Assembly: GCA_037379345.1 (NCBI GenBank)
Contig: CM074511.1
Span: 56,922,862-56,986,861 of the forward strand
Length of the DNA: 64,000 bases
From: Perna viridis
Lineage: Eukaryota
Reading direction: 5' to 3'
Shown here: one piece after another, positions 1 through 64,000 of the stretch
How positions within the stretch are numbered: the stretch's first letter is position 1
How the letters are laid out: each line of letters opens with the position of its first letter
The notes under the pieces: model-generated
Seen by the model: the letters and a program-made list of their open reading frames with translations, nothing else
What the model was told of the DNA's origin: nothing
The model's database searches: none
Made by a program: the position numbers and the translations under genes

Positions 1-352
1 CGTACTGAATTTTGTTAAATGGACTATAAAAATAATGCAAATTTTCAAATTACCAATGATCACATTCCTTTGTAAAATTATGAATTAAAAGTTTCTTGTC
101 TACGTTTTTGACCTGGAAACTGGATTTGTAGAATGAACTGTATATAAAATTTTATGTTCTGAAATGTAACAAACTAGAAAGAAAAAAATATTTTAAAATA
201 TCACGTACTGAATTTTGTTAAATGGACTATGAAAATAATGCAAATTTTCAAATTACCAATGATCACATTCCTTTGTAAAATTATGAATTAAAAGTTTCTT
301 GTCTACGTTTTTGACCTGGAAACTGGATTTGTAGAATGAACTGTATATAAAA
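1..352. repeat. Near-identical direct duplication (about 149 bp, period 203)
   Basis: cgtactgaatttt...gaactgtatataaaa occurs at 1-149 and 204-352 with one visible mismatch. Confidence 0.9.
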
Positions 353-883
353 CACTGACTGCTTCATGTCGTACTTCAACTTCCTGGTAAGTTCTTGACA
401 AGAGATAACCCAAATGGAATAATTACTTATTTCCAACACTCTACCGAAGATTTATCAACCACTAGTATTCTAAGAAATGATTTATATCAAAATATATCAC
501 AAAAGAATATTAATTCACAGTTGGAAATTGAATCTCACCAATATCATACAATAAATAGAATGCAATATTTATTCAAAATATAAGAATTTCAATCTATCTG
601 AGCGTATAATGATTTTTCAGAACTCAAATCCTGTCAATGAAGTCAAATAACACTGGCCTATTTTCTAAGTATGATGGTTCAAACAAGTTTGAATGCAATT
701 AAACAACGAGTTTTCCTGTGCCAAACTCAGCCTTAGGGGATACAATGATGTCGTTTTGACATTTCTGCTTCCTCGTTCAATGCTACATGGAAATCTTGTA
801 GTATTTCAAATTTAGCTGTGCTGTTTTGGAAGACAGTTTCAGTGTAGTATCATAGAAAAACACATAGCCAAATTATAAACTAT

Positions 884-886
<3 letters not shown>

Positions 887-938
<52 letters not shown>

Positions 939-1125
939 GTACAACGTCTCTCTTCGCTACACTGCTCCATCGGATTAAATTGATACAGTGAAGATAACGT
1001 AAACTTATAGAAGGGTCTGAAAAATTCCCAACGATGTTAGAACTGTCAAATTTGCCAAGCAAATTTTTGGTCGTTCCCTCCGCGGGACTCGAACTCGTAC
1101 CGCTGTGACATCTATGGCAACACAT
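887..1125 (-). mobile_element. 5'-truncated tRNA-derived SINE ending in a (TA)n tract
   Basis: Minus strand has the B-box-like GAGTTCGAGTCCCG (about 1081-1097), then a body ending at (TA)n 887-938. No complete cloverleaf. Confidence 0.55.
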
Positions 1126-1380
1126 GCATCATTAATTTGATCCTCTATCCTACATAATAACACCTAGATGAACTGTCCCGTACTACCACACATCGTGTAC
1201 TAAGTTACAGCCCTAGATTAATCATACAAGGAGGAATGAGTATATATACATTATGACTTCAAGAAATTAAGATTTTTTTTTCTGAATTCTTCATTTATCA
1301 TAAACTTATTGCTTTACAAAAATAGTTAAAGGGGAACTGAGGAATAACACATTTGACATTAATTGTTTTCAAGTTTACCA

Positions 1381-2018
1381 TCCCGGCTTGACTATGGAAA
1401 TTCATTACTATATGGCATAAACAATGTAAATATTTCAAAATTACAACGTGTCCAAAACTCAGCTGCAGATTTGATCACGAGGACTAAAAGACATGAACAC
1501 ATCACACCGGTTCTAAAGAAATTACACTAGGTTCTTGTTCAATACATATGTCAATTCAAACTTTTGATGTATGCTTTTAAGGTTTTACACGGTCGCGCCC
1601 CGATCTATTTGAAGAAACTGCTCCCTTTATATGTTCCATCTATACAATTACGTTCTGAGAAATGAAATGCTTATCAAACAACCGAGAGTGAGAACAAAGA
1701 CATACGGTGAAAGACCCTTCGATAAATCAGCTGCCACATTATGGAATGGTTTGCCTAGTGACATCAGGAAAATTACATCACTCGAACTATTCAGAAAAAA
1801 TGTTAAGACTCATCTTTTTAGACTGGCTTACTCGGATTCCATGTGAACGTTCTTCTGTGAATTTCAGTTGTTTTTACCTTATTTTGTTTAATTTATATTA
1901 TTTTCATATTATTGTTTATATTGTGTGATATTCTTATGTATGTAAAGCGGTTATAGTAATTGTAACATTATATAATGCGCTATACAAATATTGTAAATAA
2001 TAAAATGATAATAATAAA
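1381..2018 (+). mobile_element. L2/CR1-group LINE 3' end, decayed
   Basis: Translates SRLDYGNSLLYG..KLQRVQNSAA.LI..KRHEHITPVLKKLH*...AATLWNGLPSDIR...FRKNVKTHLF with a stop and a frameshift. Followed by a gcgctata...aataataa tail. Confidence 0.85.
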
Positions 2019-2125
2019 AGTCTCCATTTTTCATCATACACAAATAAAATAGTTTTAAGTTCTAACAAATCATTAAGCATCTTCTGTGGAAGGATTGTGA
2101 CGGAGAGTACGGGGGGGGGGGACAT

Positions 2126-2585
2126 TCAACATTAATTTGTTTATTCGTCATTTTAGGTCGCACAGAGTTGAAATGGTCGCAATCCACTCGGAAGGATTCA
2201 GAGATCTCATTTCAACATTAGTTTCCTTCTCCAACATTCATTTGTTTATTCGCCATTTTAGGTTGCAAAGAGTTTGGAATGGTCGCAATCGACTCGGGAG
2301 GGGTCAGAAATTTCATTTGTCATTTCAACATTCATTTTGTTTTTTAACATTAATTTTCTTATTGGTCATTTAAGGTCGCACAGCGTTGGGAATGATACAA
2401 AGGACTCAGGAGGGGCAATCGGCTCCGGAAGGATCAGAGATCTCATTTCAATACTCATTTTTTTCAACATTCATTGCCTTGTTCGCCATATTAGGTCGCA
2501 CAAAGTTGGTAATGGTTGCAATCGATTCGGGAGGGGTCATATATGCCATTTTCATTTCATCATTCATTTCCTTATTCGCCATATG
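2126..2585 (+). repeat. Degenerate tandem repeat, about 105-bp unit, 4-5 copies; further copies at about 4105-4202 (+) and 6280-6345 (-)
   Basis: Recurring ttaggtcgcacagagttggaaatggtcgcaatcgactcgggaggggtcagagatctcatttcaacatt. Confidence 0.85.
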
Positions 2586-5500
2586 AAGGAGATGTGACAC
2601 AATTTTTTTTTATGTTTTGTTTATTTGATTTATTACACCTAAAATATATAATCAAAAACCCCTTGTAGTTACTTCCGTCGTTAAATTGAACATAGATTGA
2701 TTCAAAATCGACAATGGCCCAAGCTATACGAATTTTGATTAGTCTAATGGTCACGTGACCGTGTTACGTCATTAGTTCCCAATTCATAGATCAAGTGGTT
2801 GAAATGCGTAGGGCTTCTGCATTTATTGCATGATTTCGACAACTGAGCGCGAAAATATTAAAAGTTGTGGTATCAATTTAAATCACTTCGGGAAGATAAT
2901 GATAAACAAAGTAAAAAATATCTAACCATTACATCAACTATCTCTATATTTAACTCCTTGGTTACATGAAGACTAGACAGAGTGAGACGACACCACTTCT
3001 GTTCGAAGAGTACACAGAACAATTTCTTTTTGTTCTTTCTTGTAAGATTGAACTTTAACATAAAGTAATTTAAATTCATATTCTAAGATTTAATGTTTCG
3101 ATCACGGTCTCCAATGAAAATATTGATTTCACTCCTTTTTTTACAAAACGTAACTACTGACCATTGTACCAGTACTATGGGGAGTAATATAAAGTCCCTG
3201 CAAGTACAGATAATGATACGAACATGTTCAATTTTCGTTAGCTTTGATAATTTTATTTGATATCCCATAAGGGTTTCGTGCTGAAGCTTCCTTGTGATCT
3301 AAATCTTTTTTGCTAAAAATTAAATATTTTAACTGACCTATAAAATATTGTCCATTAAAGCTCCCTTAAATTCACTGACGGTCACCTATAATATACTGTG
3401 TATTGTGTCATAAAATCCGTAAAAAAAAGAAATTCAATTATATTTCAATTATTATCAAGTCATAAACGGCCTGCGTCAACACCTGTGTTAATTACGGGTC
3501 GCCGAACCATGTAAAGTTAAAAAAAAAGCCACCCAAGCTATCTCTTGGTCATAATTAAGTCTACCGGGCTTGTTTATCAATATAACCTAGCAGCAAAGAA
3601 AGAACGATACACAGTGTGTCACTATTTTAGTAGTATCCTCCTGTTCCAGTTCAAAAATAGTGCGCAAAGTAGTTGTGTATTCACCATGCGGGGATGTATG
3701 CCTAACGAAAATGAAAAGCTGACAGAAAACGAGAAGAACTTAGTCTTCTTACTTTCTAAACACTTTTATTGCATCCATACACAGATTAGTTGACAACTCT
3801 GGATCATAAAGACAAGCCATTTTCGATGATGTATAATTTTTTTCGGACACACGTGTACATTTTCAATGTACCCAGATGGAGATTGAGAGCCAGTGACGTT
3901 GCATTTCCATATAGGGGGATTAAGCTTTACTTATGGTTTTCATTTATGCATATTAATTAGGTCGTCGTGAAAACACAAATTAATCATTCTAACTTTATTT
4001 TGCACTAATCTGATGAGAAAATGTTTGTTACACTCGTATTTAAACATACTATAGTTTTATAAATACAAACATTTATAAAATGATATTTTTTGTGTCACGT
4101 CTTCTTTAAGGTCGCACAGAGTTGGGAATAGTCGCAATCGACTCGGGAGGGGTCGGAGATCTCATTTCAACATTCATTTCCTTATTCGCCATATTAGGTC
4201 ATTTCACTCTTTTTGTAGTTATTTGGGATTGGCGAGTCAACCATGCACCATCACACTCATTAACACACGATGGATTTCAGGTACATTCGTATGTTTCATT
4301 TAAAAATCAACTTGTCATAATGGTATCAAATTATGGTCACAATTACGATTTTTGAGTAAAATGCAAAATACATGCCCTACCCCACCAAAAACAACTAACA
4401 TGACACGTTTTAAACTTCTTTGGTATTAATGTTTCAGTATAACATTTTTCTATGTCTTTAAAGTTATTCTGAAAACTTGTTGCGATTTGAAATTTTTGGT
4501 AGGATGCATTCCTTTCTACATTTCTCAAACGTTAAATTGTTTCAAATTTGGAATCTTTCCATCGATAATTTCAATTCATGATGAAACCGGGATAAACAAC
4601 TTTCAGTATTTTAAAAGCACAAAACAGGGACATATTATCCTTACCGTATAAAACAGGTCTCAAATAAAAGCTTGTTTGAACTACTACAATAACGGGTGAT
4701 ATAGAAGAAAATCTGAAATTCTGAAAATTTCCGTTTGTACGATTTCATAATAAATGTATATTCAAAAGGATTATGTAAGCGCTTGAATTGATCAGATATG
4801 TTAGATACATCAGTTTCATAATATTGAATGCCTTAGATATAATAGTACGTGGGCTTAAGATAACCCCCGTGCAACCCCCACTCATCAACAAAAATACCTC
4901 CAATTTACGAATCATTTTGTCGTTAAAAATTGACTGAAGTTTTTTTTAAGGCTACTTTTTATATGAGGCAAAAATCCATTTTACATGTTTTTTTTTTATT
5001 TTTCGAACCGCTTCTTTCTACAAAATGATTTAAATTGACATGTATAGGAATCGACATATAGCACAGTGTCTCAGCTTTACCATAATACTAATAAATTTAC
5101 GGAAACACTTTGGATTTTAGAATAAAATGAAACAAATGCCCCCACCACATAAAAAAATCGATAAAATTGACATTTTGTCAATTTCAAAACACCTAGAGTA
5201 TTTATGCTTCAGTAAAAAAAAAGTCTTATTTGGTATTTTCTGTTTATTATTATCACAATTTATACTTCTGGGATTCTTTTGATGACTTTTTGCGAGTTTT
5301 GTTGTCATAATTTATCAAAAAATGGGGGAAAAAATATGTGACTTTCGATTTTTCCGTAAAAGTCGCATACATTCGACAAGTATTGCTCAAATAAAACGTC
5401 TGAAATTTGGTACCATTCGACAGATAATTTAATTTTCTACCAAAATAAACCACGAAAAAACTAATTTTCTAGAAACACTTTTCAAAAAATATTAAAAAAT

Positions 5501-8350
5501 ATTATCACTATCCCAAAAAAACTGGTCTCAGTATCAAACAAAATTCTCATTCACAGCATACCGACAGTGTAAAACTCACATTTTAGGCATTCCTAATTAA
5601 GATAATGGTGTAACCAAAATATGTGATTAGAAATTCTTTTTAGGATTACAATTGCTATAAAATCGTAAAATTTGTTCAATTTGCTCTAGTTTAAACAAAC
5701 GTTTGTGTAATACAGTACATTTATATAGTGTCTTAGCTTTTCAAATGAGCCCAAGTATAAATATAAACTTTTCCAAGTCAAGTTAGATAAAAATTTACCA
5801 CCCCTACCCCTGAACCAATAACAATAAACAATAAATTAATATCATATATACGGTTTACAATAGACATGTTGGGTACTATTGTTTTAATCCAATATATCTG
5901 ATAATTTCAGGCGCGTATTCTTTCCATTTTCAATGTGATGATAATGAGGTTTTAATCCAAAAGGGAATTTTCGAAAGTTTTACATTTGGATTTGTTTCAA
6001 GTGTTACCGAAATTGTAAAGTTGGGGAATTTGGCCACAATATGATACCTATATGTATTTAGTTTCTTTAAGCATGTTGTCCCAGGATGACTTAGACTATC
6101 GGACAATTGAGTAAAAATAATCTTGAATTTTTGACCCAGTGAGGTAATAATGTAGGATTATACTGAAAAAGAATCCGGGAATATTCTTTGGCGACAAATT
6201 GATTCGGTAATGGGAGGTATAAAGATACCTGAAAATTACCAGTTTTGAAATTGAAAGTTGATAAGTGGGGTGGGGGTACATTGCGACCATTTACAACATT
6301 GTGCGACCTAAATTGGCGAATGAATGTTAAAATGAGATCTATTTATTTTGTTTTTAAATGTTGAAAAAGGAAATAGAAAAAAGGCTCGGTAATTTCAAAA
6401 TTTGCTAAACTCTTTTAATTTTGCCCCATTCATCTGAGGACAAGCAAATTATGTCAGATAGTCCGATCATGCAAATTATTGATTTACATGACATTTAACT
6501 TCCAAGGCATTTAGCAGGTTCCACAATATAATGTTTCACTTTTATAATACATACCATGCATAATTGTTTTCTTCAATATAACAACACTTCACAACTTCTT
6601 AAATACTCATCTAACATTTACTCCATCATAATGATAAGAATCGTATGGTTATCATCCAATTAGTATTTCACTATCCATGTCTACATGCTTCTTTTTGTGA
6701 GTTGTAGTTTCAAAACGGAAATTTAAATTCGTACAAGACCAAAGCTGTTATGGTGTGATTTATAATTGCGCAAGCTGCCACACATAATTCTTAAATCGCG
6801 AAATGTTTAAGAATATGTTTAAATTAGCATTTTATGCAACAATATGATCAGCTTTTGTAACAAAACCAGATAGACAGCTAAAAATTGAGTAATAACACCC
6901 AACAATTATGAAGGTGTAAAATAATTGTTTTTTAATTTTTAAAACCAGATTTGAAATAAGTAAGTATTGTCATTGAAAAACAATGTAAATACACAAAACA
7001 GGAGAGATAACTACCAGAAGGAACGATTTTCTAGCATTTTATTGTTTTAAGAAATATCAAAAGATTGAATAATTGTTGAAACGATGAAACGAAGAAGACC
7101 ATTGAAAGTGAAAATATATTTTCTAATTAGTGGGCTTCGGACAGGCTATCATTAGACTTTTCCATCAATGTCTCATTCTTTAAAAAAAATATCTATAAAA
7201 ATTACTTTCTTTAGCGAACTGCACTCTGGTGGTCTCTTAAAGGAAAAAAGACAAACGCTAATTATCACTTGATTAATGTGCATGTAAAAAGTCAATTAAA
7301 AAAGTAAACATATACAGTCTTCTAACTTTTCATGTGTAAGCAAATGTAGATGTATCATTTCATCATGAAATTCTATTGGATCCATAATTTGCACCAATCC
7401 TTAGATAAGCCTTTAGATTCATAAATGTGGATATGGTTGAAAGCACCACACAGATAAAACAGAGTCTGTCTTTAAAAAGAAACAGTCTAAATTAAGTTAT
7501 CGGTAAATTTACTTGTATGTCCAATCTAATGGCAGATCACAGACTCTAATTAACTTCCTGGTCTACGTTTGTAAGTTAATTATTAGAGAAGAGCTCTGTG
7601 ACATCAAGTCATTACTGCTAATTTTGGCACATTGTTTTCGTAGACTCGCCGCGCATCCTTACGTGTTCTAACAATACTAACCTTGACATCTAAAATGATA
7701 TACGGGTATGCAACGGAAAGAGAAGTTATTTTTTTTTATTTTAAAGACAGGCGAATTTATTTTTTAGTATGTTGCAGAGCTAAGTGTTCATCTGTCTAAC
7801 ACATCAATTGATTGAAAATGAATACAACACATCACTTACGATGACCTATTCCTATGCAATATTTAAGTTATGTTTATCATGTTTTTGAGCTACCTCTTGG
7901 AAGAAAAAGCGGATTTTTGTTAATAAAATAGCTTGGTATTTGAATATTTTGATCTACGTGACTACATAATGTTAACATTGACTATCAAAACAAAAATAAA
8001 AGCTTAAACATTGATGTTTAGAAAGGTTTTTTTTATTAAAGATCTAGAATTCAAATATCATGGAGAAAGTTCAAAACAACCACTATTTACAAACAGACAA
8101 ATACATATAAATTGATAATCATAGATGAATCCAGTGATGCATGTATTAGCTAATCTGCTTTTGTCTTTGACATACGCATGTATATAATACGCAGTTATTT
8201 GTATATAAAAAAAGATTTTTTAGTTTAAAGGATAAAATTTGAAACAGGACATCGCACAACCATAAAAATCCTACATAATATTAGCATTCTTTCATTCCTT
8301 TTAAAGCCTGTTTTATTATTCATTAGATTAAAGATTCTTTAAATGATTAC

Positions 8351-8798
8351 CTGGAACTAGAGAATACACATTAAGGCTAAGACAATCATCCACCTGCGAT
8401 CCTGAATGTTTTGCTATCCTGATATATTCTCGTACCATCCTTGATGCTATCTTGTCATAAAACTGACTGACCCCATTAAATGGCTGAGGACAAACACCTT
8501 TGAAGGTCGTGCACGCAATATAATCCTCCTTTCTATTTGGTATAGCATCTGAAGCTGGATGGAAAGTAAATATTATATTACGCTTCAATGAACCATAGTC
8601 TACTCCGAGAAATGCTTCAATGTACCTCAAATATGGTGCTGTTGGAAAACTTACAGTTAATCCACGGATTTCACCATTTCTAATTTTAACTTTTCTCTGT
8701 CCCCAACTCTTTTTCTCAATAATAAATGAGAACATCGGCAGTTGAGCAAACAATATTGTATAGACATAGAAATTGTTGAATATTCTTGACAACAACAT
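8351..8798 (-). CDS. Neuroligin-like variable first coding exon V1 (signal-like N-terminus + N-terminal cholinesterase-like segment); exon only
   Basis: ATG at 8798 (MLLSRIFNNFYVYTILFAQLPMFSF). Motifs NGEIRGL, IEAFLGVDYG, FKGVCPQ-x33-CLSLNVY. Ends CCA G|GTAATC (GT at 8350-8349). Length 448 nt = 149 codons + 1, phase 1. Confidence 0.85.
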
Positions 8799-11530
8799 AT
8801 TCACTAAGGAATAAACTCTAACACGTAATACTGTTACATCTTTACCAACTGTAATAACAATCAACAAGATCACCGTAACACAATTAATATCTGTACATCT
8901 TCTATCTTTCGACAATATGTTAACAACCTCTCCACCGTAATGAGAATGGCGGTTTACATCATATTCAAGAAAGGATCAGAAAGCCAGATCAGTGCAATCC
9001 AGATCGACCCACAACGGTGTTTCCAATAAGATTTGGTAAGGTCGACTAATTTGTTCATTCCAAGACAGTTCTCCATAGGAAGTATTAGATAAAGGAAATC
9101 GAAATGAAAGTCAAAACTAAATTCTTACCAAATGATCCAATATTTATAGGATAATAAAGACAGACTCTAATTTCCATTAGGGACGATGCTCAATTTGATT
9201 TGACCGTAAATCAGAGTGCAGCGCAACAGCAAATGTTCAACAGAAGTATACATCTTCTTTTTCACTTAATTTGTTTATCTCCTAGTTCCTGGTGAGACCT
9301 ATTTCGTTATTGGATCCATGGTTTATAACTGCTTCCAACTGTATGCCTGGTATTCCCTATCTTCTCTTTATTTATAACCATTTTCTTCTGGATTGGAATA
9401 GATGAACAAAACTATGGTCTTAACGTCGCGATCGCCTTAAACGGTATCATTAAACCTCGATTTTGTTTTTCGTTTTCATAATTCCTAACCACATCATTTG
9501 CCAAAGGATATAAGACCAAGTGCTCATAGTTAACTGCATAATTGTGTCGTAAATAAAATATTTATCCCAGTATTGGTAATAACTATTAGTGCCAATGTGG
9601 TTTATAGGATTTATGTCAGAACAATTCAAACTAGAATACGTAGAATACACAGACGTTTGATCAAGCTCCTGATTGTGTAGATGAATCCTCAAATATATCA
9701 AAAAGTGAACAAGTTGCAAATGAAGCCAAGTACTATTAACAACATTCTGACAGCCCCAAATGTTAATTCAGCATCATGTTGCTGTCAATTTTCACAACTT
9801 TCAAAGCCCTTGTTATTGAAGGGCTATCAAGACGGAAATAACAGCACAGCTGAAGTGTATAATACCGAATTTCTGATTATAATGTGATATGACATGGAGT
9901 TCTTCTAAATTGGCAAGCTATAAAAGGGGAAGTAATAATATTAGTACCGAGAAAATTTCATTTATCATGTCTACAGCTGTTACAACTTGTGACTTTTATT
10001 GGAAATATGTTGGTACTGTAATCGCAGTTGGTATGAAGGGATGTAATACATCAAAGCTAAAATGTTCAGATATTGTATACTAATCGATTTGTATGTCTTT
10101 TTATATTATTTTTATTCATTTGGGTTAAAGTTTAAACAATGTTTATCTACAGACATATAAAATCTGTCTGTGCACCAGAACTGATAATATTGGGCAAGGG
10201 CTCACAAACTAAGTTGATAACCATAGGACTGATAACTCAAGATTGTCTGATCTTTACCAGTTATTAGTAATGAAGGTCGGTCAAATCTTTTTTTTTTTTT
10301 TTGTAAATCAACAATATGATTTTTTTGTTGTTGTAAAAACATGCACATTATAAAATTTCTATTACACATAAGAAAAAGAAAGAAGGGAGGTCGGGAGTGC
10401 ACCAAAGGGTTAATACCAGAATGTCAAAACTGGCAACAATCGTTGAGATTTTATCATATCATAAACTACAAAACAAACATAAACATGAATTCAAATGAAT
10501 AAATTTGCTCAATATTTCTTTATATTTTCACTAAATTATGAATACATTTCTTTCCTTTTTTCAATTAAGGCACTTTTTAAAAATTAAATTAAAATGATAG
10601 TTTACAATGGGTATAAGTAAAAATAAATCCAGAAGGACCCATGAGATATAAAACTGGACAATACCTGCATTTAGCTTCCCGAACCATTGGATTCCTTTCA
10701 AATTAGTAAATAAAATAATTCATATTTGCCATTCAATAAGACAATCAAAGAGAAAGACAAATAGCATACTTTAAAAGCTTAGCAATAACCTTGTGAAATA
10801 TTATTAAAATTATTAAATCATTTGATTGAAAGTAAAAACAGTTAATAAAGACTTACAGTCTACCAAAACGTTTGCTAATTTTCCTATTCACATCCTTTAG
10901 CTCGTTACACAGAATATTGCTTTTTCTTATCATTCTTCTACCATACCAATACTCACTCAGAATTCAATTCAGATTGAAAATGTTATTCATTTCACTAAAC
11001 ATGATAAATAATAATAATAATAATAATAAAATAAAAAAAACAAAAGCAAAAACAAAACCAAAACCAAAATGAAACAATCCAGCAAGACAAACCAAAACAA
11101 ACATGTCTCCATTTTCCGTTCAACTGGATAATTATTCGTGAATTCCAACCGTGCTCCAAATGTATACGCTATTCAAAATCATACTTATCTCACAAAAATG
11201 TTTGTATCACACAAAACATATTATATTAAAAGTTCCTATGACCGTCACCGTTAAGTTGTCTGAAACTGCGAGTGAACCTCCACAACGATAAAAGTTTTTC
11301 GGTTTTCTGAGTTGTTTTTGTCCAATGAACAGTCAACTGGACTAACATTCCTGTCAAAACCGGAAGGCGTACCCTACCGTTGCATGTATTCCAAGTCCCA
11401 AGTTGTCGGTAGAGACCAGGTTATTGATTTATTTTTTGTTTTGTTCTTGTTTAATTCGATTCCATCATACTTTATGCTGCTTTTACCGTTTTCTTTTCTA
11501 AATTTTTATCTTTATCTGTCTATTTTTAAC

Positions 11531-12047
11531 GCCCCTTGCAGGTCCGGGTGTTAAAAGAATAGGCCTGCAGCAGCGCTAAGCTTGTCGTAAAAGGCGACTA
11601 AATAGTGCTCAGAACCCCAGCCGGGGGCTAGGGCGCTCTGCCCACAGAGCAACTGGGATGTGTGCCCCAGGTGGTGGAACGGGGTACCCCTGGCGTGTTA
11701 CATGCTGGGGTTGTCAGGCTATAATACGGAAAACCTGACCGCAAACCATAGTGGTGCACCGTGTTGGGAAAGATGCCACGTTCCTCGCACGTTAAAGAGC
11801 CCTACTGTGGTATTCTCCCGGAGTAGGAACCATATGGCTCCGCCACAGGAGGCTAAATTGCCCGACCCTACCCATGTCTCCCTATTTCCAGTGGCAATCA
11901 AAATATGTCGACCCCATTATCCTTGTGTCCCATCCCTTTTTCATTTCATCATCATTTCATGTTCATTTTATCATCAATTTCATGTTCATCGTCTGAATAT
12001 AGCTGAAATATTGCTGCTCGGACGTTAAACCCCAACAAACAAACAAA
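11531..12047 (+). mobile_element. Non-autonomous SINE-like retroposon with structured 5' end and (CAAA)n tail
   Basis: High similarity to 28261-28749. Tail gacgttaaaccccaacaaacaaacaaac. Degenerate TSD ctatttttaac / ctaattttgac. Internal gcacgttaaagagccc recalls the Meta-SINE core (from memory, not searched). Confidence 0.8.
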
Positions 12048-12483
12048 CTAATTTTGACAGGTTTTGACAATGGCCCTTTTGGGTGAGTTTCCCCATAGTT
12101 CTTCAACAAAGACTCTTATTGTTCATCTGTGAACCAAACCTTTCACGTTGTTTTTCTGTTGTCTTACTAAACAAACGTTTTATGACGACATTACAACAAT
12201 CAAATTGAGTCATCAAAGACGTCGTCCACGCCTTCACAGCTGCGGACTATATTTAAGTTTTTCGGTTTATTGTCACGGCCCAGACAAAAAGATATTTCCA
12301 AACCAATTTAGCAATGGACAATTTGCTGTGTAAAAGAAAGTTTGACAGAAGCCATTATATCTCCCACTAAATATACAGTCGAATTAGAGAAAAACGGATG
12401 CAGCGTTATGCGAACAAGACACTGCATTATTTATTGAGGTAACAATCAAAGTAGCAGGTGCCTAGTAAGATTTGTCCATATAT

Positions 12484-13188
12484 AAGAGTAATCAAGAGAA
12501 CCAAGGTTATAGCGGTAATCAAAAGAATGCAATCCAGGGACAAAGACTACACATGGAAAACAGACATACACAACAAAGAACATAAAGTAACTAAAATCAT
12601 ACATACAAAGTAACAAAAGCAAATGAGCAACTCGGACTCTACTAAAAACTGGGAGCATGGACCAGGTGCACCGGTAGGGTAAGCGTCCTCTGCTATCCTA
12701 GAAACACCCGCCGAGTTGCTCATAAAAAGTCAAGTCCGGGGTAGACAAACGAGGAAAGGAAAACTATGACCCGTTGAATAAATCAGTTTTCATGGTGCAG
12801 ATGAATACACCATAACGATCCACGAGTTCATGATGACGACCATAAAACTTCTGTAGTGATAACTTCAATCTTGTAGCAACTTAACTCTGTTCCAGAAGCC
12901 TATTTGTTAGAGTTCTAGCGCGATACAAAGTCTGCCTAATTGCAGCAAGCACTGGCATAACGTATGAGTTGTGATACGAAAACTTCATGCGCAGATAGAT
13001 ACTGAAGTGATAGTGCCATAGATGAAAGGAAAGTTGATAATTCGGAAAGAAAAGTCATCACGTTTTTCGTAAAATTTGGTTAATAGTTTTCCTTTACCAT
13101 CGATCTCTAAGTGTAGGTCAAGATATGAGGCTGACTTTACTGTGTCTGTAGTATCCTTTATATCAAGTTCTTTGGGGTAGATGCGATG
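12484..13188 (-). mobile_element. Penelope-like (Naiad-type) retroelement 3' fragment
   Basis: HRIYPKELDIKDTTDTVKSASYLDLHLEID...KRDDFSFRIINFPF, plus the family 3' UTR ending ttgattactctt. Confidence 0.85.
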
Positions 13189-14716
13189 ATTTAAAAACGT
13201 TAAGGGAGAATTGCGTAACAATAACAACTCTCGGATTGTTGATATCAAAAATCGAAAAACCTTGAATTTAAGTAACATGTGATCCCTGCTATATCCGTTT
13301 AACGATGTGTTAAAAGCTTTCAAAATGTCATGAACTAACTGTCAAGTCATTAAAGAACAGTTCATTTGGTTAAGTCAAAAACCAAGAAAATAATTAATAC
13401 CCCGGCTTCTTTTGGATTGAACAATCTTACAGATTACATCCTGTCGTTTCCATGTGCAAACTGGATCTTAATCAATCCTTTAAGAAACAATTCTTAGGAA
13501 TTCATACGATTGACTTAACTAATTATGCCTGAAAAAGCACTATCAAATATAATCAATCTCAATGAAATTTGGCATCACAAAACTTTATATGCTTTTCAGA
13601 GAGAACATTTACGTGTATTGCGCAATTGCAGTTTGATTATGATCGATATTGTAAAATATTTTAAATTAGCTTAGTTGTTTCTGTGATATAATATTACATC
13701 ATAAATGTGACAATAAAATCTTTCAACGACGATTTCAAAGGGTTGTGAAGTCTTTTCCGATGTTTCAAGCTAGAACAATATAAGCAGAAAATAAAATAAA
13801 TGATGGGTCAGTGTGCTCGTTTTTGAGATATAAGTATTCGAAATTTTGGCGTGAAAAGGATTTCTCCTGACTTTTCACATGTTTTTTCTTAGTAGGTTTT
13901 ATCTATTGAAAACCTCAAAGAATTTCATAAGAACTTCCAAAATAACATTTTAAAGTGTGTTTAATGAAATTAATAAAATAAAAATGGGGTCACTGGGCAA
14001 AAAAAATACCAATGCTATGAAATAGATAAAACCAGAGAAGTCAGAAATTCTGACAATAAATGGCTAAACATAAGCAGCGAACATCCTGAAGATGAAGCAA
14101 AAAATGACTAAGACATCAATTTTCGTATGCTATGTTGAATGATTTAAAAAAAATAAATTACACATTCCCATCCGTTAAATACATCTGTCCACTCCGTATC
14201 GTACATTCCATTACCTTTCATAAGACAATCAAAAAAGATGTTCTTATCAAGGCTTATTCGTTCTTTACACTGTGGTGTGTTCTGTCATTGACGGAATAAG
14301 CTACACATGTTATGATTAGTATATTTGATATTGGATATACAATAAATGTAATTGTAAATAATATAGATTAAACGTTATTGTCTTGGGGATGAAGGTGTAA
14401 TTATTTATTCCGAATTAATTAAATGTCTAGTAATTGACTTAATCAAGATTCTTTTAAACCTCCTCAGGAATCTTAGGTAGTTTTTAAGTTTAACCATTTT
14501 CATAAAAAAAAACAAAAACAAAAACAAAAACAACACATCCAACAACAAACACAAGACTTTCCTAATAAATGGCATTTTCTTATAATGGTTTTATTCAAAT
14601 TGATGTTAGTAATGTCCGGAAAATTACATCCTGAATTGAAGAGTTATATGACAGAGAATTGAAGTATTCTTCGTGTAAAAGAAACATGATTGAACGAGGT
14701 CTGAATGAAAAAAAAA

Positions 14717-14928
14717 ACTAAATTATACTGATAGTATAGACATTACTTCACTAAATTATACTGATACTATAGACATTACTTCACTAAGTTTTACTGATAG
14801 TATAGACATTACTTCACTAAATTATACTGATAGTATAGACATTACTTCACTAAGTTATACTGATACTATAGACATTACTTCACTAAGTTTTACTGATAGT
14901 ATAGACATTACTTCACTAAGTTTTACTG
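14717..14928. repeat. Minisatellite, 33-bp unit, about 6.4 copies
   Basis: actaa(a/g)tt(a/t)tactgata(g/c)tatagacattacttc head-to-tail with no spacers. Confidence 0.95.
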
Positions 14929-15300
14929 CTTATTGATATATATATATATGTGTCATTTGAATAGCAAGACCAATACTATACTAATGACGTACAATCAAAA
15001 CAATAATCTGAATGTTTATAGAATTATTACGGTGTAAAACAAACAAAACAGATTACTACAAGACCTCGTGTACATCTTCTTAATTGCTTCATTAAGTTAG
15101 AAAAGTTTCTTCTTTATTTCATAGTTATTATAGCTTATATTAATTCATAAATTAGTAATAAATAATTGATAAGAGAAAACCTTTAACTACCAAGCCATTC
15201 TATTTTCCTTCTCCTTTAGCTTCCGGTAAAAAAAAGTTTTACAACGATTCTGTTCACACACTAAAACTTATTTTAATTTTGACCTTAAAGATACTTTTAC

Positions 15301-15715
15301 CTTTTATAGGAACATGTGTTATAAGATTCAAGCACTCTGACGATTTTTCAGGTATTTCAGAAACTACAGCATAAATTTTCTGTGCCACGTGTTTAGGTAC
15401 TTGGAGAACGTATTTGGTCCAATCTATGTCTTTTTGTACACACCCATGTCCTTTTCTTAGGTATGACTTCCGGTGTCGCCACTTTCGAGAAGAGGGCGGC
15501 ATAAATTGCATGTGTCCACCTCCAACGGAAGCATATGGAATTCCATAATAGCTATAAACTGGGAGTAAACTGGTAGTATTAGAAAAAGTTCTATAATGTC
15601 CTAACACGTGAACACGTCTTTTCCTATGGTGGTAATTAATAGATGACTTGTATCCACGATAAGCCGTTCCAGGTTGCAATATCAGAAGTATCACCACTGC
15701 TTTAAGGACTGTCAT
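15301..15715 (-). CDS. Neuroligin-like variable first coding exon V2
   Basis: ATG at 15715 (MTVLKAVVILLILQPGTA, signal-like). Motifs YYGIPYAS, QFMPPS..KW, CVQ-x33-CLNL..HVP. Ends AAA G|GTAAAA. Length 415 nt = 138 codons + 1. Confidence 0.85.
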
Positions 15716-18700
15716 ATTGTAGAGTGACAATAAAAACCTAGAAGTTATTGATTAGGGATGGATTAATTCCGATGGAGATTCTTCACAAAATCAATTCACC
15801 TGTAAGACAGGAATATTTTATTCACGTCGGGTGATAATTCATCGCAAAGACTTAATTAAGTCTGTCAATACAAAAAAGCCATCCATTTACCCAAGATTCT
15901 GTTTAAAGCTTACTTTACATTCAGTATGATATGTTTAGAAGGTAATCAAAGGAACAACGGAATCACTTAACGGAGTCGACCTCTTTCCTCTAAATTGATA
16001 GCCTAACATTGAACGATTTACGTAACTTAATTGCCTCTGTTCCTGTGTTTTTGCTATGTTATAGCTTCCTATTTTCCGGGTTATAACGTTCCTTGTCGAC
16101 TGGTTTTGTTTTACTCTTAAAACAATTTCCGTAGTATAAAAGTTTTTGAAGAGTTCCATTTGCCTAATCTATATCAAGGTCTCAATATATCCAAGAACTA
16201 AAACTTACCTTGTTGACATCATTTTATACGGATCATTGTTGCGCGTACGTTTAAATTATTGTATGAAGAAATAGAGGAAAAAAATGCATACTTCTAATTC
16301 ATATTCAACTAGTCATTTCTGTTTCCTATATTAATAATAAAACATGAATGTGAAAGGTAATAACAATACAGAACTGAACAGTAAAACACAACAGTCAAAA
16401 AGAAAGTCCGTCAAATAGCCGGTTATATCAGTGTAAAATCTGGAAAGTTGGAATAAAAAACTGCATTAGTCCTCATTTAGTACGTGCATAGAAATGGTTG
16501 GAAAACCAGGTCATATAGCGGCTAAACCTCCTACCTCCATTAGAGTTAAATTATTTCAAGACAAGAGGCATAAAATTGCAAAAGTTCAAAATCAGTAGTC
16601 AAAATAGTACAGTAGATATGAACAATAAGTAAGTTAAAATAAAAAGAATTTAATACGATTAAAATTAAGCAAAATTAAGAATACAAAAAAACTTGAAAAT
16701 AAGTCTTGAAGTTTTTGGAGTAGAGACGCCAAGTTCAAGATGAAAATAATAATTAACAAACAAAACCTACAAAAAATTAATTTGTTGACAAAAGGGAAAT
16801 TCATAATCTATAATCAATAAGATTTTGATATCGGAAATAAAACTTTTTTTGGCAGTGAAGGTGACGTATTGTTATAATCTTCGACCAGAAGCCTGTCTCT
16901 CAGGCAATGATGGTGCATGAAGAAATCACAAAAGACGCTACTAGCTCTGAAATACATCAACAAATAAACAATATGATTTCCTTATGCAGGGCAAACTGGT
17001 ATATAACAAGAAAAAATATAGATATACAATTAAAATCGTCTCGTTTGTCATATATTTTTGTAATGAGACAAATGTCGTCAAATTCGAGGTAAAGGTTAAA
17101 CAAGTACATCTTTAAATAAGATAGCCGACGCAGTAAATTTTACTTCTAAGTTTCTACATTTCTTTGAAGAAATTAACACATTAGCACGCAATTCAAATTT
17201 TCGATACAGTTTTTGAACGCTATTTCAAGTTTTCGATTCCGTTCTATGAATGCCACAAAGTTATCAGTATTTGGCCAATCGGGAAACAGAATTGCGATCA
17301 GGTGACTTGCGTTTCCATAGAAGAGCGTCCTTAAGGTCAAAGGGTTTAAAATGCGAAACTTTTCCTTGTTTGCGCTCATTTTGAAGTAGATTTTTTTTCT
17401 ATATAATTGTTTCACAAATATGTATAAGATTACAATACAAGTAACTCTTATGTTTTACAAATATATAAGTGCTAAGAAATCAGGCTTAATGTTTTTTTAT
17501 AGCTTTTTATTAAGAGATGTTGACATACATTTACAGCTGCTTCATGTTACACATACATGTACCAGCACTTGAGAATCATGAACTTTGTTTCATGCTTAAA
17601 TAGTGTCCCAGCACAGAAATGATCCGTTTTACTTTTGCTTTCTTCCCACTTCATCTAGTGAAACTGCCAAGTGATAACCACTGTAAAAAAATTAAGGAAA
17701 ACATCATAACAGTGTCTGATATATGCAAAATGTTACAATGTAAATTCATGAAAATATATATGTATTGTAACCATATGATATGGAGAAACCTCCTCTTGTT
17801 GGGAAATATTGTTACATGTACATATAATTTCGAGCAAATCAGACAAAAATAAAGGTTGGGTGGTTATAACAGTCCCAGGTTTTTACTGGTTTTTAAACCA
17901 CCTGGTCAATATTCCCACAGTGATCAATACGGGTCGATTGAAATTTGGCAAACAATATTTCTGACATTATTCATAGTTTTGCCCTACATAAAAAAATGTT
18001 AATATATTATATATCTACTATATTTCAGTGTACTTATGTTTTACTCTTAAAATATCTCTATCAGCTGTATTAATTAAGAAAAAATAAACATTTCTTTTTC
18101 TAAAATAATTCATATTTATCTGAAATAACGTAACAAACTTTATAAAAATGTACAGTGTATTTCATGAGCACATCTTTGTTCCAATAACTATTAATAACAG
18201 GTAACAAAAGTAAGAGTGGAACAAGTTAATTTTCACCTGTCATTGTTAAAACAGCATCCCCTCATAACCAGATAGATCATAAAAGGTGGTTTGAAGTGAT
18301 GAGTTTAAAACAATAAATTAGTCATTTCATTTACCAGACAAAAACCTTCTAAATACAGAAAATGGAAAGCTTGTTAATGATATTGCTTTAGGGCTTCTTC
18401 CATGTATGATTTTAGCCACCTGCTGATTTATAATGATGTTTGGACCCCCATTCCAATATCTCTGGATCAATCCCTGAATGTTGATTTACTTATGAGCAAT
18501 TAATGTCACATTGTAAAGTTGAAAACAAATTAGATACATGTATTACAAATATCATAATTTCAGGTATGAAATCTTTAATTGATACTGTATTGTATATACA
18601 ACTAACCAGAGTTACACACGTACACGTTGCACATGTATTCAGCGGTGTAAATTTATTGTTCACAGACATACAAATGTAAACTTCAAATTTTGCTAAGAAA

Positions 18701-19334
18701 TATGACTACACTGTTCTACATTAGCAATAAAAACAGTATGCCTATCACCGATTTTGAAAATTTTAAATAACTGTGTACATACAAAGTGTATGAATAAATA
18801 ATGTATACTTTTAACACTTACCTAGTACATTGTACATGTAAGAATGTCCATGAAAATCAGCTCTTAGGAAAAGTCTTCTTTCAATGCACTTTCATGGACA
18901 TAGAATTTCAAACATTATTGACGGTGTTTTTCTTGTGTCATGAAAATCCTGTTTCTTACTTTATGATCTACATCATAAATAAATGTATCTGGTATATCTT
19001 GACAATGTACTAAAAAGAACCATAATGATATGGTCAGTTATGACTTACATGGATATAATACACATGTACATTGTATTACTATTTCTTTGAATTCCATACT
19101 GAATCGTACATGCCTAAATCTGTATCCCATGCAACATCAACAGGACACTCCTATATCAACTCAAGGGCCACTGGCCCACGGGGTGATATAGGTCGAGGGC
19201 TGATACTGCATATCAAACAAATTTTTGCATGTCATGTTCATTCTTTCTTGTATTTTATCAATACAAATTGTACTTCAATTAAGTTCTGTGCAAGGTGTAC
19301 CGTACATATCACATCCACAGACATATATTGCATA

Positions 19335-19572
19335 GCTTTATACACCCTTAGACCTATATTGCATACCTTATATCACACCTGTGATATGTACGGTACTTAA
19401 AATGGGTTTAGGGGTGTGGCATACAGTATGCGATATAGGTCTAAGGGTGTGATATAGAATACATTATAGGTCTACGAGTGTGTTATACAGTATGAGATAT
19501 GTCTAGTGGTGTGATATATGGTATGCAATATAGGTATATGGGTGTGATATAGGGTATGCGATAAAGGTCTAG
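19335..19572. repeat. Foldback-like repeat: about 33-bp subunits in tandem and inverted orientation
   Basis: cacccttagacctatattgcatac on the left is complementary to repeated gtatgcgatataggtctaagggtg on the right. Confidence 0.7.
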
Positions 19573-20459
19573 AGTCGGTGTGGAAGTTTGGATTTTAGGA
19601 ACATGTACAAGTGTACATGTATGTGTAGTGTCATGGCTCCTGTGTCCACTCGCGTCCCAAGGACATTACTTTATTTCACTGGATACCCCCTTTTTTGATA
19701 GTTCAAGATCACCTCCTGAATGAGATGAATATGTTACATGACTTCCTTTCATCCTTACCGTTGAAACAGAGACATTGTTTAAGTCTCTGCTTTGAAATCA
19801 TAATAATTTAACAATTCTGTTTATTTTCTATTTTAAATACTTCATTGTTTACTACATGTATGTACATGTGTGTTTACCATTTTATTTTATTTACGTACAT
19901 GTACATGTAGTAATTAACATATATGTACATAGTGCTTGCATTTTATGTACAGGAGTAAATTTCCTCGGATCAAACAAATCACACGTGAATTTTTTCAATA
20001 AAAAGGAGGGGTGTCCACCCCACGCACCCTCCCCTGGATCCGCCACTGTAATCTATATTTACTACTCAAAAAGTGTACGTTGCAGCTCCGAAAATCCGTC
20101 ATTAGAAGCTCCCGACATCTTCATTAACAGGGTCAGATCGAGAGAAATTAGATTGGCAAATCTCGATTCAGCTTTCCTCCTTGCGAATGTTCGAGTCATT
20201 TTGACAAAATAGTCCAGCTCTCTGCGTCAAAATTTAAATACATGTAATCATTGAAACATTGCAGTTCTACACATATTAAATTTATACGCCCATGTCGTAC
20301 GTAAAGTAAACATCACATATTTGACATGGAGCGGCCGAGCGATATCTTTATGCAAACTTTGCAAGAATAACCCGCGGAGTGTTATTTTAGTAGTTATGTG
20401 TGGAAATGTCTACCCTGGTTACGTAATTTGGTTGCCGACGATCAGTCTATAAATAGACT

Positions 20460-21030
20460 TCCTTGATAAAAATGGATTGTTAATGAAGAGAACACCGTCA
20501 ATACATCGATATGTGAAATTAAGAATTCTAACTTCTTTAATCATCTTGACTTTCACAAGATTTTGAAGAATTACCGATTCATATGAATAAAGGAAAGGAT
20601 TGGCTAAGAAAAGGGTCCATTTTAATGCCGATAATTTGTTAAAAAAGTGTTCCTCCAAAAGATACAAATGTGTTGTCAAGAAGAAACTCTAGCTTATGAT
20701 CATCTATTGGCCGATGTATAAACTTGAGTTTTTTTTTTTGTTTTTTTGTTTTTTTTTGTTTTTTGTTTTTGTTTTTGTTTTTGTTTTTTTTTTGGGGGGG
20801 GGTTCTGAAGTGGTAAAAGTGTAGATTTGTAGCCTGAAACAACAATTTTGTAAGAATTCTTACAAGGAAATGCTTTGTGAATGATTTTTAGACTGGTTTT
20901 TAATTTATTACAGAAGTAAGTAGTATTTGATGTTGAAAAGTCAAAAGTTTAAGTAGTATTAACATCCACAAAGGAGCAAGATATAAGATTTTATACTTTT
21001 TGAGAATCCACATATGACTAATACCACTAC
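20460..21030 (-). mobile_element. Highly decayed Penelope-like RT fragment
   Basis: SGISHMWILK, LEFLLDNTFVSFGG, LANPFLYSYE, FTYRCIDGVLFINNP. Confidence 0.7.
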
Positions 21031-21577
21031 AAGGGTAAATAGTGTAGTATTTGTGTTGTTTCTCCTTCACTTACGGTGATTAAACAGTAATGGACAGTGA
21101 AGTTAACATGTTTCTTACACAAGTGTGTCTTGTATTCTAAATTAACGTTCTGTAGGATAAAACCTTCAAGACAAAAAGCGTGAAATCATTTGATAAGCGC
21201 ATGGCTAACACACTTGAAGTGTGTCTTGCATATTTGAATAAGTTGTTATTGAATAACATGTTGATCTACATTTCAGCAGGACTATATTTTGTCACTCAGT
21301 GTATTAGATAAGCAAATTTATAAAGAGAATGTAAAAGAGTAATTGCATTTATATAACTGTCTGTTCATTAAAGTGAATCAGAAAATAATTTTCATCATGG
21401 TTGGAAAAATTAAAATTTAGTAGAAAGATTCTAGTTTATCATTGCTATATTTTTGTTGTTGTTTAACAATTGATACTAATGCCGAACCCGTGCTTAAAAA
21501 GCGATTATCTTAAGTCTCCATCATTTATTTCTGATTAAAACCTCATTCGTTGATTCCAAAGAACAATTAAACTTCTA

Positions 21578-22462
21578 CAGGTCACAACATCTTCAGTGAT
21601 AGGCAAAACCCATACCATAAAACAAGCTGTAAAAGCCCCCCCCCCCCAACAACCCCAAAAAAGGGGGGATTGGATGGATATAACTTCGAAAATACTTCAA
21701 TAACAAGACAAATAAAAAAGAAAAGAATACAATATATCAAAGAGACAACAACCCCACCTTGACTAAAATGTCAGCCCAAGGCCACCAATTGGTCTTCAAT
21801 AAACGACGAGGAAGTCATCACACCTAAGGGTAGGGAGAAGCTGGCCCCAAAGCATCATTAAGCATAGCTACAGCGAATGAGTTGCCCCTACATACTCAAG
21901 TAACATAAAAATAAACTAAAGATGAAACGAAACAAGACATACAAAGGCCATAAATTCCTGACCTGGTACAGGCGCAAAAACAAATGCGGTGGCGGGGTTA
22001 AATACTATGGCGTATTCACAACTTCCGTGTAACAACGGAAATAAAGAAACTGAATATAAATTACACAAATGTACAAACTAAGGACTACTAGCAGTTAAGT
22101 GACATGCCAGCTCAAGACCACTTTAAACTTTCAAAAAGTCATGTCCCTATCGTATGTAAAATCAATCTAATGCGGGATTGAGAATCACGGTACATCATAA
22201 GTCGTAAAATAAGGACACAATTCATGTCATGCCAGAAGATGCTTTAAAATATAATGTTTTAGTTTCTATGTATAGACCCTATACGCTAATCAATTAAACT
22301 TTTACTGGTCACCTCACAGTCTTCAATGAAAAGCAAAACCCATACCATAAAACAAACTGTAAGAGCGCCCCCTCACCCCTCCAAAAAAGAGAGGAAAATT
22401 GGATATGCCCATTAACTTCAAAAATACTTCAATAACAGGATAAATAAAAAAGGAAAAATACA
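21578..22462. repeat. Interspersed repeat bounded by about 150-bp direct repeats (21578-21730 and 22305-22462)
   Basis: gcaaaacccataccataaaacaa.ctgtaa and aaaatacttcaataaca.ga.aaataaaaaag occur in both. May be pseudo-LTR-like ends. Confidence 0.65.
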
Positions 22463-24809
22463 GGAGTGTAGGTTAACTACTTACAAATTGAAAAGTAAGG
22501 ATTATTACGAGAATATGTATGGTGACAATAGGGCATGAAAAATCCCCCTTTTATTAAGTTTACCATTATCGATATGATTACTAAGATCAAGAAACGGACA
22601 TTCTTTATTATCGATATTTGCTTAATTCAAAGACAGTTCTACAGGATATACATCTTTAGTATAAATATTGAAGTCATCATTGTTTAGATCTAGAATACCG
22701 TCCAAATATCTAAAGGTGTTATTATTTTTTTCTGGAAATTTCTTTATTTATTCTAGCCATAAATTGTGATTCGTAATAGTACAGAAAGAGGTCGGCAATA
22801 AGTAGTGCATAATTGGTCCCCATACTGCATACTCTTCTTAGAGATGAGTTGAATATATTTATTGAAATAACAAAACACCCGTATGGTATCTATCGTTAAA
22901 AAACAAATGGTCCAATCGAACTGGTACTATATTTTATCATTGAACAACATTAAAATAAACTAGAAGTCAGAGGAAGTCTTTAGGGAGTAATGATACAAGA
23001 AATTGCTGCTCCAACATACAATGCAAGCATTATCGGAAGGACATGTTTTATTGTTCATAATTGATCGTAATTGTTTTATCGTCGAAATCAACCTTTAAAT
23101 GGATCTGGAAAGTATAATGTGGAGCCTGACGGACATCCTGCTTTTCATAGCTAAGTCAAATTTAATAAATATTCTAAAAAATCAAATATAGGGCAAATAT
23201 ATTCGCTATCCGACTCAATGAATTACTTTATTATAAAAAAGTACGAGAAACACTCAAAATAACTTAGTTATCGTGTCCCGTTTTTTTCCCAGGACTTCTT
23301 TATATATACAAAGTAACAAAGTAATTTGATAATTTTCGCTGAATAGTCTTGAGGGATATCGATTATAAACTCGTATTACTGTTAAACATAAGTATATCGA
23401 TATTCTTGTAAATACTGTCAGTAGCGTTAGATGAAAGCGCAATAACTCTGATTTGGCGTCGATTATATAATACTTAGTGAAACAAACATTTTCATCTACA
23501 TTTTTTCAGACTGCAGCAACACCAAAAGTATGTTTTCTTTGCAAGATATTTTGTTTTGTTAAAGACTATCCCAAAATATTGATGGTTTAAGAATTACACC
23601 TTAATTATATATAACCATTTTGCTCAGTTAAAAATATTGTTCAATAGATAGTATAATTACAGGCCGATAATATTAATGTAATTTATTGGTATAAAGCGTC
23701 TTTTAACTATTTTTTCCAATATTTTTTACACTAAAACTGGATAATTTATATAAGAAATCATTTTTTTTATATCAAGTATATTTTTTCATACCAAATGTTG
23801 ATTATATATAAGAAAATTGATATATTTTTTTCAGAAGGTAATAAGTTTTTATCTATTAAAACAAACAAAAAAAATTATAAAAATGATAATAATAAATAAG
23901 TAAATAATCATTTTTTTATGTCAATGAATGATATCGATAATTGATTAATTTATATGAAAAAATCTTTTCTTGATATCATAATTTAAGATTGCTTTGTGAT
24001 ATTAAAATCAGTAATGAGAAAAACAACAGTGGTTCCAAAATATGTCTTCTATTCTAATACTAGAAAATGGTTCTTGTTATAACAGATATAATAATATTTT
24101 TGTAAATCAACATTCTATTTATATATAAAATACTATTTTTATTATTTGTTAAACAATTTTTTTGGCGGGAGTCCAATTTTCTCATTGTCTGCTGTCGTCA
24201 TCTCTTCCTCAAAATATGTCATAACACTGAAAAATTCAGCTCTCGCAAAAGTAAATAGAAACAAACAAAGAAATAAAAAAAAAAAACCTAAATGCAAATT
24301 ATCCAAAATAGACAAATTAACAATAAAAGCAAAACGAAATAAAATAAAGGAACAAATAAATACGAAAAACAACCAAAAGATAAACAAATATAAAACAAGA
24401 GAAAATGACTAGAAAAACATCAAATTACAAAACTAAATAGATAACTTTGTCATATTTGTCATATCTCTGAATAGAGAACCTAAATTTCTCACAACTCCAA
24501 TCAAAAAGAATAAAATGAATATATTTGATTACGACAACAATATCAAGAATATACCAGCAAACATTCTACAGACTGGGACAAACACTTCATTTATAATATC
24601 ATAATAAAACTGATCTGTATTTAGCCTTAAAACACTATCTCTGGGGATGTTTTTCCTATTTGTGAACCACATTATATTTTTCAGTATTGAACAGAGTGAA
24701 ACATTAGGTCTTGATATGGTTAGATTAAAGAATTAACCCGGATGTTATGATTTCATGTTTTTTTTCCGACCGTATATTTTTTTAGGGTTGTTAGATATGA
24801 AATAGATCT

Positions 24810-25013
24810 GACATAACTAATCGCTTTAACTGATCATCGATCACTAATCGTATAGATCACAATCGAATGAAAATAGATTAATTGGTTCTGTAAATCGAAC
24901 ACTTGTCGATCAAACTCTCAAAAGAGTTCGACTTACAGAACTAATCAAATCGATTATCATTCAATTTGTGAACGATAAGTAATCGATGATCAGTTTGATT
25001 GATAAACTATGTC
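24810..25013. repeat. Long imperfect inverted repeat (about 90-bp arms, 25-nt loop), MITE-like
   Basis: Paired blocks gacata/tatgtc, aactgatcatcgat/atcgatgatcagtt, ttctgtaaatcgaac/gttcgacttacagaa. Confidence 0.85.
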
Positions 25014-26314
25014 GAGAATAAAGTAAAAATTAGAAAATGGTAATTGGGAATGAAAATCTTGATTTATTGATCTGATGCTTGCTTAAGATTGGCGATGATG
25101 CATGCTCAAAAGCAAAAATGAAATACTATTGAATAAGGAAAAACTAGTTTTCTTTTTAACATTGATGCAATTACATTCATATTTGGTTGCACTTTCCTAT
25201 CTTTAATTCCTTAGAGGGACTATGATTGTAAAATAAAACGATACTCTTTGAAGACATTATTTTGGATAAACAACTCTTTTTGAGAAGTAATGACGTTCGA
25301 TACTTACGACATTGAAAAAAAATTATATTTTTATTTGTGATAAAAATTTGTTCATACGAATTTTCAAAAAAATCTTGTAACAGTTTTAGATCAGTTGTTA
25401 GTATCAATGAATATTAATACAAACTCTTTGTCAGTAACACATATTCATTTTTTCGACGTGTACTGCAAATTAATATTAAGTATATATCATTAATTGTACC
25501 TATTACTTTAACTGTTTTTTTAAATTAATTTAAAGTGAAAATAAAAAGGCTTTAATTGTTTATAGGTTTTCAAATATCAAACGTTCTTGAAAGGCAATAA
25601 CTCGTGCTGAAAATAACGCGAAGAACGCATTTGCATCTTAACAAATGCATATTTCAGAATTCTTCATTGATTTTTATGCTAAATGAACTAATTTTTGACT
25701 GACTCAAGGGAGTTAAACACACTATTGTTCAATTGTAACAAAATTAGATTTCACTTTCAAATCAGCGTAGTATGAGAATTTATTGCAACAGACACATTAA
25801 GAATGTTTTTTATATTGTTAGAATGGCTATTACCTAACATAAAACCGTTTTCCATCATTTATCAAATACAAAGTGTTTTGAAATAAAGTGAATTAGAAAT
25901 TCTGTTTATCTTGACTACCTGACAAATGGTTAGTTAAAACTTTCAAATTTTTGCAATTCCTGCGGAAAAAAAATAAGTAACCTCTATTACAAAGTTAATG
26001 ATGGTCAAAATGATTCTAACTTAAAGTACGTTTATCAAAGTTAAAACTGTATATGCAGATATTCAAGTATAAATATAACCCCTCTTCTGGTAAATGCCAG
26101 TATTTTCCCACAATCTACCACAAATTTAGTATGCCTGCCAATGTTCTCATGTTTTGTTAATATTAGACCTAAAAGATGTAAAATTCACAAACGTTCAACT
26201 TCCACATCGATCAAAACAGTGTTGTTTTAGCCATTAAATCAAATGAATTGAATAACATTGCTTTGAACATCACCGAGAAAAAAGTGTGACCGGAGGTAAA
26301 GTTTCGTAATGTAT

Positions 26315-26667
26315 AGAGTCCAAAGAAATTAGTGTATTCTATTTTCTATGATTTTGATTTTTTCATCTGCTTTGCATAGAGAGTTTCATTTATTGTTTGA
26401 AATAAATTGTAAATATCTTATTCAGTAAACAATTCAATCAAGATATACTCAACCCGACATATTTAGTGCTTCATGACACTATTTCGTAAAGTTTTTTAAT
26501 GGTTAGAGTCCAACGAAATTAATGCATACTTTTTTCTGATCTTGATTTTTTCATCTGCTTTTCATAGAGGGTTTCATTTATTGTTTGAAATGAATTGTAA
26601 TATCATATTCAGTGAACAATTCAATTAAGATATATTCAACCCGACATATTTAGTGCTTCGTGATACT
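26315..26667. repeat. Local tandem duplication, period about 190 bp
   Basis: agagtccaa.gaaatta...caacccgacatatttagtgcttc occurs twice. Confidence 0.9.
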
Positions 26668-26716
26668 TTTAACGTCTTGTGTGTGTACATCTACTATAGA
26701 TAAAATATACACTTAC

Positions 26717-27164
26717 CTAAAACAGGAACAAATAAGTTAATAAGAAAACATTCCTCGTATTGGTTGATCAGAAACCGAGATTTCCTTTCCATTTGTTCTA
26801 TATATAGCAATGGAAACATTTCTTTCATTTCTTTTTCATTCATGTCACGTTGAGGACATACTCCATAGCTATTATTGTAAGAGAAAATGTTCAACTGTGA
26901 CAGTGACATAGTGGGAAACATCTCGCGTGTTCTAAAACGTAAGACTTGTTCATTTGTGGCAAATTGAATGTCTTTGAACACTTGAACTTTTCGCAACTGT
27001 GAATTCCAAAACGTTTTTAACATTCCAAGTAAGTTGCCATTGTTAAGCAGATACCGACGAAGCTCGATACTTTTAAAGACTTTAGGTTTATATCCAATGT
27101 TCAGTTGAATAATAAAAAATAGAAGGAAACATAATCTCCAACTGTTCTCAAAAAGGGCCTTCAT
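26717..27164 (-). CDS. Neuroligin-like variable first coding exon V3
   Basis: ATG at 27164 (MKALFENSWRLCFLLFFIIQLNIG). Motifs NGNLLG, VQVFKDIQFA, LRF, GVCPQ...NQYEECFLINLFVP. Ends TTA G|GTAAGT. Length 448 nt = 149 codons + 1. Confidence 0.85.
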
Positions 27165-28260
27165 TGTTGAATCAAAAGAATAGGATTTCGCTCTTGTACA
27201 AAGTTTTGCGGCAATATTGATTTGATTCAGGCTAAATAACTCAGGAAATTGATGACACTTTCCTTTTTATTGAATAATTTCTGGTTTCTTACAGATCAAC
27301 AAATTGAGAAGGCGACAGGACTGTTAATCAAATAAGAGTAAAGCTTGAGGATAAACACTCGACCCCGACTGACAAAAAACAGAGGCACTTTTCCGGTTGT
27401 TGCGAAACGATTTATTTCAACATGGCACACAATATTAAGTCTGAAAACTCTTGACTTAAATTGCATGATTGTTAGAAATTTAGTTAAGATTTGGCATAGT
27501 GATGAATTCCCTTTCTTTGCTTGCAGATCGATTTTCAATATTCTCTTTCATAAATTGTTTACCCAAAACAGAAAACAAATTAGTTATTATCTGCAGTAAA
27601 TTTAACCATAACATTTCGAGAAGAAACAATGAACTAATACGATGCAAATGACTGCCAATCAAATTACTGGAAAATTGGAAGATATGAACAAATCTATCAC
27701 TGTTAAACACAGATTGTTACAGTCAATATTGACAATAATATCGATAATTAAAAGGATGGTACTTCGTGAACCCATCAGTTATTCGAGAAGTTCCCACACA
27801 TTTTCCCCTAAAAGAATAAAGGGACAGTTTGAGATAAATCTCTTAGATAAGTTTTCTGGTATTAATTGTTTCTAAACAGGTTAGAGCATATTATATTTTT
27901 AAATAATAACCAGGGCAATTGTATCTTTAACTATTTCCGAATTCAACACAGCCAACAGTTTTCCGTTTACAACATCTATTATCATTATCATCATTTCTTT
28001 TACTACATACAAAAATATCAAATTCATCTCTAAACCTAATCTACCACTAGTATTATAGCAATGGAGTATCGGTACGAAAACATTTTGGGTCAACACTAGT
28101 ACAAACTTTTAGAAAAGTAAATCATACTCTTTGAACAGGTACATGCACATTATATATGTTTTGCAATGACATCAATGTTTACTGCATACTTATTGCAGAT
28201 TTTAACTATGGTATAAACTGGTTATCAAATTTAAAAAAAAATGAAATAATTTTCTTTTCA

Positions 28261-28749
28261 TAGGCCTGCAGCACTGCTAAGCTTGGCGTAAAAGGCGACT
28301 AAATAGTGTTCAGAACCCTAGCCGTGGGCTACGACACTCTGCCCACAGAGTAACTGGGTTGTGTGCCCGTGGTGGTAGAATGGGGTACCCTGGCCTGTTA
28401 CATGCTGGGGTTGTCAGGCTATAATACGGAAAACCTGACTGCAAACCATAGTGGTGCACCGTGTTGGGAAAGACGCCACGTTCCTCGCACGTTAAAGAAC
28501 CCTGCTATGGTATTCGATAGGAGTAGGAACCTTTGCGCTCCGCCACAGGAGGCTAAATTGCCCGACCTTACCCATCCCTCCTTTTTTCTAGTGGCAATCA
28601 AAATTTCTCGACCCTATTGTCCTTGTGTCCCGTCCCATTTTTAATTTCATCATCATTTCATGTTCATCTTACCATCCACTTCATGTTCATCGCCTGAATA
28701 TAGCTGAAATATTGCTGCTCGGGCGTTAAACCCAAACAAACAAACAAAC
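28261..28749 (+). mobile_element. Second, slightly 5'-truncated copy of the same SINE-like retroposon
   Basis: Colinear with 11560-12047. TSD-like attttcttttca / attttttttca. Confidence 0.8.
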
Positions 28750-30611
28750 ATTTTTTTTCATTGAACTATTAAAATTTGCCTGGCAATTCTCATAATAGAA
28801 TGCTCACATCGAGTGCAGTAAATGGTAGGTCCGCTTTCCGCCCGAATCATACCGGAGACTCGATCTAGCATGTGGACTAGTTTTTATAAAGGTAATACGA
28901 TATTTGTTCCCTTTCTAGTGCAAAGTAAAGGCTTCCTGATTGTACAAACATTGATATCTGCTACTGGACATTAAACTACAATGAATAACTCAAACGAAAA
29001 ATTGACAGTGTCAGCAAAGAAATAATTAGTCATGAAAAAAATGATGATGAAAATGATTTTTATATAAAATGAAATACGTGGACAGAGTTAAATGATCTCT
29101 ACTTTTTTAACTACACCTGGCAGGCATTGGCAGCACATATTATCGAGTAAATGAAATATTCAACTACAGAACAACTGATATTGGTCTTCACTACGTTTGA
29201 TATCAATCTTCTATCTAATTTAGTCTCTAGAGAAGTGGAATTCCTTAAATTTGTAGAGATAATGGATGTTGCTGAAGACGTAAAAGCATTTAGACCGATT
29301 TAGACCAGTTTTCTGTTCATGAGTAAAATTTTGAAAAAAAATCACGTTCATTCATGTATCTTAAAAAAAGGACCCACATCGTATTTTTGGGAGGGGGATA
29401 CATCATTTCATAATTGTATCTATGCTATACAATGAAGGCATACATATGCATCAACAAACATTCCTGTAATGATATCAAACACCATTTAGAAGATAAGCTT
29501 CAACTGCATAAATTGTAGGAAACTGGAAAAAAGTACATAAGCTTTTACAGCTAGTATTAAATATTGACGCAGCTAATACAACATAATATCAATAATCACG
29601 AAACTAACTGTCAGGCACCGATTCTGTCATTCCATATTCCAATTCAAGTAGATTTCAATTAAAGTATATTATTTTTTTTCTTGCAGCAATCACTGTATCA
29701 ATGAGAGTTTTAAATAGTTCAGCGATAATGGAAAATTTTAAAAGAATCTATTCAAGTTCAAATAGGTAACTTAAAAGTATCATAATTACTGTATTTTCAT
29801 ACGGTATTATTCAGAATGCGTGTGAAACACCCACATCTATTCAGTGCAATAGGGATACTTAGATGTACAGGATGCACATTTAAAACCCTCTAACAATTAT
29901 CCTCATCCAATAACTTTTTATTTCTTTAAACTGATCTCTTATCATTGAATTTGGTTCTAATGTCATGCTATCCATTGGGGTAATGATCAGACATGCCATT
30001 TCAGCTAATGGCTTATCCAATAATTCAGGAATTACAGACATTATAGTACATTAAATCAATGATACATTTAGATATTCTGTTTAATAGACTTTTTTTATGC
30101 CTGAGAGAAAAAAGAGTATGTTTTTCTAACATATGTATACGTGGAATTCATCTTTTCATCATATCGTTTTCCGCCTTAAACTAAGTATAAACAGCACAAT
30201 TAAAGAAATGTGATTTGAAATTTTAATACAAATGCAACGTTCAATTGGCTTTAAGAAATACAAAAAATACATATTGTAAACTTCGATATGCTGTACACGT
30301 GTTTCAAGGAGTAACCTCACATCAGCAGCATTAAAATCAAATATGAAGGAAGATCATAGACAAAATATTAGTTTTATACAAGAAGTATTCAAAACCAAAA
30401 ACAATCGAAAGGGGAAGCCAAATTAATCATCGAGTGGTTCTACCATTTGCAATGCAAGGAATGAAGCCTCACTGTTTTACGTGAAAAAAAAAATGATAAA
30501 GATAAGATAGTTGAACCTTTCTTATTAGAACTGAGGAGATTATTCTGTGAAATAAACCCATATACTTATTTGGTTAACCATTCGGTGGAATTATATTCCT
30601 CTTAAAAATCT

Positions 30612-31735
30612 AAGAGTAATCAGGGGAACCAAGATTCTAGTAAGAACCAAAAAAATGTAATACAGGGTCAAAGACCAGACATGGAAAACAAACATATACA
30701 ACAAGGAACATAAATAAACCAAAATAATACATACAAAGTAACAATAGTAAATGAGCAACTCGGATTCCACTAAAAACTTGGAGCATTGACCAGGCGCATC
30801 AGTAGGGTAAGATCTAGCGCGATACAAAAAGTCTGCGTAGTTACGGCAAGCTCTGGCATTCAACAATTTTCTTTGCCATCGATCTCTACGTGTAGGTCAA
30901 TATATGAGTCCTACTACACACTGTCTGTAGTATCTTTTATACAAAAAATAAGAGTTAAAACCAATGGAAAATCATAGGTTTTAATGCTTTTGTATTCTAA
31001 TAATAATCTTGAATTGAGGGCTTCCAATAGATCTTTAGAATTTAGACCCAAATTGAATCAATACCACTATGGGAGTAACAAGTGTCGTCGTAGGACTGGA
31101 GACACTCTTTGACAGCTGTGAATATAGAAGTTAGAAATTTTGAAAAATGTTTGGTGTTACATTTTGCAGAAACAGCTTTGTAGCGTTGTTTGTATAGATT
31201 CTTGTAAAATTTAGGAAACCAGTATACAGACGGTAGATCACAATCACGGTCTTTGTTAGATAGACCAAAAGAAGATAATACAGATTTATGGATTTCCACT
31301 ATCTCTTCTTGGAGAGTGTAGTGGAAGAAAAGGTCTTATCACTGCTATTATTTCCTACGTCTACTCCTGATGATAAACACAGTATGTAATACATTTTGCA
31401 GGCAAAACAATGTTGTTTTGGGCTTTGGATGCAGGTAAGACGCAAGTATAATAGACGCTATTTTTGCTACATCGGGATCTTTGAAAACTGATGTAGCATT
31501 GGCACTCATTGTCCTACTTTCATACATTTCAGAATTAAAGACCTCATAGCCTTTACCCACTCTGACAGAGAATCAGTATGTTGTTGTTCTTATTTTGTCC
31601 ATTTTCTTGTGTAGTCCTCGACGGCATTCATAAGAACTTTAAAGTTAAAATTCAGATTTATTGATCGTGGTTTACGGTACTTGGGACCTTTAGAAAGGAC
31701 ATTATGGAGAAATTCGCTTTTGACGATTTTTAAAT
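30612..31735 (-). mobile_element. Penelope-like (Naiad-type) element with internal deletions
   Basis: KGPKYR.PRSINLNFN, LPSVYWFPKFYKNLYKQRY, ARACRNYADFLYRAR, and the family 3' UTR. Confidence 0.85.
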
Positions 31736-33279
31736 TCATGGTTAGTTAAACATGAAATATGTCTTTGACAACTTAAAATATGAATTTATAAAAGGTTCAG
31801 AGTAACAAAAAATATTGTTTGTCTGTTGCAAAGAAGTATTCAATGTTTCATATTGAAATGTACATGTAGATGTCCATCTAAGAATCGGAGGGAAAATTAA
31901 ATGAATTATTCGGGAAAACCCTATTAAAGGTTGCTTGAAACATCTTATACATGGATGGCTTTTTTACATAACACCGTCCAGTAATAGATGATTAGAATGC
32001 AAATAGGATAAGCATGTTGTCGAAATCAGTGTTATCTCATTTAAAAAAGTGATTTCATTGATATTCATTCACGTAAAAAGAAAAGTTACATTTAAACAAT
32101 GGTCGTATTTCAGTATTCTTAAACATTCTTTACATCCTATAAAAATTGAATTATGTGATCTTCGAGTCATAAAAGGGTTTCGCAAGATTTTGATTAGGAC
32201 ACATACGTAAAACTACAATAAAAAATAACGTTGATAATCAGTGCAAGAACCTTCAAATTAAAACGATAGTCGTATTTGTTTACACCGTGTGAGGAAACTA
32301 TCAAATCATCCCTGACTTACTTGAAAGGCAAAGGAAGTGATAGTAACATTAATCTTTTTTAAATTACAGTCTTGAAAAGTCTTTATGCTCCATCAAAACG
32401 AAGATTGGTGTTATGAAGGAATCTGCCTAGCTTTTTGACTGTCTGTCAGTTTTTAAACGAAACATCCCAAGAGATTTGATGAAGTGTAATAGAAGTTAAA
32501 TAAAGGATTGACATCACATACACTATTGATATGCATGAAAATTGAACCGTTGTCCGATGCTTCAAAGGGAGATAACCCAACTTAAGGTTTTTACATGTTA
32601 AAACCTTGTTAGCACAACTCTACGTAAACCGCCCAATTCTATCAAAAGACATTTAACAGGAAGTTTAAGCATTGTACGTAGAAAGAAAACTGATATCAGA
32701 TTAATGTCATATTATACCTGAGATTTAAAAAAGATGTAAGTCCACTTGAAGCAGGATATGCTTCCTTAGTGAGCTTGCTCACAATAATTGTCGTTGTATG
32801 TTGTACAGCATTTTAAAATACTCATGAGTCTAATGTAGAATTTATTTGATTAGCTAACATATACAACTATTTTATCTCACCGACAGTTAAAAGTCCTACC
32901 TGTCCCAAAAATATAATAGCACAATGCTGATTAAATAACAAGCGACAAAGCAAGACTAGCATATAGCAAATAAAATCCATATATGAATATCAAAAGGATT
33001 TTCACCCTCGTAGTGACGGAAAGGACAGGAAACTGTTCCAACTTATGCGGGGATTTACATGGCGTAGTTTATCTGGATTTACCTTTCCCAGACGTAGAAA
33101 ACAATCATGTTGCACCAAGATAATTGAAGAAAAAGATGGAGTCAAAAATTCAAAACAACGGAATGCTTAGGACGATTTACCCTAATATCTAGACAAACAA
33201 CCTAGCATTAAGCGCAGAAATATTTTCAAAATGTCTCAGAAAAGAATGTTTTCAATTAAAATTATACGATAAAACTCAC

Positions 33280-33691
33280 CTTTGGAAGAAACAAACATGT
33301 TAAGAACCAGACAATCCTCATGTTGTCGTATAATATACGGTTGTAATCTTCTCAAATTCGTCATTTTTATAGAAGAGTAATTGACTATAGATTGTCTTTC
33401 CTTATCCAGTGACTGTGGACAAACACATCCTCTGTTTTGACCGGAAAAACGTCTAACTTCCATCCATTGTTCTACAGAGCCTATTGGCTCCTCAAATCGT
33501 TTCGAGCTTGCGAAGTGAAATCCGCGGAAAACCTCGGCTGGTGATAAAGAATCATTTTCAAACTTAAATATCATTCCAGATACAGGCCCGTGCCTTGTGG
33601 TGAAAAGGCTAGGTGCAGTCTGCCATCGGCAATTCGCCAAATAGAGATGAAATGATATAAAAAACCAGAGTAAACTCGATGATGTATCCAT
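33280..33691 (-). CDS. Neuroligin-like variable first coding exon V4
   Basis: ATG at 33691 (MDTSSSLLWFFISFHLYLANC). Motifs TTRHGPVSG, AEVFRGFHFAS, RFEEP, VCPQ...LRRLQPYIIRQHEDCLVLNMFV. Ends AAA G|GTGAGT. Length 412 nt = 137 codons + 1. Confidence 0.88.
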
Positions 33692-35504
33692 TTACAATAT
33701 TATTTAGTGAGCAATGCCATGCAAATTCATCGATTACGAATGAAAAGCATCGTTTATGCAAACAATGTGTTTGCAACCAATTATTTATGGTGACATTCTG
33801 TATTAAATAATTCAGATGGTGATGATACAACTTCAAATTTACATTTAAAACGAGCCTTAAATAGATTCAGAGCAGCTAATGCCTCAGCTTTAACTTCCTG
33901 AGACTGAGAATTTATGTTATAGATCAAAACCAGACCATTGCTAAATGGTAACAGTGTCAGGATGGATTGATCCAACATTTCAAAATATACAAATAGAGAA
34001 CATGTCCATAAAAAATTCCATGGAATTGATTAAATTCCATTTCCCTTGATTAGACAACCAGTCAACCATTACTATAAGCATCAAAGGTCTATCCTGCAGT
34101 TAATGACTATTATCTAACTCGTTACTAGCAAAATGTAAACAGTACATCCATTGGTAAATAAAACATTTATGTTTTGAATGTTAAGTCACGGCTACATCTA
34201 TCGCGTAATTCTTAATCTGGTATGGCACATTTCTTAATGACAGTGAAGATATCAGTCTGAGGATTTATACGGAACACATTAAAAGATGATTTGTAAAGGT
34301 ATCGATTACATGGAGAATAAATTAAAATTTTGATAAATTTTGTGGAAAGGCATTGAATTTTTTATACTACATTTATGATATTTTATATGCGTCTTGCGTT
34401 GTCATACGGAAAAAAAATGTTTCTAATGTTTACACATTTTTCAGTGTATTAAATGTTTGCACTTTTGTTCATAGCAGAACTAAAATATTTACTGGTCTGA
34501 TGTAATACTAATCATTTTAGTCGCTTATCCATTTATCATCTATTTTGTAAAAAGTTGACAGCATTTTGGAATGTTAAAAGGTTCTCAACAATAATAACGC
34601 CCTCATCTGTGGCATTTGTGTTATTTGAATTTAAGATAATCCTATATAAAACAATAGAAAATAGAACAAATATGGTAAAACGCAACAAATGCACCAATAT
34701 TTGACCTAAATAAAAAAAATAGTAAATAAAAAAGTCTACAACAAGTGTCAACACAGCTTTAAGTAAACTCTGAGGGACACCAATAATACAATAATAATAA
34801 CAATAATACATCCGATTCTCTCCAAGTAATACATCACTATCCACGATATAGGCAATATGAGATATCCACTTAAAGAATGCTCACAGTTACTTAAAGCTAG
34901 CTCAAAACACATTAAAGATTGACAATAGCATTAAAACTACAAGCAATAGAAACAAACGATCACGACAATTCTAGTGGACTGGAGTTGGGGTTGTAACGTG
35001 AAGTACTAAAAGTCATAATGACTTTAGTTTTTATTTAGGGATGCAATTAAAGGTGGAATATCTCTGATTAGTGGAAACAAGGTTCAAAGAATAGAAAATA
35101 ATTACAATAATGCTCTTAAAGTATATGTTCTTCAACTCAAGAATTAACATTGAATTATAATATATGAAATTTTTTTTTTCAATAATGGTACATTGTTTGT
35201 GACAAAAAGTATTGTAGAAAGATAAAAAGAAGCAATCCCCTTCACCACACACTTTGATTTTCTGAATTATGTAATTTTGTTATTGGCTGAGACTAAATGC
35301 TACGATAGAACCATTTTATAAAATCTCATAAAAACCTTTAATAAACGTCATGTTTAAAATAAAAAAAAATCATATCTCATGAGAAGAAAAGGTTGAACCC
35401 TTAACTGGGTAAGTATGAAGTCGAATTACTGTACATTATTGTATGTAAGTACGTATTATCCTTTTACATAATTTACTTAAATCTTTTCATTAAATTCTTT
35501 AATA

Positions 35505-37372
35505 AAAGTAATCAAGGGAACCAAAATTCTAGTGGAAATCAAAATAATGTAATCATGGGACAAAGGCCAGACATGGAAAACAGACAAACACAACAAAGAA
35601 CATAAAATAACTACATACAAAGTAACAAAAGTAAATATGCAACTGGACCTCCACTAATAATCGGGAGCATGGACCAGGTGCACCTGTAGGGTAGCGTCCT
35701 CAGCTTTTCTAAAAACACCCAACGAGTTGATCTTAAAAAAGTCAAGACACGTTGAACAAATCAGTTTTCAAGGTGCAGATGGATATACCGTAACGATCCG
35801 CGAGCTCATGATTACGACCATAAAACTTCTGTAGTGATGACTACAATCTTGTAACAACATAACCGTTTTCCAGAAGCCAAATTATAAGAAGTCTAGCGCA
35901 ATACAGTCAATCTCTGGCGTAACGTACGAGTTTTGATATGAAAACTCCATACGCGGGTGCTTAAGGGATGTTGCCTCAGATGAAAGGAAAGATGACAGTA
36001 CAGAATGATTAGTTATCGCGTTTTTTTGTATAGTTTGGTTAATAGTTTTCCTTTACCACTGATCTCCAAGTAGAAGTTAAGATATGAGGCTGACGTCACA
36101 GTAATTATAGTATCGTTTATCTTAAGTTCTTTGGGGGTAGATGCGATGTCCCCGAAACTAGGATTGTTTAACGATGATACGTCATCTGTATTACGGAAAC
36201 TGAGCTTAAAGTACAGTGTGTATCTAGCTAAACGCAGTTCTTTCTTTCGGATCAGTTCAACTATAAGGTCATCCTCATAAGAGTAAAGAAATAGGTCCGT
36301 ATGTAGGGAAACACAATTTATTCCCATAGGAATGCCGACCGTTTGTTGAAAAACACATCCACCACACTGGACAAATATGATCAAAACTTCCAGCATTTTG
36401 AAAATATCTTCTTTGGTATATTTGGATGATGATTTGAAATTATTTTTTACAAAGCATGGCAATCTCTATGTATAAATTGTCCATAACTGGTGTTTGTCCC
36501 TGCATTACATTCTTTTGATTTCCGCTAGAATCTTGGTTCCCTTGATTACTCTTTCTACTTAGAACTACATTTTTGTATATAAGTGTACCGTCTTTTTTGC
36601 GTAGCAACGATGTATAACGTTTTTGAGGCGAAAATTTAACTGAGTAAGGAACATCGAAGTAAAAAAATAGTTGAAAAATCATAGGTGTTAATGCTATTGT
36701 ATTCTGATAATAATTTTGAATTAAGGGTTTTCAAAAGATCTTTTAAATTTTTCAATCAAAATTGAATTAATACCACTATGGGAGTAACAAGTGCTGTGGT
36801 AGGACTAGAGACACCCTTTGACAGCTGTGAGAAGTTAAAAGTTTTGAAAGAGGTTTGGTGGAACATTTTGTAGATCCAGCTATGAAGCGTTGTTTGTATG
36901 GATTCTTGTAGAGTTTAAGAATCCAGTACATAGACGGTAGATCACTATAATCGTCTTTGATAAAGAGACCAAAAGAGGGTAGCACAGATTTATGGTTTTC
37001 CACTATCTCTTCTTTTGAGTGTAGTGGTAGTATAGGTCTTAACACTACTATTATTTTCTACGTCAACCTCTGATAGTAATCATTGGATGTAAAACGTTTT
37101 GCAGATAAAACAGTGTTGGTTGGGCTTTGTTTGCTGGTTCGACTATGTATTTGTCATGAATGGTTGGCAATGTTTTAGCTACATGGGGATCTTTAAAAAC
37201 TTTCATACGTTGTAAAATTAAAGACCTCAAAGCCTTTACCCACGCTGACAGAGAAATAATGTCTTCTTGTTCTAGTATTATCCATTTTGTTGCGTAGTCC
37301 TCCATGGCATCCATAGGAACTTTAAGGTTAAAATTCAAATTTATGAATCGTGGTTCACGGTACTCAGGACCT
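35505..37372 (-). mobile_element. Longest Penelope-like (Naiad-type) copy, frameshifted RT
   Basis: LPSMYWILKLYKNPYKQRFIAGS, FQQTVGIPMG, DLFLYSYE, FRNTDDV. Coding similarity ends after the RT thumb with no C-terminal GIY-YIG, as in N-terminal-EN Naiad elements. Confidence 0.88.
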
Positions 37373-37803
37373 ATACCTATTTTACAGAATTTTGTCTGGG
37401 TTTCATAAATATATTTCCTTTTTCTCTAAGAAACTTGGAATTTAATGGAAATGTGTACAAGTAAGAAAATTCTATATATAGCTGCTATGCTGTCAAGATG
37501 TATATATTTTTTTTTCTAAAACTGTGAGATGACGATATGGTTAAGGTCTATGAAACTTTTATCATATTACATCTATCATTAATTGAAAATTTAAAAAAAA
37601 TCCGCTTACATAAAATTTGAAAATCAGGTAAATTGAAAACAATTGTATCTGTCAAAAGTTACATATACTGTTTTCCTTAACCATCAACTAATCATTTCTT
37701 TACACTGATCAGCTACATGCATTCTTTTGGCATCAAAGAGGTCATGTGAAGATGTCGAGATTTGTCATCAAATGATCAAGAATATATAGTGCCTACAACG
37801 ACC

Positions 37804-37922
37804 ATTGATTAAGACATGAAGTTGACTAATGGTGTTCCATGTTAATTGCGTTTTATGTTTCTCTAAATGTCAGCTATCAGAGATTGACCAAGATATAACC
37901 TTTGTCACGGCATCTGCAATAG
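37804..37922. promoter_or_regulatory. Conserved non-coding element, copy C (more diverged)
   Basis: attgatt..agacat..actaatgg..ttccat.ttaattg..gctat..gattgac..cttt.tcacgg is colinear with copy B. Confidence 0.4.
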
Positions 37923-38454
37923 TTGTACACTTTGGCTTTCAAATTGATGTATATCTAAAAACCACTACCATAGATACGTGAAATTGGTAATTGGTAACAC
38001 AATGATCATTTATCATCCAAGACAAAAAAAAGCCTACAATTACTGAGTATCATTAGTTTAATACTCAACAGCATATGTACAATATTAAATCATTATTTCA
38101 AATAGACTAACACAAAAAAGTGAAGTCAAATGTGTATAAATGATGAGTCAGAGTTTTTCTCTCTTTTTTTTTTATTCAAGACGAGTCAACTTAAAAGCTA
38201 AGCACTCCATCTTGTTATTTTGAGAGATACGATTTTATGATTAATGGCCATGTTTAAAGTTTGGAGGAAATTGAGCAATCAGAAATCTTGAAAAGTTAAA
38301 AAAGAAACTTCAAACAATTGAAGTTATCAGAACATTCAGATAGTATTCTACACAAAAACAATTGAAAATTTAGGCTGTAGATCAAGTTTCTGTTATTGTT
38401 CCGTTGAATATTAAATGTGATACTTCAAAGATAAACTAATGCTCGTGCTAATGA

Positions 38455-38626
38455 NNNNNNNNNNNNNNNNNNNNNNNNNNNNNNNNNNNNNNNNNNNNNN
38501 NNNNNNNNNNNNNNNNNNNNNNNNNNNNNNNNNNNNNNNNNNNNNNNNNNNNNNNNNNNNNNNNNNNNNNNNNNNNNNNNNNNNNNNNNNNNNNNNNNNN
38601 NNNNNNNNNNNNNNNNNNNNNNNNNN
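38455..38626. other. Assembly gap (172 N)
   Basis: Run of N. Confidence 1.
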
Positions 38627-39699
38627 CCCCTGAAAAACAAAAACTAAAAAACATAACAAAACAAAACCAGCTGTGTTAGTAGATGTGCATTAATATTTCA
38701 TTACGTAATTGGTCTATCCCTCTGGTTTTAAAATTTTATTTGAATTCCAAACCACAGCGACATATCGGTTTGTTTTAGCAATCATTAGAAAACTAGGAAA
38801 AAATTATGATGGATACTGTTTATCTCCAATCAAAGACTATGAAAGACTAATCAGACACATACAGAAATTATAAAAGTTAAATTGATTTCATTAAGTGCCT
38901 ATAGCGCTTTCGATTTACTCTATTTAGGTTCAGTTCAGCTTAGATAATGAATTGGGAAAAGGACAATTAAAATTTTTAATTCTTTAGTAAAATATATAAG
39001 TAAGACGATACCCATTTACTTATTAACCTGTGAGGACTATAGACTACCATTGATTTTAATTGTTATTCCCCATACTATCATAGCCCTATCTAACGATTAA
39101 AACACGGAAGCCGATATGCACTTTTTTTTTTTAAATGTCGATATGATGTTGTAAATTTTAAGTGGCAAAGCCATGATGTTGACAGTAAACAATAAAACTG
39201 TCATTTGTTAACTCATGTGTCAGTAATATTTCTAATTATATAGTGATTTATTTTGACATCTGATCAAATTCAAAGTCAATATTTGTCTAAAGTTAATGTT
39301 CTACAACTATTTAATATTCTTTTGTAAAAATTCTAAATTATAATAACAAAAGTTTAAATAATTAATTTTAGGCATAAAGTTAAAAGATGGTAATTTAGGG
39401 TAGGTTAACCACGAATATCCCACGATGATATATTATCATGCTTTAATATTCCAAAACAGGACTCGTGAAATTGATTATTAAAACCTCCGAGCACAGTTAA
39501 TTTATCTTTTATCAGTGTACTAGTAAAAGATTTAAGGATTCCATAAAACTGGTCAATATTTAGAACTTTACGAGACATATTACCATTATTTTAGTTTCAA
39601 ATGTATCCATGTAAGGTATATACTTTAGTGTATAAACTGTAATTATAAAGTTTTTTGATAACATCCCTCTTTCTACATTTTTAACCTTAACATCATTTG

Positions 39700-40453
39700 G
39701 CTAGATCCTTCAATCTCAGTTTCTGCTATATAGATGACATATTTTCTTTAAACAATCCTAATTTCGGGGCTTTGATACATCGCATCTACCCAAATTAACT
39801 TGAGATAAAGGATACTACAGACACTGTTAAGTCAGCCTCTATCTTGACCTACACTTAGAAATCGATGGTAAAGGAAAACTACTGACCAAACTTTACGACA
39901 AGCGTGATGACTTTTCATTTAGAATTGTCAACTTTCCTTTCATCTGTGGCAACATTCCTTCGGTACCTGCGTATGGAGTGTTCATATCGCAACTCATACG
40001 TTATGCCAGAGCTTGCCGAAACTACGCAGACTTTTTGTATCGCGCTAGAACTCTAACAAATAGGCTTCTGGAACAGGGTTATGTTGCTACAAGATTGAAG
40101 TCATCACTACAGAAGTTTTATGGTCGTCATCATGAACACGTGGATTATTTCTGTGTATCCATCTGCATCCTGAAAGCTGATTTATTCAACGTGTCATAGT
40201 TTTCCTTTCCTCTTTCGTCTACCCCGGTCAACTCGGCGGGTGTTTCTAGAAAAGCAGAGGACGCTTACCCTACCAGTGCACCTGGTCCATGATCCCAGTT
40301 TTTAATGGAGTCCGAGTTGCTCATTTGCTTTTGTCACTTTGTATGTATGATTTATGTTCTTTGTTGTGTATATCTGTTTTCCATGCCTGGTCTTTGTCCC
40401 TGGATTACATTCTTTTGATTATCGCTATAACATTGCTTCCCTTGATTACTCTT
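39700..40453 (+). mobile_element. Penelope-like (Naiad-type) 3' fragment
   Basis: FISQLIRYARACRNYADFLYRARTLTNRLLEQGY...KFYGRHHE plus 3' UTR. Confidence 0.88.
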
Positions 40454-41834
40454 TCTCGAACCAACACATTTCTAAGAAACTAGAAATGAAATAAGGATTA
40501 GATGAGGATTTGTAATGCATGTAAGTTTTGCAAAACAAATGAAGCGTGCAATTATTTGATATTTAAGTTTGCTACAGAACACTACAATAATTTTGCATAA
40601 ATGTTTCATTTTGTTCAAGTTACAAAAATTATTAGTATCACGTGAGATACGGAACTTTTAAGCGCTATAGCCCGTATATTCTGATCTTGATGCATACCAC
40701 CACTGTATGAACTTTGTTACAAACTAGTTTAAAACTTTTTATTTAAAAAAAAAGGGAATTCATTTGCTCTGAATGCAGACAAAGGTGTACGGGCATTAAG
40801 CTATGAATGTTGTCTAAAACTATCAACTTTGTTCTGATAACATAAAATTTGTTCATAACACAGTAAAATATATAAATATAAGGAAAAATATAATTTGTGG
40901 CATTAGTTCATAGTATGACGTCACTATGGTGCCACCGAAGAAACATTTTTTTTTTTATTTTCACATATGATTAACTACATAATAATGAATGTATTCACTA
41001 ATTATTAAGTTGTATCTTTGGTGTGGATACCTTTTCCTCGCCAAAAATATTACCAGACCAAATAGAACAAAATTTGACAGAATATCTGAAAATTGGTAAA
41101 CTTCAAGCATTTTTTCTGTCCTTTCAATGCAAGAATTATTAGAAGTTTTAATGTTTTCTCGTTTGTGGTGGATTCAAGTCTCCAAATTCACAATAAAATT
41201 ATTCAACAGTTTATGATCATTTTTAGGCCAATTAGACTCTTTGTCACCCCTTCACCTTTACAGCAGGAATTTAATTCCGTATAATTATATAACTTCTCAT
41301 CCTTGACATAATTAGGGCTCCCAAAACGAAGTTTTTTTAAACACATTTTAAGAAATTCTTTAAACCAGTTTTTTTCAATAATTTGCAAAATAGAGCAAAA
41401 TTCCTACAGAATCCATATAAAATGTAGAAATGCCTCTTTTAAAGGTCTTATTATATTACTTGGTATCAATTTCGGTTACCGATTTTTTACATTTAAATTC
41501 AGGGTATGTGCATTGAAGATCATCTTGTGAAGAAATAGGAAAATCTATATACAAACATATTAGTTATAATCTAGCTTAAGCACTTGACATTTCGTTACAC
41601 AACAGATTTCAACTTAAGAATAAAATTAACTAATTGTATTCCTTACGCCCTTGATACATCTAGGAATATCTCATATTTTTCAGGCAACACAAAAAAAGCA
41701 ATAGAAAGATCTTTGTTAGACTATTCTTCATTTCTTGTGTCAATTTCTGAGATAGTTATCGGTAAATGTTTATTGTGCTTATACACATCCCTCTTGCACA
41801 TCTTGCATCTGTCATTCTAATGATAGAAAGTGGT

Positions 41835-41986
41835 TTGTCAACTTAATTGACTTCTCTTATATGGAAGTATAATAATAACTAATGGAACTCGTACTTTAAT
41901 TGAGCCGTCTGTGTTAAGTTCCTATACTTGGCAGTTCTGATTGACGGAGCAGCTGTAAAGGAAATCTTATCACGAATACACCAAAG
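41835..41986. promoter_or_regulatory. Conserved non-coding element, copy A (function unknown)
   Basis: Shares exact blocks ttgtcaacttaattga, taactaatggaact, tgattgac, aaaggaa.tctt, tatcacg, in order, with 49435-49587. Confidence 0.5.
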
Positions 41987-43744
41987 CATGCTTTTGATAC
42001 TTTGTTAAAACAATACTATAACAAGGACCAGAGTTCTTTTATTTCGATTGCGTGTACTGTGGAACTCTTCGATACCGGTGCTTTATAACTCAAGGAATGC
42101 TAATGGAAAATAAAATATTCAATGAAGTAGGTTCTTGAAAACGCAGCATTAAAATTGCGTTTTAGAACGAAATGAATTTTAAGATTACTTTGGATGCGAA
42201 TTATTATAATCTATTTGTGATTTTGGTAATATTCTAAATTAATTAATGATTTTGGTGGTTCTTCAGTATCGTCAACTTATATATTTGTCAAATCTGCCAT
42301 AAAAATTGTTGGTTGTCTTATTCAACGTTTTTAGATGAATGAAATGCATTTGTTTTTATAACAACCATAGAAAAGCCTTTACTTAACCCGACACAGTTAT
42401 TGTCTTCCGTGTATTACCATCTTGACATTTTGGGACATGTTAAAAAAAGCATAATTGTTACCTTTCGTTTGGTGTGTTCACGTTGATTATTAATTTGGTC
42501 ATTAAATGTTTGCTAGTTATTTATCGAATGATCTCTGATCTACATTTATATCGACAACCTTATTTTCTATCTTGGGTGACAGGCATGATGATTAAAAAAT
42601 ATCGGCAACCTCACATCGCCGATAAACATAAACATATGGTCTTCTCATCTTGCCTAAATTGGGCTACGCTAATAGATGACCTATCACTTCACTTTTTTAT
42701 AAAACTTAATGGTCATTCAAAGCCTTATTTCGTAGGGAGAACAGTATTACTCGTGTCCCTTAATTAATCCATATCTCCTTCTATAGCTTTATACTGATAT
42801 CTTAAAAAGATCGTGTAAAACTCGTCCTTTTTACCATGGCAAACTTGATGATTAGCTTTGAAAAACACTTAAGGTTTATGACATCTATTATGAACGGACA
42901 GACAGGTGTTAGTGATTTTTTTCATCCCTTATTTCAACAATAACGTTTAATAAGCAATTCAATGATTATATTATATATCCAACTGAGAAGCCTATTGGAG
43001 GCTTCGTCGGTAATGTTTCTTTTATGGAGTCCGGTTTTCTCATTTTTATAGATAAATGAGTAGTGTCTGTCTGTTTTCATAGATATAGGCTGTCTTTTTC
43101 AGTTCTTTTTGTCTTTGTCTATGAGTTATGAATAAGATCAGGACGCCCTGACGATGATTTTCTATTATTTTAATTACTTTATTGGTAAAAATATAATTTT
43201 AATTATGCGCTCTATGGTCACTTATAAATCTGTAGACCCTCTTACTGTGATATTGAAATCTCTTATTTGCTGTTTATAAAACGCAGCATGTTGCTGGACT
43301 AATAAGCAACCTTTCTCATTAAATAAGTGGTCATATGAGATACCAGGCTAGTATTGTTATTTCTTAATATGAATTATTATCAATAATTGTTGAACAATAA
43401 CCTTGCTATTCCACAATTCCAATATATTGAATAATTCTGTCTCTATCTGGGGCCGCCTAGATAACCCTGCTGAGAAGTGTTAGAAGTAGAAATAGGATAA
43501 TAATTACAATAGGAGCGGAACGAGTTAGTGATTGAATTTTACATTTTAGAATAAGAAGTAAACTGTAAGACTTATTAAATTGTCTACAATTGTGGAACTG
43601 AAAACAGGTATAACAACGTCTATTGCTCTGTACAAAACTTGCAACACAAAAGTTTAACAACTAACATAATACAGAATCAATGGCAGGAAATAGAACAATT
43701 TAAAGACTCACAAAACTAAAACATGGAATTGTGGTACTACCCGC

Positions 43745-43745
<1 letters not shown>

Positions 43746-43810
<65 letters not shown>
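43746..43810. repeat. (CA)n microsatellite
   Basis: Direct inspection. Confidence 0.97.
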
Positions 43811-43811
<1 letters not shown>

Positions 43812-45114
43812 CATAGCTTGTTATGAGCAAAGCAATTTCAATTCAAACATATAGGTGCTTGGATCTTTACTCATTTGCAAACTATTGCTACAAGAAATAA
43901 ATCTTAATTATCTGTATATATTTTATCGTAAATTCTGTTGAAATTTTAATAAAAAGTATTTGAAATCTCACAAAAATTACAAAGGATTTTTTCTCTATAA
44001 AACGAGATGATTGCTTTCCTCTTTGGACCATGACTAATTAAATTTCTTTGCTGTTGGTTCTTTGGCTTGTATTATATGTTTTTTTTGTTTGTTTTTTTTT
44101 CGGTGTTATTTTCCGCTTTAGTAATACTTTAGACGTAATATTGGTTTGTATTCATACTTTATAGCCCCATTAAACGACCACTGTCATTGTTTCAAACGAT
44201 AATTGACCTATATAAAAAATATACTATTCTTCTTTGATAATGTAAATGAATAGAATGCAGAACATTTTTGCAAATCTTTGAATCAGATAAAACAATATTG
44301 AAATCTTACTCATCATATTTTGCTGTTTTATTTCGGAATCTAACAAGGGCAAACAGAAAAAAATAAATTGATACATATGTGATATTCTGATATTCATGAC
44401 AAAATGACATTGACATAGCACAAAAAAATTGATATTTACATCAAAATGTTCCAGTATGATCTCCACGCTATTTTTTTCACTGTCCTCAGTCATATAATAT
44501 GTGCATGTGTAATAAAACAGTTATAGATGTAAAAAAAGGGTTTTATCGACCACAGGTACAGTTCTTATTGAATTGTCAAGATACAGATGAAACAAAAATG
44601 AGGCCAAGAAGAAAGTCTTCAGTTGTGTCTTATATGACAATTGGAACTTGGCTTTGAACAGATTTTCTCTGGCATTACATTTAATGTAGCCTTTTGAAAA
44701 TCAAGCGATGTAATAAACAAACCGAAATCAATATGAAATATTTTTTTTTTCTAAATATCAATATACAGCGTTCCGAAAAGGAAAGTCATATATGACGTTT
44801 ATACACTGTTACCTAAAGCGTATGAAAGTCTTTTTTAGTTATGAACAAATGCTAAAAAATAATTTTGAAAAAAAACCTTTCAAAATATCTGAATTTCAGT
44901 ATGTATTACTTGTTATTTTGTGTCCTTAAATATTAAGGTAGTAAATTTTGAATGTGCATATATGTATTACACATTTACTTTCTATTTCCTATGTTGAAGA
45001 GTATTCAAGGGATCCAATATGCGAGCGAAAATTAAAAGAATGTATTCTAAGGAAAAAGACTAGACAAGAAAAACAGACACACTTAACAAAAACATAGAAT
45101 AAAAACTAGTAGTT

Positions 45115-45480
45115 ACAGCAAGCTCTGGCATAACGTATGTGTTGTGATATGGAAACTCCATACGCATGTATTGAAGGTATGTTCAGGGAAGATGCGATGT
45201 ATAAAATCCCAAAACTAGAAATTTTTTAAAAAGAAAATACGTCATTTATATACAGGAAACTGAGATCAAAGGGTCTGGCTAAATGATGTTCATCTTTTAG
45301 GATTCGATCAGCTATAAAGTCACCCTCTGAAGATTAAGAAATATGTCAACGACTAGCGGAGCACATTTTGTTCCCATTCAAATGCGGACCATCTGTATAA
45401 AAATCCCGACACACTGAAAAAATATGTTGTCAGCATTTTGACATCTTCCTTGGTATATTTTGAAAATGATTTGGAATCCT
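45115..45480 (-). mobile_element. Decayed Penelope-like RT fragment
   Basis: Nucleotide similarity to 35910-36440 (gctctggcataacgtat, gaaactgagatcaaag, ttcccattcaaatgcggacc). Confidence 0.7.
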
Positions 45481-45683
45481 TAGAGGAATCTTACATTATA
45501 ATATGTATTCGTATCTAGGTATACCGTCATTACGGTGGATAAAGGTTTTGAGTCGTTTTAGTCATACAAGTTATCAAATTGATTATGACAAAGTTATGTT
45601 AATAAAACTGAGCAAGGGTGTGTTCTAAAAACATTAAAATATAATAAAATGTCAAAATTTACCTGTGAATATTACTGATCAGT

Positions 45684-46143
45684 AATTGCCTCTGGAAACA
45701 ATAATGAAAGTGGTCGAATTATAACTGTTAATCAAGTTTTCAAACTCATTAATATGCAAATAAAAGTAAATTTTTTGAAAGCAGTTTCTTTAATCTTTTA
45801 ATTGGTAGTAACTTCAAACGTTAAACAAGCAGAAAGACACAATGATTATCAGATAACTGGAGTATAGTTTTTGAAATTGAATATTTTAATATTTCTTTCT
45901 CAAGACATAGATGCAGCAATTGCCCCAGGAAACAGTAATGAAATTGGTCGAATTCTAACCGTTAATTAAGTACTTCAAACTTGTTATTATATAATAAAGA
46001 TTACATCATTTTAAAAACGTTTCTTTAATCTTTTAATTGGAAGTAAAGACATATGGTTAAACAAACAGAAAGACACAATAATAAACATCTTACTGTGGTA
46101 TAGTTTAGGAAAATGAATATTTTGATGTTTCTTTCTCAAGACA
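45684..46143. repeat. Local tandem duplication, period about 235 bp
   Basis: aattgcc...ggaaaca.taatgaaa.tggtcgaatt...tttctttctcaagaca occurs twice. Confidence 0.85.
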
Positions 46144-47316
46144 AAGGTACATAATTTAGTCATCATTTTATTATGTACCAAAGCACATTTATTAAAGATA
46201 AGCATTACCATTTAACAGACTTGTCTCTTTCATTTGATGTTAATTTCATTTTATCAGATGCAATAGTTTTTTTCTAAATATTTAATGACAAATCAACATT
46301 TATGAACCTTAACAAAAGTGATTTTACATTTATCCAATAATACCTTATTTGAATTGAAAAATATTTACATTCGTCTTATCTAAAGTACATAAAAGATAAA
46401 TGTTGTCATTCTCCAGTTTTCTTTATCTTTAATTTTGTACATCACTCATTAAATTTCATCCAGTAGTTTTTACAAACACTCAAAAAGTATGTAAAGTCAC
46501 CCTATTTTCAACAGAGAAGTTTGAGAAAATCGGCTAATAAACAGCAAAATAGCCACGGCAGTGTTCTACATCTATTTTAACAAGTGACTTCTCCCTCTAA
46601 TATACACTCTCTTCATGTAGGAAAAAATGAAAAGTGATTACGCATTTTCAAAAATTACTCCAAAAATGTGTTCCTCAAATGCTCTGCACATGAGTTTATG
46701 AACTAGAAGAATTTTCATAATCAAAAATGGTTTCTACAAAATGTATGTCTGTGGTTAAAAATTGAGCACAGATGTTCATAAATTGAAGCAATGAATGTTC
46801 ATTGTCAACGTATGTGGTACACCAAGAACAGATTTATAAACAGGTCGGGAATGTTGCAGTATACTTTATTCAGGGACGGACAAACACGTATTCCTGTTGA
46901 GTTAAAAATCTCAGTTCAAAAACACATTGCGAAGAGTGGAATTACTTTGACAAAATACAACGAAGTGTTTGATAGTATCTGTGTAGCTTGGTCCCCATTT
47001 TACCAGAGTTCAAGAAAAAATGCTCTGTTCAGTTCTGTCATTGAGTTTGCAACACGCCAACCGATGAATTGGCAATTGTTCACCGCTATATTCCTAACAT
47101 GTAAAAAGTAACTCTCATTGTCCATGGTTTCTACCTTTCCCTTGTTCGCAAAACGAGACGACTGTTCGAATACCCAATCGAAGAAGCCAAAGAATCAAAT
47201 GATATATAACACTCGATTAGATATGAGAAAAATATTAGGTAATATGATTTAAAGTAAAAGTTTTATAAATAGATATGTCAATATTTTCGGTCGTTTTGGC
47301 ATTGTCTTAAGTAAAG

Positions 47317-47376
<60 letters not shown>
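47317..47376. repeat. (TA)n microsatellite
   Basis: Direct inspection. Confidence 0.97.
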
Positions 47377-47378
<2 letters not shown>

Positions 47379-48348
47379 GAAATCTAAATGATTGTTAAAA
47401 TCACACATAAAGAGTGACTATATAAAAGTATTGAATTCTCTCAAACTATCAGTAGATCAGCTCGATACAAATCAAAACTACTTAGAGAAGGCTGATTTAT
47501 TCCCGAATAAATTTCTTTTTTTTGTTTGTCTGAAATCAAATCGCTAACTGACTATGAAACAAATATTTGATTAAGATATCCAGTTGTCAATTACTTGATT
47601 CAAAAGTAAACTTGGAAAAAATAAGACTGAAGAGCCTCGAGGGCAACCAGCTGGTATATGTTAAACGTTCGACACAATCAACAGACCTAAATTTCTGTCA
47701 TAAGGGTTTGTGTATTTTTATGCATTTGGGAAATCTTGACAAGTTATTTGTTTGGTATATTTTTCTTTTCTTTTTTTTGTGTAAAATGCACTTTAATGTA
47801 TTCTTGAAAGTTATAAATTTATCAATAGCGTAAGCTATTGAACTTGGTATGAATTGGGAATGCACTTTGAGGGTAATATTTTAGTTTATGAGCACAAATT
47901 ATGAATGTGTTGTAGGGTAAAACGGAGAAGAATCATTACTAATAGCACAAACAAGTGAGGATTACTTAGACAAATCAACACCAAGGGTTACTAAAGGACA
48001 GGACAACAGACGAAGAACAAAAAAGAAGTACATACAAACCCCACTAAACTATATTGAACTATGACCTCCAAAAAGATGAATGAGTTAAAAAATAAGATTT
48101 TTATACCATGAAGCATCTGGGATGTTACTATAACTGAAACCATTGTAGATAATTCGGATTTAAGGTTGTATTATTTTGAAGTTTTGAAGTGGAAATCTTA
48201 TTTCTTCTGAAAATTTCAAATTAAAGTCGAAATAAGAAGATTTTTAATTGCCTATGTAGTGTCCTTTATTTCAAGTTCTTTAAGTAGATGAAATGAAAAA
48301 TGTCAACTTATCTAGGATTGTTTAGTGTAAATACTTCATTTAAGGGTA

Positions 48349-48945
48349 AAGAGTAATCAAGGAAACCAAGGTTATAGCGGTAATCAAAAGCATGTAATCC
48401 AGGGACAAAGACCAGACATGGAACACAGACATACACAACAAAGAACATAAAGTAACTAAAATCATACATACAAAGTAACACAAGTAAATGAGCAACTCAG
48501 ACTCAACTAAAACCTGGGAGCATGGACCAGGTGCACCGGTAGGGTAAGGGTCCTCTGCTTTTCTAGAAACACCCGCTGAGTTGCTCATAAAAAGTCAAGT
48601 CCGGGGTAGACAAACGCGGAAAGGAAAACTATGACCCGTTGAATAAATCAGTTTTCATGGTGCTGATGGATACACCATAACGATCCACGAGTTCATGATG
48701 ACGACCATAAAACTTCTGTAGTGATGACTTCAATCTTGTAGCAACATAACCCTGTTCTAGAAGCCTATTTGTTAGAGTTCTAGCGCGATACAAAAAGTCT
48801 GCGTAGTTTCGGCAAGCTCTGGCATAACGTATGAGTTGCGATATGAACACTCCATACGCAGGAGCCGAAGGGATGTGGAAACAGATGAAAGGAAAGTTGA
48901 CAATTCTGAATGAAAAGTCATCACGTTTGTCGTAATGTTTGGTCA
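48349..48945 (-). mobile_element. Penelope-like (Naiad-type) 3' fragment, little decayed
   Basis: FISQLIRYARACRNYADF...HHELVDRYGVSISTMKTDLFNGS* plus full 3' UTR. Confidence 0.88.
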
Positions 48946-49434
48946 GGTTGTATTATTTTTTGTTGTTGATTGTAACAATTGTGAAACATTGATTTTGTTA
49001 AATGCTACAAGACACCTACACAGACAATCAAATGAAATTGATACACTAGTCTCTAGCATGCATTTTAGATTTTCCTAATCTTCAGTAAAAAGCAGCCTTC
49101 TCACACAAATTGCCCATCTGTCTTGTAGCTTTTCCCTCAGAAAACAACATAAGATCTTATATAACGTAAGGTACAAAATGATATTGTGTTGTATGTATAT
49201 AAAGTGCTAGATGCAATGTGTCAATTTATTGTCTTCATAATGTATCTTTCATTTGTCATTCCTCTGCCGATAAAAAAATGTGTTTTGGAGGTATCTATGT
49301 TTTGTTTCTTCTTATTCAATTAATATTATTCACTCAGACTCGACAATACAAAATAATCGAAAATTGCTATCAAAATAACCCTTCTAAAATTAAATACATT
49401 TCTTAGCTGTCATCGCCATATGAAAGAAGCGATG

Positions 49435-49587
49435 TTGTCAACTTAATTGATTCCTTGGAAGGAGACATAATGTAACTAATGGAACTTCCATCTTAATTGT
49501 GTCTCTTATCTTATAGGTTCTTAATCTGGCTATTAATGATTGACAGAAAACAACAGAAAGGAAGTCTTTATCACGGAATATACAAAG
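49435..49587. promoter_or_regulatory. Conserved non-coding element, copy B (function unknown)
   Basis: Same blocks as copy A. Lies about 1.45 kb into the intron after the V5 donor. Confidence 0.5.
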
Positions 49588-51041
49588 TCTGTTAATTTCG
49601 TCTTCAACAACATTTCAAATTTTGAAAAGAAAACTTTTTTCCTCGTAAAAATGCCAATGCCAACCAGTACAGTTATTAAACTTAATTAGACTTACCGAAA
49701 AACTTATTCTTTTAAGTACACTTTATCTGTGCTTTTCTATTATATCATTATAGCAGATTAATGATGAATAAGATAATAATTGCCTAAAATTACACTGCTA
49801 TATCGTTACTGTACTGACATTTACCCACCTACATTGGAAAATGCTATATCATCATGTCAAAATTCGAGCTTTTCGATCAAACACAAGTATTTAGGATTCA
49901 GAGAGCCAACACTGATTGTCCAATTACATAATTATATCCCCATATTGTTGTATATCTTGTCAACTAAGAAACAATCTAGGTATTTTTACATAACGAAGAT
50001 GTCAAATATCATATGATTTAAGTGTTACAGCAAACATTACAGACTGCATCATAACAATATAGAACTATCACTGAGAACAGATCTAATACCTGCAATTACT
50101 TACCACAAGCTAACCCACTCAGTATGAAACAGAGTTCAAGAGCTATACATATTGCAGTTTGTAGCAAAGGGTTGGTAGAGATTTCGGTATATATTAATTA
50201 TTATACATGTAAAACGTCATTAGACACTTTGATTCAATATCGGCTGTTGGTCTGTATATATCAGATATGGTAATATCCATGATATTATTTAATTGTCAAA
50301 CCTGTCTGAAGTGACTCTCTAAGAAAGAGCTAAATCATGGTCTTATAAGAGAGGTAGTCTTTATTTACAGGTCAAAATTACATAAAATTAACCATGTAGG
50401 GAAAATACATTCACTCATATTCTTTTAGACAGGTTATGGCTGAATACTATTGTTCGCTGAGGATTTTTTTACTATTTATGTTTGTATGTCCTTAGTTTGT
50501 AAATATTTATTGTGTACGTAATTTACTGTCCGTACATTAATACACAGTCAAAGGTCATGCACCCCAATCTGATCTAATATGGACCACATAAAGCAATTTC
50601 CATAGATCTAAACATATGTTAACCTTACAAACTTTACCTGTTGCTATTCAAAGACGACTATGTGAACTCATATAATGAGTTGTTGTGCCATTAAGCAGTA
50701 ACCAAAAGTACTAATGGTCAATTTTGGTCAATAGAATCATAACTTATATATATCATGGAGTATGAATTCATAAAGTGTTTAATTATCATTGTTCCATTAG
50801 CACCAATATTATGAATGTATAGTTTTATAGCTCAAGGAGAAAATAATAAAGCCTAATCAGATAGCAACCGGTCAAAATGTTCTGGTCGCCTTGCATATCA
50901 TCGTGTGATAAATCACAAAATTAAAACATTTAAGATCAAAAGAAAAATATGGCAATGTTTTTCATTTCAAAACTTACTGGTTTGCTTTGAGAATGGATAA
51001 GGAAAATATATACTACATAAAAATATACGTTCCTACATTAC

Positions 51042-51498
51042 CTTTTCTAGGAATATTGAGATTAAGCATTAAACACTCCTCCCTTCTATAAGTAATATAT
51101 TGTTTTATATGATGTAAGCGTTCCTGGAGGATCACAAAGGATAACGGTTCATTTTGCATCGTGAACTTTTCTCTCTGAGGACAAACACCTCTAAAACTTG
51201 TATTGTAAAAGACGCGTGTTCCAAGCCATTTTTCAAGAGTTCCCGATGGAGGCATAAACCTCAATCTTTTTTGTCTTGTAGAAGCAAATTGGAGACCACT
51301 AAAAACTTCAGTTGGCAGTAGATTTTCCCGTTTAAATATCATTCCGACCAGACTACCATATCGTGTAGTAAATACACGTGGCTCCAACCTTCTACGTGAT
51401 ACTGTACTTCTTTCACATCTTGTAAACTTTGTTATGAATATTAAACTTTGCCATAATATAACTCCTGTAAACATGGATTTAACGTCAGAGGCCAGCAT
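51042..51498 (-). CDS. Neuroligin-like variable first coding exon V5
   Basis: ATG at 51498, with an alternative in-frame ATG at 51474. Motifs RVFTTRYGSLVG, TEVFSGLQFAS, LRFMPP, KWLGTR, FRGVCPQ...EECLMLNLNIP. Ends AAA G|GTAATG. Length 457 nt = 152 codons + 1. Confidence 0.88.
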
Positions 51499-54400
51499 GC
51501 TATACTTATTGATACTTTACAAGTCCTAGTTAACAAGAACCTTGTTATTCAGATGACTTTGTTAAAGTCCAATTATAAAGCTCCCATTAAACAGAGACAT
51601 AAGACGTCCTTGTTGGCTCCTCCTATAATTTACTTATGACTCTTGATAAACAAATAAGAATTATATACTGTAACGTATTCTTAAACCTTTTCCATCATAA
51701 ATAGACCATGCTGGTTATTGGACAAGTCTTCCGATATGATATCAAAAGTAATTTCAGCCGCGCATGGCATCATACAATAATGGTACATGTTATTAAATTA
51801 GGAAAATATCAGCAGATTGGATTCGTAAACAGTGACATGCAGCTTTTATGTTCTCCTTTATCTAATAGAACTTGTCCACAGAGAAAAAATTCTTCAACTC
51901 AAAAAGACCTTATCAGTAGTCTGGGATATACAAGAATGGGCATTGTTAGCCTGTAACCATCACTCCAATAAATTCAAAAATGATATTATATTTTATAGCT
52001 GGGTAATAGTTGTTCACATTGGAACATCAATAAGATACGAAAAACCAGCATTGTTGATGTAAAAGTCAATTTTACGTTTGTTCTTTTCAGTTTTATGAAT
52101 GGTTTGTTTCCTTGGTTCAACGAAAAATTGAAACACAGACACTAAATTTCTTACAAGACTAAATTAATAAGTAACTCTTTCATGCTCTATTTATTGAATT
52201 TCCAGGAAAAATTACTGACTAATACGTACCAAAATATGAAACAAGTGTCCTTGAAACTGTTTTCAAGGGTGTTGCAACGTAGGTGGCATCACGTTGTCGC
52301 AACCAATAGTATTTTCCACTGTATAGAAAGACCATTGAAGATTCTAATCATAGCTTATAGATAGTCGTCAAAGTATGTTTGATGGGAAACATATGGGTGT
52401 CCTGTTCATCAAATGCTTTAATGTCATACCAGGAATGGTATTGTGAAGAAAACAATTAAAAGTTGACGAATTTTTAATATTCTATTTTTATTGAGTTTAA
52501 TTTCATTATGTTAACGTCATTGGTAATAATATGTCTTGTCTTGAGGAACAATAATGACAATCTGCATAGAGGTTTGAGAAAATTTGATCTGTCGAAAACA
52601 AGTTCTCTGCTTGATGAAGATAGTTTTAAAATAAGTTGATAACTGAAATAACACACATACCATTACTGAATGAAAACATTAAAGTACTTAGTAAGACTAA
52701 ATTATAAATGTTTGTGCTGTTTTAAATCGGATCATAAAAAGTTATACATACTTATGTATTAGTCCTGTACGAAAACCTAACGAATATTTTTTTTTTCACG
52801 TTGTAATATTGAGCATTAAATGAATTTATATATGTAACCGGTCTGAATCACGTCCGTTGACACGCCTTTTAAGGTTTATATTTAAAAGTGCAATTTTTAA
52901 CATGTCAAAAGAAGATTCATAACAGCCACAAATTTTATCTGAAGGAATGATCTCTGGACTTAACTGGGACAATAATGAAAATCAATGATAAAAATCATAT
53001 CTGCAAATACGTAATAGTTATAAATGAGTTTTTGATTTCCCCAGCAACCAAGTAATAAAATGTCTTATCTTGGAAAGCGATCTTTTGATACAGTCCTGGG
53101 GACAAAACTGTGGTATTGGTATATTATACAAAAATAATGAAAGCTATAACTGTTGGTATGTGAAATTTGCTGCTTATGGCATTGGTTTAGTTTTATAGCA
53201 CACGTAGATAATAAATAAAGGTATATTTATCCCTTTAGACATTTTAATATTAATCCGAGTTAAAATGCAACTTAGTGTGCAGATTGCTTCGTGATATTAT
53301 GAAAAAAAGAGAAAACAGGGTTAAAGAGTGTCGTTTGCAGGTGTTTAGTTTGATCATAAAGTATCTTATCCCCTTCCCAAACCGTTGAAAACAATCTTAA
53401 AATTAATCTTGTTGGACGTGTTTTTATAGTTAAACAACTGCAAGCAGTTCCAAAATTGCTGTAAAATTCTCGAAAACATTTGTTAAATGGTACCGACTTA
53501 TACCTTACTATTTTATGATTTACATGTGGCATTGGAAATCATGATAAAATAACTGCTTCCCAACTGATTTGTAATAACCACTCCTTCCATAGAGTATATC
53601 TTTTACTTCAAACAGAATTGATAATTTCTTCATTTTATCTGTAAATGTTGTTTCTTTTTAAGGATACAGGCGTCAAATTGTGTTTTCTTATCAATGTAAG
53701 TAACTTTTTTGCTAGCACTTATAGGATAATTAATTGGAAAGAGAGTTCTCAAAATATTATCACGAATTCAAATGACACCACAGTCCTGATAATTTTGGTA
53801 ATTTGGTTATTTTTGTTAGAACTAATTTCTCTTATTTTTTACATCATAAAATATAATGCAAATCTATATAGATCATTTTGTGGAGAATCATGTCAAGTTT
53901 TAAATCATTTGTGTCTATGTGAAAAACATGAAACGGCTCCGTAGAACTAGAACAAAAAAAATCCATAAATATTCCGAATAAATATACTATCAGAAACGTA
54001 ACCATTTGGTGTCATGATATTATCATGTTAGACACTACCCTTATGGGCTCTTAAAATGTTATGTCAAAATGAAGCTGATATTTACAAATAATCATATCAA
54101 AGAAAAGTTCAATATATAGGTTACACTTATAAACAATCCCGAATCTGTTATTGATTGACAGGTATTTTCCTAAATTACCTACATTTACTCTTACTGAACT
54201 TCCTTGAACGTATTTAGATGTATAATTGCTTTATTTAACGTTAGACAGACAGAATGAGATGAAGGGTTACCAACAACTATTATTGTTTAACATCATTAAT
54301 GTAAGAACTTTGAGTGGTTTAAATGTTAATTGGATGTGAAAAGTCGCATTGAAACAATATTTTGTGAGAGTTCTTTTATGAATAAAGTTGGAAACAGTTT

Positions 54401-55497
54401 TATAGTGATAATTAATTACTTTATACGCAACAAATCTTATTTTGTAGCCAATTTATAGTATTGTTTTACCAACACTAGGAATAGAAGAACACCAAGTCAA
54501 AATTACATAGTTTAATTGACAAAAACAAACACATAAAAAAGGTCTAATGTTAAAAGTTAAAGTAAAATGGCTGCTCAATTTACTTGAAAAACCTTACTTC
54601 TAAATGTAATTTAAACCAATACATGGTGTACTCTATATTTCATACATACTGTAGCATTCAGTTGGTTTCATACGATCTTGAATTTCCATCAGTTTTGACA
54701 GTGTGTTTTGGAATCATATGGTTCCTTTTAAATCATCGTATTCATTTCAATTGATTCCCCAAGAGTGCATTATTATTGAATTTCAGACCTGAGTTCCGTG
54801 CTAAAATTAACAAAGAATTAATATCATTGAGAACGATTATTAATGCAATCGCGATTAAATTTAAGCGGTTTTATCATTCACCCTTGTAAATTAACAAGAA
54901 AACAGTTAAAATTTCCAGAGCAATCTCAGTTTTAAACAACGGGAAAACTAGTGGAAATTCCGCTCATCACATCGTTATAGAATTTGATTTATATATGGAG
55001 GCGATGCATCCTATTCGGTTATTAAGGAACCTCATATTGACCCAATCTAACAGTTTTTTTTATGAATCTAATTCTTAAGTTGCGTCATGGTACAACACAT
55101 TTCGACACTAACGAACTGTGCATATAGGAAGTAGGAAATCAGCAAGTTAGCACATACTATATATGGTCAAGAGACTCGAAACACTGCTGTGACAGGATGT
55201 TATGCGTTCCTTACTTAAATTATGAATCTGACTTGACAAATACACTCATTTGTTTTTTTTTAAAGAAACAATGCGAATGTATTTTTTTTATCCAGTGTCA
55301 GATGGTCAATGGTTTGAAAAAGCTGAAACGAATAATTCTGAAGGAAGGCTAAAATGACAATATCAGTAACACAAACTATAACTTAAATAAGCATTGTACC
55401 GTGTTTTGAAAAAAATATGTCAGGTAAGTATCATTACTTTGGTGCATGCTGGTTCAATCGCACTCTCTCATAGTGTTTAAAGTTCTCTCCAACTTAC

Positions 55498-55894
55498 CTT
55501 TCATTGGAACATACACATTGATTTTTAGACACCCCTCCGTTTGCTTAAGCAAATAAGGCTCTATTCTCCGTAAACGACTTAAAACGTAAAATGACAGAGT
55601 CATGCTCATCGACCTCAAATGACGAAATTGTTGGTAGCAAACAACCATTGAACTAGAAGCCATGAATGATCTCGAATGATTCCATTCCTTGTTCAGTATC
55701 AATGGTTCACGAAATCTGCCAAGTAAGCCATATTGAATTCCTCGGAACGCTTTAATTGTTCCTAAAGACTGATTTTGGAATGGGATCAGCATTCCGGACA
55801 TTGGTCGTAAATTGATGCTTTTTTCACAACACACATACCACACTTCAGTTATCAAAAGCAGAGCCCAGATATTTTCCAAAATAGTACACCACAT
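55498..55894 (-). CDS. Neuroligin-like variable first coding exon V6
   Basis: ATG at 55894 (MWCTILENIWALLLITEVWYVCC). Motifs IKAFRGIQYG, RFREP, VCYQ...RLRRIEPYLLKQTEGCLKINVYVP. Ends AAA G|GTAAGT. Length 397 nt = 132 codons + 1. Confidence 0.85.
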
Positions 55895-56667
55895 TACAGC
55901 TGGTAATAAAAACGAGGTACTTTCTTCTTAAGATACACCAGTACTACACATAAACTATACATTTATAGAGAAAACATCTTGAATTAGAGTCTTTTTAAGG
56001 ACCATCTATGGATTATTGTTGGAAATTCTTGATTTTATAGCTCGCTGGAAGCAAGTTGATAAACCTGACACCGTCTTTCACTTTCTTTATTAGGTTAACT
56101 CAATTTGTCTACATCAATGAAGAATGACAACTAGCTCCCTCTTGATTTGTCTTTTATGGCACTTGTTGTAGGAATATTTATCATCGTCAGATTGGAAGAA
56201 TTGATTGAGTTTCTATCCTAATGACTGACTCTTTGCATGTGTTCTTTGGATCATAAAGATAGAACTTTTTTTTGAATACATGGGTGCTCATTTCTTGAGG
56301 CAAATTTCTTTCGAATTACATTTATAACTCATAGCGCTCAAACTACTTTTGAATCAAATTTTGCTCATTGTGTGTTTTAATTATACCTTTTAAAAACTTG
56401 CCATTATTTAGAAACAATACGTGAATTTCTTCAACGTCGGTTCAATTTAGGTATAAAATGAATGGTATAAATTGTGCAAATTTATTACATCAAGTACGAT
56501 AACACTGCATAGGGAAGCAATTGTGTAATTTAACAAATATTCTCAGTCTATTCCAATGTTAATTTACTAAAATGATTTAGTATTATCATAATAAAGCCTA
56601 ACTTGTTATTCGATGATTCGATCAAAATTGTTTGGTCCTTCAATAAACCTTGAATAGAATTGGACTA

Positions 56668-56909
56668 TTTATGAGCAGCTCAGTGGGTGTTTCTAAAAAA
56701 TGCAGAGGACGCTTACCCTACCTGCGTATCTGGCCCATGCTTCCAGTTTTAGTGAAGTCAGAGTTGCTCATTTACCTTAGTTGCTTTGTATTATTTAGGT
56801 CATTTTATGTTCTTTCGTGTGTGTGTGTGTCTGTTTTTATTGCCTGGTCTTTGTCACTGGATTACATTCTTTTGATTTTTAGCTAGAATCTTGGTTTCCT
56901 TGATTACTC
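56668..56909 (+). mobile_element. Penelope-like family 3' UTR only
   Basis: atgagcagctcag...gaggacgcttaccctacc...cttgattactc. Confidence 0.8.
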
Positions 56910-57290
56910 CTGCACTGGCCTGTAACAATAGTTATATACTAGTCAACAAAAGAATTGATTGAGCATTCTAATCAATAACAATATTTAACCCATTATGTAA
57001 GAAACAATGCCAAATAAATAAAGTATTTATTCTTTAACGTTCTATTTGAGACAGTAACAAAGCAGTTTCTTGACCAAATACGGACAGTTAAAAATAAGTT
57101 TCCGGAATTTCAGTTTGCCGAATTAAATAGGGAAATTATTACATCTTTGAGCTGACCCGAAATTCTGTGGTTGTGGGATCAGGTATTGCTTGCGTCGAAC
57201 TTTCAGCACACAATTTGCGGTTGCGGGAATGTAGAAGACGTATCCTTGGGTCATGACCGCACGGCGTCTGAGTCATTATGATATGGGCCA

Positions 57291-57410
57291 GTTTGCGTCA
57301 GGTGCACCGATAAGGTAACCGTCCTCTGCTTTTTGAAGAAACATCCGCCGAGTTGTTCATAAAATGTCAAGTCCTGGGTAGACGAAAGAAGAAAGGAAAA
57401 CTATGACACC
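57291..57410 (-). mobile_element. Penelope-like family 3' UTR fragment
   Basis: caggtgcaccgataaggtaaccgtcctctgc...ggaaaactatgacac matches the 48529-48636 region. Confidence 0.75.
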
Positions 57411-59479
57411 TATGTCAACTTTTTAAGATTTCAAATTGATTTTTGGCCTTATTTATAGACTTAAACTGTTAAAGAAATTGTTAATTGAAAAGAAATATAT
57501 TGATATATTGACACATTTTATTTTTAAGCGTTTCTTTCGTTGAGTAGAATATAGTGCAATTTGGGACAATACAAAACCCTTAAAATTCCCATACGATTCA
57601 GATTAACCAAAAGAAAGATACAAAACGTCAGAGTAATTCCGTTGTTTGGTATGCCCTAAATTACAGTATGCATTTAGATAAAAGTAAAACAATAATTGAA
57701 GGCTTTGATTTAACTTCATATATGCATTGAATAATTTTTTATCAAAAAACAAAAACATGTCATCAGTTGTATGCAACTTTTCTAAACAATGAACCAAAAT
57801 ATCGTAATAATAATCAGTTACTGACTATGATTCAGAATGCGATAGTGATAAAGTGGTTTTGTATATTTTAAGGTTTCCATTGATAATTCGGTACTCTGGT
57901 TATCTTTCAAACTTATTCCCAATCAAAAACTTGGGTATAAATCAGTAACAAAAATATGCCCCTATGTAAAATTACATTGAAGTGGAGAAGACCAAGTAAT
58001 TTTAAAAAAAAGCATTTTATACCAAAATATTCTTTAGAAAAAAAAAGACGATACCAAGTAACTAAAAATACATGTTTTAGGGAAACGATGTTTTTAATGG
58101 ACACTTTCTGTCAGTTACGTTTACTGACAAGTGAGAAGAAACAAACAGCTCCTGTTACTTGTCGACAAAATTGGAGGCCATTTACCAAAATTTCACATTA
58201 TATGACATAACAGTGTTAACACAATGATTTTAAAGAATGAAATAAAATCTAATGACAGTTACAACTTTCGTGTAATGAATTTTGTAATTGATAAACTTCG
58301 TCAACCTTGTGGCCAATATTTCTTATGTGTCATCTATGCATATAAAATTTACGAATAATCAGCATACGCATATTGATTTACATAGTGCTAAGGTTGATAT
58401 CACTATATGATTTCGGACTCCTCAATATATGATTGGTATTTATATATTTCGATGCTATAATTTACATATTTCCTAAAGAGCTCTTCTGCTGTTTGTGCTT
58501 CTCAAATGAAACATTATCCACGAATATATGACAACATTCCGCTTATTTGAACACGAAGATAACATGAAATGAAAAATACTAATTATACGGAGATATTTCA
58601 AATACTTTATCTTAATTGTTATCATTAAGATTATCCAGGGAGTAATTTATTGCTAAATGATATTATATTTTAATTGAGTGTATGCATCATTACATGAAGT
58701 ACATTAAAACACGATATTTGGTTTTAATGTGATTATCATGTCGTTTCGTGCATCAAAATTTGTTTTTCTTGATCTGTTTGGAGGATATATTTTAGAAAGA
58801 CTTTATTCGAGATACTTATCAAATTAAGTGTTATATCATATACAATATACGAAAAATTCGTAAAATTTCCGACACTTAAAGGATATGTCAGTCGTGAAAG
58901 GAGTCATAAGTACTATCACCTACAAAAACTGAAATCTAAGGATAAACTGTGATAAATGAAGAGCAATAATAAAATTACCGAACTGATAGAATCTAGGCAG
59001 TAGTCAAAAGGAATAGTCTAAAAGGACAGTCCGAACAAAAAAATGGTATTATCATAGCAAAAACCGGAAAGTAAGAAACCTACCTCAATGGTCCTGATAT
59101 TGTATGGCCAATTTAAAATAAAATGTGGGTAAAAGTTTTATAGCGCGTTAAATGGGTATCTAGATGATATGCATCATATAACATTGTTAACACTCTCGAG
59201 TAGAACAAATATACAAGCATCTACACATTCCCAACTGCCGTATTCTCTTTACACTATATCTCCTTTCTCGATCTCTGTTCCTTTAAGAACATATTAATAT
59301 CTGAGATAGAATTCCTATTGGATTTTATAGTTATGTGACTTAGTTGTTGACTAAAATACATGTTTAATGACATTTTTCCATCTTCCACATACCATAGCGT
59401 GATAAGCGTGCCACGCTGAAGGGGGAAAATACAGAGACGACCCATATACACAATAGAGCCAATAGAAAAATACACTTAC

Positions 59480-60600
59480 AAATAAAACTGAAGATAAGAA
59501 AATTAAGATATCATAATCAATTAAGAACTAAAAATTGCAATATGAACCCATCCAATCCCCCCAAATGGGAGGGACACAGAGGATGTGCTCCGGAAGAATA
59601 AGCAGGTATTACGCCAACAGCGGCGCCTGTCACATTGAATTGCAAGTAAATGAAATCCGGTAACTGTTTAGTTTTAATAATGTATCTCCCCCGATACGCT
59701 CTTGTCAAGGCGTAGTATCACAACGGTCCCATAAAAAAAAGAACGGAACAACTCACAACTTGATGATTTCATTTAATCTTACGAAGTTTGCTGATGCAAA
59801 TAAAATGGAAATGTTGATAACTAATAGACAAATTAAGTGTCCGGGATGAAAAGTCACCTTTATACATAGAACAATTCAGCGTAGGAACATTAAACGACTG
59901 ATCTTGATCTTAATAATTACATATTGATACACCATGCGATAATTAACTTACCCAACATTAATGATTTATTTGAAAATGTTCAAAGAACGTGTCATCTAAG
60001 TCTAATTGTAATACCCTTGCATGATAGAAATGTGACCTAAAACTTGCAGTGAAGAAAATATGCTCGCACCGTTGTGAGTCAAAAGACCTAGTTCTTATTG
60101 CTCCTCCTACACGGTACGTCAAAGGAGCATCACCAGTGTTGCTAGTAAGGGTTGTCAATCCAGTAAGGCATGAAATCTTACCGAAAATACCTTGTCTCAT
60201 CTGTGAGTAAAAAAAATTATATCGGTCAATCAAGTTGTGTTGTCGGTCGTAAAAATTCTGTGGACAACAACAGTGGAACATATTCCTGTCTTAAATTTTA
60301 AAAGTTATTTGCTTTCAAAGAAAGTCTGTGTATAGATAAAATACCAGGCTTGACAGTAAATGTTTGACTATGTTGTGTATGCTCCTTGGCTAGTGACATT
60401 GGTATATAGCCACTAAGAAAGGGGAAGTTTATAATTTGAAAGCCAAAACCACCTCGTGTGTCATTTAGATTTGATTTTAAACGTCCTGCATCATTCAAGG
60501 TGTATTAATGATCATATTAATATCAAGTTCATTTGGGTAGAATAGATGTAAGAAAGTCTTTACACCAGGAAAAAGTGCGTTAACGATGGTATGTATAGCA
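59480..60600 (-). mobile_element. Divergent second Penelope-like family, heavily decayed
   Basis: YPNELDI, DTRGGFGFQIINFPFLSGYIP, QNFYDRQHNLIDRYN, and a related 3' motif tgcttattcttccggagcac. Confidence 0.6.
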
Positions 60601-61475
60601 AAATAAAAAAGCAACGCAAAAAAAAAAAAAAAAACGTTTTCATAGGAACTTTTTTGACCGGAATTACCGATGAAATATTTTTTGCAGAGATGATAATATG
60701 ATAACTACAATATCATAATTAGCCACTTAGACTTTTCAAGACGTAAAAACCATATTATTTTGAGTAAAACATATTTAGGTAAAATTGAATAAATAATTTT
60801 GTGATGATAAAGTGCATATAAATAAGTTATTATTATTGGGAATCATGGATGGTCAATGAAAACAGAATACTTCCAATAATCGTCATTGCTATTCATTTTC
60901 CAGATCGGAAGTAAAGCAAAGAAGTAGACAAATTACTAAACAATTCAGAATCAATTGGCGTATGCCAAATCCTAAAAATTATTCAACGTTTGATAGACAG
61001 GATAGCATGCGAATCAAATGCATGTTAAACATTCTAATATGACGTGCTTCAAACCTCTTTAAACGACAGCCATGGTAAAAAGAGATAAACACATGACCAA
61101 CATTTCGTGTAACACATAGGTTGCGTCTTTTCAAAATTTTAAAGAAACTATTTCTGTTAGCATCAAAATCAATTACGGAAACTCCATTTCATCATTATTT
61201 TACGACGGGTTGGCCGTTTATGTTGTTATTTAAGCCCTTTCTATCGCTCGGGGGTAAAATAATGCGACGTAAATGGCCAAATCGTGGTAAAACAATGATA
61301 AAATGGAGTTTCCGTGATTTATATCTTTATTTAAAAAATAAAGCACAAAATTTTAAATGCAAAAACCAAAAAGATGGGAAAAGGCACCTAACAGCTTTGA
61401 AGAGGAAATTAAAATCAAACAATGTATCTGAATGGGCAGTAGTTTTCTTCAGTTTGAATAAGCAGAATCCAATGA

Positions 61476-62178
61476 ATTATTGCTTTCTGACCTATTTCTT
61501 CACTCTTATGAGGCAAACTTTATAACTAATCTAATCCAAAAGAAGACACTTCGTTTAGCCATATCCTTTGATCTCAGTTTCCGCTTTATAGATGACGTAT
61601 TATCGTCGAACAGTCCTAGTTTCGGAGATTTTATACATCGCATCTACCCTACAGAACTTGAGATAAAGGATACTAGACAATGTGAAGTCAGCCTCCTATC
61701 TTGACCTAAACTTTGAGATTAATGGTAAAGGAAAACTATTGACAAAACTGTACTACAAACGCAATGACTTTTTAATCTGCATTTCTTTTCATCTGTAGCA
61801 ACTTCAACATCCCTGCAGAACCTGCGTGTGGAGTTTTCACATCACACCTCATTCTTTATGCCAGAACTTGCTGTAACAACGCAGACTTTTTTCAGCGCGC
61901 TAGACTGCTTACAATTGGGCTTCTGGAAAAGGGTTATATGGTAAGATTGAAGTGGTCACAACAGAAGTTTTATGGTCGTCATCATGAACTCGTGGATCAT
62001 TACGGTGTTCCCATCTGCACCACGAGAACCGTTTTATTCAACGTGTCATAGTTTTTCTTTTTCGTCTGCCCGGAATTGACTTTTATGAGCAACTCAGCGG
62101 GTGTTTTTAGAAAAGCACAGAAAGATTAACCTACCGGTACACCTTGTCCACGCTCCCAGTTTTTAGTGAAGTCCGAGT
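61476..62178 (+). mobile_element. Penelope-like (Naiad-type) 3' fragment
   Basis: DLFLHSYEANF...SFRFIDDVLS...HRIYPTELEIKDT plus thumb and partial 3' UTR. Confidence 0.88.
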
Positions 62179-63749
62179 CGAACGAGATAACAAGATATAT
62201 ATATGTATACGTGGTTACATGGCATTCACATTTTGGCAAGTAATATGTCCTCAAATGTGTAATATGTTCCAAAAAATCAGTTATTTCAGAAAACTTTAAT
62301 CGCGTTAGGTATCATCATCAGAATCTTCCAATAATCACTGCTACTTATTTGTTTAAGCTGAAGCACGACCTACTAAAATTAGCTTTAAAAATGCTTTTGT
62401 ACTGTATACGTTCATTGAAGTTCCCCTTAAAAGATGTAATATAGCAAACTTTTCTCCACTGCATAATTGATGTAAAGAAAAGACTATAAAAGTCTCGATA
62501 GTTTATTAAACATTTCTAGCCAAAGGCTCTAAATTTCAACGTTTAAAAATCTCAATTACAATTAACGATAACCAGTTGCAAACAATTTAGAAATAATACA
62601 AGTAAGTTTATTCCTCTACTGTTGCACCTGGTTCGTGTTTCCAGTTTGTGTCTGAGTTGTTAAACATATATATTCCTTTTGTGGTTCCCATTTGTTTTAG
62701 CCCAATTCCATACAATTCAGTTTGATCCTAGCATAAAGACTGGTCAGGATACATATTCAATTATAACCAATCTTTTATTCCGGTACTTTGCAGTAAACTA
62801 TAACTTAAAATGAAGAATCATTTACTACCTACATAATGACCCGATTACTTAAACAGGTTGAATGCACTATGTGTTCAAGCATCAACTTGCTTTTAAGTAC
62901 AATTAAAGAAAAGCCAACCTTCAACATGAGGTAATTTTCTAATATTTTCCTCAGGAATCTGAGAAAAATTCTCTTTCAATTTATTTCGTTTACCTTGCGG
63001 ATATGACAAGTAAGTCTGTAGGTAAAATCCTTCAAGGAATTATTGTCAATATCAAATAGAGAGCATTTCGTTGTAATTGAAAGAGTAGACTTAACTTATT
63101 GGCCATATGCAAGTTGATAATTCGTAGTCTGTCCCGAAGCTTAGAATTATCAAAGCTTGAGAGAACTGGAATTAAAAAAAAAAAGTTGTTTACCGATTTT
63201 TTCCCCCTTAGTCTAAAGTGTATTTTCAGTTCGACACAAATTTTAAATGCACTAAGTTTTTTGACAACAATGAAATGTCTTAGGTTGAATTCCAATCAAT
63301 TAATAATGATAATAACAATACGAAATTTCATTTGAAAATCATGTACATGTAGGCAGTCAATCTATGTCTTCAAACTTAACAAGACATAAAATGATTATTT
63401 CAATGCTCGAAGGCATTTTTACCGTATATTGTCACTAGCAGGGATAGAAGCAGTGAGGAAAATTGACGAATCAAATGTCTTCTATTGAATTGTTAAATAA
63501 AAACAAATTTGGTTCAACCTGATTAAAAGCGCGTCTTCCTGGGTAAAAATATGCACTAAATTATTTTTGCCTTATAGATCATGAGATACATTGATAAAAA
63601 ATGACGATTGACAAACAAGAATAGTGGCGGGAGTAAATTTTTAAAACGTTTATAGAATCTTTTGTAAAATGCAATATTGACTTAATTGTTATCAAATGAT
63701 TCTTTAACAAATTTGTCATCATTGCTAAAGAATTGTTACAATTACTAAC

Positions 63750-64000
63750 CTTTGACTAGGATGTAAAGATTAAGATTCAGGCACTCCTCTGATATCTGTA
63801 AAACAAAAGGTTCAATATTCCTTAAACGATTACGTAAAAAATCACTGGAGTTTATAATTTGAGGACAAACACTTCTAAAACGTCTGTATGAAAATACTCT
63901 CACTGACAACCATTTCTCCAGAGAACCAGTTGGAGGCATGTATCTCATCTTGTAACTTTTGGTTGAAGCATACTGAAATCCATTAAATATCTCCACAGGC
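63750..64000 (-). CDS. Neuroligin-like variable first coding exon V7 (5' part beyond window edge)
   Basis: Frame is open to the window edge: PVEIFNGFQYAS..MRYMPP..KW..FRSVCPQ...RLRNIEPFVLQISEECLNLNLYILVK. Ends AAA G|GTTAGT, phase 1. Confidence 0.85.

Follow-up and report, generated by a model that had tools for sequence, protein, structure and literature searches.

A window of 64,000 nucleotides on contig CM074511.1 (C1) of Perna viridis contains seven related exons, and the locus raises the question of which protein these variable (V) exons belong to, how one of them is selected, and what their divergence does to the product. What is known of neuroligin diversity comes from a few genes and from short inserts added by splicing, whereas here a slice of the folded neuroligin ectodomain is exchanged via a tandem exon array. 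The reading we favour, with a probability slightly better than even, is that of a catalytically dead neuroligin in which one of eight tandem first coding exons, likely taken by promoter choice, is joined to a shared body, such that the neurexin site would be the same in every isoform whilst binding of a putative second partner at the Cys-loop face likely differs.

The exons of this gene are collected in Table 1. V1 comprises a signal-like segment, an N-terminal part of the esterase fold and the Cys loop, whilst the ATG of V7 lies past the window edge (C1:56987010, 149 bases beyond). Neither a profile search of C1:56863001-57114000 nor tblastn retrieved further V exons near the gene. The genome harbours four paralogous genes of this type, with 8, 12, 5 and 1 V exons (26 in total). 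All 26 have a Met and hydrophobic stretch 85-105 amino acids before the first Cys, judged signal-like by hydropathy and not by a trained predictor, and a phase-1 GT donor located 34 nt (24 exons) or 37 nt (2 exons) downstream of the first base of the second Cys codon; the acceptor of constant exon 2 is phase 1 and fits these donors.

Table 1. Variable and constant exons of the C1 gene. Plain positions are those of the window, those prefixed C1 are contig positions; Cys codons are given by the first base of each.
Feature	Position	Strand	Loop	Cys codons	Description
V1	8351..8798	-	C-x35-C	8492/8384	Variable first coding exon, running from its ATG to a phase-1 donor
V2	15301..15715	-	C-x35-C	15442/15334	Variable exon
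V3	26717..27164	-	C-x35-C	26858/26750	Variable exon
V4	33280..33691	-	C-x35-C	33421/33313	Variable exon
V5	51042..51474	-	C-x35-C	51183/51075	Variable exon
V6	55498..55894	-	C-x35-C	55639/55531	Variable exon
V7	63750..64000	-	C-x27-C	63867/63783	Variable exon
V0	C1:56907784-56908216		C-x36-C		Eighth V exon, left of window
Five constant exons	about C1:56880245-56885336				Common body of gene, 37-43 kb left of window: one exon with VHGESY, one with GHGYG (Ser-less), a large one, a short one and the last exon

The original prediction assigned these exons to a neuroligin, and the constant region bears this out: the catalytic Ser motif position reads GHGYG (constant exon 3), the last exon encodes a TM segment and a PDZ-type tail ending in ...PITVV before the stop, and neuroligins are the best matches. 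GxSxG is replaced by GHGYG or GHGHG in the constant regions of all four paralogous genes, and the neuroligin call is upheld because GHGYG stands in place of an intact GxSAG. The V profile matched neuroligin-4 with an E-value of 7e-18, against 1.6e-6 for cholinesterase, and the constant exon matched neuroligin at 6e-53 against 1e-32 for the esterase side; Foldseek E-values obtained with a Mytilus counterpart also placed neuroligins ahead of esterases. The best named sequence matches were all neuroligin-like, the trees being built without gliotactin, neurotactin and glutactin. The constant exon is 89% identical to Mytilus RefSeq proteins, and the AlphaFold model of a Mytilus counterpart has a predicted helix at 700-741, matching the expectation of a TM segment. 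The LRE motif reads LYE here. A Ser-less cholinesterase-like ectodomain, C-x35-C, TM segment and PDZ-type tail are thus shared with known neuroligins (vertebrate NLGN1-4; PDB 3biw, 2wqz, 5oj6; mollusc RefSeq ‘neuroligin-4-like’), whereas the variation of vertebrate neuroligins consists of short inserts at two splice sites, A and B (PMC5563082), and here the signal peptide and an N-terminal segment including the Cys loop are exchanged. Judged by its sequence, the gene is a catalytically dead neuroligin, with predicted neurexin binding and a putative role in organising synapses. A UGT1A-like array of catalytic carboxylesterases with exchangeable substrate lids would account for the Pfam COesterase matches in 7/7 window exons and for the position of the loop as a lid over the gorge in the esterase fold, but it was rejected on the missing catalytic Ser in all four constant regions; with the TM segment and PDZ-type tail, and with neuroligins above esterases by both sequence and Foldseek E-value, its probability is next to nil.

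The spacing between the two cysteines had been described as an invariant C-x35-C framing barely alignable loops. It was exact in V1-V6 (6/6), and the three loop strings quoted in support were present, but invariant it is not, as V7, which lay inside the span claimed, has x27 and V0 has x36. Genome-wide, x35 was found in 11 of the 26 V exons, with 34-36 residues in 19, 22-30 in seven and a range of 22-36. Database bivalve proteins had x35 in 23 of 49 distinct loops (range 21-39), and non-bivalve neuroligin-like proteins had x35 in 14/74 and x38 in 51/74, arthropod neuroligins being mostly x38. The x35 given for neuroligin-1 was confirmed, the neuroligin-1 and -4 chains aligning to the V profile with the loop ungapped; the loop of four fish carboxylesterases is x26, the spacing that the original prediction gave for the omega loop of Torpedo AChE (Cys67-Cys94). 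Loop interiors of V1-V6 were indeed near chance similarity, with identities of 9.5% ungapped over 15 pairs (6.4% shuffled) and 17.0% gapped (15.8% shuffled). The endings of V4, V6 and V7 were as quoted, save that three residues and not two separate P[YF] from Q, and their resemblance to invertebrate neuroligins was evident in the arthropod ending LKRLLPYLxNQSEDC. The equal length is an inheritance from a common ancestral exon and no chance match, 35 probably being the ancestral spiralian and vertebrate loop length, kept together with the hydrophobic register. Hydrophobic loop positions 10, 14, 19, 22, 25, 28 and 29 are retained, and the correlation with ordinary neuroligins (rho 0.62-0.65; 0.62 for the register) agrees with the proposal of structural constraint beneath a diverging surface.

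V1 was found joined directly to constant exon 2, skipping V0, in RNA-type contigs of runs X1 and X18, and V0 was joined to the same exon in an RNA-type contig of run X3, so that own splicing to the constant exons was observed for two of the eight V exons. The RNA type of these runs is a guess made without an RNA record, backed by an intron-skipping joint in 4/4 runs. When V2-V4 (window 15200-33800) were compared with four RNA-type runs, only repeats were matched and the exons were uncovered, from which silence does not follow. The gene joins a single one of its eight tandem first coding exons to one body, as observed for V0 and V1, likely by promoter choice, and is a protocadherin/UGT1-like variable-first-exon neuroligin. 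A shared promoter motif was not found in the 26 upstream regions (top 8-mer in 5/26, background 4-6). It could be argued that the V exons are internal and spliced in a mutually exclusive manner, all behind a single promoter and a common non-coding exon upstream, as in Dscam1, given that vertebrate neuroligins have non-coding 5' exons, that the database isoforms P0060 and P0235 start only in exon 2, and that none of the RNA-type contigs extends upstream of any V ATG. We consider this improbable, as the 320 nt preceding each of the 26 ATGs showed no excess of acceptor-like sites (11.1 vs 11.2, p 0.42) and the exons of the C1 gene are scattered over about 80 kb.

Hypervariability had further been ascribed to the loop specifically. 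Loop-only hypervariability was rejected, since the entire V exon changes at 2-4 times the rate of the constant region, a ratio of about 1 in neuroligins with a single such exon, whereas the loop/flank rate ratio of array exons (1.5-1.9) was no higher than that of ordinary spiralian neuroligins used as controls (1.7-2.1); 12 of 16 control pairs were counted, with Haliotis P0016 and Patella P0018 left out as two-exon genes. Because pooled dN/dS was about 0.3 in the loop and 0.2 in the flank, with dS near saturation, the acceleration is as compatible with relaxed constraint as with selection. These values derive from simple counting over 15 paralogous pairs, several values being undefined, and positive selection was not demonstrated on these pairs (pooled dN/dS <1).

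The V exons are as divergent among themselves as distant family members, and their classes are common to Mytilus and to the paralogous genes. Monophyly of the eight C1 exons was rejected (p-AU 4e-54), and with it a recent species-specific expansion. In quick trees of 110-112 columns, which do not resolve the deep forks, V1 grouped with Mytilus P0003, V5 with P0061 and V6 with P0069. It is conceivable, though less likely, that within the same architecture the V exons persist because of their promoters, for tissue- or stage-specific expression, and that most of the differences in protein are drift tolerated by an N-terminal segment under weak constraint. Acceleration of the whole exon beyond the loop alone, the pooled dN/dS and the wandering of bivalve loop length from 21 to 39 are in keeping with such drift, as is the comparison of V5 with Mytilus P0061 (x34), just 10% identical in the loop and 74% in the flank. 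In several V classes, class-specific loops are nonetheless kept across lineages: V0, V1 and C5 V1-V4 have loops 45-68% identical to those of Mytilus, and loops of two scallop genera are 94-97% identical, whereas identity between classes is about 15-20%. The neuroligin loop is no dispensable surface, because it is highly conserved (66%) in arthropod neuroligins.

Fast evolution of the whole exon might also reflect diversification by non-neural recognition or conflict, involving a parasite, toxin or matrix glycan on the exposed N-terminal face and no synaptic partners. The C5 gene holds recent lineage-specific duplicates, including two small pairs with loop dN >= dS, and in vertebrates heparan sulphate is bound more strongly when splice site A carries a basic insert (PMC7486126). 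Compared with single-exon neuroligins, V exons also show a wider spread of net charge in the loop (Levene p 0.004) and in the flank (0.03), on sequences that are related and non-independent. However, loops of congeneric Mytilus orthologues are 87-100% identical and pooled dN/dS is below 1, and we rate such a conflict more remote still than the Dscam1-like arrangement.

In the favoured model of a dead neuroligin with exchangeable first exons, each V exon supplies the Met, a hydrophobic signal-like stretch and an N-terminal segment of the esterase fold, with a phase-1 donor fitting exon 2. By analogy with vertebrate structures, the gorge of the dead active site would be covered by the loop as a lid of two helices, the length and hydrophobic register of the loop being held by packing with no strict ruler, and its exposed residues would be part of the surface bound in vertebrates by MDGA Ig2, whilst the neurexin, PTPdelta, dimer, membrane and PDZ elements would be constant across isoforms. 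In vertebrates, the Cys loop Ala110-Pro132 occludes the gorge and belongs to MDGA site II, site I being formed by residues 289-499 (PMC5563082); PTPdelta contacts are likewise C-terminal (PMC7988105), and the face opposite neurexin has long been considered a likely site for other partners (PMC5943944). The expectation that neurexin contacts lie C-terminal to the V exon therefore stands, with the Cys loop on the site of another partner (PMC5563082, PMC5943944). Isoforms would share neurexin binding and likely differ toward a putative second partner; natural variants alter part of the non-neurexin face and leave the rest constant, and therefore the question of other partners is directly testable. 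AlphaFold models of the Mytilus counterparts P0003 and P0061 (69- and 67-row alignments) were confident in the constant part and low to moderate in the V part, with helices predicted inside the loop of both. The V part was docked canonically in neither model: only residues 122-578 of one aligned to solved structures, and residues 67-106 and 132-153 of the other had pLDDT <50. A more speculative proposal, to which we attach a low probability, is that molluscs, and bivalves in particular, have made neuroligin a protocadherin-like identity code, in which cells would choose among up to 26 front ends from four genes by promoter and pair them via the constant dimer interface, the Cys-loop face selecting the putative partner with neurexin binding fixed.

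No paper on a mollusc neuroligin array was found in literature searches, the scope of which lay outside subscription journals and supplements. The protocadherin variable exon encodes the whole ectodomain, whereas the part encoded by a V exon is roughly one fifth of a single folded domain. The vertebrate clusters of protocadherins, UGT1 and GCNT2 are similar in that tandem homologous first coding exons are joined onto one constant set (PMC1885805, PMC3325998), but they are of unrelated family, and a promoter element in common was not found in the 26 upstream regions. The 5' cassette arrays of chelicerate sDscam (PMC10084454) are alike in representing invertebrate neural adhesion, tandem 5' variable exons and several paralogous array genes, yet they encode Ig domains with up to 100 exons, against 1-12 per gene here. 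Protocadherins and sDscam are further marked by stochastic choice in each cell and by isoform-specific recognition; homophilic binding of that kind is not known for these neuroligins. Should promoter choice be true, the gene design of protocadherins and sDscam would have arisen independently once more, this time in a new family and in animals whose ganglia are simple.

Among RefSeq isoforms, several N-termini on a single constant region were found in Mytilus, Crassostrea, Saccostrea, scallops, Mercenaria, Mya, Ruditapes and Ostrea. Two gastropod genera have two N-termini, and the cephalopod (Octopus, Sepia-type) and nemertean (Lineus) entries show a single one. These isoforms (X1-X15 in Mytilus, oyster, scallop and clam neuroligin-4-like) share the constant region and alternative N-termini with the present genes, but are automatic annotations in which the array is undescribed, and the Mytilus entries have one constant region against four paralogous genes here. 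Three of their classes group with V1, V5 and V6, whilst V2 forms the longest branch among the C1 exons and has a basic flank with a net charge of +12.

Six-frame translation of the window, G000:C1:56922862-56986861, revealed seven related minus-strand open frames, the variable first coding exons V1-V7, all of which (7/7) matched positions 1 to 90-95 of Pfam COesterase, with E-values of 8e-10 to 8e-3. Each is closed by a phase-1 GT donor 34 nt past the start of the second conserved Cys codon, and constant exon 2, belonging to the shared body, has a phase-1 acceptor at its start. An eighth such exon, V0, was located outside the window, and no copy beyond V0 and V1-V7 was found up to C1:57114000 in the 251 kb read. 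The 172 N between V4 and V5 are too short to conceal a V exon, and none was present in their flanks.

The assignment of these exons to a neuroligin held. Searches of the PDB with the V profile placed neuroligins at the top (E 7e-18; best cholinesterase 1.6e-6), neuroligin-1 and -4 aligned to that profile with no gap in the loop, and the large constant exon matched neuroligin at 6e-53 versus 1e-32 for cholinesterase. An intact GxSAG was sought in the constant region, and constant exon 3 instead carries GHGYG at the esterase GxSxG position; with the neuroligin-first matches, the neuroligin identity therefore stands. The last constant exon encodes a TM segment and then a ...PITVV end, and judged from sequence the gene qualifies as a neuroligin on all features that this analysis could assess. 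The LRE motif (vertebrate MDGA site II) is LYE, MYE or IYE in this gene (constant exon 4), its three paralogues, Mytilus and one scallop.

Four contig sets of presumed RNA type (X1, X3, X4 and X18) were aligned to exons 2-3 and their loose ends compared by eye. The 437-nt intron between these exons was skipped in 4/4 sets. Exon 2 was preceded by the 3' end of V1 in X1 and X18, hence V1 reaches exon 2 without V0, and by the end of V0, with one base differing, in X3; X4 ended at the exon 2 junction. V2-V4 had zero cover in four runs, which is uninformative as to their expression.

Direct counting bore out the noted spacing of exactly 35 residues (x35) between the two conserved cysteines of V1-V6; V7 has 27. 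The loops are also barely alignable, as had been described: identity in the 31-residue loop interior, taken across all 15 V1-V6 pairs, was 9.5% ungapped (shuffled 6.4%) and 17.0% gapped (shuffled 15.8%), and the 62 residues preceding the first cysteine were 26.3% identical (shuffled 17.0%). The supposed invariance of the spacing was not upheld, x35 occurring in 6/8 V exons of the C1 gene, 11/26 genome-wide (range 22-36), 23/49 distinct database bivalve loops (range 21-39) and 14/74 non-bivalve loops, of which 51/74 were x38 and 9/74 of other lengths (ten further proteins, not parsable, were left out of this count). The spiralian entries (cephalopod, nemertean, annelid, brachiopod and bryozoan) have x35, as do neuroligin-1 and -4, hence the best reading of this length is that it is ancestral; four fish carboxylesterases have x26. 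Loop length is a fair clue to family and no diagnostic, and the 35-residue spacing by itself is an ordinary inherited trait.

Hydrophobic loop positions 10, 14, 19, 22, 25, 28 and 29 are held in common with non-bivalve neuroligins, the per-position hydrophobic fraction of x35 loops correlating with theirs (Spearman 0.65 over 24 bivalve loops and 0.62 over V1-V6). The loop ends, CxQ and E-[DE]-C, are preserved as well. AlphaFold models of two Mytilus counterparts contain two helices between the cysteines; in the same models the V part is not docked as in solved structures. From the kept hydrophobic register, the modelled helices and the neuroligin-1 Cys loop, which blocks the would-be gorge according to PMC5563082, we infer that the loop may be a packed two-helix lid.

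Four paralogous genes occur in the genome, their large constant exons 74-91% identical and grouping together, with or next to Mytilus; with 200-250 kb read around each, 8 V exons were counted on C1, 12 on C5, and 5 (63.05 Mb) and 1 (36.21 Mb) on C2. A single clade of the eight C1 exons was rejected in quick trees (p-AU 4e-54). Loops are short (x22-30) in the six distal V exons of the C5 gene, some of which are recent duplicates. V classes common to the three arrays stand in similar order, which suggests that whole arrays were duplicated. In quick trees these classes crossed genes and species, V0 falling with the Mytilus protein P0001, V1 with P0003, V5 with P0061, and V4 and V6 with P0069; on such comparisons the array predates both the gene duplications and the divergence from Mytilus. 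Differing N-termini on one constant region were found among RefSeq proteins of Mytilus species, oysters (two genes), scallops, Mercenaria, Mya, Ruditapes and Ostrea. In Haliotis (P0016/P0217) and in Patella (P0018/P0223) one neuroligin body carries two N-termini, hence this arrangement may have arisen before bivalves and gastropods diverged; among the members listed, Octopus/Argonauta, a Sepia-type cluster and Lineus have one.

Evolutionary rate was measured as -ln(identity) on matched pairs, which share constant regions and are hence non-independent. Flank/constant ratios in the arrays were 4.0 both for 10 pairs of the Perna viridis genome versus Mytilus and for 7 pairs taken across paralogous genes, 3.3-4.0 for 8 pairs from oysters and 2.2 for 5 from clams, whereas controls gave 1.0 for 2 pairs of single-exon spiralian genes, 0.9 for 3 pairs of gastropod main exons and 1.1 for 7 pairs from arthropods. 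The loop, predicted to be hypervariable, is the most variable part, but its loop/flank ratio of 1.5-1.9 in arrays versus 1.7-2.1 in spiralian controls (0.65 in arthropods) does not single it out. The original prediction was thus confirmed in part as an observation and supported in part as an interpretation, the V1-V6 count and neuroligin standing, and invariance and the singling out of the loop falling. Pooled over 15 paralogous pairs, dN was 0.65 in the loop and 0.36 in the flank (dS 2.0 and 1.7), with no sign of overall positive selection in a comparison of little power; orthologous loops within Mytilus were 87-100% identical. Beside these figures stands the main rival explanation, that the V exons are kept for their expression pattern while their proteins drift, which we regard as rather unlikely.

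The most likely working, which our analysis mildly favours, is that a promoter would pick one V exon, that the protein would retain neurexin binding, dimerisation and scaffolding whichever is chosen, and that isoform differences would fall on the Cys-loop face. In vertebrates, site I for neurexin and MDGA Ig1 comprises neuroligin-1 residues 289-307, 377-385, 392-398 and 496-499, and MDGA Ig2 contacts dimer-region helices and the Cys loop Ala110-Pro132 (PMC5563082); the PTPdelta contacts named on neuroligin-3 lie at residue 302 or beyond (PMC7988105), a constitutive heparan sulphate surface lies near the dimer interface (PMC7486126), and a review assigns the Cys loop to the opposite side from neurexin and proposes that other partners bind there (PMC5943944). 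The vertebrate partner sites, Cys loop excepted, map to constant exons. In gene build the mussel neuroligin resembles clustered protocadherins, UGT1 and chelicerate sDscam (PMC10084454 for the last of these), any promoter choice or per-cell selection in it being hypothetical. The variable-exon neuroligin is real and old, and its isoforms are already present as automatic RefSeq models. It is apparently undescribed so far, no paper on a neuroligin V-exon array having been found in the open-access literature.

The introns harbour decayed copies of one retroelement fragment, which we take to be reverse-transcriptase-like, and the second copy of a short interspersed repeat had very high contig depth in 4/4 runs.

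Locations of features in and around the window and of the paralogous genes
Feature	Location	Remarks
Five constant exons	about G000:C1:56880245-56885336	37-43 kb left of window
V0	G000:C1:56907784-56908216	x36; ~15 kb left of window
Run of N	window 38455-38626	
C5 paralogue	G000:C5:16274824-16430823 (L021-L037)	12 intact V exons
Degenerate V remnant	C5:16394024-16394173	
C2 paralogue	G000:C2:62982594-63061905	5 V exons
C2 paralogue	C2:36208465-36220199	1 V exon
About eight other multi-exon COesterase-family genes, clustered	G000:C1:57.98-58.28 Mb	~1 Mb from locus
Retroelement fragments	window 12988-13341, 36016-37425, 39831-40196, 48632-48952, 61776-62048	
Short interspersed repeat	window about 11600-12000 and 28300-28750	two copies
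Tandem repeat	window 2127-2415	period 113
Tandem repeat	window 14717-14928	period 33
Tandem repeat	window 19405-19572	period 31-33
Tandem repeat	window 45680-46143	period 236

What the first reader, a model, noticed from the sequence alone, without database searches (positions are those of the whole stretch)
8351..64000. Clustered neuroligin: a protocadherin/sDscam-style array of variable first exons feeding an unseen constant region
SEEN: seven minus-strand ORF segments (8351-8798, 15301-15715, 26717-27164, 33280-33691, 51042-51498, 55498-55894, 63750-edge) encode the same homologous stretch: signal-like N-terminus (V1-V6), G-x2/3-G, F-x-G-x-x-[YF], R-F-x-x-P, V-C-P-Q, [ED]-C-L-x-[LI]-N, with some substitutions. 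Homology stops at the same point in every copy, exactly 10 codons after the second Cys, at a G|GT donor in phase 1. Donors are GTAATC, GTAAAA, GTAAGT, GTGAGT, GTAATG, GTAAGT, GTTAGT. The spacers (4-17 kb) show repeats and non-coding DNA; I found no PVMV.IHG, NYRLG, GGDP or transmembrane-exon sequence. KNOWN: the vertebrate neuroligin first coding exon covers the same segment and ends in phase 1 beside splice site A. Clustered protocadherins, UGT1A and chelicerate sDscam use tandem variable 5' exons spliced to common exons. INFERENCE: one gene makes at least 7 neuroligin-like isoforms with different N-terminal subdomains on a shared body, a candidate cell-identity or synaptic recognition code. 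I do not know of this architecture being described for neuroligins, but I cannot run a literature search.
Basis: partly seen in the sequence, partly recalled or inferred. Interest (0 to 1): 0.95.

Follow-up and report, generated by a model that had tools for sequence, protein, structure and literature searches.

The report
Mussel neuroligin gene with eight alternative first exons
A mussel gene for a neuroligin-like synaptic adhesion protein carries eight interchangeable first coding exons ahead of one shared body, like clustered protocadherins, and I found no paper describing this layout for neuroligins, although it already shows up as unexplained isoform lists in public annotations of other bivalves.

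Summary
The window holds seven minus-strand carboxylesterase/neuroligin-type first coding exons. Each has a start codon and a hydrophobic leader, and each ends at a phase-1 G|GT donor 10 codons after the second Cys.

An eighth exon lies 15 kb left of the window. The predicted constant region exists as a single set 37.5 kb left of the window. It has a phase-1 acceptor, a non-catalytic GHGYG site, a transmembrane helix and a T-x-V tail. No constant exons lie in the spacers.

Four V exons compared with a related species give dN/dS of 0.09-0.18 at saturated dS. Identity collapses right after the donor. Each has a single-species-pair conserved block (85-100% identical) upstream.

RefSeq isoforms of the Mytilus orthologue join orthologues of V0, V1, V5 and V6 to the same constant exon. 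Oysters, clams, scallops and two basal gastropods show the same pattern.

This genome has two more such clusters, with 12 and 5 V exons.

Promoter choice and any recognition code remain inference. Six literature searches found no description. Verdict: real, and a new variant of a known kind.

The parts
8351..8798 (-). V1: alternative first coding exon (Met, leader, N-terminal ~110 residues of the cholinesterase-like domain). Donor G|GTAATC, phase 1.
   Evidence: Groups with C5_e, C2_b and the Mytilus isoforms P0171/P0174/P0295.
15301..15715 (-). V2: alternative first coding exon. Donor G|GTAAAA, phase 1.
   Evidence: dN/dS 0.11 (dS 1.66) against the related-species contig L050.
15751..15950 (-). 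Conserved non-coding block upstream of V2; candidate promoter or 5' UTR.
   Evidence: 90-94% identical to L050, while the intron does not align.
26717..27164 (-). V3: alternative first coding exon, the most divergent copy. Donor G|GTAAGT, phase 1.
   Evidence: Weak Pfam match (E 0.005), long branch and no clear orthologue.
33280..33691 (-). V4: alternative first coding exon. Donor G|GTGAGT, phase 1.
   Evidence: dN/dS 0.09 (dS 2.0) against L048.
33761..34159 (-). Conserved non-coding block upstream of V4.
   Evidence: Mostly 78-96% identical to L048 in 50-nt bins, with two weaker bins at 67% and 74%.
38455..38626 (.). Assembly gap inside the V4-V5 spacer. It touches no exon.
51042..51498 (-). 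V5: alternative first coding exon. Donor G|GTAATG, phase 1.
   Evidence: dN/dS 0.10 against L021. Its orthologue is the first exon of M. edulis isoform X6, P0277.
51645..51990 (-). Conserved non-coding block upstream of V5, single copy in the genome.
   Evidence: 84-96% identical to L021, against 58-87% in the exon. Unique in G000. No Rfam match.
55498..55894 (-). V6: alternative first coding exon, with VCYQ in place of VCPQ. Donor G|GTAAGT, phase 1.
   Evidence: Forms a clade with C5_f and the Mytilus isoforms P0274/P0285, which share the VCYQ signature.
63750..64000 (-). V7: 3' part of the most distal first coding exon, which continues to 64149 beyond the window. Donor G|GTTAGT, phase 1.
   Evidence: dN/dS 0.18 against L053. 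An upstream block at 64324-64624 is 77-100% identical (94-100% over 64374-64624).

Best explanation
The window is the 5' part of one neuroligin-like gene of about 107 kb in a mytilid mussel. Eight tandem, same-strand first coding exons are present: V0 outside the window and V1-V7 inside it. Each encodes its own start codon, signal peptide and the first ~110 mature residues of the non-catalytic cholinesterase-like ectodomain. That stretch covers the N-terminal beta strands, a variable 27-36-residue Cys-loop and the ...CL.LN.. strand.

Each V ends in a phase-1 donor. The proposal is that one V per transcript is spliced to the single phase-1 acceptor of constant exon C2. The remaining constant exons supply the rest of the ectodomain, the stalk, the transmembrane helix and a tail ending T-V-V. 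The result would be eight proteins with one body and different N-terminal subdomains.

Shown here: the anatomy, the single constant set, selection on the V exons, and the same junction in annotated isoforms of orthologues. Inferred: that each V is transcribed from its own promoter in the conserved block upstream of it, and that the isoforms differ in ligand or partner recognition.
For: Anatomy in this locus:
- There are 8 V exons and only one C2-C6 set in 264 kb.
- The C2 acceptor is phase 1 and the exon is 150 nt.
- The genome-wide PF00135 scan detects constant exons easily. Ordinary tandem genes at C1:57.99-58.28 Mb each show their own, but none lie between the V exons.
- All 26 V-type exons of the four paralogous loci keep Met, an open frame and the phase-1 donor.
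- The chance of an open 140-codon frame without constraint is 1.7e-5.

Selection:
- dN/dS is 0.09-0.18 with dS 1.1-2.0 for V2, V4, V5 and V7.
- Identity drops to background immediately after the donor.
- 150-400-nt upstream blocks reach 85-100% identity.

Orthologues:
- The constant exons are 87-100% identical to Mytilus 'neuroligin-4, X-linked-like'.
- Mytilus isoforms share an identical constant region for 411 residues after the junction and carry at least 7 distinct V N-termini joined at ...|DWNNTSKLPVMVFVHG.
- V types form supported clades across clusters and with Mytilus.
- The M. edulis gene spans about 261 kb with no other gene called inside it.
- The same isoform pattern occurs in oysters, clams, scallops, Patella and Haliotis.

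Family assignment:
- The best solved relatives by sequence and by fold are neuroligins 1-4, ahead of cholinesterases.
Against:
- The Mytilus and oyster isoforms are XP_ model proteins, and I could not inspect their RNA support.
- Logan fragments in the same clusters are single-exon genomic pieces, not junction evidence.
- V3 has a weak family match and no clear orthologue. V6 is atypical and only about 40% identical to its nearest relatives.
- No transcription start data exist, and no motif is shared by the 26 upstream regions.
- The residues of the vertebrate neurexin-binding loop (QGEGL) read RNEAY in the Mytilus orthologue aligned and in this locus's C4 exon, so neurexin binding is not assured.
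Confidence: 0.8

Rival explanations
1. One shared promoter and a non-coding leader exon lie upstream of V7. A single V is then chosen by mutually exclusive splicing (Dscam1-like) rather than by promoter choice.
For: No transcription start data are available. 24 kb lie between V7 and the next gene, an XK-related ORF. M. edulis isoform X1 has a 19-residue N-terminal extension ahead of the V Met, so some transcripts extend further 5'.
Against: Each of the four V exons examined has its own long conserved block 35-490 nt upstream of the ATG, while the last 50-175 nt before the ATG of V5 and V7 are less conserved. This fits promoter plus 5' UTR better than an acceptor site. Each V carries its own ATG and signal peptide. 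No strong polypyrimidine-AG sits directly before the ATGs of V4, V5 or V7.
Confidence: 0.1
2. In this paralogue only the proximal exon V0 (or a few exons) is still used. V1-V7 are relics of an array that works only in the sister clusters or in other species.
For: There is no RNA evidence for this locus. This cluster lacks the a, b and c V types that the chromosome-5 cluster and Mytilus keep. V3 and V6 look degenerate.
Against: All eight frames and donors are intact. dN/dS is about 0.1 at saturated dS for V2, V4, V5 and V7, and their upstream blocks are conserved. These comparisons are with orthologous contigs of this same paralogue type.
Confidence: 0.05
3. Each V ORF is an independent small gene. 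It would encode a secreted protein of 130-195 residues that reads through the donor to the next stop.
For: Gene callers on genomic contigs report these ORFs as stand-alone proteins (P0001, P0004-P0010).
Against: Conservation stops exactly at the G|GT, and the read-through tails differ between species. The ORF is a fragment of one globular fold that cannot stand alone. Orthologous V exons are joined to constant exons in RefSeq models.
Confidence: 0.02

Closest known systems
Vertebrate clustered protocadherins (Pcdh alpha and gamma)
   Same: A tandem array of paralogous variable 5' exons, each with its own start codon and signal peptide, is spliced to shared constant exons. Several paralogous clusters exist per genome. 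The product is a synaptic or neuronal surface protein.
   Different: A Pcdh variable exon encodes the whole ectodomain, the transmembrane helix and part of the tail. Here it encodes only the first fifth of one globular domain, which must fold together with the constant part. Pcdh promoters share a conserved sequence element; none was found here. Stochastic promoter choice is shown for Pcdh and is untested here.
Chelicerate sDscam alpha/beta (PMC4835542; PMC9258826)
   Same: An invertebrate adhesion receptor with tandemly arrayed 5' cassettes, alternative promoters and shared downstream exons.
   Different: sDscam belongs to the Ig superfamily. Its variable cassettes encode whole Ig domains and number 50-100. 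Homophilic specificity has been shown experimentally. Here the family is different (alpha/beta-hydrolase fold), there are 5-12 exons per cluster, and no binding data exist.
UGT1A locus
   Same: Alternative first exons, each thought to have its own promoter, are joined to common exons. Usage is tissue-specific rather than stochastic, which is a realistic model for this locus too.
   Different: UGT1A is an enzyme, and its exon 1 encodes a complete substrate-binding domain.
Vertebrate neuroligins NLGN1-4 with splice site A
   Same: The domain order is the same: a non-catalytic cholinesterase-like domain, a stalk, a transmembrane helix and a PDZ-type C-terminus. They are the best PDB relatives. 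The V/constant junction falls at the position of vertebrate splice site A.
   Different: Vertebrate genes have one first coding exon and vary this region only by short inserts. Residues of the vertebrate neurexin-binding loop are not conserved in the mussel proteins.

Membership tests
Neuroligin (non-catalytic cholinesterase-like adhesion molecule) | Extracellular carboxylesterase type-B (cholinesterase-like) domain | tested here: met
   The V exons match PF00135 positions 3-94. Constant exons C2-C4 match positions 98-486.
Neuroligin (non-catalytic cholinesterase-like adhesion molecule) | Catalytic serine of G-x-S-x-G replaced, so no esterase activity | tested here: met
   Exon C3 reads F-G-H-G-Y-G-A at the nucleophile elbow, with Gly in the Ser position, as in FGSGAGA of vertebrate neuroligins.
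Neuroligin (non-catalytic cholinesterase-like adhesion molecule) | Single transmembrane helix after a stalk, and a cytoplasmic tail with a C-terminal PDZ-type ligand | tested here: met
   The last exon holds a hydrophobic stretch SITVAIGCSLLFINILIYAGVYY followed by a basic stop-transfer, and the ORF ends ...ITVV*. The orthologue's helix aligns with the NLGN2 transmembrane segment and is predicted helical.
Neuroligin (non-catalytic cholinesterase-like adhesion molecule) | Closer to neuroligins than to esterases or cholinesterases | tested here: met
   Tested on the Mytilus orthologue. By sequence, NLGN4/2/1 give E 1e-132 to 1e-119, against 1e-74 or weaker for cholinesterases. By fold, all listed hits through rank 33 are neuroligins.
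Neuroligin (non-catalytic cholinesterase-like adhesion molecule) | Binds neurexin | not testable with these tools
   No mussel neurexin sequence was in hand. The vertebrate QGEGL loop reads RNEAY here, so binding cannot be assumed.
Variable-first-exon / constant-exon cluster (Pcdh, UGT1A, sDscam type) | Tandem same-strand array of paralogous 5' exons, each with its own ATG and leader, and a donor of common phase | tested here: met
   8 of 8 exons here, and 26 of 26 across the four loci.
Variable-first-exon / constant-exon cluster (Pcdh, UGT1A, sDscam type) | One set of constant exons downstream with a compatible acceptor, and none in the spacers | tested here: met
Variable-first-exon / constant-exon cluster (Pcdh, UGT1A, sDscam type) | Each variable exon is spliced to the first constant exon in mRNA | tested here: inconclusive
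   There is no RNA for this genome. In RefSeq model isoforms of orthologues, at least 7 Mytilus V exons and 4-5 V exons per oyster gene (and 3-5 per clam gene) are joined at the same point.
Variable-first-exon / constant-exon cluster (Pcdh, UGT1A, sDscam type) | A separate promoter for each variable exon | tested here: inconclusive
   Conserved, single-copy, V-specific blocks lie upstream of 4 of the 4 V exons examined. There are no start-site data and no shared motif.
Variable-first-exon / constant-exon cluster (Pcdh, UGT1A, sDscam type) | Stochastic or cell-specific choice giving cells distinct surface identities | not testable with these tools
   This needs single-cell or in situ expression data.

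The most novel reading that the evidence does not exclude
Bivalves run a neuroligin-based surface diversity system. In this mussel, 25 variable first exons in three clusters (8, 12 and 5) would be chosen by promoter, per neuron or per cell type. That would give synapses or cells distinct recognition properties, a convergent counterpart of clustered protocadherins and sDscam. Unusually, the variable unit would be a swappable piece of a single globular domain.
Probability: 0.2. Interest if true: 0.9.

Novelty: new variant of a known kind. Interest (0 to 1): 0.74.

Why it matters
Arrays of variable 5' exons spliced to constant exons are known for only a few receptor families: clustered protocadherins, sDscam and UGT1A. 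They are central to ideas about how neurons acquire surface identity.

This locus, with its two sister clusters, puts neuroligins into that class. Neuroligins are a core postsynaptic organiser family. V types are shared between the paralogous clusters and Mytilus. The isoform pattern also appears in oysters, clams, scallops and two basal gastropods, so the arrangement is old.

The case is also structurally unusual. The exchanged unit is about one fifth of a single alpha/beta-hydrolase fold, including its Cys-loop, and it ends at the position where vertebrates place splice site A.

It makes one question directly testable: do invertebrates without clustered protocadherins or hypervariable Dscam diversify synaptic adhesion in another way?

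The novelty is limited. The isoforms already sit in RefSeq annotations of Mytilus and oysters. What is new is the recognition and description of the architecture, not the raw data.

Tried and rejected
2. Fetching the sister clusters whole. Only 3.4-kb loci around each V exon were obtained.
3. Multi-stretch hits P0035 (Lineus) and P0108 (Solemya). They looked like V arrays read through by gene predictors, but they are concatenated whole catalytic esterases. Rejected.
4. Logan fragments in the Mytilus clusters (P0291, P0292, P0294). These are single-exon genomic pieces and give no junction evidence. Only one short hit, P0070, joins a V to C2/C3-type sequence.
5. A promoter motif shared by all V exons, in the manner of the Pcdh CSE. 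None stood out above the intron control.
6. Homeodomain-type sites. TAATCA and TGATTAAT were enriched in the four conserved blocks (a post hoc choice). This did not replicate on the other 22 upstream regions. Rejected.
7. The V5 upstream block is not a repeat, and the window has no Rfam match.
8. ORFs in the spacers have no Pfam match. Neighbouring ORFs are an XK-related protein, a reverse transcriptase and a bZIP protein.
9. Literature. Six searches and the review PMC10084454 gave no description of variable-first-exon neuroligins.
Natural full-length orthologues were used instead.
11. The AlphaFold model of M. edulis isoform X6 is only moderately confident in the V part (pLDDT 55-84). It supports the fold but not surface details.


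Full report
**1. The observation**

The window is AT-rich eukaryotic DNA (about 32% G+C). It corresponds to G000:C1:56922862-56986861 of a 723-Mb assembly.

Six match Pfam COesterase at profile positions about 3-94. The seventh is cut by the window edge and is complete at 63750-64149.

Each segment begins with Met and a hydrophobic leader.

The copies share only 20-26% identity. All are nevertheless open, and an unconstrained 140-codon frame of this composition stays open with probability 1.7e-5.

The assembly gap at 38455-38626 sits in the V4-V5 spacer, far from any homologous sequence, so no frame crosses it. I left it unfilled. It makes that spacer's length uncertain.

**2. What lies around it**

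I read 70 kb to the left and 130 kb to the right of the window.

- A profile of the V exons finds exactly one more copy, V0, at window -15077..-14645. It finds none to the right.
- The genome-wide Pfam scan and the six-frame reading show one set of constant exons on the same strand, 37.5 kb left of the window.
- C2 is 150 nt (C1:56885187-56885336). Its acceptor is ttttttttcag|AC, so it opens in phase 1 and reads D-WNNTSKLPVMVFVHGESY...NYRLGVL.
- C3 has GHGYG in place of the catalytic G-E-S-A-G.
- C4 and C5 follow. The last exon carries a transmembrane helix and a tail ending ITVV.
- None of these exons has a second copy anywhere in the 264 kb.
- As a control, the same Pfam scan shows ordinary tandem genes at C1:57.99-58.28 Mb, each with its own exon-2 and exon-3 matches. 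Private constant exons would therefore have been seen.
- The next gene to the right of V7 is an XK-related ORF about 24 kb away.

The gene spans about 107 kb: eight variable first exons, then one shared body.

**3. Are the V exons functional?**

Protein searches returned stand-alone ORFs from Logan genomic contigs of a related species (runs SRR26215657-9). These are orthologous to V2, V4, V5 and V7.

- Codon alignments give dN/dS of 0.11, 0.09, 0.10 and 0.18, with dS of 1.1-2.0.
- Nucleotide identity falls to background within a few bases after the donor.
- Upstream of each ATG lies a block of 150-400 nt whose 50-nt bins are mostly 85-100% identical, with a few weaker bins in the V4 block. That is more conserved than the exon itself.
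- The V5 block is single-copy in the genome. It matches no Rfam family.

So each of the four V exons examined is under purifying selection up to the splice donor, and each has its own constrained non-coding flank.

Between orthologues, the mature N-terminal core is 69% identical, the Cys-loop 49% and the signal peptide 24%.

**4. Are V exons joined to the constant exons?**

Natural full-length relatives served instead.

- The constant exons are 87% (C4) to 98-100% (C2) identical to Mytilus 'neuroligin-4, X-linked-like' RefSeq proteins. The genome is therefore a mytilid mussel other than Mytilus, in agreement with an earlier scan note.
- Isoforms of that one Mytilus gene are identical for 411 residues after the junction. 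They carry different N-termini of 130-170 residues, all joined at ...|DWNNTSKLPVMVFVHG.
- At least seven V types are used across four Mytilus species.
- In a maximum-likelihood tree these group with V0, V1, V5 and V6 of this locus.
- The M. edulis gene spans about 261 kb with nothing else called inside it.

The same pattern (N-termini 25-65% identical, the next 250 residues identical) appears in isoform sets of these species:

| Group | Species and number of V types |
|---|---|
| Oysters | Crassostrea virginica (two genes), Ostrea edulis, Saccostrea echinata and S. cucullata (4-5 V each) |
| Clams | Mercenaria (4), Ruditapes (5), Mya (3) |
| Scallops | Mizuhopecten (3), Argopecten (2) |
| Basal gastropods | Patella (2), Haliotis (2) |
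| Pattern not seen in the listed isoforms | Octopus, Biomphalaria |

These are model proteins, and I could not inspect their RNA support.

**5. The wider system in this genome**

The V profile finds 26 exons genome-wide:

- 8 at this locus;
- 12 upstream of a constant set at C5:16.28 Mb;
- 5 upstream of one at C2:63.05 Mb;
- 1 at a single-V paralogue at C2:36.21 Mb.

All 26 keep Met, an open frame and the phase-1 donor. The C4 exons of the four loci are 77-90% identical. V types group across clusters, in the same order along each cluster, and with Mytilus. The array therefore predates both the cluster duplications and the split from Mytilus.

**6. What it is and how it probably works**

Sequence search and fold search both place the Mytilus orthologue with neuroligins 1-4, ahead of cholinesterases. 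The V/constant junction aligns with the position of vertebrate splice site A.

The V part supplies the N-terminal strands, the Cys-loop and the strand ending ...LN.YVP of the alpha/beta-hydrolase fold. It must therefore fold together with the constant part. The conserved columns (G..G, F.G..YA, RF.PP, CPQ, EDCL.LN) fit core positions; this reading is inference.

From general knowledge of the NLGN-neurexin structures, the neurexin LNS6 contact residues lie in the constant part. The region around splice site A modulates other interactions. I did not test this. The vertebrate QGEGL loop is not conserved here.

My best reading, at 0.8, is alternative first exons spliced in cis to C2. Within that, I favour separate promoters over a shared leader with mutually exclusive splicing, because of the V-specific conserved upstream blocks.

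Whether the choice is stochastic, cell-type-specific or tissue-specific is open.

**7. Leads that failed**

- No motif is shared by the 26 upstream regions.
- An apparent enrichment of TAATCA/TGATTAAT in the four conserved blocks did not replicate on the other 22 regions.

**8. Novelty**

Six full-text searches and a 2022 review of wiring receptors list only protocadherins, Dscam1 and sDscam for this kind of organisation. None mentions neuroligins.

The isoforms are already in public annotation, so the data are not new, but the architecture appears undescribed. I rate it a new variant of a known kind.

Noticed in passing
G000:C5:16278689-16430814 (loci L030-L032, L035-L037, L039, L040, L043, L044, L046, L047): A sister cluster on the minus strand. 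Twelve intact V-type first exons lie upstream of one constant set whose C4 exon is 90% identical to this locus. It holds the a, b and c V types that the window's cluster lacks.
   Followed up: partly
G000:C2:62982660-63060227 (L033, L038, L041, L042, L045) and G000:C2:36208627-36216175 (L034): A third cluster on the plus strand with five V exons, and a paralogue with a single first exon. The V order is colinear with the other clusters.
   Followed up: partly
G000:C1:57986683-58276713: About 1 Mb from the window lies a run of at least seven COesterase-family genes. Each has its own exon-2 and exon-3 matches, so they are ordinary tandem duplicates. They served as a contrast to the V array.
   Followed up: no
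G000:C2:41076283-41208746 and G000:C4:19514495-20846324: Large tandem arrays of near-intronless full-length carboxylesterase genes, with PF00135 E-values down to 1e-132.
   Followed up: no
window 11660-12028 (+) and 28363-28644 (+); window 12985-13323 (-) and 36013-36462 (-): Two pairs of ORFs in the spacers share long identical peptide stretches. They are probably decayed mobile elements. None has a Pfam match.
   Followed up: partly
L010:4066-6234 (-), L012:4861-6315 (-), L017:7947-8810 (-): To the right of the array lie a single-exon 723-residue ORF with an XK-related domain, a reverse-transcriptase ORF and a bZIP ORF.
   Followed up: partly
Mytilus proteins P0273 versus P0280, and P0176 versus P0172: The Mytilus orthologue also has an 18-residue alternative cassette between the last two constant exons. 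It is independent of V choice. tblastn did not detect it at this locus.
   Followed up: partly
P0035 (Lineus longissimus XP_064631732.1) and P0108 (Solemya velum KAL5014963.1): Public gene models of 2475 and 1758 residues are three to four whole catalytic esterases fused head to tail. They are probably tandem genes merged by the gene predictor.
   Followed up: partly
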